IMG/VR virus record: IMGVR_UViG_2609460346_000008
Reading direction: 5' to 3' (one strand)
Source of the DNA: a virus
Taxonomy: Duplodnaviria > Heunggongvirae > Uroviricota > Caudoviricetes
Length of the DNA: 35,868 bases
In this document: positions 1 through 35,868 of the stretch, piece after piece
Numbering within the stretch: the stretch's first letter is position 1
Layout: the number at the start of each line of letters is the position of its first letter
Program-made: the position numbers and the translations under genes
The notes under the pieces: model-generated
Told to the model about the DNA's origin: nothing
The model's input: only the letters and a program-made list of their open reading frames with translations
The model's database searches: none

Positions 1-162
1 ATGACTACTCAAAACAATAAGCATGATAGCCTGGATTACTCAGAAAAGCCCAAAAGCAAGCACATCGTGACGTTCGAGCGCGATTCCGGTAGAAAAGGAG
101 AATCGTCTTCCTCTGCCAATAAAACCACTATGCCGGCAGCCCCTGCCCCAGGGAAAAAATAA
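1..162 (+). CDS. Small ORF (53 codons) of unknown function; possibly the 3' end of a longer gene starting upstream of the window
   Basis: Open frame from base 1 to TAA at 160-162, not in the supplied track (below its size cutoff). Ser/Ala/Pro-rich tail. Convergent with the 166-798 gene. No RBS can be assessed because the window starts at the ATG. Confidence 0.2.
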   Translation: MTTQNNKHDSLDYSEKPKSKHIVTFERDSGRKGESSSSANKTTMPAAPAPGKK

Positions 163-165
163 ACA

Positions 166-798
166 TCATTCATCGTTCGTTGCACGAACGCGCCTGATCT
201 CCACTCTGGCAATCTGATCTGCTGGAATATAGGTTGCCAGAGCTCCCCAGTACTTATCAACCACGCCTTTATACTCTTCCCATTCGTTACTGCCTGAAGG
301 GCTGCTGTGCGTGACGTAAAGAACCATATCGCCTTTATTCCCCAGGGTAAACGGACCGTTAGGCCACTCTTCAAAGTTCCCTGGCAGCCGTGACATCATA
401 CCGGAACCATCGCGAAGAATCACTCTGACCTCGGTAACGCTGAAGCCTGTTTGATCAAACATTGCCTGCCATGCTGAGCTGGTATCGTCAGACCATGAAA
501 CATCATTATTCCACAGTAATCTGTACATCCATTTGCGACCGTACCTGCGCCACCACGCACCACATGTAACGGCACACAGAAGTGCTGGTGGTGTTGCCAG
601 CCAGGCATTCAGACCTGCCCACATAACAGCCTGGTAAGCCATCATTGCTGTCAGGCCAAAAATCAGCGAAGAAAAAGTCACCTCAATGGGCTTGTGGTGA
701 TCCTTCAGTCCCACATTCGCAATAAAATACCCAATATAGCCACTGGTCAGGGTCACCAGTGTTGCCCATGGCAGATTTAACAACGAAACGTCAAACAT
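166..798 (-). CDS. Hypothetical membrane protein (about 3 N-terminal TM helices plus about 120-aa soluble C-terminal domain); accessory/moron candidate
   Basis: Track ORF 166..876; preferred start is the ATG at 798 (MFDVSLL...) with GGGAGA 4 nt upstream. Hydrophobic segments LVTLTSGYIGYFIANVGL and LIFGLTAMMAYQAVMWAGL...LLCAVTCGAWW. Lies downstream of the early-operon terminator. No family recognised. Confidence 0.6.
   Translation of the reverse strand: MFDVSLLNLPWATLVTLTSGYIGYFIANVGLKDHHKPIEVTFSSLIFGLTAMMAYQAVMWAGLNAWLATPPALLCAVTCGAWWRRYGRKWMYRLLWNNDVSWSDDTSSAWQAMFDQTGFSVTEVRVILRDGSGMMSRLPGNFEEWPNGPFTLGNKGDMVLYVTHSSPSGSNEWEEYKGVVDKYWGALATYIPADQIARVEIRRVRATNDE
174..190. terminator. Short hairpin (7-bp stem CGTTCGT/ACGAACG, 3-nt loop) between convergent ORFs
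   Basis: Inverted repeat read directly from sequence; no clear U-tract on either side, so terminator function is uncertain. Confidence 0.3.
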
Positions 799-835
799 AT
801 TTTCTCCCTGCATCCTGAATACTAAAGAGAGAGCA

Positions 836-867
836 TAAAAAAAGCACGGTAAGGGGTCTACCGTGCT
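836..867 (-). terminator. Rho-independent terminator of the leftward early operon
   Basis: 9-bp stem AGCACGGTA/TACCGTGCT with 7-nt loop (843-867), followed on the minus-strand transcript by a run of 7 U (plus-strand A7 at 836-842), immediately downstream of the Mor-like gene. Confidence 0.65.
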
Positions 868-912
868 TTTATACAATAAGGAGATTTTTGAAAGGGCTTT
901 AACAAGCAGGAA

Positions 913-1311
913 TTATCTGGATTTGTTAACGTCTTTCGTCTCCTCTGGCAGATCTTCATCAAACAACCTGCCCTGCATCCGATCCAGTTCTTCTTTTCTG
1001 ACCCGCTTAACCACGCTGTAGACCCACTGAAGCGAAACACCAAACTTGCGGGCCAGTTCGTGGTGGTTGCGTCCGTTAAACTCCCTGAAGATTTCCCGGT
1101 CGCGCTGACTGACCTTCCATACCATGCCCATCGGGAAATAAACGTTTTGCCCGCCCCAGACCTGCATCATTCGGTTCGCGACGGCCTGACCAATCTGGTC
1201 GGCAATTGCGGGCTCAATATCAATAATCTCGCGAACGGTCTCAGAGGTATGCTGTGCCAGCTCCACCAGGAGTTCCGGCCCTTTACTTCGAAACTGATTC
1301 AGGTCGCTCAT
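913..1311 (-). CDS. mor: Mor/C-family transcriptional activator (middle/late gene activator)
   Basis: 132 aa, C-terminal HTH-like segment ELARKFGVSLQWVYSVVKRVRKEE; last gene of the early operon directly after a GemA-like gene, as in Mu (gemA-mor). RBS GGGAG 7 nt upstream of the ATG at 1311. Confidence 0.75.
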   Translation of the reverse strand: MSDLNQFRSKGPELLVELAQHTSETVREIIDIEPAIADQIGQAVANRMMQVWGGQNVYFPMGMVWKVSQRDREIFREFNGRNHHELARKFGVSLQWVYSVVKRVRKEELDRMQGRLFDEDLPEETKDVNKSR

Positions 1312-1732
1312 GTTTTACTCCCGCAGCTCTGTGCTGCCACTTCTTCAGTTTCTCAATAACACTGCTTGCCTGTTCAGTATTGAGCCAGCGCAGGGCGCTG
1401 ATGCCCGTTTCCCGCTTGATCCACCGCGCTAATGCATTTTCTGAACGGTCACGAACAATGCCGGCAGCAGCCATTTCAAGCCATAGCGCACGAATTTTCC
1501 TGGACTGCGGATGGTTATCCAGCGGTAAACCGGAGCTGGCTTTTCTGGCTGGTTTAACGCGAAAGCCTTTCTTTTTCATGGATTCCAGCACGCAGTTTAG
1601 TTGTGTGGTATCCATTCCTTTGGTTGAGGCTTTACCGGTCAGCCCCTGTAACATCTGGCGGTAGGTGTCTTCATCCATACCCAGTTCATTACGGGCAATA
1701 TGGATAAGCTGTATCAGGCGTTTTTTCTGCAT
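1283..1732 (-). CDS. gemA: GemA-like protein (Mu gp16 family, DUF1018-like)
   Basis: 149 aa, N-terminus MQKKRLIQLIHIARNELGMDEDTYRQML typical of the GemA family; AAGGAG RBS 5 nt upstream; 3' end overlaps the mor start by 29 nt. Confidence 0.7.
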   Translation of the reverse strand: MQKKRLIQLIHIARNELGMDEDTYRQMLQGLTGKASTKGMDTTQLNCVLESMKKKGFRVKPARKASSGLPLDNHPQSRKIRALWLEMAAAGIVRDRSENALARWIKRETGISALRWLNTEQASSVIEKLKKWQHRAAGVKHERPESVSK

Positions 1733-1733
1733 A

Positions 1734-1940
1734 TCATCTCCTTTTTTTCAGTCTGTCGGCAACAATGTCGGTTGCAGCTGGCAGGGTGACTGGCCAGAAC
1801 AACATGACGGCGGTCATGTACAGGATGTAATGCGCGGTGTCGTAGTGCCTGCCATAGCCCAGGGAACGATGAAGTCTTGCGCTGCATGATCCTGCGTACA
1901 TATACCAGAAAAGAAAACAGACAATGGTTTCAGTAGTCAT
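1734..1940 (-). CDS. Small hydrophobic membrane protein (68 aa)
   Basis: Internal ATG at 1940 (MTTETIVCFLFWYMY...) with GGGAGG RBS 9 nt upstream; hydrophobic; follows the stop of the upstream gene by 7 nt. Confidence 0.45.
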   Translation of the reverse strand: MTTETIVCFLFWYMYAGSCSARLHRSLGYGRHYDTAHYILYMTAVMLFWPVTLPAATDIVADRLKKRR

Positions 1941-2160
1941 TCTGAATACCTCCCCATTCGATATGAATATTACGGGCAGCAATGACAGGGTCGTTATTCC
2001 ACCATGCACCTGACATGTATTTTTCAACCTGTTCGCGTCCGGCAATAACACCAATTGTGATCCCCGGCCTGACGTTCTTAAAAAAGGCGCGGGCAAAAAG
2101 GTATCTGGCAGATATTCGGCAGGCTTTTAATTTCCGGCTGTTACCTGATAGCGTAATCAT
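1930..2160 (-). CDS. Hypothetical protein (76 aa)
   Basis: ATG at 2160 overlaps the stop of the upstream gene (ATGA coupling); GGAGG RBS 5 nt upstream. Confidence 0.45.
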   Translation of the reverse strand: MITLSGNSRKLKACRISARYLFARAFFKNVRPGITIGVIAGREQVEKYMSGAWWNNDPVIAARNIHIEWGGIQNDY

Positions 2161-2840
2161 CTGGCCTCCAGTTTCTGTTGTTCCTGCCCACTGACCGGGC
2201 GGTGCAGTCTGACGTTCTGCCCTTCACGAAACCCCGCATAGCGCGAGGCGTCGCCATTGCGGCTTCTTCCCGGTTTACGCGCCCTGGTGGTTTGCGTTTG
2301 CGGGTATTTATGTTCCAGCCACTGTTGCATCAGTTCACGCTCATCATCGGTCAGGGCAAAGGACTGTATTTCACTGATAACGGCCAGTACCCAGCCTTCA
2401 GCAAACTGGTCTCCACGGCTGGTACGGGTGGCGTTTTTTATTCTTTTGTTCTGTGCGCTGATATACTGCTGACGCGCCTTTTTCAGCTGGCGGACCAGCA
2501 CTTCCCAGGTGTACGCAGCCAGTGCCGCTCGTTCCCGGTTACCGTAGAACCCCACAGACGGATGCGTGCCGGGGTGAATGATGGAGTTAACACCAAATGC
2601 CTCGCGGATGATGTTCATCAGGCCCAGCATGTAGCGCGGTGGACGGAGACTGCCTGTCGGCCAGTAATGACTGATGGTTTCATCAATATCACTCATAGCA
2701 ATGTCGGAATGTGTGATGCCGTGAACATCCATCAGTTTACGGGCTCGGCGCAGTGCCAGAGCGGCCTCGTGCGGGTTGCCGGATGCGGCCAGCGCCAGCA
2801 ACTTTTTCAGTTTCTCAATGTGTTTATTCTGGTCTGTCAT
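2157..2840 (-). CDS. DUF2786-like early-region protein (Mu semi-essential region type)
   Basis: Start at the ATG at 2840 (MTDQNKHIEKLKKLLALAASGNPHEAALALRRARKLM...), 3 nt after the upstream gene's stop; N-terminal motif resembles the DUF2786 family common in Mu-like prophages. Confidence 0.55.
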   Translation of the reverse strand: MTDQNKHIEKLKKLLALAASGNPHEAALALRRARKLMDVHGITHSDIAMSDIDETISHYWPTGSLRPPRYMLGLMNIIREAFGVNSIIHPGTHPSVGFYGNRERAALAAYTWEVLVRQLKKARQQYISAQNKRIKNATRTSRGDQFAEGWVLAVISEIQSFALTDDERELMQQWLEHKYPQTQTTRARKPGRSRNGDASRYAGFREGQNVRLHRPVSGQEQQKLEAR

Positions 2841-3052
2841 TGTTCTGTATCTCCGGTATTTTTCTGCCGTTTCCATGCCCGGACAGCGTCGGACAGCTCT
2901 TTCAGGCTGTATGCTGCTTTAAGCTTTTCCCATAACCACTGTGTTGTTATGTGCATCAGCAGGGCAGCCAGGGCTGCCCCCGCACTGAGGCATGTCGCCA
3001 GGCCAGTAAGAATCAGTGTCCATGCGGTGATTTCCCTGAGTATGTCAGCCAT
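2837..3052 (-). CDS. Small membrane protein (71 aa)
   Basis: GGGAGG RBS 8 nt upstream of the ATG at 3052; one hydrophobic helix (WTLILTGLATCLSAGAALAALLM). Confidence 0.5.
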   Translation of the reverse strand: MADILREITAWTLILTGLATCLSAGAALAALLMHITTQWLWEKLKAAYSLKELSDAVRAWKRQKNTGDTEQ

Positions 3053-3066
3053 TGAATGCCTCCCGG

Positions 3067-3363
3067 TTACTCGTTCGTGTAAATCACGCCCAGTCGTGCA
3101 GCCAGACGTTCCAGTTTTTTCTGTTTGTGGAAGTCAATCAGCCGGTCCATCCCCTGAAGGCGCAGTTGCTCTGTCATGATTTCCACGTCTGCCAGCTCTG
3201 CCGCGAGGTCACTTTCGCTGCCCTGTCCGTTCAGATTGCGGGCAGCACTGGCCGCCAGTTCAGCGGCCTCTTCTGTCAGTTTCAGGGCCTGTGCGTCCGG
3301 CCCGAAACGCTGCAGGGCCAGACGGTAGAGGGCGGTGCGGGTGAGTTCGGTGTTTCGTGTCAT
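3067..3363 (-). CDS. MazG-like nucleotide pyrophosphohydrolase domain protein (98 aa)
   Basis: Paired acidic helices LTEEAAELAASAA and LAAELADVEIMTEQL match the EExxE...ExxD pattern of all-alpha NTP-PPase (MazG/HisE-like) proteins; RBS GAGGG 7 nt upstream. Confidence 0.5.
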   Translation of the reverse strand: MTRNTELTRTALYRLALQRFGPDAQALKLTEEAAELAASAARNLNGQGSESDLAAELADVEIMTEQLRLQGMDRLIDFHKQKKLERLAARLGVIYTNE

Positions 3364-3372
3364 GCCGCGCCC

Positions 3373-3645
3373 TCAGTGCTTCCGGCTGACGGTGATGTGC
3401 AGGCCGCCTTCTGCAGTGGTTTCCATCCGGTACGGCACCTCATGCTCTGCCGTGTGGGTGAGTGTGTTCATCAGTACCTGCAGGGCAGCCTCCTTTCCGT
3501 TGGTCGCCACAATGGCCTGTGTGGCCATGCTGATTAGCGCCGTCAGGACGTGCTTCACATCGGTGAGGTCGCGGCATTCACACTCGTTGACATAGTGTTC
3601 AACAAGAGTTCGGGTGCGCTGTCGTGCTTCCTGTGGGGTAATCAT
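3373..3645 (-). CDS. Hypothetical early protein (90 aa)
   Basis: GGGAGG RBS 8 nt upstream of the ATG at 3645; ATGA overlap with the upstream gene's stop. Confidence 0.5.
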   Translation of the reverse strand: MITPQEARQRTRTLVEHYVNECECRDLTDVKHVLTALISMATQAIVATNGKEAALQVLMNTLTHTAEHEVPYRMETTAEGGLHITVSRKH

Positions 3646-3836
3646 TGCGCGTCCTCCCTGTCAGGGCGGGAGAATTCTATGACGGGCACGTCCGCCGAAA
3701 AATGCTGGCTGCAGTACGGGCAGACCAGGGTGACGCGTACTGCAGGTACGTGGTACTTACCGGACATCACGGCGATGGCGCTGTGAAAACGCAGGGCTGT
3801 TATATCCCTCTCGCACTGAATACATTTAAATATCAT
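3642..3836 (-). CDS. Small zinc-ribbon protein (64 aa, CxxC...CxxC)
   Basis: CIQC near the N-terminus and CPYC 30 residues later; AGGAG RBS upstream of the ATG at 3836. Confidence 0.5.
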   Translation of the reverse strand: MIFKCIQCERDITALRFHSAIAVMSGKYHVPAVRVTLVCPYCSQHFSADVPVIEFSRPDREDAQ

Positions 3837-3932
3837 GATTTAATTCTCCTCTGTTTCCGGCGTGCAGAAGCCCACGGCGCTGATGCCGGAATAAAAAAGA
3901 AAAGGCTGTTTTAAATAGCTTATATGCTGTTT

Positions 3933-4463
3933 TTACTGCACATTCTGCTCAAAAGGAATTATTGAAAAATCCTCAATATCACTTTTTATGGTAATACCGG
4001 GAATATTTTTCACGGCGTCCTTTTCATTCAGGATGGCGTCTTTATTTATTTCCTCCTTTACACGGATAAAGCGCTCAAGCCCCAGACGTCTCAGTAATTC
4101 AATAACATTATCCGCCCCACGGATACTGACTGACGGCGGACGGTTTCGCCACTGCACCTCGCCGGTGGTGAGGTTAGCGAACTTCACCTTCCCGTTGCCG
4201 GTCAGTTCATCACGGTGTGCCTCACACCATGTCTGAATACCGGACTGCAGTTCGGCCATGCGTTTTTTCAGGCTCTCGGTGAGCGGGGCATAACGTGCGG
4301 TGATGTCGCCAATGGTGTCATTCATTTCTGTTTCAGCCCTGACCAGTTCACGTTGCGCGTCACCAAGCAGTCTGATTCCCTCAATGACCTCTTCGCGTGT
4401 CCCCGGCACCCAGAGTGCTGCTGCGGCTTTGATACGTTTTGCCCCTTTTGTACTTTTTGCCAT
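3933..4463 (-). CDS. gam: Gam-like host-nuclease inhibitor (Mu Gam / Ku-like DNA-end-binding protein)
   Basis: 176 aa (Mu Gam is about 174 aa); position downstream of the transposition genes as in Mu; strong AGGAGGAG RBS. Confidence 0.75.
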   Translation of the reverse strand: MAKSTKGAKRIKAAAALWVPGTREEVIEGIRLLGDAQRELVRAETEMNDTIGDITARYAPLTESLKKRMAELQSGIQTWCEAHRDELTGNGKVKFANLTTGEVQWRNRPPSVSIRGADNVIELLRRLGLERFIRVKEEINKDAILNEKDAVKNIPGITIKSDIEDFSIIPFEQNVQ

Positions 4464-4490
4464 ATTTTATGACTCCTCCTGTTGTGCTGA

Positions 4491-4760
4491 TTACCACAAA
4501 GATTCCGGCCACACGACGCGACAGCCGTGCAGTTCGAAAACGCCCTGACGGAAATGTCCCCTGTGGTCATGACCGGTATACAGATAACAGGCCTTTCCCT
4601 GCTCAAGCATGCGCATGCAATGCGCACTCCGGGAAACGCGGATGACAGGTTTGTTACCCCTGATGGTGATGCTTTGTACATCCGTGTTCGTCGCCTTAAG
4701 CGCCATAATGGCTGACTGCACTTTGCTGATTTGCTGGTTGATACCTGTGGTGGATTTCAT
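4491..4760 (-). CDS. Hypothetical early protein (89 aa)
   Basis: RBS AAGGGG 8 nt upstream of the ATG at 4760; directly downstream of the transposition ATPase gene. Confidence 0.5.
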   Translation of the reverse strand: MKSTTGINQQISKVQSAIMALKATNTDVQSITIRGNKPVIRVSRSAHCMRMLEQGKACYLYTGHDHRGHFRQGVFELHGCRVVWPESLW

Positions 4761-4762
4761 TA

Positions 4763-5929
4763 TTAAACCCCTTTGACAACGTCAGCGTTGACCTGTGGAA
4801 CCCCGATTTCAGCGGCCAGATTCATGGCGGCTATTACCAGGTTACTGACGGCCAGCGGATACAGCAGGCTGACCATATTTTTACGATGACTTCCCGGATT
4901 GCTCAGGCGGGCACGTATGGCATCCACTGCGCTGGCGTCCATAATGTCCGTCAGTTGTTTACCGGCCCGTTGCAGTTTGAACGTCAGAAACTCTTCAAGG
5001 TTATTGTCCAGAGGCAGAAGTTCGACCACCTCACAGCGCTGAACGACTTCACGGACTTCCATATTGCGTTCAGACAGTTTTGTCGCCAGTTCCGGCTGGC
5101 CAATCAGCACGATGGACAGCAGTTTTTTGAAACCGGACTCCAGCTCAAAAAAGCGTTTGAGGTGTTTCAGTGTCGGAATGGGCAGACTGTGGGCCTCCTC
5201 AATCACCAGAACGTGGCTGAACCCCGCCTGGCTGCTGTCTTTCAGGACGCGATGCAACTGGCGAAAGCGGGCGTCCTGACTGCGTCTGATGCTTTCCAGT
5301 GGTGCGATGGTACTGATAATGGCTTCGGCAATCGCTGCTGCCTTCAGGGTTTTCCCTTTCACATCGTTGTCTTCCATAGCGATGATGTATGGCTCGATAA
5401 CAATTACCGGCGCATTCTCGCGGTTGATACGTTCAGTCAGGTCGCGGCGCAGCGTGGATTTACCCGCACCGGACTCACCGATGACGGCCATAAACCCACC
5501 ATGACGGGCTGTCTGGTACAACGCCTCACGCACGTAGCGAATGTCCGGGGTGGTGAACACATCATCAGAACCCTGCATGGCTTCATCGGCGAACGGGTCA
5601 CGGAAAAGACCAAACGCTTTTTTGGTTGCTGGAAATAACACCTGTTTTTTGAGTAACATATTCTCTTCCTCACTGAGGCTCGTTTTATCTGTGGTACCCG
5701 CTGTACGGGGCGTGGCTGCGCCCTGTACAGCATCAAAACTCTTCGTTGTATCAATCCCCTGACTTTCCAGCCAGGACGCAAGACGCCGGCGCACTTCTCC
5801 GGGGCTGGTGCGGGGCCACGCGTTATGATTCACAATCTGGGCCAGCGTGGCCTCAGAAACATCGACAGCTCTCGCCACCACCGCCTGTGGGATACGGGCC
5901 TCTTTCAGTTGCTGCTTCAGTACCAGCAT
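4763..5929 (-). CDS. Transposition ATPase (AAA+; functional analogue of MuB, ExeA/TniB-like)
   Basis: Walker A GESGAGKST and Walker B VLVIEEAH; N-terminal HTH-like region; preferred start is the ATG at 5929 with GAGGAGG RBS 5 nt upstream (track ORF extends to 5968); immediately downstream of the DDE transposase. Confidence 0.8.
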   Translation of the reverse strand: MLVLKQQLKEARIPQAVVARAVDVSEATLAQIVNHNAWPRTSPGEVRRRLASWLESQGIDTTKSFDAVQGAATPRTAGTTDKTSLSEEENMLLKKQVLFPATKKAFGLFRDPFADEAMQGSDDVFTTPDIRYVREALYQTARHGGFMAVIGESGAGKSTLRRDLTERINRENAPVIVIEPYIIAMEDNDVKGKTLKAAAIAEAIISTIAPLESIRRSQDARFRQLHRVLKDSSQAGFSHVLVIEEAHSLPIPTLKHLKRFFELESGFKKLLSIVLIGQPELATKLSERNMEVREVVQRCEVVELLPLDNNLEEFLTFKLQRAGKQLTDIMDASAVDAIRARLSNPGSHRKNMVSLLYPLAVSNLVIAAMNLAAEIGVPQVNADVVKGV

Positions 5930-5939
5930 GTTTTCCTCC

Positions 5940-7709
5940 TCAGTTGCCGTTAACAATGCTGATAACACTGCTGCGTGCCGGCGTGGTCAGCGTGGCCATG
6001 ACTTCATCCAGTGCAGCTTCCGGTACGCCGTCCGGGTACTGTGCCGTTAACTGGCGGTAATGTTCCGGCGTCCAGGTAAGGCCGTCGGCGCTGAACTTAT
6101 CGCGCAGGGCTTTCGCGGCCTCCACATGAGTCATGGGACGCTGTTCAGTGCGCGGTCCGCGTACGTCAGAGGCCTGGCCTCGCTTCGGCAGGTAGGCCGG
6201 AAGTGTGGTGTCGTCGATATGTTTATACGGGTCAAGCCGCCCGCCGAACGGCAGCGCCTTCGCCTTGCGTGCGGCAGCTGCATCTGCGGCGTTGTCTGTA
6301 CCGGTGACCAGCGCTTCGGTTTCTTTTGCCGCCATCTGCGCCGGGGTTTCCGGCAGGGCTTTGTAACTTTCGCCAAATACCGCCGCGCCTTCAGCAAAGC
6401 CAAACTCGTTCTTTCTGACCTCTTCGACCAGGAAGAACGTCTCGTGGCCGTCCTCACCGGTCAGAACCACCTGTGCCACATCGCTGCGCCACGGGTTACG
6501 GGTAATCATCAGTTTTTCACCAACCAGTACGCCCGGTACCGTTGATACGTCAAATTCAGTGCCCCGGAACGAGACACGAAGTTTTGGCGTGACTTTGCGG
6601 AGTTCTGGTGCCGCCACAGCCAGTTCACGACATACCTCAACGGAAGGCGCTTTTTTCAGCTGCTCAGCAGTAATCTTCAGCCAGATATCCGTGCGGGTTT
6701 TACCGTGGCGGCTGTGAACAGCCGTGGCGTTAAAGTGGCTGCGCCATTTCGCGGCCAGCGCGTTGAGTTCTTCCAGACTGTGAACCGGCCGGAACTTCAG
6801 ACCCGGCTCCAGCTTGCGTTCGATAATGTCCCGCGCCTTTTCCACCTGTCCGGTGGCGCGGGCGTTATGCGGCTTGTGCGCTATCAGGTCGATGCCCAGT
6901 GAGCGGCACATGTTTTTCGTCATACCCGCGGTGTTTGCCGAGCCGGGGTCGAGATAGAGTATTTTCGGCACACCGTGCAGCACGTCTGCGCCGCCACGCT
7001 CCTGCATGGCGTTGATAAGCACAGAACACAGGTTCTCACCTGATTCCGCGCCCGTCACATACTCAACGTAAATCCAGCCGCTGGCATGGTCGGTAATCTC
7101 GTAACTCCACACGCGGTCACTGGCGATACGGGCAAGGTTAGCGGGCTTGTTCTTGTAGAACTTCGCGCTGTCCATCACCTGCAGCCCTTTATGTCCATTG
7201 CTCAGGTAGTAAAGCGTGCAGAGTGAGGCGTCAATCTGCCAGACATGATTGGGATGCAGACTGGCCACTTCGGTATGCGGCGCAGGGGCATCCAGTTGTT
7301 CCGGGTGCAGGCCATAGTTACGCAGGGCTCGGCTGATGGCATCTTCGGACAACGGGAAAAACTCACCGGTGGTTTCATCTGTTCTGCCTGCGGATATAAA
7401 GCCGTTAGCCCGCAGGGTTTCCACTGCATCCGCGATGGAATAGAGACGCTTACCGTTCTTGCGGGTGGCCTCACGCAGTGTGGCAGATATCAGCGCGGCT
7501 TCGTCGCGGGTCAGGGCGCTGCGCCCGGCATCGGCGCGTTTTTTGCGTTTATCAGTCACAGATACCTCCTTCAGCCTGCGCAGCAGAGTGGCGCGGGACA
7601 TGCCAAGTTCAGCACAGGCAGCGTCGTATATTGCACCGCGTTTACCATGCCCCGCGTCACGTGCCGCGCGGGCTGTTTCAACCAGTTTTTCAGTCAGTGC
7701 CGGGGTCAT
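5940..7709 (-). CDS. DDE transposase (integrase-core/rve fold, Mu/Tn552/TnsB-like) with N-terminal HTH
   Basis: 589 aa; catalytic triad spacing read from the translation: D in HVWQIDAS, D in YLDPGS, E in ATGQVE 36 residues after the second D (D,D-35-E). Confidence 0.85.
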   Translation of the reverse strand: MTPALTEKLVETARAARDAGHGKRGAIYDAACAELGMSRATLLRRLKEVSVTDKRKKRADAGRSALTRDEAALISATLREATRKNGKRLYSIADAVETLRANGFISAGRTDETTGEFFPLSEDAISRALRNYGLHPEQLDAPAPHTEVASLHPNHVWQIDASLCTLYYLSNGHKGLQVMDSAKFYKNKPANLARIASDRVWSYEITDHASGWIYVEYVTGAESGENLCSVLINAMQERGGADVLHGVPKILYLDPGSANTAGMTKNMCRSLGIDLIAHKPHNARATGQVEKARDIIERKLEPGLKFRPVHSLEELNALAAKWRSHFNATAVHSRHGKTRTDIWLKITAEQLKKAPSVEVCRELAVAAPELRKVTPKLRVSFRGTEFDVSTVPGVLVGEKLMITRNPWRSDVAQVVLTGEDGHETFFLVEEVRKNEFGFAEGAAVFGESYKALPETPAQMAAKETEALVTGTDNAADAAAARKAKALPFGGRLDPYKHIDDTTLPAYLPKRGQASDVRGPRTEQRPMTHVEAAKALRDKFSADGLTWTPEHYRQLTAQYPDGVPEAALDEVMATLTTPARSSVISIVNGN

Positions 7710-7724
7710 AGCTTGTCTTCCCTG

Positions 7725-8042
7725 TTATCCGATTCTGGCGGCAATTTTTCTGGCGAGGTCGCACAGTGTTTCGCCATCGCAGGTTTTCACCACGGTATTT
7801 ACCGGTTGCGGTGCAACTACCGGGCGTAATGCTGACTGATTCTGCAGACGTCTTATCTGCTGCATCAGCATCACCTCCATCGTCAGTACAAACGGGTGCG
7901 TCTCCTGTGCGGGTACGCAGATTTCACCGGAAGGGGTCACCACGCGGAAACCCTGCACCATCTCCGGCAGCAGATTACACAGTGCGTGCCCCAGTGCCTC
8001 CGGGCTGTCCATCAGGGTATTTTGTGTGTTATTCGTATTCAT
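7725..8042 (-). CDS. Hypothetical early protein (105 aa)
   Basis: ATG at 8042 overlaps the stop of the upstream gene (TAATG); GGAGG upstream. Confidence 0.5.
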   Translation of the reverse strand: MNTNNTQNTLMDSPEALGHALCNLLPEMVQGFRVVTPSGEICVPAQETHPFVLTMEVMLMQQIRRLQNQSALRPVVAPQPVNTVVKTCDGETLCDLARKIAARIG

Positions 8043-8962
8043 TACTGCATATCCTCCGGTCGGTTGATTTCAGGTTCCGGTTCGGTCAGCCAGGCGGGGG
8101 CATCGTTACCCGATGGAGCGGCCTCAAGGTCAAACGTCTCACGTAATGCATGAACACTGCGTTCAATCTGGCAGACCAGACCGGCCATGAAATCTCTGGG
8201 GGTATCGATCATGTTTTTGGTGCAGTATTCACACAGGGTCTCAAAAACACTGGACAGCTGGACGGCGATAGCCGATTCGGCCTCAACCGCTAATGCCATC
8301 ACTTCCGCCCGCAATTTTTTCAGTTCTTCGTCTGGCGGCGGAGGTTGCAGGCGCGATTTCTTCTCCAGTTTTGTGGCCAGTTCGTTGATTTTTTCGTCCT
8401 TTCCGGCAAGCACCTGTTGCTGAGCTGCGTTGGTTTCGCGCGCTTCACGCAGGGCGGCCTTCAGTTCGCGGCTGGTCATGCGATCAATATCATCAAGCGT
8501 TGCACCGGCGACGGTTCCACCATCAGCTAATGCGTCGAGTTCTTCGTCATCCAGAACCATCAGTTCATATAACTTGGTTTTTCCCAAAACGCTCAGCGCT
8601 GAGCGTTTTGGCTGTTCATCTCCATTGCCGAGAAATTTCACGCTGGCCTGCATCATGCGACGAGCTACCTGTGGTGCTAATCCGAGGTCGTTTTCCAGAA
8701 TATTTGTGAAATCACCATGCGGTTCATTTTCTTTTAAGATGATCAGCCGCTTACCCGCTTCCAACATAGATTCAGCACTCTGCGCCATATAAAAACGTGC
8801 TTCGTGAACGATGCGTTCACGTTCATAAGGCAGTCCATCACCAAACTGCTGCATGATCTCCATGCGATGCTGTGTCATGGCATTCAGGCTGACGTTGAGA
8901 TCATCCGACAGCGGTACATCGGCGTTCAGTTCAGTGTTAATCGGTGATTTGGTACGTCCCAT
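8042..8962 (-). CDS. Hypothetical early protein (306 aa) with acidic/coiled-coil C-terminal half; possibly DUF3102-like
   Basis: AAGGAG RBS 8 nt upstream of the ATG at 8962; the N-terminal region (RFYMAQSAESMLEAGKRLIILKENEPHGDF...) resembles a phage/plasmid domain of unknown function. Family assignment is tentative. Confidence 0.55.
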   Translation of the reverse strand: MGRTKSPINTELNADVPLSDDLNVSLNAMTQHRMEIMQQFGDGLPYERERIVHEARFYMAQSAESMLEAGKRLIILKENEPHGDFTNILENDLGLAPQVARRMMQASVKFLGNGDEQPKRSALSVLGKTKLYELMVLDDEELDALADGGTVAGATLDDIDRMTSRELKAALREARETNAAQQQVLAGKDEKINELATKLEKKSRLQPPPPDEELKKLRAEVMALAVEAESAIAVQLSSVFETLCEYCTKNMIDTPRDFMAGLVCQIERSVHALRETFDLEAAPSGNDAPAWLTEPEPEINRPEDMQ

Positions 8963-8972
8963 TGATTACTCC

Positions 8973-9281
8973 TTACAAACGACTACCTGAAATGACACGT
9001 TGGTTAATTTCGTTAATACGATCCTGTGCACGTGCCATCTCGTTACTGTGGGCCATGGCGATCTGCAGTAACTGGATGCCCGGTGCAAAACGTCCGTTCT
9101 CCAGTTTCAGAGCCAGCCCTTCTTCAATGAGGGTGTTGAGTGCCCGGTTGATGTTTGCCGGTGACTCGTGCAGTGCTGTCGCCAGTTCACCGTTAGAAAT
9201 ACCGTTCAGGGCATGACCGCGCAGCGCTTTGAGTACCCGGAGGATGCGACTGCCGGAGCTTGAAACATTCGTCTTACTCAT
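8973..9281 (-). CDS. Winged-helix DNA-binding protein (IclR/MarR-like HTH)
   Basis: Start at the second ATG at 9281 (MSKTNV...), which has AGAGG at proper spacing; segment ISNGELATALHESPANINRALNTLIEEGLA is HTH-like. Confidence 0.55.
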   Translation of the reverse strand: MSKTNVSSSGSRILRVLKALRGHALNGISNGELATALHESPANINRALNTLIEEGLALKLENGRFAPGIQLLQIAMAHSNEMARAQDRINEINQRVISGSRL

Positions 9282-9333
9282 CTGCATACCTCTTTTGCGA
9301 TATGTGATAACCTTTTACAAAGACTCAAAATAT

Positions 9334-9522
9334 TTAGGCCGCCTGAGCTGTTGATTTCAGTCCCAACTTCACGGCGATTTCATGGGATTTACCGTAACGG
9401 GCTTTGGTCTGCCCGTTGAGAACGCGGTATACCTCATTGCGGTTGTAGCCGTTTTCTTCTGCCCAGCGGGTGAAAGTGATCCCGCGCTGGCGGAAGAGAG
9501 CTTTGACTTGTTCTGCAGTCAT
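9334..9522 (-). CDS. Ner/Cro-like small DNA-binding regulator (first gene of the early operon)
   Basis: 62 aa, HTH-like; AAGGAG RBS 8 nt upstream; divergent from the repressor gene across an operator-containing intergenic region, as for Mu ner versus c. Confidence 0.55.
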   Translation of the reverse strand: MTAEQVKALFRQRGITFTRWAEENGYNRNEVYRVLNGQTKARYGKSHEIAVKLGLKSTAQAA

Positions 9523-9574
9523 CGTTGTCTCCTTTGTTGATGCAATGATGTTTGCCTTATATGTGTTAGATTAT

Positions 9575-9592
9575 TGCTCATAATTATGAGCA
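9575..9592. promoter_or_regulatory. Operator: 18-bp perfect palindrome TGCTCATAATTATGAGCA between ner and the repressor gene
   Basis: Perfect dyad read from sequence; a third half-site copy TTATGAGCA at 9614-9622 overlaps the repressor start codon. Confidence 0.55.
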
Positions 9593-9615
9593 TATCAAGA
9601 TAGAGATTCACTTTT

Positions 9616-9972
9616 ATGAGCAAAGATATAGGAGAGCGCGTTATTTCTGTGAGGAAGAAAGCAGGGTTGAACCAGAGAGAATTTGCAGCTCGTTTAGGTA
9701 TTTCTAATGGTGGTATCAGTCAGATTGAAAATGGAAAGGCGATGCCTGGAGGGGAGTTTCTGTTAAAGATGCATCAAGAGTTTAATGTTGATGTAAATTG
9801 GTTGCTCACTGGAATGAGCACAGATGGTATGACTAGAAACCAGAATCAAATTTCCCCAGAAAAACAAAAACTAATAGATACTTTTGACGACATGACACCA
9901 GACCAACAACGCTCATTTCTTGAGATTGGGCGATTCTATACTCAGCCAAAACCAGGAAAAATCGCAGGCTGA
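9616..9972 (+). CDS. Phage repressor, XRE-family HTH (c-like immunity repressor)
   Basis: 118 aa; HTH QREFAARLGISNGGISQIENGK near the N-terminus; no S24 peptidase domain; gene visibly A+T-rich relative to neighbours; weak RBS. Confidence 0.8.
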   Translation: MSKDIGERVISVRKKAGLNQREFAARLGISNGGISQIENGKAMPGGEFLLKMHQEFNVDVNWLLTGMSTDGMTRNQNQISPEKQKLIDTFDDMTPDQQRSFLEIGRFYTQPKPGKIAG

Positions 9973-10057
9973 TACTGACCCGGACACAAAGGACAGGTGG
10001 TTGATCTGGATGCTTTCAGAAAACATCGCCAGTGACATAGTGGAAGTTGTTTGGTTT

Positions 10058-10090
10058 ACCGGAAAGCATTGTGCTTTCCGGTTTTGTTTC
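10058..10090. terminator. Bidirectional rho-independent terminator between the repressor and methyltransferase genes
   Basis: 10-bp perfect stem ACCGGAAAGC/GCTTTCCGGT, 5-nt loop, T-rich tracts on both sides (ttggttt ... tttgtttc). Confidence 0.7.
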
Positions 10091-10853
10091 AGAAGTTGCA
10101 GATTAGCAGTTCACGGCGCGGCGTGGGTTTACCCGCCAGACTGTAGTTGATATTCACTGTCTGTATGTTCAGTCCAGTGAACACCTCGCGCATCTGCGGG
10201 ATGTCGTTCACCGAAATTATCATTTTTCCTCTGATGCACCGGGCCAGCTCTGCCAGCCGCGAGTAGTTCCCTTCAGGAAAATCCACACCATAGCCTTCCG
10301 TACCCAGGTACGGTGGGTCGCAGTAGAACAGCGTGTGCGGACGATCATAACGCTCAATGCACTGTTGCCAGTCCATGTGTTCTATGACTGTTCTGGAAAG
10401 CCGCAGGTGTGCCGCTGACAGTTCTTCTTCAATACGCAGCAGGTTGAAGCGTGGCGGGGATGTGGTGGAGGTACCGAAGCTGTGCTCTGCCACCTTGCCG
10501 CCAAACGCCTGCTTCTGAAGGTAGTAGAACCGTGCCGCACGCTGGATATCCGTCAGTGTTTCTTCCGGGGTGATCTGCAGCCATTTGTAGATCTGACGGC
10601 TGACCAGCGCCCATTTGAACTGGCGGACAAATTCTTCCAGGTGATGCTTTACCACCCGGTACAGATTCACCAGTTCACCGTTGATATCATTGATGACTTC
10701 GATCTTGCCGGGTGTCTTAAGAAAATAGAGCGCTGCTGCCCCACAAAACGGCTCCACATAACATTCATGCGCCGGAAACAGCGGCAGAATGTGTTTTGCA
10801 AGGCGGCGTTTGCCACCAATCCACGGCACGATGGGTAATGTCTGCATTTTCAT
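10089..10853 (-). CDS. dam: DNA N6-adenine methyltransferase, Dam (D12) class; orphan (no nuclease partner seen)
   Basis: Motif I FCGAAAL and motif IV DPPY (FYCDPPYLG); N-terminus PIVPWIGGKRRLA typical of the Dam family; start placed at the internal ATG at 10853 (MKMQTL...); the track ORF extends to 10943. Confidence 0.85.
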   Translation of the reverse strand: MKMQTLPIVPWIGGKRRLAKHILPLFPAHECYVEPFCGAAALYFLKTPGKIEVINDINGELVNLYRVVKHHLEEFVRQFKWALVSRQIYKWLQITPEETLTDIQRAARFYYLQKQAFGGKVAEHSFGTSTTSPPRFNLLRIEEELSAAHLRLSRTVIEHMDWQQCIERYDRPHTLFYCDPPYLGTEGYGVDFPEGNYSRLAELARCIRGKMIISVNDIPQMREVFTGLNIQTVNINYSLAGKPTPRRELLICNF

Positions 10854-10957
10854 AATCTGTAAGCCTTTTACAATTATTAAAAAATATGGCAGTCTGGTCA
10901 GGTCTCGCGAGACTGACTGAACCTTGGTCGGCTCACAGCGCATTCCTGTGGGGCGAT

Positions 10958-10989
10958 GACCAGCCCGGCTTTCGGGTGCCGGGCTGGTC
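10958..10989. terminator. Strong hairpin (12-bp perfect stem GACCAGCCCGGC/GCCGGGCTGGTC, 8-nt loop), plus-strand terminator-like
   Basis: Read from sequence; followed on the plus strand by gTTCTTTCat. Lies in the non-coding gap between dam and the 71-aa ORF. Confidence 0.45.
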
Positions 10990-11043
10990 GTTCTTTCATG
11001 ATGCGGCAGGGATGGCGGGATTTCTGTTAATGTGGTTTAGGGA

Positions 11044-11259
11044 TTATCCGGGGCGATTTTCTGACCTTATCCGGTCCAGGGCATAAGTAATACCTTCTGC
11101 AAAAACAGAAGTATCAAACTGCTTTTGTATTCCCTGAAAATGAAAAGCGGCACGACAGACACTCAGTTCTCCGCGATGTAACCGGATAATATCTTCCAGA
11201 ACATTGTTCACTGCTTCAGCACGGCGCTGATGTTCTGTTAACGTTAATCGGGGATTCAT
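11044..11259 (-). CDS. Hypothetical protein (71 aa)
   Basis: AAGGAG RBS 7 nt upstream of the ATG at 11259, but the start codon overlaps the start of the opposite-strand ORF; one of the two may be spurious. Confidence 0.35.
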   Translation of the reverse strand: MNPRLTLTEHQRRAEAVNNVLEDIIRLHRGELSVCRAAFHFQGIQKQFDTSVFAEGITYALDRIRSENRPG

Positions 11260-11260
11260 G

Positions 11261-11662
11261 ATGCACTCCTTAAATGATGATTTTTATGCACTCACCGGCA
11301 AAATATTCTGCCGATTACTGAACACGCATCCGGCACCTCAGGTTTTGATTTATTCTGGTTTTTTCGATATTCCGGACCAGGTTGATCACGACCAGAAAAA
11401 GTGCCGGTATTTTATTGATACGCTGATATGGCTTCGGGATAACAGCTATATTCGTTACTCTCAGTTGCTGGCTGTGGGAGCGGCTGATGTCGTCCTCACG
11501 GAAAAAACGCTCCGTCTGCTCAATGCCACGCCGACCCTTCTGCAGCCCCGGCCCGCACCATTTAAAGAGTCACTTCTGGATGCAGTAAAAACCGGTGAAA
11601 ATGCAGTCATCGCTGAACGCGTATCCCGGATTATGAGTTACGTGTTTAATGAACGTAAGTGA
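11261..11662 (+). CDS. Hypothetical protein (133 aa), convergent with the P-loop gene
   Basis: Open frame with coding-like codon usage; GGGGA 6 nt upstream of the ATG at 11261; 3' end overlaps the P-loop gene's 3' end by 25 bp. No family recognised. Confidence 0.4.
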   Translation: MHSLNDDFYALTGKIFCRLLNTHPAPQVLIYSGFFDIPDQVDHDQKKCRYFIDTLIWLRDNSYIRYSQLLAVGAADVVLTEKTLRLLNATPTLLQPRPAPFKESLLDAVKTGENAVIAERVSRIMSYVFNERK

Positions 11663-12366
11663 GGTTTATCCGCTGTCTGCATAATCCCGATAGCCAGTGC
11701 GAGGGGAAGTAATTCCGGGGAAGTTCTTTCAAACAGCGATTCCCATTCTCCTCTCGCCATCACTCTGTCCAGCCCGCCCTCCAGTTGCATTTCAGCAATC
11801 TTCCTGATTTCCCGGAACAACGCCGCTTTGATCTCTTCATGCTCAGCTTTATTTTCCGGTGTCAGAAGGTATTCGTCGAAGAACCGGGGAGGCTGGTTAA
11901 TCGGGATGTGTTCCTGTTTGCCGTACTTCGGAGACGAACAACATTCTGTTGGCTGACCGGTGAGTTTACGTAACTCCTTCATGAGCAGCTCCTGATCGTA
12001 AACTGTCATCAGTGCCGCAATGGTGGCATGCAGTGCATCGGGCAGTATCCAGGGTTGCCGGCCCGTGGGGCATATAACATCCAGCAGCTCATTCCTCCGA
12101 CAGATACGCTCCTCGCCGTATGACAACAGGCCCTGTCCCGTGTATTCCTCCAGCCTGATCACTGTGCCAGCCCGTGGTTTCTGCCATGTGCTCAGATCAT
12201 CCCCACTCATACGGCGCTCACCGTCCACGTCTGCGGCGTCGACAATGACGCTGTTTCCGAATTCCTGTTTCACCACTTCCTCTATCCGCGCCAATATGTA
12301 ACTTTTACCGCTGCCCACAGGACCGGACACGGTGACAGTGATGACCGGATTCAGTGTCTGCGTCAT
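11638..12366 (-). CDS. P-loop NTPase-like protein (242 aa) with uncharacterised C-terminal domain
   Basis: Walker A GPVGSGKS near the N-terminus (residues about 15-22); strong RBS GAGGAGA 7-8 nt upstream of the ATG at 12366; divergent from the lysis cassette; C-terminal about 160 aa unrecognised. Confidence 0.65.
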   Translation of the reverse strand: MTQTLNPVITVTVSGPVGSGKSYILARIEEVVKQEFGNSVIVDAADVDGERRMSGDDLSTWQKPRAGTVIRLEEYTGQGLLSYGEERICRRNELLDVICPTGRQPWILPDALHATIAALMTVYDQELLMKELRKLTGQPTECCSSPKYGKQEHIPINQPPRFFDEYLLTPENKAEHEEIKAALFREIRKIAEMQLEGGLDRVMARGEWESLFERTSPELLPLALAIGIMQTADKPHLRSLNT

Positions 12367-12428
12367 ATCGTATTCTCCTCTGTGAATAATTCATCGTTTA
12401 TCCTGCACATCCCGTATCCCCGGCTCTC

Positions 12429-12447
12429 TTAACGCGCTTTAAAATCC
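12429..12447 (+). promoter_or_regulatory. Putative late promoter element P1 (ttaacgcgcTTTAAAATCc) upstream of the lysis/head operon
   Basis: One of four copies of TTAA-N5-TTTAAWATC; its 3' end lies 49 nt upstream of the ATG at 12497. Confidence 0.4.
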
Positions 12448-12496
12448 TTCGCGCCCTGTATTTGTGATGCTGTCTCCACCAGACAAGGAGACACAC

Positions 12497-12847
12497 ATGA
12501 AAAACCTGAAAAAATTCATTCCCCCTGTTAAAAAACCTCGCCTCAGCGGCTGGCTGCTGACCTCAGTGCTGTTGCTGGGCACCATCGCTCTGGTCTCGCC
12601 ACAGCAGTTGCCTGTTGTGATCTACAAGCTGGCACTCATCACGCTGGCAGCAGTGCTGGGTTACTGGCTTGACCGTTCGCTCTTCCCCAAAGCCCGTCCC
12701 GGTCAGTACCTGAAACATGACGACAGGCTGATGGCTGATGGGCGTTTCCCGGTACAGACCGGCCTTCACCTGGTGTTTTCTGCTGCGTTAATCCGCCGTG
12801 CACTGATTGTTGCAGCGGTCTGTCTGGCTGTTGCGATGGGGCTTTAA
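12497..12847 (+). CDS. Membrane protein at the head of the lysis cassette (holin/antiholin candidate)
   Basis: Start ATG at 12497 with AAGGAG 6 nt upstream (track ORF starts at 12464); three predicted hydrophobic helices; immediately precedes the lytic transglycosylase. C-terminus is hydrophobic, which is atypical for a classical holin. Confidence 0.5.
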   Translation: MKNLKKFIPPVKKPRLSGWLLTSVLLLGTIALVSPQQLPVVIYKLALITLAAVLGYWLDRSLFPKARPGQYLKHDDRLMADGRFPVQTGLHLVFSAALIRRALIVAAVCLAVAMGL

Positions 12848-12849
12848 TC

Positions 12850-13587
12850 ATGAACTGGCCGCAGATCACCTGGATTGTATGCATGTCCCTGAAACTGGCT
12901 TTCGAAGCCTTTAGGGTCTTCATCAGAACCGAACGCCTGTCAGTCCGCGCCGGGACCTTTCTGGTTCATATGGCACGGGTATTCTTTGTCGCAATGTTGC
13001 TCTGGTGTGGCGGCTTCTTCAGTCAGGCCCGCGCAGCGCAGCCTCCGCAGGCAGCGCTGCAGTATCGCGATGATGTGATCCGTAATGCCCGGCTTGAATG
13101 GGGACTGTCTGCGCCGGTGGCTGATTTCGCTGCGCAACTGCATCAGGAAAGCGGCTGGCGACCTGATGCGATCTCGCCGGTTGGCGCTCAGGGACTGGCG
13201 CAGTTCATGCCCGCCACCGCCGACTGGATAAGTCAGTTGATGCCGGGGCTTAACAGCCGTGAGCCATTTAATCCGGCATGGGCCATCCGGGCGCTGGTCA
13301 GCTATGACCGCTGGCTGTGGCAGCGCGTCAGCGCCGCCAGTGACTGCGAGCGTATGGCCATGACACTGTCGGGCTATAACGGTGGTCTGGGCTGGGTACA
13401 GCGGGACAGGCGGCTTGCATCACAAAAAGGGCTGGACAGCACCCGCTGGTTTGGTCATGTCGCCACGGTGAATGCCGGACGCAGCACTGCCAGCTGGCGG
13501 GAGAACCGTCATTATCCCCAGCGCATCCTGTTCACGCTGGCCCCGCGTTATCTCTCATGGGGAGGGGCAAGCTGTGTGGGTACGTAA
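12850..13587 (+). CDS. Endolysin: soluble lytic transglycosylase (SLT domain), probably membrane-tethered or secreted (SAR/signal-type)
   Basis: SLT motif ...QESGWRPDAISPVGAQGLAQFMP...; weakly hydrophobic Gly/Ala-rich segment MARVFFVAMLLWCGGFFSQARAA ahead of the catalytic domain; alternative start at the ATG at 12970. Confidence 0.8.
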   Translation: MNWPQITWIVCMSLKLAFEAFRVFIRTERLSVRAGTFLVHMARVFFVAMLLWCGGFFSQARAAQPPQAALQYRDDVIRNARLEWGLSAPVADFAAQLHQESGWRPDAISPVGAQGLAQFMPATADWISQLMPGLNSREPFNPAWAIRALVSYDRWLWQRVSAASDCERMAMTLSGYNGGLGWVQRDRRLASQKGLDSTRWFGHVATVNAGRSTASWRENRHYPQRILFTLAPRYLSWGGASCVGT

Positions 13588-14227
13588 GTTACGGTCGCTG
13601 CCGTGGCGGGGCATTATGCTGGCCATTCTCCTGAACACCTTCCTGCTGGCGATCTGGTGGCTGGGATACAGCACAGGCCACGACCGGGCCTCCGCTGACG
13701 GTCAGGCGGCGCTCAGCCGCCTGCAGGCGGATTTTGACGGATACCGGGCAGAACAGGCCCGGCGTGAGGTGGCGGCGTTGCGCGCATGGTCTGAGCGTTA
13801 TCAGGAGCAGGTAGCCGCCGGGCAACGGGCTGAAGCTGATTATCTTGAGCAGATTGCTCAACTGGAGGACCAGAACAAACAACTACAGGGGCAAATTAAC
13901 GATGTCACACAGCGCTGGATTGATGAAAAAGGTAAGAGCCATCCCATTGAGTGCGTGTTTACTCGCGGTTTCGTGCGCCAGTACAACGCCGCACTCGGAT
14001 ACGACAACGCATCCGTCGACACCGGTCATTCAGACTCAGTTGCCGCCGCTGGCACCGGCACTGGCGCAGCGACCGGGCAACCTGAAACCGCTGACGCCCG
14101 GTTACGCAATTCGGGTGTCTCCCAGCTTGACGTCCTTGCCAACATCATCGACAACGCAGGGCAATGTCGTCGCTGGCGAAACCAGATAAACGCGCTACTG
14201 GATGAACGGGAAGGATTACAGAAATGA
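13574..14227 (+). CDS. i-spanin (Rz-like)
   Basis: GTG start at 13574 with GGAGG 8 nt upstream; N-terminal TM helix (IMLAILLNTFLLAIWWLGY) followed by coiled-coil-like periplasmic region; contains a nested +1-frame lipoprotein ORF. Confidence 0.6.
   Translation: MWVRKLRSLPWRGIMLAILLNTFLLAIWWLGYSTGHDRASADGQAALSRLQADFDGYRAEQARREVAALRAWSERYQEQVAAGQRAEADYLEQIAQLEDQNKQLQGQINDVTQRWIDEKGKSHPIECVFTRGFVRQYNAALGYDNASVDTGHSDSVAAAGTGTGAATGQPETADARLRNSGVSQLDVLANIIDNAGQCRRWRNQINALLDEREGLQK
13923..14189 (+). CDS. o-spanin (Rz1-like outer-membrane lipoprotein), embedded in the i-spanin gene
   Basis: MKKVRAIPLSACLLAVSC lipoprotein-type signal with lipobox Cys, followed by a Pro/Thr/Ser-rich mature region; entirely nested in the +1 frame of the i-spanin gene. 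Confidence 0.5.
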   Translation: MKKVRAIPLSACLLAVSCASTTPHSDTTTHPSTPVIQTQLPPLAPALAQRPGNLKPLTPGYAIRVSPSLTSLPTSSTTQGNVVAGETR

Positions 14228-14550
14228 CACTGCAGGTTGAATTCTGGACGGTGGTGAGTTTTTTGCTCACCTTCATGGGGTTTGTGGGAGGGCTCGCCAA
14301 ATGGTTGTTCAGTAAAACAGAAGAACGCCAGGCGGCACGATTCGCCTCCCTTGAGCAGGCCCTGCAACAGTCCGCCTCCAACTGGGGCGAACTGGAAAAA
14401 GAATTTATGCGATTTAAAGCGGATTTACCGCTGAATTATGTCCGTCGCGAGGATTATATCCGTGGCCAGACAGTCATCGAGGCCAAACTGGACGCGCTCT
14501 ACAACAAACTGGAAGTGGTACAGCAGTACCGCAATACCGGAGGTCAATAA
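14224..14550 (+). CDS. Hypothetical single-pass membrane protein (108 aa)
   Basis: ATGA overlap with the i-spanin stop; N-terminal TM helix, hydrophilic helical C-terminus. Confidence 0.5.
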   Translation: MTLQVEFWTVVSFLLTFMGFVGGLAKWLFSKTEERQAARFASLEQALQQSASNWGELEKEFMRFKADLPLNYVRREDYIRGQTVIEAKLDALYNKLEVVQQYRNTGGQ

Positions 14551-14861
14551 TGGTCGATATTACCCGGGTACGCCGCGAATCCCTGCGCTGGAGTCTGCTG
14601 GTTGCCCTGAACAAAACCCGCCCTTATACCGCCAGCGAGACGCTGCTGCTGGAAGTGTCCCGCGCCATCTACCCGGACACCACGCAACTGGAGCTGCGCC
14701 GTGAGCTTGATTACCTGGCAGATCGCAAGATGGTGGAACTGGAGAAGAGGCCTTCCGGTGACTGGTTTGCCGATCTGAGTCGCCTTGGTGTGGATATTGT
14801 GGAATACACCGTGGAATGCGGCCCCGGTATTGCCCGCCCGGAAAAATACTGGAGTGAGTGA
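14550..14861 (+). CDS. Hypothetical protein (103 aa)
   Basis: TAATG overlap with the upstream stop; GGAGG 8 nt upstream. Confidence 0.5.
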   Translation: MVDITRVRRESLRWSLLVALNKTRPYTASETLLLEVSRAIYPDTTQLELRRELDYLADRKMVELEKRPSGDWFADLSRLGVDIVEYTVECGPGIARPEKYWSE

Positions 14862-14863
14862 TT

Positions 14864-15406
14864 ATGGGACGTCGCAGCAGCATTGATTCTCTGCCGAAGG
14901 AGGTCCGTCGCTGGCTTGAGCGGGCACTGACGGAGAATAATTTCACCGGCTATGCAGAGCTTGAAAGTCTGTTGAAGGAAAAGGGGTACAGCATCACCCG
15001 CTCTTCCCTGCAGCGGTTTGGCTACAAAATGGAGCAGCAACTGGCCCGGGTGCGGGCGGCAACCGAGGCAGCGCGTCTGCTTGCCCGGGAGGCCGGAGAC
15101 GATCCTGATGACCGTTCAGCCGGGCTGATAACCCTCGTCCAGACCGAAATGACGGATATCCTGATGCGCCTGCAGGAGTCGCGGGAAAACGACGATCCCT
15201 TCGCCCGGGCAAAACTGCTGGCAACGGCTTCAAAAAATATCGCCACACTGACCCGCGCCTCGGTCAACCTCAAGCGCTATCAGGCAGAAGTCAGAGAGAG
15301 GGTTGAACGTGCTGCCGCTGCCGCCGAGAAAATTGCCCGTAAGGGCGGGCTCTCTGCGGAAGCCGTACAGGCACTGCGCCGGGAAATTCTGGGGGTGGTA
15401 TCATGA
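14864..15406 (+). CDS. Mu gp27-like protein (DUF3486-like; probable small terminase subunit)
   Basis: Position immediately upstream of the large terminase; start ATG at 14864 with GGAG 9 nt upstream (track begins at the GTG at 14858). Confidence 0.6.
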   Translation: MGRRSSIDSLPKEVRRWLERALTENNFTGYAELESLLKEKGYSITRSSLQRFGYKMEQQLARVRAATEAARLLAREAGDDPDDRSAGLITLVQTEMTDILMRLQESRENDDPFARAKLLATASKNIATLTRASVNLKRYQAEVRERVERAAAAAEKIARKGGLSAEAVQALRREILGVVS

Positions 15407-16926
15407 CGGAGCTGCCGCCGCACATTCCTGACACCGCGAGTTATAAGGCCCCTCCCGTTCTGTTGCCCTACCAGCAGCGCTGGGTGGCAGATGCCTCTCC
15501 GCTTAAGGTGATAGAAAAGAGCCGTCGTACCGGTATTACATGGGCTGAGGCATCCGATAACGTACTGACCGCCGCCTCTTCTGCGCCAGCAGGCGGGATG
15601 AATGTGTATTACATCGCTTATAACCAGGACATGACCGTCGAATACATTCAGGCGTGTGCGATGTGGGCACGGGCATTCAACTATGCGGCCAGTGAAATTG
15701 AAGAAGGATTCTGGGAAGAGGACGACGACGACAAACACATCAGGACTTACACCATCAAATTTCCTGACTCCGGCTTTCGTATTGTTGCGCTCTCCAGCCG
15801 CCCGTCTAACCTGCGTGGCCGTCAGGGTATTATTGTTATCGACGAAGCGGCGTTCCATGAGCAACTGGACGAACTGCTGAAAGCGGCGCTGGCGATGCTT
15901 ATCTGGGGGGGAAAGGTACGCGTTATCTCCACCCATGACGGTGACGACAATCCGTTCAATACGCTTATCGGGGATATCCGTGCCGGACGTCAGGGAGGCA
16001 GCGTACATCGCATTACTTTCCGGGAAGCCGTATCTGAGGGGCTGTTCCGGCGCGTCTGTCTGCGCACCGGGAAGGAATGGTCGGAGGCATCCGAGCAGGC
16101 CTGGATGGCGTCGGTGTACAAATTCTACGGTGCCGGTGCATCCGAAGAGCTTGACTGTATTCCGGCCAACGGTGGCGGTGCCTGGCTGTCCCGAGCCCTG
16201 ATAGAGTCCCGCATGTCCGCTGATACGCCGGTATTGCGTCTGACCTGCAAGGAAGGTTATGAACTGCTGTCTGATGAGGTTCGCTTCCGCGAGACGCAGG
16301 ACTGGCTTGATGAGCATCTGAAACCATTACTGGAGGCGCTCCCCGCTGGTGCCCGCTCTTTTCTGGGGCGTGACTTTGGCCGTAGCGGGGATTTGTCGGT
16401 GGACTACCCGTTGTTGCAGGAGAAGAACCTGATACGACGCGTGCCATTCGTACTGGAGTTGCGTAACGTGCCGTTCAGGCAGCAGGAGCAAATCACCTGG
16501 TATCTGATGGATGGCCTGCCCGGTCTGCTGGGTGCAGCGTTTGATGCCCGTGGTAATGGTGCCTATCTGGCTGAATACGCCATGCAGCGCTACGGCTCCG
16601 GCCGGGTTCAGCAGGTGATGCCAACCGAAGGCTGGTACCGGGAGCATATGCCTCCGGTCAAAGCTGCACTGGAAGACGGTAACCTGGTGGACTTACCAAA
16701 GGATGAAGACACACTGGATGACCTGCGGGCCGTTCAGGTGGTGAACGGTGTCCCCCGCGTGCCGGAGCAACGCTCAAAAGCAAAGGCTGATGGTGGTAAA
16801 CGTCACGGGGATTCAGCCATCGCACTGGCGCTGGCGTATTTCGCCAGCCGTGAAATTAACAAAGGGCCGGTGAAGGCAAGCTCACGCCGTCGTCGTCAGG
16901 CGGCCCGCATGCTGGAGGGGTACTGA
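15403..16926 (+). CDS. Terminase large subunit (Mu gp28-like)
   Basis: 507 aa; position between the gp27-like and portal genes; ATGA coupling to the upstream gene. Confidence 0.8.
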   Translation: MTELPPHIPDTASYKAPPVLLPYQQRWVADASPLKVIEKSRRTGITWAEASDNVLTAASSAPAGGMNVYYIAYNQDMTVEYIQACAMWARAFNYAASEIEEGFWEEDDDDKHIRTYTIKFPDSGFRIVALSSRPSNLRGRQGIIVIDEAAFHEQLDELLKAALAMLIWGGKVRVISTHDGDDNPFNTLIGDIRAGRQGGSVHRITFREAVSEGLFRRVCLRTGKEWSEASEQAWMASVYKFYGAGASEELDCIPANGGGAWLSRALIESRMSADTPVLRLTCKEGYELLSDEVRFRETQDWLDEHLKPLLEALPAGARSFLGRDFGRSGDLSVDYPLLQEKNLIRRVPFVLELRNVPFRQQEQITWYLMDGLPGLLGAAFDARGNGAYLAEYAMQRYGSGRVQQVMPTEGWYREHMPPVKAALEDGNLVDLPKDEDTLDDLRAVQVVNGVPRVPEQRSKAKADGGKRHGDSAIALALAYFASREINKGPVKASSRRRRQAARMLEGY

Positions 16927-18422
16927 TGGCTAAAGGTATCTGGGTTTCACCCGATGAATTTGTTGCTTTTTCTGAGCCTCAGAAATCACTGACCGCGCAG
17001 ATTGCCTCCCGCAGCCGCGCGATCGACTTTTACGGACTGGGCATGTATCTGCCCAATCCTGATCCCATTCTCAAGGCTCAGGGACGGGATATCCGTATCT
17101 ACCGCGAACTGCGCACCGACCCGCTGGTCGGGGGCTGTATCCGCAGACGTAAAGCAGCGCTCAAATCACTGGAGCGTGGACTGGAGCGCGGTCACGCTTC
17201 TGCCCGGGTCTTCCGTTTCATCCGCGACATGCTCGACGATCTGGATCTGTCCCGCATCATCGGTGAGATGAGTGATGCCGTGCTCTACGGGTATCAGCCC
17301 TGTGAAATCATGTGGGGCCGTTCGGTCAGGGCGTGGGCAGTGACGGATATTGTCGGCAAACCGCCTGAGTGGTTTCAGTTTGATACGGACAACTGCCTGC
17401 GCTTCCGGGCGCGTGATGCGGGTGTGGAGGGTGAGCTGCTGTCACCGTCAAAATTCGTGGTGCCGGCACAGGATGCCTCGTATGACAATCCTTACGGTTT
17501 CCCGGACCTGTCCATGTGCTTCTGGCCGGTCGCCTTCAAGAAAGGCGGGATGAAATTCTGGCTCCGCTTTGCCGAAAAGTTTGGCTCCCCGTGGGTGATC
17601 GGTAAGCACCCGAGGGGTGCAAATGATGCAGAGATTGAAAAACTGCTGGACTCCATGGAGCAGATGGTGGAGGACGCGGTGGCCGCCATCCCCGATGACA
17701 GCAGCATCGAACTCAAAGCCGCGGATGGTAAGGCGGACAGCAGCGAGGTATTCCGCGAGCTGATCACACTGTCACGCAGTGAGATCTCCATTGCATTACT
17801 TGGTCAGAATCAGACCACGGAAGCGAACAGTAACAAGGCCTCTGCACAGGCCGGGCTGGAGGTAACGGCTGATATCCGCGATGCGGATGCGGACATCATT
17901 CAGGCAGCAGTGAATCAGGTTATCAGAACGGTGGTCACCCTGAACTTCGGCGATGTGCCGTGTCCGGTCTGGGCCATGTGGGAACAGGAGACCATTGATG
18001 ACACCCGCGCCACCCGCGACGAAAAACTCACCCGGGCGGGTCTGCGTCTGACCCCGCAATACTTTAAGCGTGAGTACCAGCTGCAGGACGGCGATATTGA
18101 CGAGACACCACCGTCGGAACGCCAGAATAACATGCTGCCGCTGTCATTTGCCGAGGCGATTGATGCCGATATTCAGGCTCAGCAGCAGCTTGACGACGCG
18201 CTGGACATTCTGATGAACGGAGGTGTGTTAAATGGCACGCTGGAACCCGTCCTGGCACCTCTGTTTAAGCGGGTCGAAAACGGGGTTAACCCGTCTGAGC
18301 TGCTGGGCGAACTGGCGGAGCTCTACCCTCAGATGAACACGGACGATCTGCAGGAACGGCTGGCCCGCATTCTCTTTGTGGCAAATATCCGGGGGCGTCT
18401 GCATGAGCGTGACAACGGCTGA
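16926..18422 (+). CDS. Portal protein (Mu gp29-like)
   Basis: 498 aa; directly after the large terminase with ATGA overlap; followed by the F-like head morphogenesis gene. Confidence 0.8.
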   Translation: MAKGIWVSPDEFVAFSEPQKSLTAQIASRSRAIDFYGLGMYLPNPDPILKAQGRDIRIYRELRTDPLVGGCIRRRKAALKSLERGLERGHASARVFRFIRDMLDDLDLSRIIGEMSDAVLYGYQPCEIMWGRSVRAWAVTDIVGKPPEWFQFDTDNCLRFRARDAGVEGELLSPSKFVVPAQDASYDNPYGFPDLSMCFWPVAFKKGGMKFWLRFAEKFGSPWVIGKHPRGANDAEIEKLLDSMEQMVEDAVAAIPDDSSIELKAADGKADSSEVFRELITLSRSEISIALLGQNQTTEANSNKASAQAGLEVTADIRDADADIIQAAVNQVIRTVVTLNFGDVPCPVWAMWEQETIDDTRATRDEKLTRAGLRLTPQYFKREYQLQDGDIDETPPSERQNNMLPLSFAEAIDADIQAQQQLDDALDILMNGGVLNGTLEPVLAPLFKRVENGVNPSELLGELAELYPQMNTDDLQERLARILFVANIRGRLHERDNG

Positions 18423-19224
18423 ACTGGCGTACTGCATGACGCTTCCCCCGAAGCGGGCAGTCAGTTACCTGAAGTCCAAAGGGTATCAGATTACCTGGGA
18501 CTGGGAAGAAATGTGGCAGGAGGCCCATGCCCGCGCCTTTACCGTTGCTAAAGTGACCCGCCTGGATATCCTGGAAGATATTCGCGGGGCACTGCAGCAG
18601 GCTGTCGATGAAGGAAAAACCGATCGCTGGTTCCGGCAGGAGCTGGAGCCGGTGCTGAAGCGTAAGGGATGGTGGGGACCACGTGACACGACTGACCCGG
18701 TAACGGGTGAGCCGGTCACCATTCAGCAGGGCAGTCCGTGGCGGCTCGATACCATCTTTCGCACCAATATGTCCGTACTCTACAGCGCCGGTCGTTGGGC
18801 GGAACAGATGGAAAACGTCGACGACAGGCCGTACTGGATGTATACCGGCATCAACGACAGCCATACCCGCAGGAGCCATCTGGCGCTGCATGGTCTGGTG
18901 CTGCGCTGGGATGACCCGTTCTGGCAGGCATTTTACCCGCCGAACGGCTGGCGCTGCCGCTGTAGTGTGATTGCCCTGAGTGCGGCGGATGTCCGTGCCC
19001 GTGGCCTGAAGGTTATCAGCTCCGGCTCTGCCATGGGCCAGGAACTGAAACTGGTCTCAGAGAAAACCGGCGAAATGCGGAACGTGGCCACCTTTAATAC
19101 CGGCACCACGAAGGTGACCACCGACGTCGGCTGGTCTTATGCACCGGGGGCAGCATACCGTCCCGACCTGGCCCGCTATCAGGGTACGCTTCAGCCACTG
19201 GCACAACAGGAACTGAGAGGATAA
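18403..19224 (+). CDS. Head morphogenesis protein (Mu F / gp30-like)
   Basis: Start at the ATG at 18403 (MSVTTAELAY...), overlapping the portal 3' end; conserved Mu head-module order. Confidence 0.7.
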   Translation: MSVTTAELAYCMTLPPKRAVSYLKSKGYQITWDWEEMWQEAHARAFTVAKVTRLDILEDIRGALQQAVDEGKTDRWFRQELEPVLKRKGWWGPRDTTDPVTGEPVTIQQGSPWRLDTIFRTNMSVLYSAGRWAEQMENVDDRPYWMYTGINDSHTRRSHLALHGLVLRWDDPFWQAFYPPNGWRCRCSVIALSAADVRARGLKVISSGSAMGQELKLVSEKTGEMRNVATFNTGTTKVTTDVGWSYAPGAAYRPDLARYQGTLQPLAQQELRG

Positions 19225-19226
19225 CA

Positions 19227-19685
19227 ATGGCTTCCGATAACCTGGTCAGTATCACCATTAACGATAAATCCCTGCGCCGGAGCCTCCGTGCGCTGGATCT
19301 TGCTGCCACAGACCTGGAGCCCGCGATGCGCAAAATCGCCGGAACCCTGCTGGCGGAAACACAGTTTAACTTTCTTGATGAGGGGCGTCCGGGGTGGATC
19401 CCCTCGCTGGCAGCGGAAGAACGTGACGGGCAGACACTGCAGGATACCGGGCGTCTGATGGGGTCAGTATCAACCGACCATGACGACCGGCAGGCTGTTG
19501 TGGGGACCAACGTTGTTTACGGTGCCATTCACCAGTTCGGGGGTAAAACGGGGCGTAATGAGTCTGTTGAACTTCCGGCCCGCCCGTTCCTGCCGGTGAC
19601 GGGGGATGGAGAACTACAGCCTGAAGTGGTAATCCCCATCCTCGATACCATTGTCCGCCATCTTGAATCAGCGGCCCGTCGCTGA
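19227..19685 (+). CDS. Virion morphogenesis protein (Mu G-like)
   Basis: 152 aa; follows the F-like gene; upstream of the 214-bp intergenic region that precedes the protease/scaffold gene, as in Mu. Confidence 0.65.
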   Translation: MASDNLVSITINDKSLRRSLRALDLAATDLEPAMRKIAGTLLAETQFNFLDEGRPGWIPSLAAEERDGQTLQDTGRLMGSVSTDHDDRQAVVGTNVVYGAIHQFGGKTGRNESVELPARPFLPVTGDGELQPEVVIPILDTIVRHLESAARR

Positions 19686-19731
19686 GTTTTCTCTCTTCAG
19701 GCGGGTGATTTATCATTGCCAGCGAATGAGG

Positions 19732-19763
19732 GGCTGTATTACCTTTATAAAGGCTTTACAGCC
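19732..19763 (+). terminator. Hairpin/terminator after the G-like gene (outer 7-bp stem GGCTGTA/TACAGCC enclosing 12-bp palindrome CCTTTATAAAGG)
   Basis: Read from sequence; followed by tcTGTTTTat. Confidence 0.4.
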
Positions 19764-19826
19764 TCTGTTTTATAACCGCCTCCGGTTCACCGCATTGCTT
19801 TCCCTGTCCTTCTCCCCTGATGTTTT

Positions 19827-19845
19827 CTAAAGCAGATTAAAATCG
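19827..19845 (+). promoter_or_regulatory. Putative late promoter element P2 (ctaaagcagaTTAAAATCg) upstream of the protease/scaffold-capsid operon
   Basis: Degenerate copy of TTAA-N5-TTTAAWATC; 3' end 54 nt upstream of the ATG at 19900. Confidence 0.35.
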
Positions 19846-19899
19846 CCGGGCCTGCATTTCTCACAAACTGTCTCCGACAACATAACGCGGGACAGCAAA

Positions 19900-21015
19900 A
19901 TGTCAGCCATTCACATTTTTAAAGCCGGTACTCATACCGATATGCACGGCAAAAAACTGCCGTTCACGCCAGACGATCTTGCCGCCTGCGTGAAAGCCTA
20001 TGACCCGTCCGTCCATGAAGCACCACTCGTGATTGGTCATCCCAGAACGGAAGACCCGGCGTGGGGCTGGGTGAAAGCCCTGTCGCTCAGCGGCGTCGAT
20101 CTGATGGCAGAGCCTGCCCAGCTGGACCCGCAGTTTGCTGAGATGGTCACCGACGGACGATTCAAAAAAGTGTCCGCCTCTTTCTACCTCCCGGATTCAC
20201 CGTCCAATCCGAAGCCCGGCGTGCTCTACCTTCGCCATGTGGGCTTTCTCGGGGCACAGCCACCTTCCGTCAAGGGGCTGAAACAGGTGTCCTTCAGTGA
20301 GCAGGAAGAAGGTGTGGTGGAGTTCGCCGACTGGCAGGCCATCACGAATGCCTCCCTGTGGGGAAAGCTGCGCGATTTTCTGATCGCCCGCTTCAGTCTG
20401 GACGAGGCAGAAAAAGTCCTGCCGGAATGGCAGCTCAACAGTCTGCGCGAAGAGGCGTACCGCGACACACTGTCGCAGGATGCAGCAGGTGCACAATTCA
20501 GTGAGACAGGCCCGGGGCCGTCTTCCGCAAGTAACGAGGAATCATCGATGACAAAAGAAGAGATTGAAGCCCTTCAGGAGGAGAACCGCCGCCTGAAGCA
20601 GCAGGCTGCTGATCGCGATGCGCGTGATGCACAGGTCAGACAGGAGCAACTGCATAAGGACAATGTGGCCTTTGCAGAAAAACTGGTCGCAGAGGGCCGT
20701 CTGGCTCCCCGCGCCTCCTCCGTGGTGGTTGCCCTGCTGGATGCCGTCGCCGGTGGCGACAAGCCGGTGGAGTTTGCTGAGGGGGAAAGCCGCACACCGC
20801 TGGCCACCGCCTTTCGTTCATTGCTCTCCGACGGGGAGCCGGTGATGAATTTCGCCGAACAGGCCACAAAAGAGCGTGTCGGCGACACGGTGAAGGTGGA
20901 TGTGGCAGCGTTTGCGGAAGCCGATCCTGAGCGTCTGGCCCTGCATCAGAAAGCAGTGGCCCTGTCCAAAAAAGAAGGCATCAGCTATGAGGCTGCTGTC
21001 GCACGCTGCCTGTAA
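19900..21015 (+). CDS. Head protease/scaffold protein (Mu I-like)
   Basis: 371 aa; Ala/Glu-rich coiled-coil C-terminal half (scaffold-like); immediately upstream of the major head gene. Confidence 0.75.
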   Translation: MSAIHIFKAGTHTDMHGKKLPFTPDDLAACVKAYDPSVHEAPLVIGHPRTEDPAWGWVKALSLSGVDLMAEPAQLDPQFAEMVTDGRFKKVSASFYLPDSPSNPKPGVLYLRHVGFLGAQPPSVKGLKQVSFSEQEEGVVEFADWQAITNASLWGKLRDFLIARFSLDEAEKVLPEWQLNSLREEAYRDTLSQDAAGAQFSETGPGPSSASNEESSMTKEEIEALQEENRRLKQQAADRDARDAQVRQEQLHKDNVAFAEKLVAEGRLAPRASSVVVALLDAVAGGDKPVEFAEGESRTPLATAFRSLLSDGEPVMNFAEQATKERVGDTVKVDVAAFAEADPERLALHQKAVALSKKEGISYEAAVARCL

Positions 21016-21029
21016 TTTAAGGAGAGAGC

Positions 21030-21983
21030 ATGTCTGATTACTTAAAAGGTAAACGTGTCGTTGATCCGGTACTGACCAGTATCGCCCGTGGCTATAAAAA
21101 TGCCGCATTCATCGGCGAACGTATTTTCCCCGTCGTGCTGACGGACAAGGAAGGCGTGCGTGTACCGACCTTCGGGAAAACCGCCTTTGTGGAATATGAC
21201 ACCGAGCGTGCCGTCGGGGCGGACAGCAATGTTCTGGTCCGTGAAAAAACAGGCACGCTGGACCTGGTGCTGGGTGAACACGATCTGGCTGCGCCGGTGG
21301 ACTATCGCGAGCAGGCGGAGTCCATGTTTAACGAAGAGAGCAAGGCCATCCGTCGCGCCACGAATGGCGTGAACCTGCGCCGTGAACTTATCGCTGCCCG
21401 TCTGGCTCAGGATGAAAAGGTCTACCGTACCGGGCACGTCAAAAAACTGACAGCCAGTGATCGCTGGGCCGGTGGTAAGGGGGACCCCATCGGGGTGATT
21501 GAAGCCGGTATGGAAGCGGTCCGTACGGCCACGGGGCTGCGTCCTAACCTGATGACCATGGGGGCCGGCGTGATGGCGCTGCTGAAGTTCCATCCGGCAC
21601 TTCAGGCTGCCATCGGAGCCAACGAACGCAAGCGCATCACCACAGAAATCCTGCAGGACCTCTTTCAGATCGAAGAGATCGTCATCGGTGCGCCTGTCTC
21701 CCTGCCGTCCATGAAAGCGGCAATGGATAAGGACAGCGTGCCGGCGGATATCTGGGGAGACAACCTGATGCTGCACTATGTCGGCAAACCGCAGCCCGGG
21801 GCGGACAGCGCGGACGAGAACGAGCCGTCCTTCGGCTACACACTGCGTCGTAAGGGGATGCCTGTTGCTGACAAATACGACGGAGCCGGTGGCAAGGTGA
21901 AGTACTGCCGTTATACCGATATCTACAAAGTCGCCGTGGTTGGTGGCGATGCCGGGTATCTCATCACCGGTATCAGTAAATAA
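21030..21983 (+). CDS. Major head subunit (Mu T-like)
   Basis: 317 aa; position after the protease/scaffold gene; AGGAG-type RBS. Confidence 0.8.
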   Translation: MSDYLKGKRVVDPVLTSIARGYKNAAFIGERIFPVVLTDKEGVRVPTFGKTAFVEYDTERAVGADSNVLVREKTGTLDLVLGEHDLAAPVDYREQAESMFNEESKAIRRATNGVNLRRELIAARLAQDEKVYRTGHVKKLTASDRWAGGKGDPIGVIEAGMEAVRTATGLRPNLMTMGAGVMALLKFHPALQAAIGANERKRITTEILQDLFQIEEIVIGAPVSLPSMKAAMDKDSVPADIWGDNLMLHYVGKPQPGADSADENEPSFGYTLRRKGMPVADKYDGAGGKVKYCRYTDIYKVAVVGGDAGYLITGISK

Positions 21984-21992
21984 GGAGGCGTT

Positions 21993-22331
21993 ATGGGAAC
22001 CACTCAGCAGGTCATTCTGATCACAACCGTAACGGCAGGGGCTGCACTGACACAGCAGCGTTTTGTCGGGGCAGATAATACCCCCTGTAAAGCCGGTGCC
22101 GCAGCGCTCGGGGTTGCCGAAGTGGATGCTGTTACCGGCGACAGCACGCCGGTGAGCGTTCTGGGCATTATTGCTGTCGAGGCCGGGGCCGCTGTCAGCC
22201 GTGGTGTGGCTGTTCAGTCAGATGCTCAGGCCAGAGCCGTGCCGCAGTCCGGCGACGGTAAATCCTGTGGTATTGCACTTGATGAAGCCGGGGGTGAAGG
22301 CGACGTCATTCGTATCCTGCGCGGGGTGTGA
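21993..22331 (+). CDS. Small Ala/Gly/Val-rich head-associated protein (DUF2190-like)
   Basis: 112 aa, low-complexity A/G/V-rich; immediately after the major capsid gene. Confidence 0.55.
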   Translation: MGTTQQVILITTVTAGAALTQQRFVGADNTPCKAGAAALGVAEVDAVTGDSTPVSVLGIIAVEAGAAVSRGVAVQSDAQARAVPQSGDGKSCGIALDEAGGEGDVIRILRGV

Positions 22332-22332
22332 C

Positions 22333-22779
22333 ATGTACTGCACCCTGGAGGATTTGCTTGCGCAGGTGCCGGAGCGGACGCTTATCGAACTCACCAGTGA
22401 AGAGATGGACTTCGACTCGCCTGCAACAGTGAATACCCGTGTGGTGGACAGCTGTATCCGCTATGCCGACGAGCTGATTGATGCCCATCTGCGCGGACGC
22501 TATATCCTGCCACTGGCAGAGATACCGACTGTTCTGCGGGACATTGCCATCACGCTGGTCCGTTACCGGCTCTACGCCCGCCGCCCGGAAGGTGACCTCC
22601 CGGATACGGTGAAGGATGACCACAAAGAAGCGCTGCGGCAACTCAGGGAGTTACGTGATAACAGGCTCACGCTGGGGCTGCCGTCCACTCAGAAAGATGT
22701 GCCTGAGCCTGGCGAGTTTCGTGTACGCAGTCGCCCGGCCACTTTCGGCGGTCGTGACGGTTTACTGGAGAAATACTGA
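22333..22779 (+). CDS. Mu gp36-like protein (DUF1320-like; head-tail connector region)
   Basis: ATG at 22333, 1 nt after the upstream stop; track ORF 22171..22779 shares the frame but overlaps the upstream gene. Confidence 0.55.
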   Translation: MYCTLEDLLAQVPERTLIELTSEEMDFDSPATVNTRVVDSCIRYADELIDAHLRGRYILPLAEIPTVLRDIAITLVRYRLYARRPEGDLPDTVKDDHKEALRQLRELRDNRLTLGLPSTQKDVPEPGEFRVRSRPATFGGRDGLLEKY

Positions 22780-23243
22780 TGAACGTTCTGCCCGTCCTTG
22801 ATGCGGTACTGGCCCGGTTACGCGAGAAGCTGCCGCAACTGCAGGTGGAGTACTTCCCGGAGAAACCGGCTGAATATCGCCTGAACCATCCGGTTGGCGC
22901 GTTGCTGTTGAGCTATGCCGGTTCGCGCTTTGACAGGCCGGATGATACCGGTGCGGTGATCCAGTCTCAGACTATCCAGCTCTGCGTCACGGTGGTCTTC
23001 CGCCAGCTCAACGGTAAAAAAGGGGCGATTAATGTCCTGGATGCTGTCCGCCGCATTCTCGGTGGCCACACCCCGCCCGGCTGCCGCCGCCGTATCTGGC
23101 TGACCCGCGAGGTGTTTATCGGTGAAGTCAGGGGGCTGTGGCAGTACGCCCTCGACTTCGCGACTGAAAGCGTCTTTATCGAAGACAGCGATTTACCGTC
23201 CGGCCCGCTGTTAACCGAAGTGAACTATGAGGAAAGCGAGTGA
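22779..23243 (+). CDS. Mu gp37-like protein (DUF1834-like)
   Basis: 154 aa; ATGA-coupled to the upstream gene; conserved position before the sheath gene. Confidence 0.55.
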   Translation: MNVLPVLDAVLARLREKLPQLQVEYFPEKPAEYRLNHPVGALLLSYAGSRFDRPDDTGAVIQSQTIQLCVTVVFRQLNGKKGAINVLDAVRRILGGHTPPGCRRRIWLTREVFIGEVRGLWQYALDFATESVFIEDSDLPSGPLLTEVNYEESE

Positions 23244-23494
23244 TGAAAGAATACCGCTATTCCGGCCCGGCCAGCGGCGTCACGCTGTCGGACGGAACCG
23301 AAATCCTGCTCTGGCCGGGGAAGACGGTTTCCCTGCCGGAGGAGCATGACTACGTGAAGGTACTGGTGGCGCTGAAACATCTGACGCCGGTACCTGAAGA
23401 GACTAAACCCGCCGGCACACCGGCTGTGCAGTCACCAAAGCGCAGAAGCAGCAGTGACAGCGAAGTGAAAACGGAGGACATCCATGGCAGCTAA
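23240..23494 (+). CDS. Small protein (84 aa; DUF2635-like) preceding the tail sheath
   Basis: Overlaps neighbouring genes at both ends; position conserved in Mu-like tail modules. Confidence 0.5.
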   Translation: MMKEYRYSGPASGVTLSDGTEILLWPGKTVSLPEEHDYVKVLVALKHLTPVPEETKPAGTPAVQSPKRRSSSDSEVKTEDIHGS

Positions 23495-24911
23495 CTATCT
23501 GCATGGTCCCGAAACCATTGAGGTGGAAAACGGAGCCCGCCCGGTTAAAACGGTGAAATCTGCCGTTATTGGCCTGATTGGTACCGCCCCGATGGGGGAT
23601 GTCAATACGCTGGTACAGTGCCTGTCTGAGAAAGACGCAGCGGCATTTGGCAGCCAGTTCACCGGCTTTACCATTCCGCAGGCGCTGGATGCGATTTATG
23701 ACCATGGTGCAGGTACCGTTCTGGTCATTAACGTCCTCGACCCGGCGAAACATAAAACGGCGATCGAGGATGAGGTGGTTACCTTTGACAAATCGACAGG
23801 GCAGGCCAGACTGGCGCATCCGGTTGTCGCTAATGTGGTGGTGAAAAACAGTGAAGGCAGCACCTCCCACACGGCGAACACGGACTACCGTGTTGATGCG
23901 CAGGCGGGTGTGCTCACGAACCTGGGCAAGGCTATTGAGGCCGGTGGCAGCGTGAAGGTGAGCTATGAGTACGCGGACCCGTCGAAGGTGACTGCGGCGG
24001 ACATCATCGGCGGGGTGAACAGCGCCGGAAACCGAACCGGCATGAAGCTGCTTAACGACAGCTTCAACCTGTACGGCTATTTCGCCAAAATTCTGATTGC
24101 GCCGGTGTTCTGCACCCAGAAGAGTGTCGCAGTTGAGCTTATCGCCATGGCAGAGAAGCTGGGCGCGGTAACCTACATTGATGCGCCTGTCGGTACCACC
24201 TTTGCACAGGCTCTGGCAGGTCGTGGCCCGGAAGGCACCATCAACTTCAATACCAGCTCCGACCGCGTCCGTCTGTGCTATCCGCATGTGAAGGTATATG
24301 ACCCGGTGACAAACACAGAGCGTCTGGAGCCGCTCAGCCAGCGTGCAGCAGGTCTGCGTGCCAGAGTCGATCTGGACAAGGGCTACTGGTGGTCATCCTC
24401 CAATCAGGAGATTCTGGGGATCACCGGCGTGGAGCGCCAGCTGTCCGCGATGATTGATGACCCGCAGAGTGAGGTGAACCTGCTTAACGAACAGGGGATC
24501 ACCACGGTATTCAGCAGTTACGGCAGCGGCCTTCGTCTGTGGGGTAACCGGACGGCAGCATGGCCAACGGTCACCCATATGCGTAACTTTGAGAACGTTC
24601 GCCGCACCGGTGATGTGATCAACGAGTCCATTCGTTATTTCAGCCAGCAGTACATCGACATGCCGATTACTCAGGCGCTGATTGATGCACTGACGGAGTC
24701 GGTCAACGCCTACGGTCGCAAAATGACTGGTGATGGTGCGGTACTGGGCTTCCGTTGCTGGTTTGATCCGGCCCGCAATCCGGAGACGGAGCTGGCCGCC
24801 GGGCACCTGTTGCTGAGCTACAAATATACGCCACCACCGCCGCTGGAGCGACTGACGTTTGAGACTGAGATCACCTCGGAATACCTGTTAACCCTGAAAG
24901 GGGGCAACTGA
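23484..24911 (+). CDS. Contractile tail sheath protein (Mu L-like)
   Basis: 475 aa; followed immediately by the tube gene with ATGA overlap. Confidence 0.8.
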   Translation: MAANYLHGPETIEVENGARPVKTVKSAVIGLIGTAPMGDVNTLVQCLSEKDAAAFGSQFTGFTIPQALDAIYDHGAGTVLVINVLDPAKHKTAIEDEVVTFDKSTGQARLAHPVVANVVVKNSEGSTSHTANTDYRVDAQAGVLTNLGKAIEAGGSVKVSYEYADPSKVTAADIIGGVNSAGNRTGMKLLNDSFNLYGYFAKILIAPVFCTQKSVAVELIAMAEKLGAVTYIDAPVGTTFAQALAGRGPEGTINFNTSSDRVRLCYPHVKVYDPVTNTERLEPLSQRAAGLRARVDLDKGYWWSSSNQEILGITGVERQLSAMIDDPQSEVNLLNEQGITTVFSSYGSGLRLWGNRTAAWPTVTHMRNFENVRRTGDVINESIRYFSQQYIDMPITQALIDALTESVNAYGRKMTGDGAVLGFRCWFDPARNPETELAAGHLLLSYKYTPPPPLERLTFETEITSEYLLTLKGGN

Positions 24912-25432
24912 TGTCAAAGATTGAGATAAACCGCATCACGAATGCCAACATCTATCTGGATGGTACTAACCTGCTGGGACGGGCTGAGGAAGTTAAACTC
25001 CCCGATGTCTCCATGATTATGCAGGAACACAAGGCGCTGGGGATGGTGGGTAAGGTGGAACTCCCGGCTGGTTTTGACAAACTGGAAGGCGAAATCAAAT
25101 GGAACAGCTTTTACCGCGATGCGATGCTGTCTGCCGCGAACCCGTACAGGTCGCTGGCACTGCAGTGTCGTTCCAGCGTCCAGCGCTACAGCTCGCAGGG
25201 GCTGATTGACGAAATCCCGCTGGTCACCTTCCTGACGATTATGTTCAAGAAGAACCCGCTGGGGACGTTCAAACAGCACGAGAACGCCGAGTTCTCCAGT
25301 AGCTTCACCTGCACGTATATCAGACAGGTACTGGATGGTGAAGAGCTGCTGCAACTGGACTATCTGGCCAACATCTTCCGGGTCGGCGGTGTTGATCAAC
25401 TGACTGACTACCGTATCAATATCGGGGGCTGA
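24911..25432 (+). CDS. Tail tube protein (Mu M-like)
   Basis: 173 aa; directly downstream of the sheath gene. Confidence 0.75.
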   Translation: MSKIEINRITNANIYLDGTNLLGRAEEVKLPDVSMIMQEHKALGMVGKVELPAGFDKLEGEIKWNSFYRDAMLSAANPYRSLALQCRSSVQRYSSQGLIDEIPLVTFLTIMFKKNPLGTFKQHENAEFSSSFTCTYIRQVLDGEELLQLDYLANIFRVGGVDQLTDYRINIGG

Positions 25433-25434
25433 CG

Positions 25435-25716
25435 GTGAGTGTTGAACTGACGGATAAAGGAGGACGATGTGCGGCACTGGGCATGTCAAATGGTACGTGG
25501 TTTACCCTCCTTGATATTCCGGGGGTGGAAACCCTTTTTAATACCCGTAAAACCAATGACCCGATTGACTGCACACGTTCAAAGGCCCGCAAACTGGCGG
25601 ATTTGATTGAAGCATGGGAGCCTCCCGACCACTGGTTCTCCGGCACCGGCAAATCTGAGGGAAAGACGCTTCTCATCGCTTTCCTGCGTAACTGCAAGGG
25701 GTTTCGCACTTGCTGA
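25435..25716 (+). CDS. Hypothetical protein (93 aa, GTG start)
   Basis: GTG at 25435 with GGGGG 6 nt upstream; followed by a terminator-like hairpin. Confidence 0.4.
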   Translation: MSVELTDKGGRCAALGMSNGTWFTLLDIPGVETLFNTRKTNDPIDCTRSKARKLADLIEAWEPPDHWFSGTGKSEGKTLLIAFLRNCKGFRTC

Positions 25717-25722
25717 CATCAC

Positions 25723-25745
25723 AGGGGCTCCGGCCCCTTCTTCTT
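25723..25745 (+). terminator. Rho-independent terminator/attenuator after the sheath-tube block
   Basis: 6-bp stem AGGGGC/GCCCCT with loop tccg (25723-25738), followed by TCTTCTT. Confidence 0.5.
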
Positions 25746-25762
25746 AATCTCCTTTAATATCC
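25744..25762 (+). promoter_or_regulatory. Putative late promoter element P3 (ttaatctccTTTAATATCc) upstream of the chaperone/tape-measure operon
   Basis: Copy of TTAA-N5-TTTAAWATC; 3' end 51 nt upstream of the ATG at 25814; a -10-like catact lies about 20 nt downstream of the motif. Confidence 0.4.
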
Positions 25763-25813
25763 GTCACGCGCTTCTCCCGACATACTGCCCTGAACTTACA
25801 CAGGAGCACAATC

Positions 25814-26149
25814 ATGTCACAGACCCCATCCGATACTTTTAAATTGTCTTATCCCTTCACCACTGCTGCAGGCACCAGAATTGAGCTGGTTGAACTGAAA
25901 CGCCTGACGGTAAAAGACCTGAAGCAGGTGCGCAAAATCAGCAAAAACCCGGCAGACTGGGACGAACCGCTGATTGCCCGCAGTACTGGTCTTCTCCCGG
26001 AGGATCTCGACAATATGGATCTGGCTGATTACCTGCAGTTACAGAAACGATTTCAGCTCATCACGGGGATGGGTGAGAGCAACCAGGGCGCTGACGCAGG
26101 CGCAGGGGCTGCTGGCGAGATGGTTCCGGTTTCAGCCGGGGGAGATTGA
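25814..26149 (+). CDS. Tail assembly chaperone (P2 E / Mu gp41-like)
   Basis: 111 aa; located between tube and tape measure; acidic Gly/Ala-rich C-terminus; overlapped by an alternative-frame ORF. Confidence 0.6.
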   Translation: MSQTPSDTFKLSYPFTTAAGTRIELVELKRLTVKDLKQVRKISKNPADWDEPLIARSTGLLPEDLDNMDLADYLQLQKRFQLITGMGESNQGADAGAGAAGEMVPVSAGGD

Positions 26150-26231
26150 TGCCCTCGATACTGACGATCTGGAGATGTGGCTGGAGCAGGCTGAAGAGCA
26201 AATCAAAAGCGAGTACGGCGACAAATCATAG
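25974..26231 (+). CDS. Alternative-frame extension ORF of the tail chaperone (probable frameshift product C-terminus)
   Basis: Overlaps the chaperone ORF in the +1 frame; acidic C-terminus typical of a chaperone extension; a G5 run at 26138-26142 lies in the overlap. Its own ATG has no RBS and is probably not used. Confidence 0.4.
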   Translation: MPAVLVFSRRISTIWIWLITCSYRNDFSSSRGWVRATRALTQAQGLLARWFRFQPGEIDALDTDDLEMWLEQAEEQIKSEYGDKS

Positions 26232-26236
26232 TACAG

Positions 26237-26257
26237 ACAGCCGCCAGTAGCGGCTGT
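26237..26257 (+). terminator. Hairpin (8-bp stem ACAGCCGC/GCGGCTGT, loop cagta) between chaperone and tape measure genes
   Basis: Read from sequence; weak downstream T-tract, so probably an attenuator or mRNA stability element. Confidence 0.3.
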
Positions 26258-26306
26258 TCTGCGTTATCCCCTCACGTCTTTTCACCTTCCCCGGAGGTTA
26301 ACCACT

Positions 26307-29300
26307 ATGTCGGGACAGTTTTCAGTCGGCGTTGTTATCGGCGGGATGATTGGCAGCACATTCCGTTCTGCAATGAGCGGTACCCGCCGTGCGCTTGATT
26401 CCCTGAGCGATACCTCACGCCGCCTGCAGGAACGTCAGAACGCTTTAACCCGTGCAACAGAACGTTATGGTCAACTGGGTTCTTCCCGGATGCAGCATCT
26501 CAACAGCGAGCTGCTGCGGGTAAGCCGCACCATGGAGCAAATTGAGCGCCAGCAGCGCCGTCTGTCAGCGGCATCCGCTACCAGTGATGCGCTGAAAGCT
26601 AACCGCATGGCGCTGTATGGTCAGGGGATTGAAGCGTATGGCATGGCACAGACTGTTTATCATACGGTTTCCCCTGCCGTTCAGCAGTCCATGTCTTTTC
26701 AGGACAAAATGATTGATATGTCGATCACCGCAAAATATGACAATAAAACGCGGGATGCACTTGCCGGACAGATAAAAGGCTGGGCGCTTAAATACAATCA
26801 GTATCAGGATGAGCTGCAGGAGGCGGTGGGTTCACTCATCAGCGACAATATTGATAATGTGTCAGATATCGGTTTTCTGATGCCGGATATTGCCCGCGCG
26901 GCAACGGCAACACGCACGTCTGCTCAGGACTGGGCAAAAGTGGCCGCAGTCTGGCAAAACTCCCTGAAAGGTGCGGCCAGAGATTTTGGTGCCGTTCAGA
27001 ATATTATGGCTTATGCCGGTGACCAGGGGTCATTTGAAATCCCGGATCAGGTCAAGTGGATGCAGTCCCTGGCCCCAATGATGGCGGGTATTGCCAGTGG
27101 AAAAGAGGCTGTTGCTGAAATCGGGGCCAGTCTCCAGATAGCAAAAATCGGTGCAGGTTCCACCGACGAAGCAGCCAATAATTTTAAAAACTTTCTTACC
27201 AAAATTTTTGCCCGCGATACTCAGAAACAGTTTGCTGATCTGGGTATTGATTTGCAGGGATCTATTGCGAGTTATAAGGCTGCGGGGATCTCTCCGATTG
27301 AAGGGATGTTGAGTGTTATAGAACGTTACCTCAATGCCAAAAGCCCCGAAGCGCTGGCCGGCTTCAAATCCGCCATGAAAATAAAGAATGATACGGCAAG
27401 AGATGAGGCACTTCAGGCTCTGGCGAAAAACTTTGGTCTGGGTGATATGTTCGCGGATATGCAGGTCATGGCATTTATCCGCCCGATGCTGGCCAACATG
27501 GACAGATATCGAGAGATCCGTGCCGGTGCTCTCAGGGCTGCGGATAACGATTTGCTTGCCAGTGCTTACGATCAGCGACTGAAATCTCCCCTTGAAGCCA
27601 CTAAAACACTTATGGTCAGCAGTCGCGATCTGGCAATTACGCTGGGCGATCAATTAGCTCCATCTTTTATTTCTTTGACTCAGGAACTGCTTCCACTCAT
27701 TCAGGGGGCAAAACACTGGGTAGCGACTCACCCGCAATTTGTCAGTGGGGCTTTTAAGCTCATCAGTGCGCTCCTTGCGATTAAGATAGCGACTGTTGGT
27801 CTCAAACTGGGGCTGAATCTCCTTATTTCCCCCTTTGTAAGTGTCTGGAAAAATGCTGTTTTACTCCGGACCAACTGGCATCGACTGACTACCGCACTCG
27901 GAGAAGGTGGCAAATTACGCTGGCTTGTCACTGGATTCAGCCGACTGACCAGCGGAGGACTGAAACTCAGCAAAGTTCTGGCGGGCAGCCTCGTTCGCGG
28001 TTTTATGAGCGCTGCACGTGCCGTTCTCTGGATTGGGCGAGCGCTGATGATGAATCCCATCGGTCTCGTTATCACCGCTGTCGCGGCAGCAGCTTACCTT
28101 ATCTACCGCAACTGGGGGGCTGTCAGTGGTTGGTTTAAACAGCGCTGGGCTGACATTCAGGAAGCCTTTAACGGCGGCATTGTGGGAACTGGTAAGTTGC
28201 TGATTAACTGGTCGCCGGCAGGCCTGCTCTATAAAGCCTTTGCGGCTGCGCTGAAATATTTCGGCGTTGCTCTGCCGGCAAAGTTCACCGACTTCGGTGG
28301 CCATCTTATCGACGGTCTGATTAACGGTATCAAAAGCAAATGGGGGTCGCTCAAATCCAGTGTAACCGGAATGGGTGACAGCATCAGTAGCTGGTTTAAA
28401 CAGCGCTGGGCTGACATTCAGGAAGCCTTTAACGGCGGCATTGTGGGAACTGGTAAGTTGCTGATTAACTGGTCGCCGGCAGGCCTGCTCTATAAAGCCT
28501 TTGCGGCTGCGCTGAAATATTTCGGCGTTACTCTGCCGGCAAAGTTCACCGACTTCGGTGGCCATCTTATCGACGGTCTGATTAACGGTATCAAAAACAA
28601 ATGGGGGTCGCTCAAATCCAGTGTAACCGGAATGGGTGACAGCATCAGTAGCTGGTTTAAACAGTGCTGGGCTGACATTCAGGAAGCCTTTAACGGCGGT
28701 ATCGCGGGAACTGGTAAGCTGCTGATTAACTGGTCGCCGGCAGGTCTGCTCTATAAAGCCTTTGCAGCTGCGCTGAAATATCTTGGTGTTGATCTGCCGG
28801 CAAAGTTTACCGACTTCGGTGGCCATCTTGTCGATGGTCTGATTAACGGTATCAAAAACAAATGGGAGTCGCTCAAATCCAGTGTAACCGGAATGGGCGA
28901 CAGCATCAGTGGCTGGTTCAGCGAAAAGCTGGGCATTCATTCGCCGAGCCGCGTGTTTATGGGCTTTGGTGACAATATCGCGCAGGGGGCCGCCATTGGC
29001 CTGCAGCGGACCACTCCGCTTGCAGCTCTGGCCGGGCAGCGAATGGCCAGTGAACTGCTCCCCAGAATGCCCGTGAGCATTCAGGGGCCAGAAATACGGG
29101 ATAACACTTCAGGTGTTCGCTTCAGTATGCCGTTGCCCGATATCAATGGGTTTATGTCGTCTGCTAAAAATGCGATCGGAGCCGTAATCAATAGTTTGTC
29201 TTCCATGCCCGCTATCCCGCTCTCCACCCGGGCATCGATTTTACCAGGGCAACGTCTGGCAAATGAGATGACACCGGATGTTCCCCGTATCCCCTCGCCT

Positions 29301-29519
29301 GAAATCATGGCTGCCGGATATTCAGGCCGTGGTGCAGCTGCAACCGGCGGTGGAACGTCTGGTGGTATCCAGGTCAGCTTTAATCCTCAGTTTTTCCTCA
29401 ATGGCAGGGAAACCACAGCGCCTGCAGGACTGACTGGTGCCCTGAATATGAGTCTGCATGAGCTGGAAAAAATGCTGGAGCGTCTGCTGGCTCAGAAACA
29501 ACGTAAGGAGTACCGCTGA
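26307..29519 (+). CDS. Tail tape measure protein (1070 aa) with internal tandem repeats
   Basis: Longest ORF in the tail module; GGAGG RBS 9 nt upstream; Ala/Gly-rich helical regions plus hydrophobic segments; three 87-aa tandem repeats. Confidence 0.9.
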   Translation: MSGQFSVGVVIGGMIGSTFRSAMSGTRRALDSLSDTSRRLQERQNALTRATERYGQLGSSRMQHLNSELLRVSRTMEQIERQQRRLSAASATSDALKANRMALYGQGIEAYGMAQTVYHTVSPAVQQSMSFQDKMIDMSITAKYDNKTRDALAGQIKGWALKYNQYQDELQEAVGSLISDNIDNVSDIGFLMPDIARAATATRTSAQDWAKVAAVWQNSLKGAARDFGAVQNIMAYAGDQGSFEIPDQVKWMQSLAPMMAGIASGKEAVAEIGASLQIAKIGAGSTDEAANNFKNFLTKIFARDTQKQFADLGIDLQGSIASYKAAGISPIEGMLSVIERYLNAKSPEALAGFKSAMKIKNDTARDEALQALAKNFGLGDMFADMQVMAFIRPMLANMDRYREIRAGALRAADNDLLASAYDQRLKSPLEATKTLMVSSRDLAITLGDQLAPSFISLTQELLPLIQGAKHWVATHPQFVSGAFKLISALLAIKIATVGLKLGLNLLISPFVSVWKNAVLLRTNWHRLTTALGEGGKLRWLVTGFSRLTSGGLKLSKVLAGSLVRGFMSAARAVLWIGRALMMNPIGLVITAVAAAAYLIYRNWGAVSGWFKQRWADIQEAFNGGIVGTGKLLINWSPAGLLYKAFAAALKYFGVALPAKFTDFGGHLIDGLINGIKSKWGSLKSSVTGMGDSISSWFKQRWADIQEAFNGGIVGTGKLLINWSPAGLLYKAFAAALKYFGVTLPAKFTDFGGHLIDGLINGIKNKWGSLKSSVTGMGDSISSWFKQCWADIQEAFNGGIAGTGKLLINWSPAGLLYKAFAAALKYLGVDLPAKFTDFGGHLVDGLINGIKNKWESLKSSVTGMGDSISGWFSEKLGIHSPSRVFMGFGDNIAQGAAIGLQRTTPLAALAGQRMASELLPRMPVSIQGPEIRDNTSGVRFSMPLPDINGFMSSAKNAIGAVINSLSSMPAIPLSTRASILPGQRLANEMTPDVPRIPSPEIMAAGYSGRGAAATGGGTSGGIQVSFNPQFFLNGRETTAPAGLTGALNMSLHELEKMLERLLAQKQRKEYR
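28131..28913 (+). repeat. Three in-frame tandem repeats of 261 bp (87 aa) inside the tape measure gene
   Basis: Unit starts at 28131, 28392 and 28653 (tggtttaaacagcgctgggctgacattcaggaagcc...); copies 1 and 2 nearly identical, copy 3 slightly diverged. Confidence 0.9.
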
Positions 29520-30403
29520 TGTTTGCCGTACTGGGTGATATTGAGTTTGAGCTGATTACCTACTGGGACGGCTTCGAGGCCACGTTCGGCGTCGATTATG
29601 CGGAGCATGCCCGCATCGGGGGTAAGCCTGGCCTGCAGTTCGTCGGCGACAGGCTGGACGAAATCCAGATAACTCTGGTTTTCCATCAGCATTATTGTGT
29701 ACCCGATGTGGAGCTGGCGAGACTGCGAACAGCCATGAAAGCCCATCAGGCACTGGCGCTGGTCTTCGGCAACGGTGACTATCGCGGCTGGTTCGTGATT
29801 ACCGATGTGACCGCAACCAGCGAGCAGACTGACAGTACCGGCAACGTGCTGGCTGTCAGTGCCACCGTGTCTCTCCGGGAATACACCGGTGACCCGAAAA
29901 ATCCTCTGCAACCACCGGCAATACGCACGAAGCTCCCGGGTGTCGGGGCGGTCTCCGGTGCCATACCTTCACCTTCAGGGGTGGCGCAGTTCATCCGCAA
30001 CGGCGTCAACTATGCGAAACAGGCGCAGTCTGTACTCCAGACCACTATCAGCGCCGTTCGGGTGACACAGAAAATGAAGGATAACCCCGTTGTCGCACTG
30101 ACCCGTGTGCCGGGGCTGATGAGCGGACTGGGTAATATCTCCGGGGCTCTGGGGAAAAGTGTTCCGGCGTTTAACGCACTCTCTGAATCCATGCCCGATG
30201 CCATCAGTCTGGCCAGAACAGCCAGCGAAGCAGCCACGTATGTACAGCAGGCACAGTCTGCGCTGAGTGGTGTGGACAAAAGAAATATTGCAGGTGCTCT
30301 GGATACCGTTTCCGGGCAGCTTAACGCCGCCGGCACAGCATTCAACCGCATGTCTCCGGGATTAAGTGCAATGGCCGCCAGAATACTGACGAGGAGTGTG
30401 TGA
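29519..30403 (+). CDS. Tail protein with P2 gpU-like N-terminal domain and Ala/Ser-rich C-terminal extension
   Basis: ATGA overlap with the tape measure stop; AAGGAG RBS; N-terminal segment ...GNGDYRGWFVITDVTATSE... resembles the gpU tail-completion fold. Confidence 0.55.
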   Translation: MFAVLGDIEFELITYWDGFEATFGVDYAEHARIGGKPGLQFVGDRLDEIQITLVFHQHYCVPDVELARLRTAMKAHQALALVFGNGDYRGWFVITDVTATSEQTDSTGNVLAVSATVSLREYTGDPKNPLQPPAIRTKLPGVGAVSGAIPSPSGVAQFIRNGVNYAKQAQSVLQTTISAVRVTQKMKDNPVVALTRVPGLMSGLGNISGALGKSVPAFNALSESMPDAISLARTASEAATYVQQAQSALSGVDKRNIAGALDTVSGQLNAAGTAFNRMSPGLSAMAARILTRSV

Positions 30404-30615
30404 TGTTTCTTGAACATGTTACCCGTGACGGAGAGCGCTGGGATTCGCTGGCATGGCAGTACTACGGTGACCCGCTGGGCTATCCCCGGATTATTGCCGC
30501 CAATCCGCACGTGGCCATCACGCCGGTGCTGCCCTCCGGGCTGTTGTTACTGATCCCGGTGATTGAGGCTGAAGAAGCCCGTACAGAAGAGGATATTGCC
30601 CCATGGCTGAGATAA
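30403..30615 (+). CDS. Tail protein X (P2 gpX-like, LysM-like)
   Basis: 70 aa; GAGGAG 6 nt upstream of the ATG at 30403 (track starts at the GTG at 30400). Confidence 0.6.
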   Translation: MFLEHVTRDGERWDSLAWQYYGDPLGYPRIIAANPHVAITPVLPSGLLLLIPVIEAEEARTEEDIAPWLR

Positions 30616-31757
30616 ACAGCACTGCGCAAGTCACATCAGCGTTAACCAGCGTCAGCGATGTGCTGACACCGGTGTTCACTCTGTGGTATCTGCAGAAAAA
30701 CATCACCTCTGATATCGCGCCTTATGTCACCCGTGTGACCTGGAGCGATAACATCAAAAATGAGTCCGATACCATTGAGGTGGAGCTGGACGACACCGAT
30801 GGCCGCTGGCTGGATAAGTGGTATCCGGGCAAGGGTGACACGCTGACGCTGAAAATGGGCTATCAGGGCGAGAAGCTGCTGTCCTGCGGTACGTTCTCTA
30901 TAGACGAGATCGAAGTGAGTTCGCCCGCTTCCGTTGTTTCTATCCGTGGGGTGGCCACCTCGGTTAACAGTGCCCTGCGGACTAAAACCAGTCGTGGTTT
31001 TGAGAACACCACGCTGGCAGCTGTTGCGGGGCGGATTGCCAGAAAGCACCGACTGAAACTGGTGGGCAGCATTGAGTCCATCAGAATCGACCGGGTGACC
31101 CAGTATGCTGAAACCGACGTGGGTTTTCTGCGCCGGCTGGCCAGCGAGTATGGTTATGCAGTGAAAGTGGTCAGTGACCAGCTGATTTTTTCTCATCTGG
31201 CCACACTGCGCAGTCAGGAGCCGGTCAGGCAGTTAAAACCGCAGGATGTGGCCCGCTTTTCCCTGCGTGACACCATCAACCGGGTCTATAAATCTGCAAA
31301 GGTAAAACACCAGAAAAGCAGCAGTAAAAAACTGATCGTCTACGAAGCTGATGGTGGTACCCGTGAAAGCGACAAAAAGCTCAAAGGTGGTAAGGTTACC
31401 AGCGCTGACTCACTTAAAGTTAACAGCCGCGTCAGCGACCCGGACAGTGCCCGGATTAAAGCGGATTCAGCACTGGCCAGACATAACGAATACCAGCAGA
31501 ACGGCTCCCTGACGCTGACGGGAACACCTCAACTGACAGCAGGCAACAAAATTGAACTGGTGAGTTTTGGGCAGTTATCCGGGCCATGGCTCATAACCAC
31601 TGCCCGCCATGCGTTTGACCGTAACAGCGGCTACACCACAGAGCTGGAAGTGGCACGGGGGCCAGTCACAAGAGGGAAAAAACAAAAAACTCAGAAACTC
31701 ACGGTTTATCACCCGGATGGCAGTACATCGACGGTGATTAAGGAGAAGAAAAAATGA
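30603..31757 (+). CDS. Tail protein D (P2 gpD-like; baseplate hub/late control D family)
   Basis: 384 aa; overlaps the gpX-like gene's 3' end; position upstream of the V/W/J/I baseplate genes. Confidence 0.7.
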   Translation: MAEINSTAQVTSALTSVSDVLTPVFTLWYLQKNITSDIAPYVTRVTWSDNIKNESDTIEVELDDTDGRWLDKWYPGKGDTLTLKMGYQGEKLLSCGTFSIDEIEVSSPASVVSIRGVATSVNSALRTKTSRGFENTTLAAVAGRIARKHRLKLVGSIESIRIDRVTQYAETDVGFLRRLASEYGYAVKVVSDQLIFSHLATLRSQEPVRQLKPQDVARFSLRDTINRVYKSAKVKHQKSSSKKLIVYEADGGTRESDKKLKGGKVTSADSLKVNSRVSDPDSARIKADSALARHNEYQQNGSLTLTGTPQLTAGNKIELVSFGQLSGPWLITTARHAFDRNSGYTTELEVARGPVTRGKKQKTQKLTVYHPDGSTSTVIKEKKK

Positions 31758-32350
31758 CTGGTGTCACTCGTCAGGTCGGTACGGTCAGTGCCGTTGATGC
31801 CGACAGGGTTCAGGCCCGCGTTCGTCTGCCTGAATGCGATAACCTGCGCACAAACTGGCTTAACGTGCTGCAGCGCAATACCCAGGATAACAAAGATTAC
31901 TGGCTCCCTGACGTGGGGGAGCAGGTTGAGGTGCTGCTCGATGCCAACGGCGAGGATGGTGTTATTCTGGGCGCGGTGTATTCAGACGTCGATAAACCAC
32001 CGTTCAGTGACAAAAATATCCGGGGAACCCGGTTTGCTGATGGTGCAGAGTACAGCTACAACCGGAAGACGCACACTCTGATCATCCGGGGCGGCATTGA
32101 GCATATTGTCATTGAGTGTGGTGCTGATGTGGTATTGAAAACACAGAAAGCCACGATTGACGCACCGGAAACCGAACTTACCGGAGATCTGCGTGTCAGG
32201 GGTAAGCTGATTTACGAAGGAGGCATGGCGGGGTCTGGTGGTGAAGGTGTTACCGCGACCATCCATGGCAATATCGAGATTAAAGGGAATGCCCATGCCA
32301 CGGGCAGTATGTTGTCTGATGGCGAAAACTCCAGCCACCACTCCCACTGA
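31754..32350 (+). CDS. Baseplate spike protein (P2 gpV-like)
   Basis: 198 aa; ATGA coupling to the D-like gene; Gly-rich C-terminus with a His-rich tip (SSHHSH) consistent with a spike apex. Confidence 0.7.
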   Translation: MTGVTRQVGTVSAVDADRVQARVRLPECDNLRTNWLNVLQRNTQDNKDYWLPDVGEQVEVLLDANGEDGVILGAVYSDVDKPPFSDKNIRGTRFADGAEYSYNRKTHTLIIRGGIEHIVIECGADVVLKTQKATIDAPETELTGDLRVRGKLIYEGGMAGSGGEGVTATIHGNIEIKGNAHATGSMLSDGENSSHHSH

Positions 32351-32355
32351 GCTTT

Positions 32356-32374
32356 TTAAACGCCTTTAATATCA
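32356..32374 (+). promoter_or_regulatory. Putative late promoter element P4 (ttaaacgccTTTAATATCa) upstream of the W-J-I-fibre operon
   Basis: Copy of TTAA-N5-TTTAAWATC; 3' end 30 nt upstream of the ATG at 32405; a -10-like aatact lies about 20 nt downstream. Confidence 0.4.
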
Positions 32375-32386
32375 GCGTTCCCGCAC

Positions 32387-32404
32387 GGGGGCAATACTGC
32401 CCCC
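32387..32404 (+). promoter_or_regulatory. Hairpin (GGGGGCA/TGCCCCC, loop atac) abutting the gpW start codon and covering the RBS position
   Basis: 7-bp perfect inverted repeat ending 1 nt before the ATG at 32405; the G-run that would serve as RBS is inside the stem. Confidence 0.35.
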
Positions 32405-32752
32405 ATGAAAACAACCTCAGTATTCTGGCAACCAGCCCTGCAGGCTCCCGGCGAAATTGTCCGGGGGCTGGATGATATCCGGCAGGCGATTCAAATTATC
32501 CTGCGGACTCCCCGCGGCAGCGACCCGCATCGCCCGGAGTTCGGCAGCAATCTGCATCTTTATATCGACTGGCCTGTAGACCGGGCCATTCCGCATGTGG
32601 TGCGCGAATCCGTCGATGCCATCCGGCGCTGGGAGCCCCGCTGCCAGCTTATGTCAGTTAAACCCGCCGTCGACGGCGAACATCTTACGCTCCGGGTGAG
32701 CTGGAAAGGCTCAGACGGACAGACCCGGACTCAGGAGCTGCTATGGCGCTGA
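32405..32752 (+). CDS. Baseplate protein W (P2 gpW / T4 gp25-like)
   Basis: 115 aa; position and size fit the gpW/gp25 family; followed by overlapping J-like gene. Confidence 0.7.
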   Translation: MKTTSVFWQPALQAPGEIVRGLDDIRQAIQIILRTPRGSDPHRPEFGSNLHLYIDWPVDRAIPHVVRESVDAIRRWEPRCQLMSVKPAVDGEHLTLRVSWKGSDGQTRTQELLWR

Positions 32753-33846
32753 CAGAACCCGATTTTATTGAACGCGATGCCGACAAAATCACGGCAGAAA
32801 TGATTGCGAAGTATGAAGCGGATACCGGCAAAACGCTGTACCCGGCACAGGCAGAACGTCTGCTGATTGATCTGTGGGCCTATCGCGAAATGCTGGTCAG
32901 GGTTGCGGTACAGGAGGCAGCAAAGCAGAATCTGGTCGCCTTTGCCCGTGAGCCGATGATTGATTACCTCGGTGAACTGGTTGGTGTATACCGTCTTGCC
33001 GCGCAGCCTGCCACCACCACGCTCCAGTTCTCCGTAGATGAGGCACTGGCCATTGATGTGCTGATCCCGGCAGGCACCCGCGTCAGCGCTTCCGACAGCG
33101 TTATTTTTGCCACCGATACAGATGTGGTACTGAAGGCCGGATTGCTGCTGGTCAATGTCACGTCCACCTGTACCGAACCCGGTACCGCTGGTAACGGCTG
33201 GCAACCTGCGCAGGTCAGTCAGTTACTCGATGAGATTGATAACGTCGACATGCTGGTGAGCAATCTGACGGCCAGTTCCGGCGGTTCAGAACAGGAAGAC
33301 GATGACAGGCTCCGGGAGCGTATCAGGCTGGCCCCGGAGTCATTCACCAATGCCGGAAGCCGTGGCGCATACCGCTTTCATGCCATGCAGGCCCATCCCA
33401 ACATTGTCGATGTTGCTGTGCTTTCCCCGGTTCCCGGGACCGTAGATCTGTATCCGCTGCTCAGTACCGGTCTGCCGGACGGCGGTGTTCTCACGCTGGT
33501 AGAGAGTTTCTGCTCTGATGAGAAAGTCAGGCCACTCACTGATACAGTGCGGGCTAAAACACCAGTGAAGGTGGATTACACCATTGAAGCCAGGATTACG
33601 ATCTATCGTGATCAGGATGCCAGGTCTGTAAAAGATGCCGCTAACAGCGCCATACAGAACTGGGTGGCATCACGTGCCGCCACGCTGGGGCGTGATATTG
33701 TCCCCAGCCAGATTATCAGTGCATTGTCCGTTTCCGGGGTGTACCAGGTTGAACTGGTGAAACCGGCACTGAGGGTGGTGGCAGAAAACGAATGGGCAAA
33801 CTGTACGGCGATCACACTTAACATGAGTGGAGTGTCTGATGACTGA
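32743..33846 (+). CDS. Baseplate protein J (P2 gpJ-like)
   Basis: 367 aa; overlaps the W-like gene's 3' end by 10 nt; followed by the I-like gene. Confidence 0.75.
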   Translation: MALTEPDFIERDADKITAEMIAKYEADTGKTLYPAQAERLLIDLWAYREMLVRVAVQEAAKQNLVAFAREPMIDYLGELVGVYRLAAQPATTTLQFSVDEALAIDVLIPAGTRVSASDSVIFATDTDVVLKAGLLLVNVTSTCTEPGTAGNGWQPAQVSQLLDEIDNVDMLVSNLTASSGGSEQEDDDRLRERIRLAPESFTNAGSRGAYRFHAMQAHPNIVDVAVLSPVPGTVDLYPLLSTGLPDGGVLTLVESFCSDEKVRPLTDTVRAKTPVKVDYTIEARITIYRDQDARSVKDAANSAIQNWVASRAATLGRDIVPSQIISALSVSGVYQVELVKPALRVVAENEWANCTAITLNMSGVSDD

Positions 33847-34417
33847 GCCATTACAACTCCCGCCACCGCTTGAGGGTGATATCAGTCTCAGGACGCTGGG
33901 AAGACTGGCAGGGCGGCTGGATAACATCGACCTGAGCGTACTGATGGTCTTTCTCGTCGATATCGTCGACAGTTCTGCGCTGCCATGGCTGGGCGAGCAG
34001 TTCTCACTGTCTGGCGATGGCTGGGAGCTGGCGGAATCGGACGATGTTCGCCGCATGCTTATAAAAGCAGCCATCGAACTACACCGGTATAAAGGGACGC
34101 CGTGGTCAATCCGGGAAGTTATCCGCCGTTTTGGCTTTGGTGAAGTGGATCTGATTGAAGGCACAGGTCGTCTCAGTTACGACGGCAATCGCAGCTATAA
34201 CGGACTGTTTGTTCATGGAGATACAGCCGCCTGGGCGGTTTATCGCGTTATTCTGAAACAGCCCATTACTAACGATCAGGCCGCGATGCTGCGTCAGACG
34301 CTCGCTGCATTTGCACCGGCCCGCTGCCATCTGGCCAGCCTGGAGTATCAGTCTGTGGCCATTCGCTATAACAATACCGCCATCCATGATGGCAGTTATA
34401 ACCACGGGAGCAGTTGA
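33839..34417 (+). CDS. Tail protein I (P2 gpI-like)
   Basis: Start at the ATG at 33839 (MTEPLQL...) with GGAG 6 nt upstream (track starts at the GTG at 33827); between the J-like and fibre genes. Confidence 0.65.
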   Translation: MTEPLQLPPPLEGDISLRTLGRLAGRLDNIDLSVLMVFLVDIVDSSALPWLGEQFSLSGDGWELAESDDVRRMLIKAAIELHRYKGTPWSIREVIRRFGFGEVDLIEGTGRLSYDGNRSYNGLFVHGDTAAWAVYRVILKQPITNDQAAMLRQTLAAFAPARCHLASLEYQSVAIRYNNTAIHDGSYNHGSS

Positions 34418-34419
34418 TT

Positions 34420-35868
34420 ATGGGAAACCTGAATGAAACAGAAAAGTGGGAAGAAAATATCTATCAACTGGAGACATCAGATCCGGTTCTGGGTGGTGCT
34501 GACGGGATATCAAATCGAGCCCCCCGGCAACTGGCAAACAGGACGAAATGGCTGAAGAAAAAAACGGAGGAAGCCGCACAGTCACTGGCTGAACACGTAC
34601 GTTCCCGTAACCACCCGGACGCGACACTGACAGCTAAGGGGTTCACCCAACTGAGCAGTGCCACCAACAGCACCTCTGAAACGCTGGCCGCCACACCAAA
34701 AGCGGTCAAGGCTGCATACGACCTGGCAGCCGGCAAGGCGCCTGCCAGCCACACTCACCCGTGGAGTCAGATAACGGGAGTGCCTGCGGCTTCACTGACG
34801 GCAAAAGGCACCGTACAACTGAGCAGCGCCACGGACAGTCAATCAGAAACTGAGGCTGCCACGCCGAAGGCTGTGAAAATCGCGTATGATCTGGCCCGGG
34901 GAAAATACACAGCCCAGGATGCAACAACGACCCGTAAAGGGATCGTACAACTGAGCAGTGCCATCAACAACACGTCTGAAACGCTGGCCGCCACACCGAA
35001 AGCGGTCAAGGCTGCATACGACCTGGCAGCCGGCAAGGCGCCTGCCAGCCACACTCACCCGTGGAGTCAGATAACGGGAGTGCCTGCGGCTTCACTGACG
35101 GCAAAAGGCACCGTACAACTGAGCAGCGCCACGGACAGTCAATCAGAAACTGAGGCTGCCACGCCGAAGGCGGTCAAGGCTGCATACGACCTTGCAGCCG
35201 GCAAGGCGCCCGTCAGCCACACTCACCCGTGGAGTCAGATAACGGGAGTGCCTGCTGCCTCGCTGACGGCAAAAGGCACCGTACAATTGAGCAGTGCCAT
35301 CAACAGCACGTCTGAAATACTGGCCGCCACACCGAAAGCGGTCAAGGCTGCATACGACCTTGCAGCCGGCAAGGCGCCCGTCAGCCACACTCACCCGTGG
35401 AGTCAGATAACGGGAGTGCCTGCTGCCTCGCTGACGGCAAAAGGCACCGTACAATTGAGCAGTGCCATCAACAGCACGTCTGAAGTGCTGGCCGCTACAC
35501 CGAAAGCTGTCAAGGCTGCATACGATCTGGCAAACGGAAAACAACCGGCAGATGCCACGCTCACTGCTCTGGCAGGACTTTCCACTGCAGCAGATCGGTT
35601 GCCTTATTTTACCGGAGCAGACCGAGCAGCGCTGGCAACCCTTACAGCTATTGGTCGCGCTATTATCGCTAAGGGCAGTATAAAAGATGTCCTCAATTAC
35701 CTTGGTTTGGGGGAAGGCTCTGCATTGCCTGTTGGTGTACCGGTTCCGTGGCCCACCGCCACACCGCCAGAAGGCTGGTTAAAGTGCGACGGGCGCGCCT
35801 TTACAAAAGAACAATATCCTGTTCTGGCCAGAGCCTACCCGACCCTCCGTCTTCCCGATTTACGCGGT
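34420..35868 (+). CDS. Tail fibre protein, 3'-truncated by the window end
   Basis: Open frame from the ATG at 34420 (GGGAG 9 nt upstream) to the last base of the window with no stop, which is why it is absent from the track; about 56-aa tail-fibre repeats (TAKGTVQLSSA...ATPKAVKAAYDLA...SHTHPWSQITGVPAASL); C-terminal visible part PVPWP...GWLKCDGRAF...YP.L...YP resembles conserved fibre segments. Confidence 0.8.
   Translation, partial: MGNLNETEKWEENIYQLETSDPVLGGADGISNRAPRQLANRTKWLKKKTEEAAQSLAEHVRSRNHPDATLTAKGFTQLSSATNSTSETLAATPKAVKAAYDLAAGKAPASHTHPWSQITGVPAASLTAKGTVQLSSATDSQSETEAATPKAVKIAYDLARGKYTAQDATTTRKGIVQLSSAINNTSETLAATPKAVKAAYDLAAGKAPASHTHPWSQITGVPAASLTAKGTVQLSSATDSQSETEAATPKAVKAAYDLAAGKAPVSHTHPWSQITGVPAASLTAKGTVQLSSAINSTSEILAATPKAVKAAYDLAAGKAPVSHTHPWSQITGVPAASLTAKGTVQLSSAINSTSEVLAATPKAVKAAYDLANGKQPADATLTALAGLSTAADRLPYFTGADRAALATLTAIGRAIIAKGSIKDVLNYLGLGEGSALPVGVPVPWPTATPPEGWLKCDGRAFTKEQYPVLARAYPTLRLPDLRG
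34620..35530 (+). repeat. Tandem repeat array (about 168-bp units) inside the tail fibre gene, including a near-identical 190-bp duplication 300 bp apart
   Basis: 34681-34871 and 34981-35171 are nearly identical (one mismatch noted); 168-bp periodicity at 35221 versus 35389; accounts for the shadow ORFs on the minus strand here. Confidence 0.85.

Follow-up and report, generated by a model that had tools for sequence, protein, structure and literature searches.

A DNA element that recurs at the heads of late operons in a BcepMu-like (Bcepmuvirus-type) transposable E. coli prophage is probably the activator box of late promoters controlled by a Mor-type activator. The protein that binds the box is most likely the phage's single Mor-type activator, to judge from gene content and promoter layout. 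We found this element in a window of 35,868 nucleotides (the whole stretch of DNA analysed here), which is 99% identical to PhiKM, classified as Bcepmuvirus. Consistent with a BcepMu-like phage, the early region of the window is inverted with respect to its late genes, the head genes are Mu-like, the tail genes are P2-like, and the gene order is syntenic with BcepMu.

The motif TTAA-N5-TTTAAWATC has three exact copies in the window, all on the plus strand (12429-12446, 25744-25761, and 32356-32373). A fourth copy, at 19827-19844, differs from it by two mismatches. The initial annotation had listed these four sites, and their sequences were as it described. It had reported a 19-bp motif, but as written the motif has 18 positions. 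The recurrence itself held up: there were no exact matches in 100 dinucleotide-preserving shuffles, versus three in the window. When up to two mismatches were allowed, the window had six matches versus 0.48 expected (the three exact copies, the 19827 copy, and two others). One of these two is the 32356 copy read as a palindrome on the opposite strand, and the other is at 3817-3834. We also built a weight matrix from relatives only and then applied it to the window. Four matches scored 28-31 bits and a fifth scored 22.7 bits. No shuffle out of 200 scored above 18.7 bits, and in the window the fifth match is followed by one of only 8.9 bits. The copy at 3817-3834 (two mismatches) was dropped: it lacks a -10 at the right spacing and scores -0.2 bits. 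No copy at the four sites is expected by chance. The fifth match lies on the minus strand (11040-11023). An Rfam search of the window returned no matches.

One plus-strand copy lies upstream of the holin gene. The other three lie in true intergenic gaps of 50 nt or more, of which the late region has only three in the PhiKM annotation. From the end of the motif to the first start codon there are 50, 55, 52, and 31 nt, in agreement with the 30-55 nt given in the initial annotation. For this count the holin start was set at the ATG at 12497, where its PHROG match starts.

In ~45 BcepMu-like phages and prophages, whose hosts are Gamma- or Betaproteobacteria, the box, the 19-nt spacing, and the -10 recur at the same four places, ahead of the orthologues of the genes for holin, head protease, tail chaperone, and baseplate gpW. 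The 19-nt spacing at these places was invariant across the ~45 relatives. The set included PhiKM, KP12, BcepMu, phiE255, YO107_2, and 42 prophage loci, and the hosts of the conserved sites ranged from Erwinia, Pectobacterium, and Photorhabdus to Burkholderia, Chromobacterium, and Pandoraea. Selecting sites with a matrix inflates apparent invariance, and this was controlled by matrix-free MAFFT alignments, in which the conservation peaks coincided exactly with TAA, TTAAAA, and the -10 and the flanks were not conserved. The 19827 copy, previously called degenerate, proved to be a conserved promoter-specific variant rather than a product of decay.

The core of the motif is an imperfect dyad, TTAA-N6-TTAA (4-N6-4). 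In all copies, the centre of nTTAA-N6-TTAAn is 30 nt upstream of a -10 hexamer, so that its position is -42.5 or -43.5, according to which predicted start is taken. In all four plus-strand copies, exactly 19 nt separate the box from a weak -10 hexamer followed by G (GATGCT, CAAACT, CATACT, and AATACT), and the hexamer pattern NAnnnT at this spacing is identical in all copies. An atactgcc sequence had been noted after two copies. It is present at 25782-25789 and 32394-32401, and alignment placed atgctgtc and aaactgtc at the identical offset in the other two. A -35 hexamer is absent at all four plus-strand copies (by our own count, no more than 2/6 positions match TTGACA), and a consensus sigma-70 promoter scan made no call at any of these four sites. 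At Mu Pm and the Mu late promoters, an imperfect dyad of 16 bp overlaps the -35 region, with its centre at -43.5, and there is a -10 but no -35 (PMC2582627; PMC4287176). At Mor/C-dependent promoters the activator binds the dyad directly, with a footprint from about -56 to -30. The dyad position, weak -10, and missing -35 in the window agree with the published Mu architecture.

We refer to the four plus-strand candidates as P1 to P4. P1 is predicted to head the lysis/terminase/portal operon. Its candidate activator box, TTAACGCGCTTTAAAATC (12429-12446; TTAA-N6-TTAA plus AATC), would span -49 to -32, and its -10, GATGCT (12466-12471), lies 19 nt past the box. The predicted start is ~12478, and the holin ATG (12497) is preceded by the Shine-Dalgarno (SD) sequence aaggag. 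P2, with the variant box CTAAAGCAGATTAAAATC (19827-19844), would head the protease/scaffold-capsid-sheath-tube operon. Its -10 is CAAACT (19864-19869), with a predicted start at ~19876 and the protease ATG at 19900. P3 has the box TTAATCTCCTTTAATATC (25744-25761), the -10 CATACT (25781-25786), and a predicted start at ~25793, ahead of the chaperone ATG (25814) of an operon that would run from the tail chaperone and tape measure to gpV. P4 would head the baseplate gpW/J/I and fibre operon. It has the box TTAAACGCCTTTAATATC (32356-32373) and the -10 AATACT (32393-32398), which is flanked by the inverted repeat GGGGGC/GCCCCC, and its predicted start falls on the A of the gpW ATG, at 32405. Both P2 and P3 have terminator-like hairpins ahead of them. 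Upstream of P2, one (AGGCTTTACAGCCT plus CTGTTTTATA; 19751-19764, plus strand) lies at the end of the P1 operon, and a second is at 19668-19685. At the end of the P2 operon, the hairpin AGGGGCTCCGGCCCCT (25723-25738, plus strand) has a T-rich tail extending into the P3 box, and it is kept in KP12 and BcepMu. These hairpins support the late operon structure that had been predicted from the motif.

The leftward early operon carries the Mor/C-family activator gene (913-1311, minus strand) near its distal end, beside gemA (1283-1732). The product of the activator gene matches Pfam Mor (E = 1.1e-43) and a PHROG annotated as late transcriptional activator, and tblastn found no other Mor/C homologue in the window, which upholds the earlier report of a single such activator. 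In the beta-linker and helix-turn-helix the protein is nearly identical to BcepMu gp01, which fits the family-wide conservation of the box. Induction would lead to transcription of the leftward early operon and production of the Mor/C-family protein near its distal end. This protein would bind nTTAA-N6-TTAAn, centred ~43 bp upstream of the start, so that the box stands in for the missing -35 hexamer. Once bound, the protein would, in the manner of Mu Mor and C, recruit host sigma-70 RNA polymerase to the weak -10 (NAnnCT then G). The four plus-strand promoters would then drive the late operons (lysis/terminase/portal; protease/capsid/sheath/tube; chaperone/tape measure; baseplate/fibre), and a fifth, on the minus strand, would drive the Dam methylase region. 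From sequence, we infer Mor as the binding protein, Mor-dependent transcription, and start sites at ~12478, 19876, 25793, and 32405 and, on the minus strand, ~10991. A published genome-wide start-site map of B. cenocepacia J2315, an uninduced BcepMu lysogen, has no start at the four predicted late promoters. This fits activator dependence, as negative evidence that is not decisive.

The closest parallel is Mu Pm and its activator Mor. In both systems the known or predicted activator is in PF08765, its gene is distal in the early operon beside gemA, and a 16-bp imperfect dyad at about -43.5 replaces the -35 ahead of a weak -10. The half-sites are alike (AGTAA-N6-TTAAT at Pm versus TTAA-N6-TTAA in the window), and the dyad centre is 30 nt from the -10 in both (TATCCT at Pm). 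The register of Pm was inferred from the Mu sequence, and the cloning primer "Pm nt9163" matches position -62. Like P3, Pm has a terminator hairpin with a T-tract abutting the box. However, the window homologue has only ~31% protein identity to Mu Mor, and the family matrix had no significant match in the Mu genome at Pm, Plys, PI, PP, or Pmom. What ties the box to Mor is thus its architecture and the presence of the gene, not a shared recognition sequence. On these comparisons the box is a putatively distinct DNA specificity within the Mor/C family, and its resemblance to Pm is geometric only. The cascade also differs: Mu Mor activates one promoter and a second activator, C, follows, whereas in the window, which has no C paralogue, one protein apparently acts on five promoters directly, giving two tiers rather than three.

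The Mu late promoters are also several, activator dependent, equipped with a -10 but no -35, and located at the heads of late operons. P1 and P2 are placed like Mu Plys and PI, ahead of lysis genes and protease gene I, respectively, and the -10 style NAnnCT is common to both phages (e.g., CAAACT and TAGACT). The tail-module promoters are before the chaperone and gpW genes in the window but before P in Mu. Mu has an extra promoter for a DNA modification gene, mom, and the window has a candidate for dam. The half-sites of Mu Pmom differ (TTAT-N6-ATAA, 31 nt from TAAGAT). Phages P2, 186, and P4 also resemble the window in having four late operons with -35-less promoters and one small phage activator (Ogr/B/Delta), and the tail genes of the window are P2-like. 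However, Ogr, B, and Delta are zinc finger proteins unrelated to Mor/C, they act at a dyad, TGT-N12-ACA, near -55, and the operon boundaries differ.

The promoters might be real but the box bound by a factor other than Mor: GemA (1283-1732), a 236-amino-acid protein (166-876), or a host nucleoid protein. The box does lack a Mu Mor or C site score, and there are further co-conserved early proteins of unknown function. We nevertheless consider this unlikely, because the dyad geometry and position are as in Mor/C sites, Mor is the only recognisable late activator, and a constant box across hosts of two proteobacterial classes points to a phage-borne factor. The IHF core consensus is WATCAA-N4-TTR, and IHF was rejected because the WATC tail of the box comes without the rest of that core. 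Even less probable is that these are ordinary constitutive sigma-70 promoters in which the box, being A/T-rich and upstream of the -10, is a UP-like element that needs no dedicated activator. A TGn-like TGT does lie just ahead of the P1 -10 in the window, but TGn is not kept in relatives, none of the copies has a -35, and the scan called no consensus promoter. A strict dyad with invariant phasing is also foreign to UP elements, the orthologous BcepMu positions have no starts in the uninduced lysogen, and constitutive late structural and lysis genes would kill the lysogen. Finally, functionless recurrence by chance or composition, for which it can be said that intergenic DNA is A/T-richer than coding DNA and that short motifs in two to four copies can arise randomly, is effectively refuted by the shuffles (three exact copies stand against an analytic expectation of ~6e-4), the matrix scan, and the conservation of box, spacing, and -10 at four orthologous sites in ~45 genomes, with diverged flanks in the MAFFT alignments.

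The assignment of the element to a Mor-type activator gives BcepMu-like transposable prophages, relatives of which reside in many Gamma- and Betaproteobacteria, a concrete regulon of five promoters with predicted starts and operon boundaries. It suggests a two-tier cascade from early to late genes with one Mor-type activator, versus the three tiers of Mu, and a new Mor/C-family DNA specificity that can be compared with recent Mor/C cryo-EM structures. Such compact activator/promoter pairs are also possible synthetic switches. The type of control is well known, and the mapping is new for the BcepMu-like phage family. A literature search that did not extend to the first description of BcepMu (J Mol Biol 2004) found no earlier account of the motif, and a prior mention is possible.

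The fifth copy, absent from the initial annotation, is on the minus strand upstream of the Dam methylase gene and extends from 11040 to 10998 (box through -10). Its box, CTAAACCACATTAACAGA (11023-11040), is in the gap between a 71-amino-acid ORF and the Dam methylase gene, and a candidate -10, CATCAT (10998-11003), follows 19 nt past it. We named this candidate Pdam. The predicted start is ~10991, and the Dam ATG is at 10853 (RefSeq start), which would leave a leader of 140 nt. The fifth copy is conserved in relatives, but KP12 and one E. coli variant have a spacing of 20 nt instead of 19 nt. The earlier proposal of four activator-dependent late promoters is favoured by these computational tests in its substance but not in its count, because there are five copies and the fifth points toward the Dam region. 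In E. coli GON1437, a single dyad may serve two divergent promoters, for holin and dam, which would agree with the centrosymmetric tetramer that cryo-EM shows for Mor/C. The 2.6-kb dam-to-holin segment of the window matches 635 of 5,426 complete E. coli genomes, ST131 strains among them.

The predicted start of P4 suggests an unusual mRNA. The gpW/gp25-like baseplate gene (32405-32752, plus strand) has no SD sequence and no alternative in-frame start upstream, and its mRNA is predicted to be leaderless. Nearly all of the 22 distinct family sequences have 6 nt (rarely 7) between the P4 -10 and the gpW ATG, although the bases in between differ. This fixed distance is a requirement of a leaderless start and serves as an independent check on the P4 -10. 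At P2 in betaproteobacterial members, the first gene likewise lacks an SD sequence and has its AUG exactly at the predicted start, as at P4 family-wide. These are clean candidates for naturally leaderless mRNAs, and we know of no such report for first genes in Mu. Immediately upstream of the SD-less AUG is a covarying hairpin with the -10 hexamer as its loop. Read-through RNA from an upstream operon would carry an occluded, SD-less AUG. Our tentative suggestion is that promoter choice might also decide translation, such that only Mor-initiated leaderless transcripts would yield gpW or protease.

The window is a transposable Mu-like prophage of the BcepMu type. Its late region is 99% identical to that of Escherichia phage PhiKM, which is classed in Bcepmuvirus, and 85% identical to that of Klebsiella phage KP12. 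A 2.6-kb dam-holin piece has matches in 635 of 5,426 complete E. coli genomes. The leftward minus-strand early genes (transposase, gam, gemA, and mor) lie between about 9.5 kb and the left end, and the rightward late genes begin at 12497. The initial annotation had read a repeated box, TTAA-N5-TTTAAWATC, as a mark of activator-dependent late promoters. Dyad geometry, a weak −10 without a −35, family conservation, and a single Mor gene support that reading, and we predict that the boxes, which number five and not four, very probably act as Mor-dependent late promoters.

The four plus-strand copies head the holin/lysis (P1), protease/capsid (P2), tail chaperone/tape measure (P3), and baseplate gpW/fibre (P4) genes. 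Their sequences and the box pattern are as first described, except that the pattern as written has 18 positions, not 19. Exact plus-strand matches lie at 12429-12446, 25744-25761, and 32356-32373, and there were none in 100 shuffles of the window. Allowing up to two mismatches added 19827-19844 (P2), the reflection of the palindromic 32356 copy, and 3817-3834. The last (two mismatches) was dropped because it has no −10 partner and a composite-matrix score below zero. With a weight matrix trained on relatives only, the window being left out, the P1 to P4 sites scored 28 to 31 bits, and the best of 200 shuffles scored 18.7 bits. When all four copies are aligned, a hexamer lies exactly 19 nt past the ATC; its second base is A, its sixth is T, and the next base after it is G (plus strand, P1 to P4: GATGCT, CAAACT, CATACT, and AATACT). 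This extends to every copy a −10-like element that had been noticed at two. A recognizable −35 is absent from all four, and a consensus promoter scan of 11500-31000 made no call at the three box sites covered. The box core is a dyad, TTAA-N6-TTAA, centered 30 nt upstream of the hexamer, or at −42.5 to −43.5 assuming a predicted start 7 to 8 nt past the hexamer.

BcepMu and phiE255 have the same four intergenic gaps, each with the same element. A single genome-collection scan with a gp36-like head protein as the query yielded 42 prophage loci, whose hosts include Erwinia, Pectobacterium, Dickeya, Photorhabdus, Arsenophonus, Serratia, Burkholderia, Jeongeupia, Chromobacterium, Pandoraea, Dechloromonas, Zoogloea, and Undibacterium. 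We used tblastn to find the genes orthologous to holin, protease, tail chaperone, and gpW, and examined the sequence upstream of each. Nearly all loci have [T/C/G]TAA-N5-[A/T]TTAA[A/T]A[T/G]N, followed 19 nt later by NAnnnT. Matrix-free alignments peak in conservation at TAA, TTAAAA, and the −10, with little outside them. Each promoter has its own conserved flavor: TTTAATATC at P4, in both proteobacterial classes, and ATTAAAAGC or ATTAAAAGA at P2. Therefore, the copy at 19827, once called degenerate, is a maintained variant, with the P2 flavor kept in relatives.

The protein encoded at 913-1311 (minus strand) belongs to the Mor family (Pfam E = 1e-43) and is indeed the sole Mor/C homologue in the window. 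The BcepMu and phiE255 Mor proteins are 56% identical to it. In Mu C and Mor, a beta-strand linker and a helix-turn-helix make the DNA contacts (PMC2582627). In window Mor these (GGQNVYFPMG and ELARKFGVSLQWVYSVVKRVR) are nearly the same as in BcepMu gp01 but differ from their Mu Mor and Mu C counterparts. The Mu Mor and C sites are 16-bp imperfect dyads centered at −43.5. They overlap the −35 region of promoters with a −10 but no −35 hexamer, and the bases immediately downstream of the dyad also count (PMC2582627; PMC4287176). The window element shares all these properties, including a conserved WATC/AAGA tail. The Mu sequence has TTAT-N6-ATAA at Pmom, 31 nt from TAAGAT, and AGTAA-N6-TTAAT at Pm, 30 nt from TATCCT; we inferred the Pm register, which is supported by the "Pm nt9163" primer matching Pm position −62. 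The family matrix detected no Mu promoter in the Mu genome. Therefore, judged by sequence, the box represents a specificity distinct from that of the Mu sites, as expected because window Mor and Mu Mor are only 31% identical. This is in line with the finding that Mu Mor and C do not cross-activate (PMC4287176). The cascade would be two-tier, with a new box specificity; Mor-dependent promoters themselves are expected for a Mu-like phage. A variant prophage in E. coli 3-72 encodes a 183-amino-acid "Mor transcription activator family protein" adjoining the immunity region (L050 271-819), unlike window Mor in position and size.

All four predicted late promoters are retained, and the relatives-only matrix added a fifth box, on the minus strand. 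This box, CTAAACCACATTAACAGA (11040-11023), is followed after 19 nt by CATCAT (11003-10998), occupies the gap that precedes the Dam methylase gene, and scores 22.7 bits, versus the shuffle maximum of 18.7. It is kept in E. coli 3-72 (19-nt spacing), KP12 (20 nt, to CATCCT), and E. coli GON1437. The dam and holin genes of GON1437 point away from each other, and one dyad, TTAACGCTGTTTAA (L051 3443-3464), has a −10 on both sides: GATGCT at 19 nt toward holin and CATGAT at 20 nt toward dam. This arrangement resembles a site for activation in both directions. The fourth C-dependent Mu promoter, Pmom, drives the DNA-modification gene mom, and an analogous fifth promoter here would likewise cause a DNA-modification gene to be expressed late. 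RefSeq and KP12 start Dam at 10853 (MKEQ... ATG), so the mechanical start at 10943 (ORF 10089-10943, minus strand) was rejected as too early. The predicted 140-nt dam leader (10853-10991, minus strand) has a strong secondary structure (MFE, −53.4 kcal/mol; z = −4.85), and its conservation across divergent relatives is high. The first hairpin in it, CCAGCCCGGC/GCCGGGCTGG, has a compensatory change in E. coli 3-72 (L050), CCAGTCCGG/CCGGACTGG. The leader had no Rfam match; it may have a role in controlling translation, as with com/mom in Mu. The P1 dyad can also be read leftward (12400-12442, minus strand) as TTAAAGCGCGTTAAGAGA-19 nt-CAGGAT, preceding a 242-amino-acid gene of unknown function (11638-12366, minus strand). 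Because it scores only 8.9 bits, this is a weak divergent promoter at best.

P1 and P2 occupy the positions of Mu Plys and PI. Terminator-like hairpins lie shortly upstream of P2 (19668-19685 and 19751-19764) and P3 (25723-25738). The P3 hairpin is kept in KP12 and BcepMu, and its T-tract extends into the box, as in Mu Pm. No terminator was found upstream of P4, and P3 transcripts probably read through into the P4 operon. The gpW ATG (32405) is the sole possible in-frame start past the TAA at 32357-32359, and no Shine-Dalgarno sequence precedes it. Because it lies 6 nt past the P4 −10, the predicted +1 is the A of this ATG. The gap is 6 nt (rarely 7) in nearly all of 22 distinct family sequences, and its six bases vary between relatives (GCCCCC, AGCCGC, and GGCCGC). 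This constant distance gives independent support to the view that the hexamer is a true −10. Betaproteobacterial members have the P2 protease gene arranged like gpW at P4. We predict that gpW mRNA is leaderless family-wide, as is protease mRNA in betaproteobacterial members. An inverted repeat encloses the −10 before the ATG lacking a Shine-Dalgarno sequence, both in the window (32387-32407, GGGGGC AATACT GCCCCC) and at P4/P2 sites of relatives (L007-L048). Its arms covary, with G-U-compatible changes included (GGGGGC/GCCCCC, GGGGAT/GTTCCC, GCCGCC/GGCGGC, GCCGTC/GACGGC, and GCGGCC/GGCCGC), and we suggest that it would occlude the AUG in read-through RNA. At P1 to P3, the Shine-Dalgarno region has its complement in the bases that separate the −10 from the predicted start (12472-12490, GTCTCC...GGAGAC; 19867-19895, CTGTCTC...GGGACAG; 25784-25808, TGCCCT/TGCTCT...AGGAGCA). 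This pairing would hide the Shine-Dalgarno sequence in read-through RNA and leave it accessible in promoter-initiated RNA. Experiments would be best spent on the leaderless, hairpin, and bidirectional features.

A published start-site map of Burkholderia cenocepacia J2315, a BcepMu lysogen, in an uninduced biofilm has prophage starts only at gp20, in the early region, within gp48, and on the antisense strand of gp53, with none at the four predicted late promoters. This fits activator dependence and proves nothing. A literature search that did not cover the original BcepMu paper found no earlier description of the motif. KP12 has a 26.7-bit match with 20-nt spacing (L001 405-458, minus strand) within an annotated DNA-invertase gene, with no window counterpart. 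BcepMu has a 16.2-bit box-like site about 200 nt upstream of gp19 (L002 10453-10500), which is weaker in phiE255 (8.3 bits).

Follow-up and report, generated by a model that had tools for sequence, protein, structure and literature searches.

How is a reading frame expressed that overlaps the end of a phage tail assembly chaperone gene and is displaced from it by one nucleotide? The question is raised by a locus in the window, i.e., the whole 35,868-nucleotide stretch of Caudoviricetes DNA that was analyzed (IMG/VR record IMGVR_UViG_2609460346_000008). A preliminary description had noted that the chaperone open reading frame (ORF) is overlapped for 176 bp by an ORF that might be a genuine chaperone extension. 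It left two options: a rare +1/-2 programmed frameshift, with a G5 run near the end of the overlap as candidate slip site, or an overlapping independent gene. As discussed below, the first option is favored in the form of a programmed +1 shift, while an independent gene is very unlikely, as a conserved start codon is lacking. Our main reading, to which we give a probability of roughly 0.75, is that the locus encodes a gpE/gpE+E′ pair, the long 138-aa form of which would be generated by a +1 slip of tRNA-Phe at UUU_C, positions 26051-26054.

Gene order and the two overlapping frames

The ORF starting at 25814 is a tail assembly chaperone, as the preliminary description had it. Residues 8-81 match PF10109 (Phage_TAC_7; "E, or 41 or 14") with 74.8 bits and E = 5.5e-21, exceeding the gathering threshold of 25 bits, and the ORF also matches phrog_166, "tail protein". 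It is placed between the tail tube and tape measure genes with one extra small gene intervening [Table 1]. Over 25435-26310, the identity to Escherichia phage PhiKM (genus Bcepmuvirus) is 99.9%, and 641 of the 5426 complete E. coli genomes (~12%) carry this prophage stretch. The position between tube and tape measure, the overlapping start-less ORF, and a conserved slippery sequence in the overlap (see below) identify the locus as the gpE/gpE+E′ type of chaperone pair in a BcepMu-like prophage, one with a head like that of Mu and a tail like that of P2. In all likelihood it is a genuine tail chaperone frameshift pair, ordinary in function.

Table 1. Features of the chaperone locus and its surroundings in window coordinates
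Feature	Position	Strand	Basis or remark
Tail sheath gene	23484-24911	+	PF04984 and PF17482
Tail tube gene, P2 FII type	24911-25432	+	PF04985, E = 2.9e-53; upstream neighbor that fixes the canonical chaperone position
Small DUF7739-like gene	25435-25716	+	Sits between the tail tube gene and the chaperone ORF
Tail assembly chaperone, P2 gpE/Mu gp41 family, 111 aa, ATG start	25814-26149	+	PF10109, phrog_166, PGAP
+1-frame ORF as first seen, TTG start, 85 aa	25974-26231	+	5′ part probably untranslated; the +1 frame opens much later in relatives
Proposed recoding cassette CGA_TTT_CAG (E-, P-, and A-site codons at the shift)	26048-26056	+	Synonymous-site invariance
TTT_C, predicted +1 slip site	26051-26054	+	Conserved at the homologous Phe in 98/98 distinct intact loci
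Predicted E′ extension SSSRGWVRATRALTQAQGLLARWFRFQPGEIDALDTDDLEMWLEQAEEQIKSEYGDKS, 58 codons + TAG, read only after the shift	26055-26231	+	Translation, alignment, hhalign, phrog_8286
Invariant +1-frame Trp codon TGG	26070-26072	+	Latest point for the ribosome to be in the +1 frame
G5 run (frame-0 GGG GGA; +1-frame ccG GGG Gag = Pro-Gly-Glu)	26138-26142	+	Read directly; not a conserved slip site
Tape measure gene, 1070 aa	26307-29519	+	PF10145, E = 2e-20; tape measure also in the PhiKM record and PGAP

The coordinates, the frame relation, and the acidic C-terminus of the overlapping ORF, EIDALDTDDLEMWLEQAEEQIKSEYGDKS, were confirmed on the sequence. The two ORF starts are separated by 25974-25814 = 160 = 3x53+1 nucleotides, which corresponds to the +1 (equivalently -2) frame, and the ORFs share positions 25974-26149. 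The 3′ end of the chaperone ORF reads ...tca gcc ggg gga gat tga. In an AF2 model of the 111-aa chaperone (mean pLDDT 73), the pLDDT is >80 at residues 11-80 and <50 at residues 88-111. Residues 5-84 are confidently modeled as two strands and four helices, the last helix being H70-84, and residues 88-111 constitute a Gly/Ala-rich tail of low confidence. According to the model, F80 is situated at the end of the folded chaperone domain, which reaches to approximately residue 84. The Gly/Ala-rich tail that follows F80 in the short form is variable and dispensable; the predicted long form has E′ there instead. A Foldseek comparison of the chaperone model with the PDB returned no match with E <1, and a PDB sequence search with the predicted fusion as query returned no match.

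The evolution of the extension was followed across relatives: species-representative genomes supplied 60 loci and viral contigs 80, to which 25 viral-contig loci (BcepMu and Pseudomonas Komp_PAO1_1 groups) and reference phages were added. The loci come from Enterobacterales, Ralstonia, Burkholderia, and Pseudomonas, and many of them are prophages of uncertain viability. At all intact homologous loci examined (171 loci, 98 distinct), the extension is present as an open frame, and it is always encoded in the +1 frame, a degree of conservation well beyond chance. The conserved peptide has the form ...W[VLI]x...LLARWFRFQP[GS]E[IL]..L..[DE][DE]..xW...A..QIK..., with W6, L20, P28, E30, L34, and I50 invariant in the extension alignment. 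Among the best 120 matches listed from a profile protein search, the named ones belong to Enterobacterales only.

That this peptide is a genuine chaperone extension, as had been surmised, is borne out by several lines of evidence. A profile of 16 diverse family members aligns with the P2 E′ region with an hhalign probability of 85% (E = 6.6e-6). PF06528 (Phage_P2_GpE) is matched by 10 of the 16 family extensions, the best with E = 6.2e-6; the window's own extension gives 15.8-16.2 bits (E = 0.0075-0.01), which is below the 23-bit gathering threshold. The extension matches phrog_8286 with E = 1.2e-19. Moreover, in one degraded prophage (NZ_CM128601.1), PGAP names the last 52 codons of the +1-frame ORF "GpE family phage tail protein". 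An NCBIfam scan of the fusion and the +1-frame ORF gave no meaningful match. Judged by these profile and alignment comparisons, the peptide read in the +1 frame and the E′ extension of P2 are homologous.

Confinement of the predicted frame change

Codon-position variability indicates where the +1 frame begins to be used. The mean per-site entropy at frame-0 codon positions 1/2/3 is 0.73/0.52/1.29 upstream, 0.75/0.29/0.19 across 26105-26146, and 1.23/0.56/0.44 past the frame-0 stop. The most variable site switches from frame-0 position 3 (1.29) upstream to the +1-frame wobble position (1.23) downstream; selection therefore switches to the +1 frame well within the chaperone ORF. The +1-frame peptide is also better conserved than the overlapped frame-0 tail. 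The Trp codon TGG has an entropy of 0 at 3/3 bases, flanked by H = 1.92 at 26069 and H = 1.65 at 26073, and its Trp is invariant across all lineages in the extension alignment. Because this +1-frame codon is invariant, a ribosome that translates the extension has to be in the +1 frame by 26070. The limit on the 5′ side comes from +1-frame stops. The frame opens at ~26037 in one relative (L011), and in the phages of Pseudomonas and Ralstonia just three codons separate its opening from the homologous TTC. Stop codons and conservation as read from the alignments confine the predicted slip to ~26037-26069.

Could the +1-frame ORF instead be an independent small gene, translated from a start of its own such as the GTG at 26073? 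Most loci do have some +1-frame ATG, GTG, or TTG, and the 52-aa protein that PGAP calls in the degraded prophage begins at that GTG. However, the best start position is common to only 32 of 111 distinct loci, four loci are without any candidate start, and a Shine-Dalgarno-like sequence is present in only 11/111. The GTG itself is replaced by GCA, CTG, ATC, or TTA in relatives, and the invariant Trp is located upstream of it. In addition, the record annotations describe the homologous extensions of P2 and Mu as parts of fusion products. We regard an independent gene as very unlikely. Since the +1 frame is kept in all intact relatives, and since these do not share a start codon, the data are best read as a programmed shift into +1.

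The same bounds bear on the G5 run, where a slip in the +1 direction (GGG to GGG) or by -2, as in Mu, would yield a protein of 138 or 139 aa in which just the final 29 extension residues are included. The run has attractive features. It sits in frame 0, 6 nt ahead of the chaperone stop, a slip from GGG to GGG re-pairs perfectly in +1, and the verified -2 site of Mu is likewise a G5 run near the end of gp41. Moreover, GGA is a fairly rare codon in E. coli. Comparison of the slip site across homologues, a check that came with the preliminary description, nevertheless argues against it: the run is not conserved, and the conserved site is TTT_C ~90 bases upstream. In many relatives, frame 0 closes before the run is reached. 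A large group with 84% identity to the window has the tail "...GAAGEVV*", its frame-0 stop lying 21 nt upstream; a 99%-identical 90-aa E. coli variant (P0026), found on 914 contigs, ends with "...GMGESN*", 63 nt upstream; and Symbiopectobacterium and Arsenophonus have "...SGTTA*". A slip upstream of the run is thus also backed by the several relatives that, like the 90-aa variant, end frame 0 early.

In other relatives there is no G run to slip on. It is missing where the +1 peptide has QPSE instead of QPGE, and relatives with CAGCCGAGTGA are without it. The run is a by-product of the +1-frame Pro-Gly-Glu codons. Furthermore, a product joined at the run would be without the invariant Trp and LLARWFRFQP, the most conserved +1 residues and part of the P2 E′ match. 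A Mu-type site combines a conserved G5 run in frame 0 with an extension that follows directly, whereas here conserved extension residues precede the run. Hence, it is improbable that the run is the programmed site, although incidental low-level slippage may occur there in the window phage alone.

Four prophage-derived database proteins of 138 aa (P0007, P0009, P0023, and P0060) are already "fused", which could mean that the joined frame arises from transcriptional slippage, a genomic indel, or a sequencing indel rather than on the ribosome. These entries join at the G5 run or at CAGGGC, none of them at F80, and they carry scattered 1-nt indels typical of homopolymer errors; they were rejected as junction evidence. 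The two-frame layout is kept in 98/98 distinct loci, and RNA polymerase slippage requires a longer run than T3. This origin of a fused frame is consequently the least probable of those considered here, and its chance is close to negligible. A shift on the ribosome within ~26037-26069 is the reading taken further below.

The conserved TTT_C motif

Within this interval, 26037-26069, the only invariant bases are CGATTTCA, and the only invariant motif there that is competent for re-pairing is CGA_TTT_C (26048-26054). TTT_C is present at the homologous Phe irrespective of the lineage (Enterobacterales, Ralstonia, Burkholderia, or Pseudomonas). Codon usage was compared among 50 representatives with <96% nucleotide identity. 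The F80 codon is TTT in 50/50, and it is followed by C in 50/50. The R79 codon is CGA in 48/50; the other invariant Arg, R30, is encoded by CGC, CGT, or CGG, never by CGA. At all other invariant Asp, Glu, Tyr, Pro, and Gly residues the synonymous position varies. The GC-rich loci, among them those of Burkholderia and Pseudomonas phages, have TTT at the site in 20/20 distinct sequences, compared with 17% (80/482) of the Phe codons in neighboring genes. The amino acid following Phe is Q, H, R, or L, and the first base of its codon is always C.

The flanking codons differ with lineage. The enteric and Ralstonia loci have CGA_TTT_CAG/CAA/CAT/CGC/CTG and rarely CGG_TTT_CAG, the BcepMu group TCC/GCC/TCT_TTT_CGC/CGT, and Pseudomonas GTG_TTT_CGG and ACG_TTT_CAA; the A-site codon is CGN in the GC-rich lineages. 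In the window phage it is CAG, which is common and not slow. No Shine-Dalgarno-like element upstream of TTT_C is conserved among the aligned relatives, and no conserved 3′ RNA structure was found among the 50 representatives (RNAalifold ~0 kcal/mol). The window's own local hairpin 3′ of TTT_C is not significant (z = -0.8 to -1.9), and an Rfam scan of 25400-26400 with E up to 1 gave no match. With a common A-site codon and neither a conserved Shine-Dalgarno-like element nor a conserved RNA structure, the efficiency of the shift would depend solely on how shifty UUU_C itself is. That the conserved CGA stimulates the shift is speculative.

Two displacements of the site have to be considered. On the 3′ side, the shift might take place elsewhere in 26054-26069, or proceed via a -2 move, a hop, or out-of-frame A-site binding, for example at ACG_GGG_A (26063-26069). 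The five codons from TTT_C to Trp (26054-26068) evolve with frame-0 periodicity, which is compatible with such a shift, and there is a G4 run at 26065-26068. There is, however, no conserved slippery motif in this interval; the equivalents of ACG_GGG_A in relatives are GGG_C, GGT_C, GGC_C, GGA_T, AGC_A, and AGC_G. Moreover, BcepMu and the Pseudomonas phages have only two codons between TTT_C and Trp, and neither these nor the codons just upstream can re-pair in +1. A shift 3′ of TTT_C is therefore unlikely, if somewhat less so than one at the G5 run.

On the 5′ side, an upstream shift followed by translation of a +1-frame TTC (Phe) would likewise keep the third T invariant. This seems unlikely, solely because the three-codon open stretch of the Pseudomonas and Ralstonia phages has no re-pairing codon. 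In the short intervals left in Pseudomonas, BcepMu, and Ralstonia, no codon besides TTT_C was found that is able to re-pair in +1.

The mechanism that we favor, a +1 slip at TTT_C, can be outlined as follows. Most ribosomes would stay in frame 0 and produce the 111-aa chaperone. A minority would shift +1 with tRNA-Phe in the P site on UUU, codon 80 (26051-26053). The tRNA would leave UUU and re-pair with UUC, which overlaps it (26052-26054), before decoding restarts in the +1 frame at AGC (26055-57). The predicted long product, M1...K78-R79-F80 followed by SSSRGWVR...GDKS, would consist of residues 1-80 and 58 E′ residues, in total 138 aa. The direction, +1 rather than -2, is argued from re-pairing only: a -2 move off UUU lands on GAU. 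The frequency of the shift would set the ratio of short to long product.

All records examined lack the long product; in PGAP annotation and in the PhiKM and KP12 records the 111-aa protein stands alone, named "phage tail assembly protein" or "tail protein E". Among the matches listed from a collection of 5.8 billion sequences, none has the predicted junction. A full-text literature search for UUU_C at phage tail assembly genes, with older primary tables beyond its reach, returned no paper describing the site. As a predicted slip motif, UUU_C 96 nt before the frame-0 stop would be new to the P2-E/Mu-gp41 family.

Relation to known frameshift systems

Tail chaperone frameshifts of -1, -2, and +1 are on record, and the -2 shift of Mu has been verified (PMC5009743). 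The "unusual direction" attributed to the present locus by the preliminary description was hence overstated. The frameshift finder PRFect was trained on 350 annotated forward cases, and its mean slip-to-stop distance is 26 nt (PMC10885494). Frameshift finders and human readers prefer runs near the frame-0 stop, and here such a rule picks the wrong site, the G5 run.

The P2 gpE/E+E′ pair and the present locus are alike in several respects. The short product belongs to PF10109 (E = 1.5e-12 for P2 vs 5.5e-21 here), the extension is homologous, the genes occupy the same slot between the FII tube and T tape-measure genes (FETUD operon), and the P2 shift and the one predicted here are both at the end of the chaperone domain. 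The P2 shift is, however, in the -1 direction on the slip heptamer T_TTT_TTG (PMC3091744), 21 nt before the E stop, whereas that predicted here is +1, on CGA_TTT_C, and 96 nt before the frame-0 stop. The short product of the window phage would thus have a 31-residue frame-0 tail of its own that the long product lacks. In Pasteurella phage AFS-2018a, E′ is in the -1 frame, with the heptamer A_AAG_GGA at the end of E.

Lambda gpG/gpGT offers a functional paradigm, two products with a shared N-terminus in a fixed ratio; this likeness is drawn on function alone. In lambda, a low-level -1 shift gives gpG:gpGT of ~30:1. [quoted passage not shown] By analogy with lambda and with the assembly roles of P2 E/E′ (PMC3091744), the N-terminal domain common to both forms would coat the tape measure protein and the extension would recruit the tail tube subunit.

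The Mu gp41/Mu_56 pair also lies between tube and tape-measure genes, with its extension in the same relative frame (+1, equivalently -2). Mu gp41 scores 24.7 bits on PF10109 (E = 2.5e-5), just under the 25-bit cut-off, and also matches PF23746. The Mu extension starts G-E-W-L-R, which resembles the W-[LVI]-R after the slip here; overall, the Mu extension is not detectably homologous to that of the window's family (hhalign probability 0.8%). Moreover, the Mu shift, which the record gives as verified, is a -2 slip on CGG_GGG_CGA close to the end of gp41; the G5 run of the window, in contrast, is not conserved. For BcepMu, the GenBank record gives gp42 and gp43 as the G/T pair. Sequence comparison instead indicates that the pair is gp41 (PF10109) and gp42, which would be joined at TCC_TTT_CGC.

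[quoted passage not shown] A zero-frame UUU followed by a pyrimidine lets tRNA-Phe re-pair with UUY, and this arrangement is present at 26051-26054. The bacterial cases are mostly errors or reporter constructs, whereas here the motif is conserved across phages of Beta- and Gammaproteobacteria and leads into a conserved domain. A caution about UUU_Y sites assigned by inspection comes from YopN-TyeA, where mutation of the proposed UUU-UGG site left the hybrid protein (PMC3789692). For influenza PA-X, on the other hand, the +1 site UCC_UUU_CGU was verified by mass spectrometry and UUU_C is essential. The efficiency is ~1%, RNA structure is unneeded, and the E-site codon modulates the shift by 40-70% (PMC3498833). 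A percent-level efficiency like that of PA-X would fit a long form that is needed in small amounts. PA-X and the present locus share the re-pairing of P-site tRNA-Phe from UUU to UUC and conserved E- and A-site codons, and BcepMu carries TCC_TTT_CGC. They differ in that PA-X belongs to a eukaryotic system, the window has CGA and CAG as flanks, and the shift here is predicted.

These comparisons raise a wider possibility, which we put forward tentatively and at somewhat below even odds. P2-E-type chaperones might use, clade-wide, a minimal, stimulator-free UUU_C +1 frameshift ~30 codons before the frame-0 stop, a bacterial counterpart of the PA-X UCC_UUU_CGN site with a lineage-specific synonymous constraint on the E-site codon. 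The clade in question consists of BcepMu-like phages and prophages of Enterobacterales, Ralstonia, Burkholderia, and Pseudomonas. Such phages would offer a natural bacterial system for understanding how UUU_C slippage depends on the codons in the E and A sites, which the work on PA-X did not settle. If the clade-wide use is true and unreported, no natural case of UUU_Y frameshifting in bacteria would be better supported. One homologous chaperone family employs -1 (P2 and Pasteurella phage AFS-2018a), -2 (Mu), and apparently +1 on UUU_C; if the last of these is true, it would add a third recoding solution within a single homologous protein family.

Variation of the two chaperone frames in databases

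Among proteins from related prophages, P0026 (locus L087) carries a stop at codon 91, i.e., at Q91 of the chaperone ORF (ORF1; window 26084-26086), giving a 90-aa chaperone, and yet the +1 frame is still open despite the frame-0 stop. This variant is widespread in E. coli (914 contigs on record). A common codon-91 stop with an open +1 frame makes the last 21 frame-0 residues of ORF1 appear dispensable, as judged from these sequences. Public assemblies also contain 138-aa in-frame "fusions" of ORF1 and the +1 ORF, which result from single-base indels at G runs; the join is located at window 26138-42 in four of the database proteins (P0007, P0008, P0009, and P0011) and near window 26084-89 in two others (P0023 and P0060). 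These fusions are probably homopolymer sequencing errors and are open to misreading as evidence for the frameshift junction.

A chaperone 99% identical at the protein level to that of the E. coli prophage is present in an 8.2-kb contig with a coverage of 6.9, filed under "Arthrobacter sp. GMC3" (locus L009; NZ_PJIO01000028.1). Its presence on an actinobacterial assembly most likely reflects contamination of that assembly.

Surroundings of the chaperone gene and the tape measure repeat

In each enteric relative checked (PhiKM, KP12, SK1144, and DEF2), the small gene listed in the Table is an insertion that separates the tube gene from the chaperone gene. The terminator-like hairpin, with this DUF7739-like gene on one side and the chaperone gene on the other, is located within a region that should be a single tail operon. 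The second hairpin, 6 nt 3′ of the stop codon of E′ (the +1-frame extension) and 50 nt 5′ of the tape measure start, was not called in the terminator scan because it lacks a T tract.

Features in and around the chaperone region, with post-slip residues in Mu and BcepMu
Feature	Coordinates	Detail
93-aa gene, function unknown	25435-25716	phrog_1239, E = 4.6e-48; weak DUF7739 match
Terminator-like hairpin	25723-25738	AGGGGC-TCCG-GCCCCT then TCTTCTTAAT
Perfect 8-bp hairpin	26237-26257	ACAGCCGC-CAGTA-GCGGCTGT
Post-slip residues, window phage	26051-26078	F-SSSRG-W-V-R
Post-slip residues, BcepMu	L008 2822-2840	F-A-A-W-L-R
Post-slip residues, Mu	L006 1959-1976	G-E-W-L-R

The tape measure gene (26307-29519) contains a 261-bp (87-aa) unit in three tandem copies, 95% identical, at window 28123-28918. 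Because of these copies, the protein reaches 1070 aa, whereas that of the relatives KP12 and E. coli DEF2 has 821 aa (2466 nt); the antisense ORF at 27915-28940 (341 aa) is a spurious product of the repeat. Tail length is set by the length of the tape measure, and therefore the repeat points either to a longer tail or to an assembly-prone sequence. In PhiKM, there is a sequencing gap at the repeat region, and in SK1144 (a 100%-identical strain), PGAP annotates the gene as a pseudogene.

Comparison with BcepMu and Mu

The GenBank record of BcepMu (AY539836; L008 2603-3364) equates gp42 with lambda G and labels gp43 a T equivalent derived by slippage. Contrary to these labels, sequence comparisons point to gp41 as the chaperone and to gp42 as its +1 extension; in the comparative data, the two join at TCC_TTT_CGC (L008 2819-2827). 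The window lacks a counterpart of the gp43 ORF, its E′ and tape measure gene being just 75 nt apart, while BcepMu has no counterpart of the 93-aa gene, with only 121 nt between the tube gene and gp41. Despite a Mu extension with no otherwise detectable homology (hhalign probability 0.8%), Trp, a hydrophobic residue, and Arg are encoded in this order directly 3′ of differing slip sites in Mu, BcepMu, and the window phage.

Follow-up and report, generated by a model that had tools for sequence, protein, structure and literature searches.

Phages with long tails build them to a length fixed by a protein ruler, a rule for which nearly all of the evidence was gained with engineered mutants in a few model phages. 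The locus described here raises the question of whether such a ruler is also lengthened and shortened in nature, and if so by what route and with what effect on the tail: within a tape measure gene, a 261-bp unit stands three times in tandem. The window that was analysed is a stretch of 35,868 nucleotides from a tailed virus (Caudoviricetes; IMG/VR record IMGVR_UViG_2609460346_000008), and the whole of it lies within a prophage.

The gene in question (26307..29519, + strand) encodes 1070 aa, and its product is recognised as a phage tail tape measure protein from its profile matches to PF10145 (aa 159-340, E 2e-20, 73.9 bits against a cut-off of 33.2), TIGR01760 tape_meas_TP901 (aa 119-493, E 7e-16, 58.2 bits against a cut-off of 28.8) and the tape measure families PHROG 28 (E 7.5e-136) and PHROG 794, and from homologues annotated 'phage tail tape measure protein'. 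Its neighbours, all on the + strand, are those of a P2-type contractile tail module, as judged by domain content: genes for the tail sheath (23484..24911; PF04984/PF17482), the tail tube (24911..25432; PF04985) and a gpE-type tail assembly chaperone (25814..26149; PF10109, E 5.5e-21), the last with an overlapping extension in the -1 reading frame, visible among the open reading frames, that carries it to 26231 (25814..26231 as a whole). A 'GpE family phage tail protein' is annotated at the corresponding place in two homologous loci, L012 and L007. The tape measure gene thus lies 3' of the tube gene, between the frameshifted chaperone and the baseplate and hub genes, which comprise a gpU-like gene (29519..30403; PF06995), a gpD-like hub gene (30603..31757; PF05954) and, further downstream, baseplate J and I genes.

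By its gene content the source is a BcepMu-like transposable prophage. The window encodes a transposase with an rve domain (5940-7709, - strand), its ATPase partner with an AAA_22 domain (4763-5968, - strand), a Mu-type portal (16926-18422; Portal_Mu) and, also in its left half, a D12 methylase, and collinear relatives with 98-99% identity carry annotated Mor and Gam genes. In three complete genomes, collinear prophages at this level of identity interrupt sfaA, gudD and rfaH, as is typical of phages that transpose. Of deposited phages, Escherichia phage PhiKM (Bcepmuvirus) is the nearest, with 97.8% identity over the tape measure gene; the annotation of its own tape measure CDS reads 'disrupted by sequencing gap', the gap falling at the array.

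The array itself is regular. Tandem Repeats Finder places it at 28123..28918 (+ strand), with a period of 261, 3.0 copies, 95% matches, no indels and a score of 1445, limits that take in the 13-nt start of a fourth unit; a repeat search gives in-register copies at 28123-28383, 28384-28644 (98% identical to the first) and 28645-28905 (93%). As 261 is 3 x 87, the array stays in frame within the open reading frame at 26307-29519, and when phased by codons it consists of three units of 87 aa (SGWFKQRW...GMGDSI in the first) at 28125..28385, 28386..28646 and 28647..28907. Units 1 and 2 differ by 4 nt (3 aa), and unit 3 differs from them by 19 and 17 nt (8 and 6 aa), respectively; the 261 nt upstream and the 261 nt downstream of the array gave no alignment with the unit. 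The three in-frame repeats that the preliminary description had placed at 28131-28913 are this array read with an offset of 8 nt, and lie wholly inside 28123-28918.

Two hydrophobic segments (Kyte-Doolittle windows of 19 aa at or above 1.6) precede the array, at aa 478-508 (27738..27830, + strand) and, just 5' of the array, at aa 579-600 (28041..28106, + strand); just 3' of it lies a conserved GIHSPSR motif (28932..28952, + strand), which follows the last unit in all alleles. A second length polymorphism is found towards the C terminus, where a segment of 72 aa (29049..29264, + strand) is missing in alleles of 821 aa. Within the unit an NWSPxGLxY motif is strongly conserved. That two homologous halves of ~43 aa make up the 87-aa unit was considered and rejected on an hhalign comparison of the half profiles (probability 3%). 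An aromatic periodicity of 11 or 18 residues was absent from the one-unit version of the protein, where the autocorrelation of aromatic residues, set against 500 shuffles, gave z = -0.39 for lag 11 and z = 0.62 for lag 18. For aa 564-904, AlphaFold2 run on the single sequence modelled almost only helix, at a mean pLDDT of 40.4 and a pTM of 0.21, values too low to give the model weight. Across 11 alleles, the tape measure frame is the only one in which most substitutions among units are synonymous (18, against 12 non-synonymous; 6-14 are synonymous in the other five frames), and an antisense open reading frame at 27915-28940 (341 aa) was therefore rejected as a by-product of a repeat free of stop codons.

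Homologues of the protein vary in length by steps of 87 aa, and in the top 120 protein clusters the lengths of 896, 983 and 1070 aa correspond to one, two and three units at fixed spacing. Among individual loci, L002 has a CDS of 2691 nt (896 aa), L003 and L005 of 2952 nt (983 aa), L004 of 3213 nt (1070 aa), and L006 and L007 of 2466 nt (821 aa). Because draft assemblies can collapse repeats, we relied on complete genomes. The region is present in 634 of 5426 complete E. coli genomes (~12%), and allele frequencies were taken from a systematic sample of 60 rows down the ranking of these 634, of which 59 were informative. Two units were found in 42 of the 59 matches (~70%; query span of 1340 bp, or 1274 bp in one variant), three units in 12 (~20%; 1601 bp) and one unit in five (1079 bp, or the divergent 821-aa type), figures to be read with the proviso that 'complete' genomes may still hold errors at the array, as illustrated by the gap in the PhiKM record and by a mis-scaffolded IMG/VR record, L042. 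Copy number does vary among homologous prophages, as the preliminary description had proposed; it had set invariance against its own reading, and the numbers found are one, two and three. Alleles with four or more units were absent from the top 120 protein clusters and from the sampled complete genomes. The L042 scaffold hints at a count of at least four, but an N within its array marks a faulty join.

Comparison beyond E. coli shows the ancestral state. Each of 16 orthologues from other genera has a single unit, with identities of 39-75% in Intestinirhabdus, Pantoea, Mixta, Trabulsiella, Dickeya, Brenneria, Xenorhabdus and other Enterobacterales, and a single unit is also found in 61 of 78 relatives in IMG/VR. 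One unit is therefore ancestral, with the expansion belonging to the E. coli lineage. The unit is an ordinary, conserved part of this tape measure family, located between the second hydrophobic segment and the GIHSPSR motif. In every family member examined the unit is flanked on both sides by an xGWF(K/S)(Q/E) motif: the unit starts at ...AVSGWFKQRW, and the sequence after its end reads ...DSISGWFSEKLGIHSPSR. At the DNA level this border motif is a direct repeat of 13 nt, 261 bp apart, and in the one-copy allele L002 the upstream and downstream borders match perfectly. In the window the upstream border is TCAGTGGTTGGTT (28123..28135, + strand; codes SGWF) and the downstream border TCAGTGGCTGGTT (28906..28918, + strand; codes SGWF, then SEKLGIHSPSR).

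The same part of the protein has been enlarged elsewhere too. An exhaustive search with one unit returned 558 representative clusters at E of 0.001 or below, and in the best 150 of these, 45 had two to four matched stretches, with spacings of 42, 46-49, 72-78, 86-87, 101 and 110-115 aa; spacings of 188 and 235 aa were found in two IMG/VR relatives. The zone from the hydrophobic stretches to GIHSPSR has thus undergone independent duplications in many lineages, the borders differing from case to case, and such behaviour is more in keeping with a length element than with a domain of precise fold.

The route by which copies were gained and lost can be read from 23 informative sites of the unit, phased in 11 alleles. 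At its 5' end a unit is of a 'first-unit' or a 'later-unit' type, and at its 3' end of an 'internal' or a 'terminal' type. Two-copy alleles have the form [first/internal][later/terminal], and the same terminal type ends all of the two- and three-copy alleles examined; in the window, unit 1 accordingly joins a first-unit 5' part to an internal 3' part, and unit 3 is of the terminal type. It is the middle unit that differs among three-copy alleles, in at least three SNP mosaics, represented by the window with L009 and L011, by L004 and by L010. The middle unit of the window, L009 and L011 has later-unit bases at the junction sites 4 and 6 but has turned to the first-unit type by site 19, which implies a crossover between unit sites 6 and 19, near the 5' end of the unit; that of L004 switches type between sites 65 and 73, and that of L010 departs at sites 4 and 19 alone from the unit that opens the L003 allele. 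Such different mosaics imply that three copies arose at least three times, by separate unequal crossovers. The phasing fits homologous unequal exchange, one of the two recombination routes that the preliminary description had offered for the repeats. Its view of copies 1 and 2 as a recent duplication agrees with the middle unit, which is identical to unit 1 from site 19 but has the junction bases of a downstream unit, with the nuance that two of the four differences between units 1 and 2 are polymorphisms shared with other alleles, so that the window's exchange may have taken place between two different alleles.

One change of copy number is caught almost in isolation. L008, with two units (a blood isolate from Melbourne), and L011, with three (from the USA), are both complete genomes and differ by 1 nt over 5.8 kb of flank; their prophages are inserted in different host genes, sfaA and gudD, so the change took place in phages that were in circulation, able to transpose and almost the same in their tail modules. 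Five tape measure backbone groups, identical or one residue apart over 809 residues, hold mixed copy numbers, a count that drafts may inflate through collapse. The flank distances of L009 (ABU 83972), inflated by compensating indels, were ignored. The allele comparisons mark the copy changes as recurrent, and at least one of them as very recent. Loss as well as gain is indicated: the single unit of L002 joins a first-unit 5' part to a terminal-unit 3' part and has derived states of both parts relative to the one-copy outgroups L006 and L007, so that this 896-aa allele looks like a secondary contraction from two copies. We infer from these two outgroups that the E. coli clade started out with two copies; the sequence of events is blurred, as alleles have recombined with one another.

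We consider it probable that a conserved unit of the tape measure protein was duplicated via microhomology and has been varied in number by unequal exchange, lengthening the tail by ~13 nm with each unit. The 13-nt border microhomology plausibly seeded the first duplication by slipped mispairing, and once two 261-bp copies were present, homologous unequal exchange would add or remove whole units, with sister chromosomes or related phages and prophages as partners. The tube and sheath would polymerise along the protein, the ruler setting how many copies of each go into one tail, and each unit would then add to the tail ~13 nm, or about three tube and sheath rings; the rise per ring is ~4 nm in tubes of the P2 and T4 types. 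At 0.15 nm per residue, and with an extended helical state of the repeat region as an assumption, proteins of 896, 983 and 1070 aa are predicted to give tails of ~134, 147 and 160 nm.

The estimate per unit derives from established experiments on the rulers of lambda (gpH), T4 (gp29) and TP901-1 (its tape measure protein), and the ~13 nm already put forward in the preliminary description agrees with published ratios: 0.15 nm per residue is in routine use (PMC9928086), and in TP901-1 a deletion of 347 aa shortened the tail from 118 to 65 nm, or 0.153 nm per residue (PMC5099701). T4 gp29, as cited in PMC13585406, extends the ruler rule to contractile tails, and the Mu-like myovirus KS10 has a tape measure protein of 811 aa and a tail of ~140 nm (PMC2628397). 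As the same tube protein (WP_162832341.1) is identical across loci with one, two and three units, the tape measure protein is the only obvious length variable among them. Our literature search found no tail dimensions for PhiKM or for an E. coli Bcepmuvirus.

These readings presuppose that the third copy is real. That it is an artefact, a shorter array falsely extended in assembly or scaffolding, is a worry the preliminary description had itself raised, and such arrays do break assemblies, as the PhiKM gap and the mis-joined L042 attest; yet of 71 complete E. coli genomes with matches of 99% identity or more, the best 60 all have three copies (60/60), each in a single ungapped alignment over the full 1601 bp, and the unit-specific SNPs are reproduced across independent genomes, which together refute the artefact and leave it a negligible chance. 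The opposite extreme would be a fast-switching contingency locus, in which mixed tail lengths within one culture or lysate serve as bet-hedging. Direct repeats of 261 bp with 93-98% identity, such as those of the array, are good substrates for RecA-dependent and replication-slippage events, and the near-identical prophages of L008 and L011 do differ by one unit, but large sets of genomes carry identical alleles: 32 sampled genomes, some of them labelled ST131, have a common two-copy allele with identical scores, and one three-copy allele is common to 23 of the best 60 matches. The array therefore looks stable within large clonal sets, with copy changes occasional and not frequent, and no Chi site lies near it, the sole Chi in the window being at 584-591; we regard rapid switching as very unlikely.

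A different objection concedes the change in protein length and denies that in tail length: the repeated segment might be folded, lodged in the hub, or active after ejection, for example spanning the periplasm or forming a conduit for DNA, in which case copy number would tune the crossing of the envelope and not the size of the tail. The position of the array directly after the hydrophobic segments, its richness in Trp, Phe and Gly, and the conserved NWSPxGLxY, which suggests a specific function and not just a spacer, speak for such a role, as does the importance of the C-terminal repeats of TP901-1 for plaque formation and internalisation (PMC5099701). In TP901-1, however, deletions in the repeat and hydrophobic regions alike shortened the tail in proportion (PMC5099701), and the duplication of the same zone in distant relatives with many unit lengths (42-235 aa) is what would be expected of a length element; we judge this objection unlikely to be correct. 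Returning to the tail-length reading, an extension of it holds that unit copy number is selected as a dial for tail length and penetration depth, matched to the thickness of capsule or O-antigen. If so, an added unit would bring a longer tube and a longer contraction stroke, the phage would be fitted to hosts with thicker or thinner capsule or O-antigen layers, and the xGWF microhomology at both borders would be kept as allowing re-expansion after contraction, a proposal to which we give a rather low probability.

The array is best described as a genuine length element that varies in nature, familiar in kind and not a new type of system. It provides a ready-made allelic series of one, two and three units, including a pair almost identical but for one unit, which would allow the ruler rule, the rounding to whole rings and the effect on fitness to be tested in a contractile tail without engineering. 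Near-isogenic lysogens with one, two and three units are, respectively, MLI114 (NZ_CP117013), AH21E028 (NZ_CP196262) and 2016C-3878 (NZ_CP029747). The array also breaks or misleads assemblies, as seen in the gap of PhiKM, the faulty join of L042 and, possibly, drafts in which it has collapsed; tape measure lengths of such prophages taken from short-read assemblies are not trustworthy.

Among known systems, the tape measure protein of TP901-1 (Pedersen 2000; Mahony 2016, PMC5099701) is matched by the same models, TIGR01760 and PF10145, and has, as here, a repeat region that comes after hydrophobic ones. When deletions and duplications were engineered in it, tail length shifted proportionally, and the authors proposed that the repeats ease natural gain and loss of length (PMC5099701). 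Unlike the present phage, TP901-1 is a Lactococcus siphovirus with 29 degenerate, aromatic-marked repeats of 11 or 18 aa, and its length variation was engineered whereas that described here is natural (PMC5099701). Natural in-frame duplication and loss of units in tape measure genes, drawn from related prophages, was described by Belcaid et al. (2011; PMC3271669) in Clostridium, where a unit of 11 aa is present in many copies that stem from old duplications; here the unit is of 87 aa, in one to three copies with 93-98% DNA identity and resolvable crossover points. With the tape measures of 11- and 18-aa repeats as a class (Belcaid 2011; Mahony 2016), the present protein shares a variable number of units but not the aromatic spacing.

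The same principle of a protein ruler applies to lambda gpH and T4 gp29 (Katsura and Hendrix 1984; Abuladze et al. 1994; both as cited in PMC13585406), where the changes, as cited there, were laboratory deletions and duplications, unlike the natural series found here. In gene order (sheath, tube, gpE/E' chaperone, tape measure, gpU, gpX, gpD) the locus resembles the P2 gpT and BcepMu-type module, and orthologues of this type of tape measure protein in other genera have one unit where the window has three. As a 2026 survey finds the tape measures of myoviruses to be mostly without tandem repeats (PMC13585406), a long tandem repeat is less common than its absence in phages of this morphotype. 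The idea that repeats ease the evolution of tape measure length is already published; what differs from the known cases is a long, near-identical unit, a myovirus as its host, and a well-populated natural series with resolvable crossovers.

In addition to the number of 87-residue units in its repeat array, the tape measure gene carries a second, older length polymorphism, namely the presence or absence of a 72-aa C-terminal segment (aa 915-986; 29049-29264). This segment is missing in the 821-aa alleles of two related prophages (L006 and L007), and is flanked by two similar motifs of about 20 aa, GQRMASELLPRMPVSIQGPEI and GQRLANEMTPDVPRIPSPEI. A third kind of length variant is the 961-aa allele, found with two units in another relative (L013, NZ_CP145671.1; CDS 1108-3993), which has an in-frame deletion of 66 nt at some point upstream of the array. 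Tape measure proteins of 961 aa form several protein clusters.

In an IMG/VR relative (L042, IMGVR_UViG_2740892433_000005), positions 2317-4266 begin with the upstream flank and 3.4 units; an N follows, then 8 nt from the upstream flank, and finally four units that lead into the downstream flank. This scaffold is mis-joined inside the array, where its tape measure ORF is broken, and, untrustworthy as it is, it hints at a possible allele of at least four units. The tape measure coding sequence is annotated with an interrupting sequencing gap in Escherichia phage PhiKM (L001, PQ738613), as two separate ORFs in ABU 83972 (L009), and as a pseudogene without its C-terminus in Z0117EC0117 (L039), reflecting either the decay of some prophages or errors in the records of this gene. 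Three short, low-coverage contigs assigned to 'Arthrobacter sp.' GMC3 and Y81 (L014, L034, and L036) contain this tape measure gene of E. coli prophages, 96-99% identical, almost certainly as contamination of these assemblies.

Further reading frames lie upstream of or across the tape measure gene. An ORF of the gpE tail chaperone type (25814-26149) overlaps a -1 frame ORF ending at 26231, forming a putative programmed-frameshift pair (25814-26231), the usual chaperone arrangement upstream of tape measure genes. On the minus strand, an antisense ORF of 341 aa (27915-28940) covers the entire array; it is most likely spurious, since the pattern of substitutions among the units favors the tape measure frame.

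The tail fiber gene, which starts at about 34419 and runs to the end of the window, contains a second in-frame tandem array (34936-35532), with 3.6 copies of a 168-bp (56-aa) unit of the type TAKGTVQLSSA..SET.AATPKAVKAAYDLA at 89% matches. Its copy number is probably variable likewise, given that the tail fiber coding sequences of three close relatives are unequal in length (1596 nt in L039, 1923 nt in L037, and 1932 nt in L038). These near-identical prophages (L037, NZ_CP196262; L038, NZ_CP029747; L039, NZ_CP098187) truncate different host genes by their insertion: the S-fimbrial major pilin gene sfaA, the glucarate dehydratase gene gudD, and rfaH, which encodes a transcription antiterminator of the LPS, capsule, and hemolysin operons. 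Knock-out of rfaH by a prophage could alter both the surface of the host and its virulence. At their distal end, past the end of the window, a small 'recombinase family protein' gene adjoins tail fiber and fiber-assembly genes present as partial and alternative copies in opposite orientations, a layout resembling the invertible G/C segment, with Gin/Cin, that governs host range in Mu and P1.
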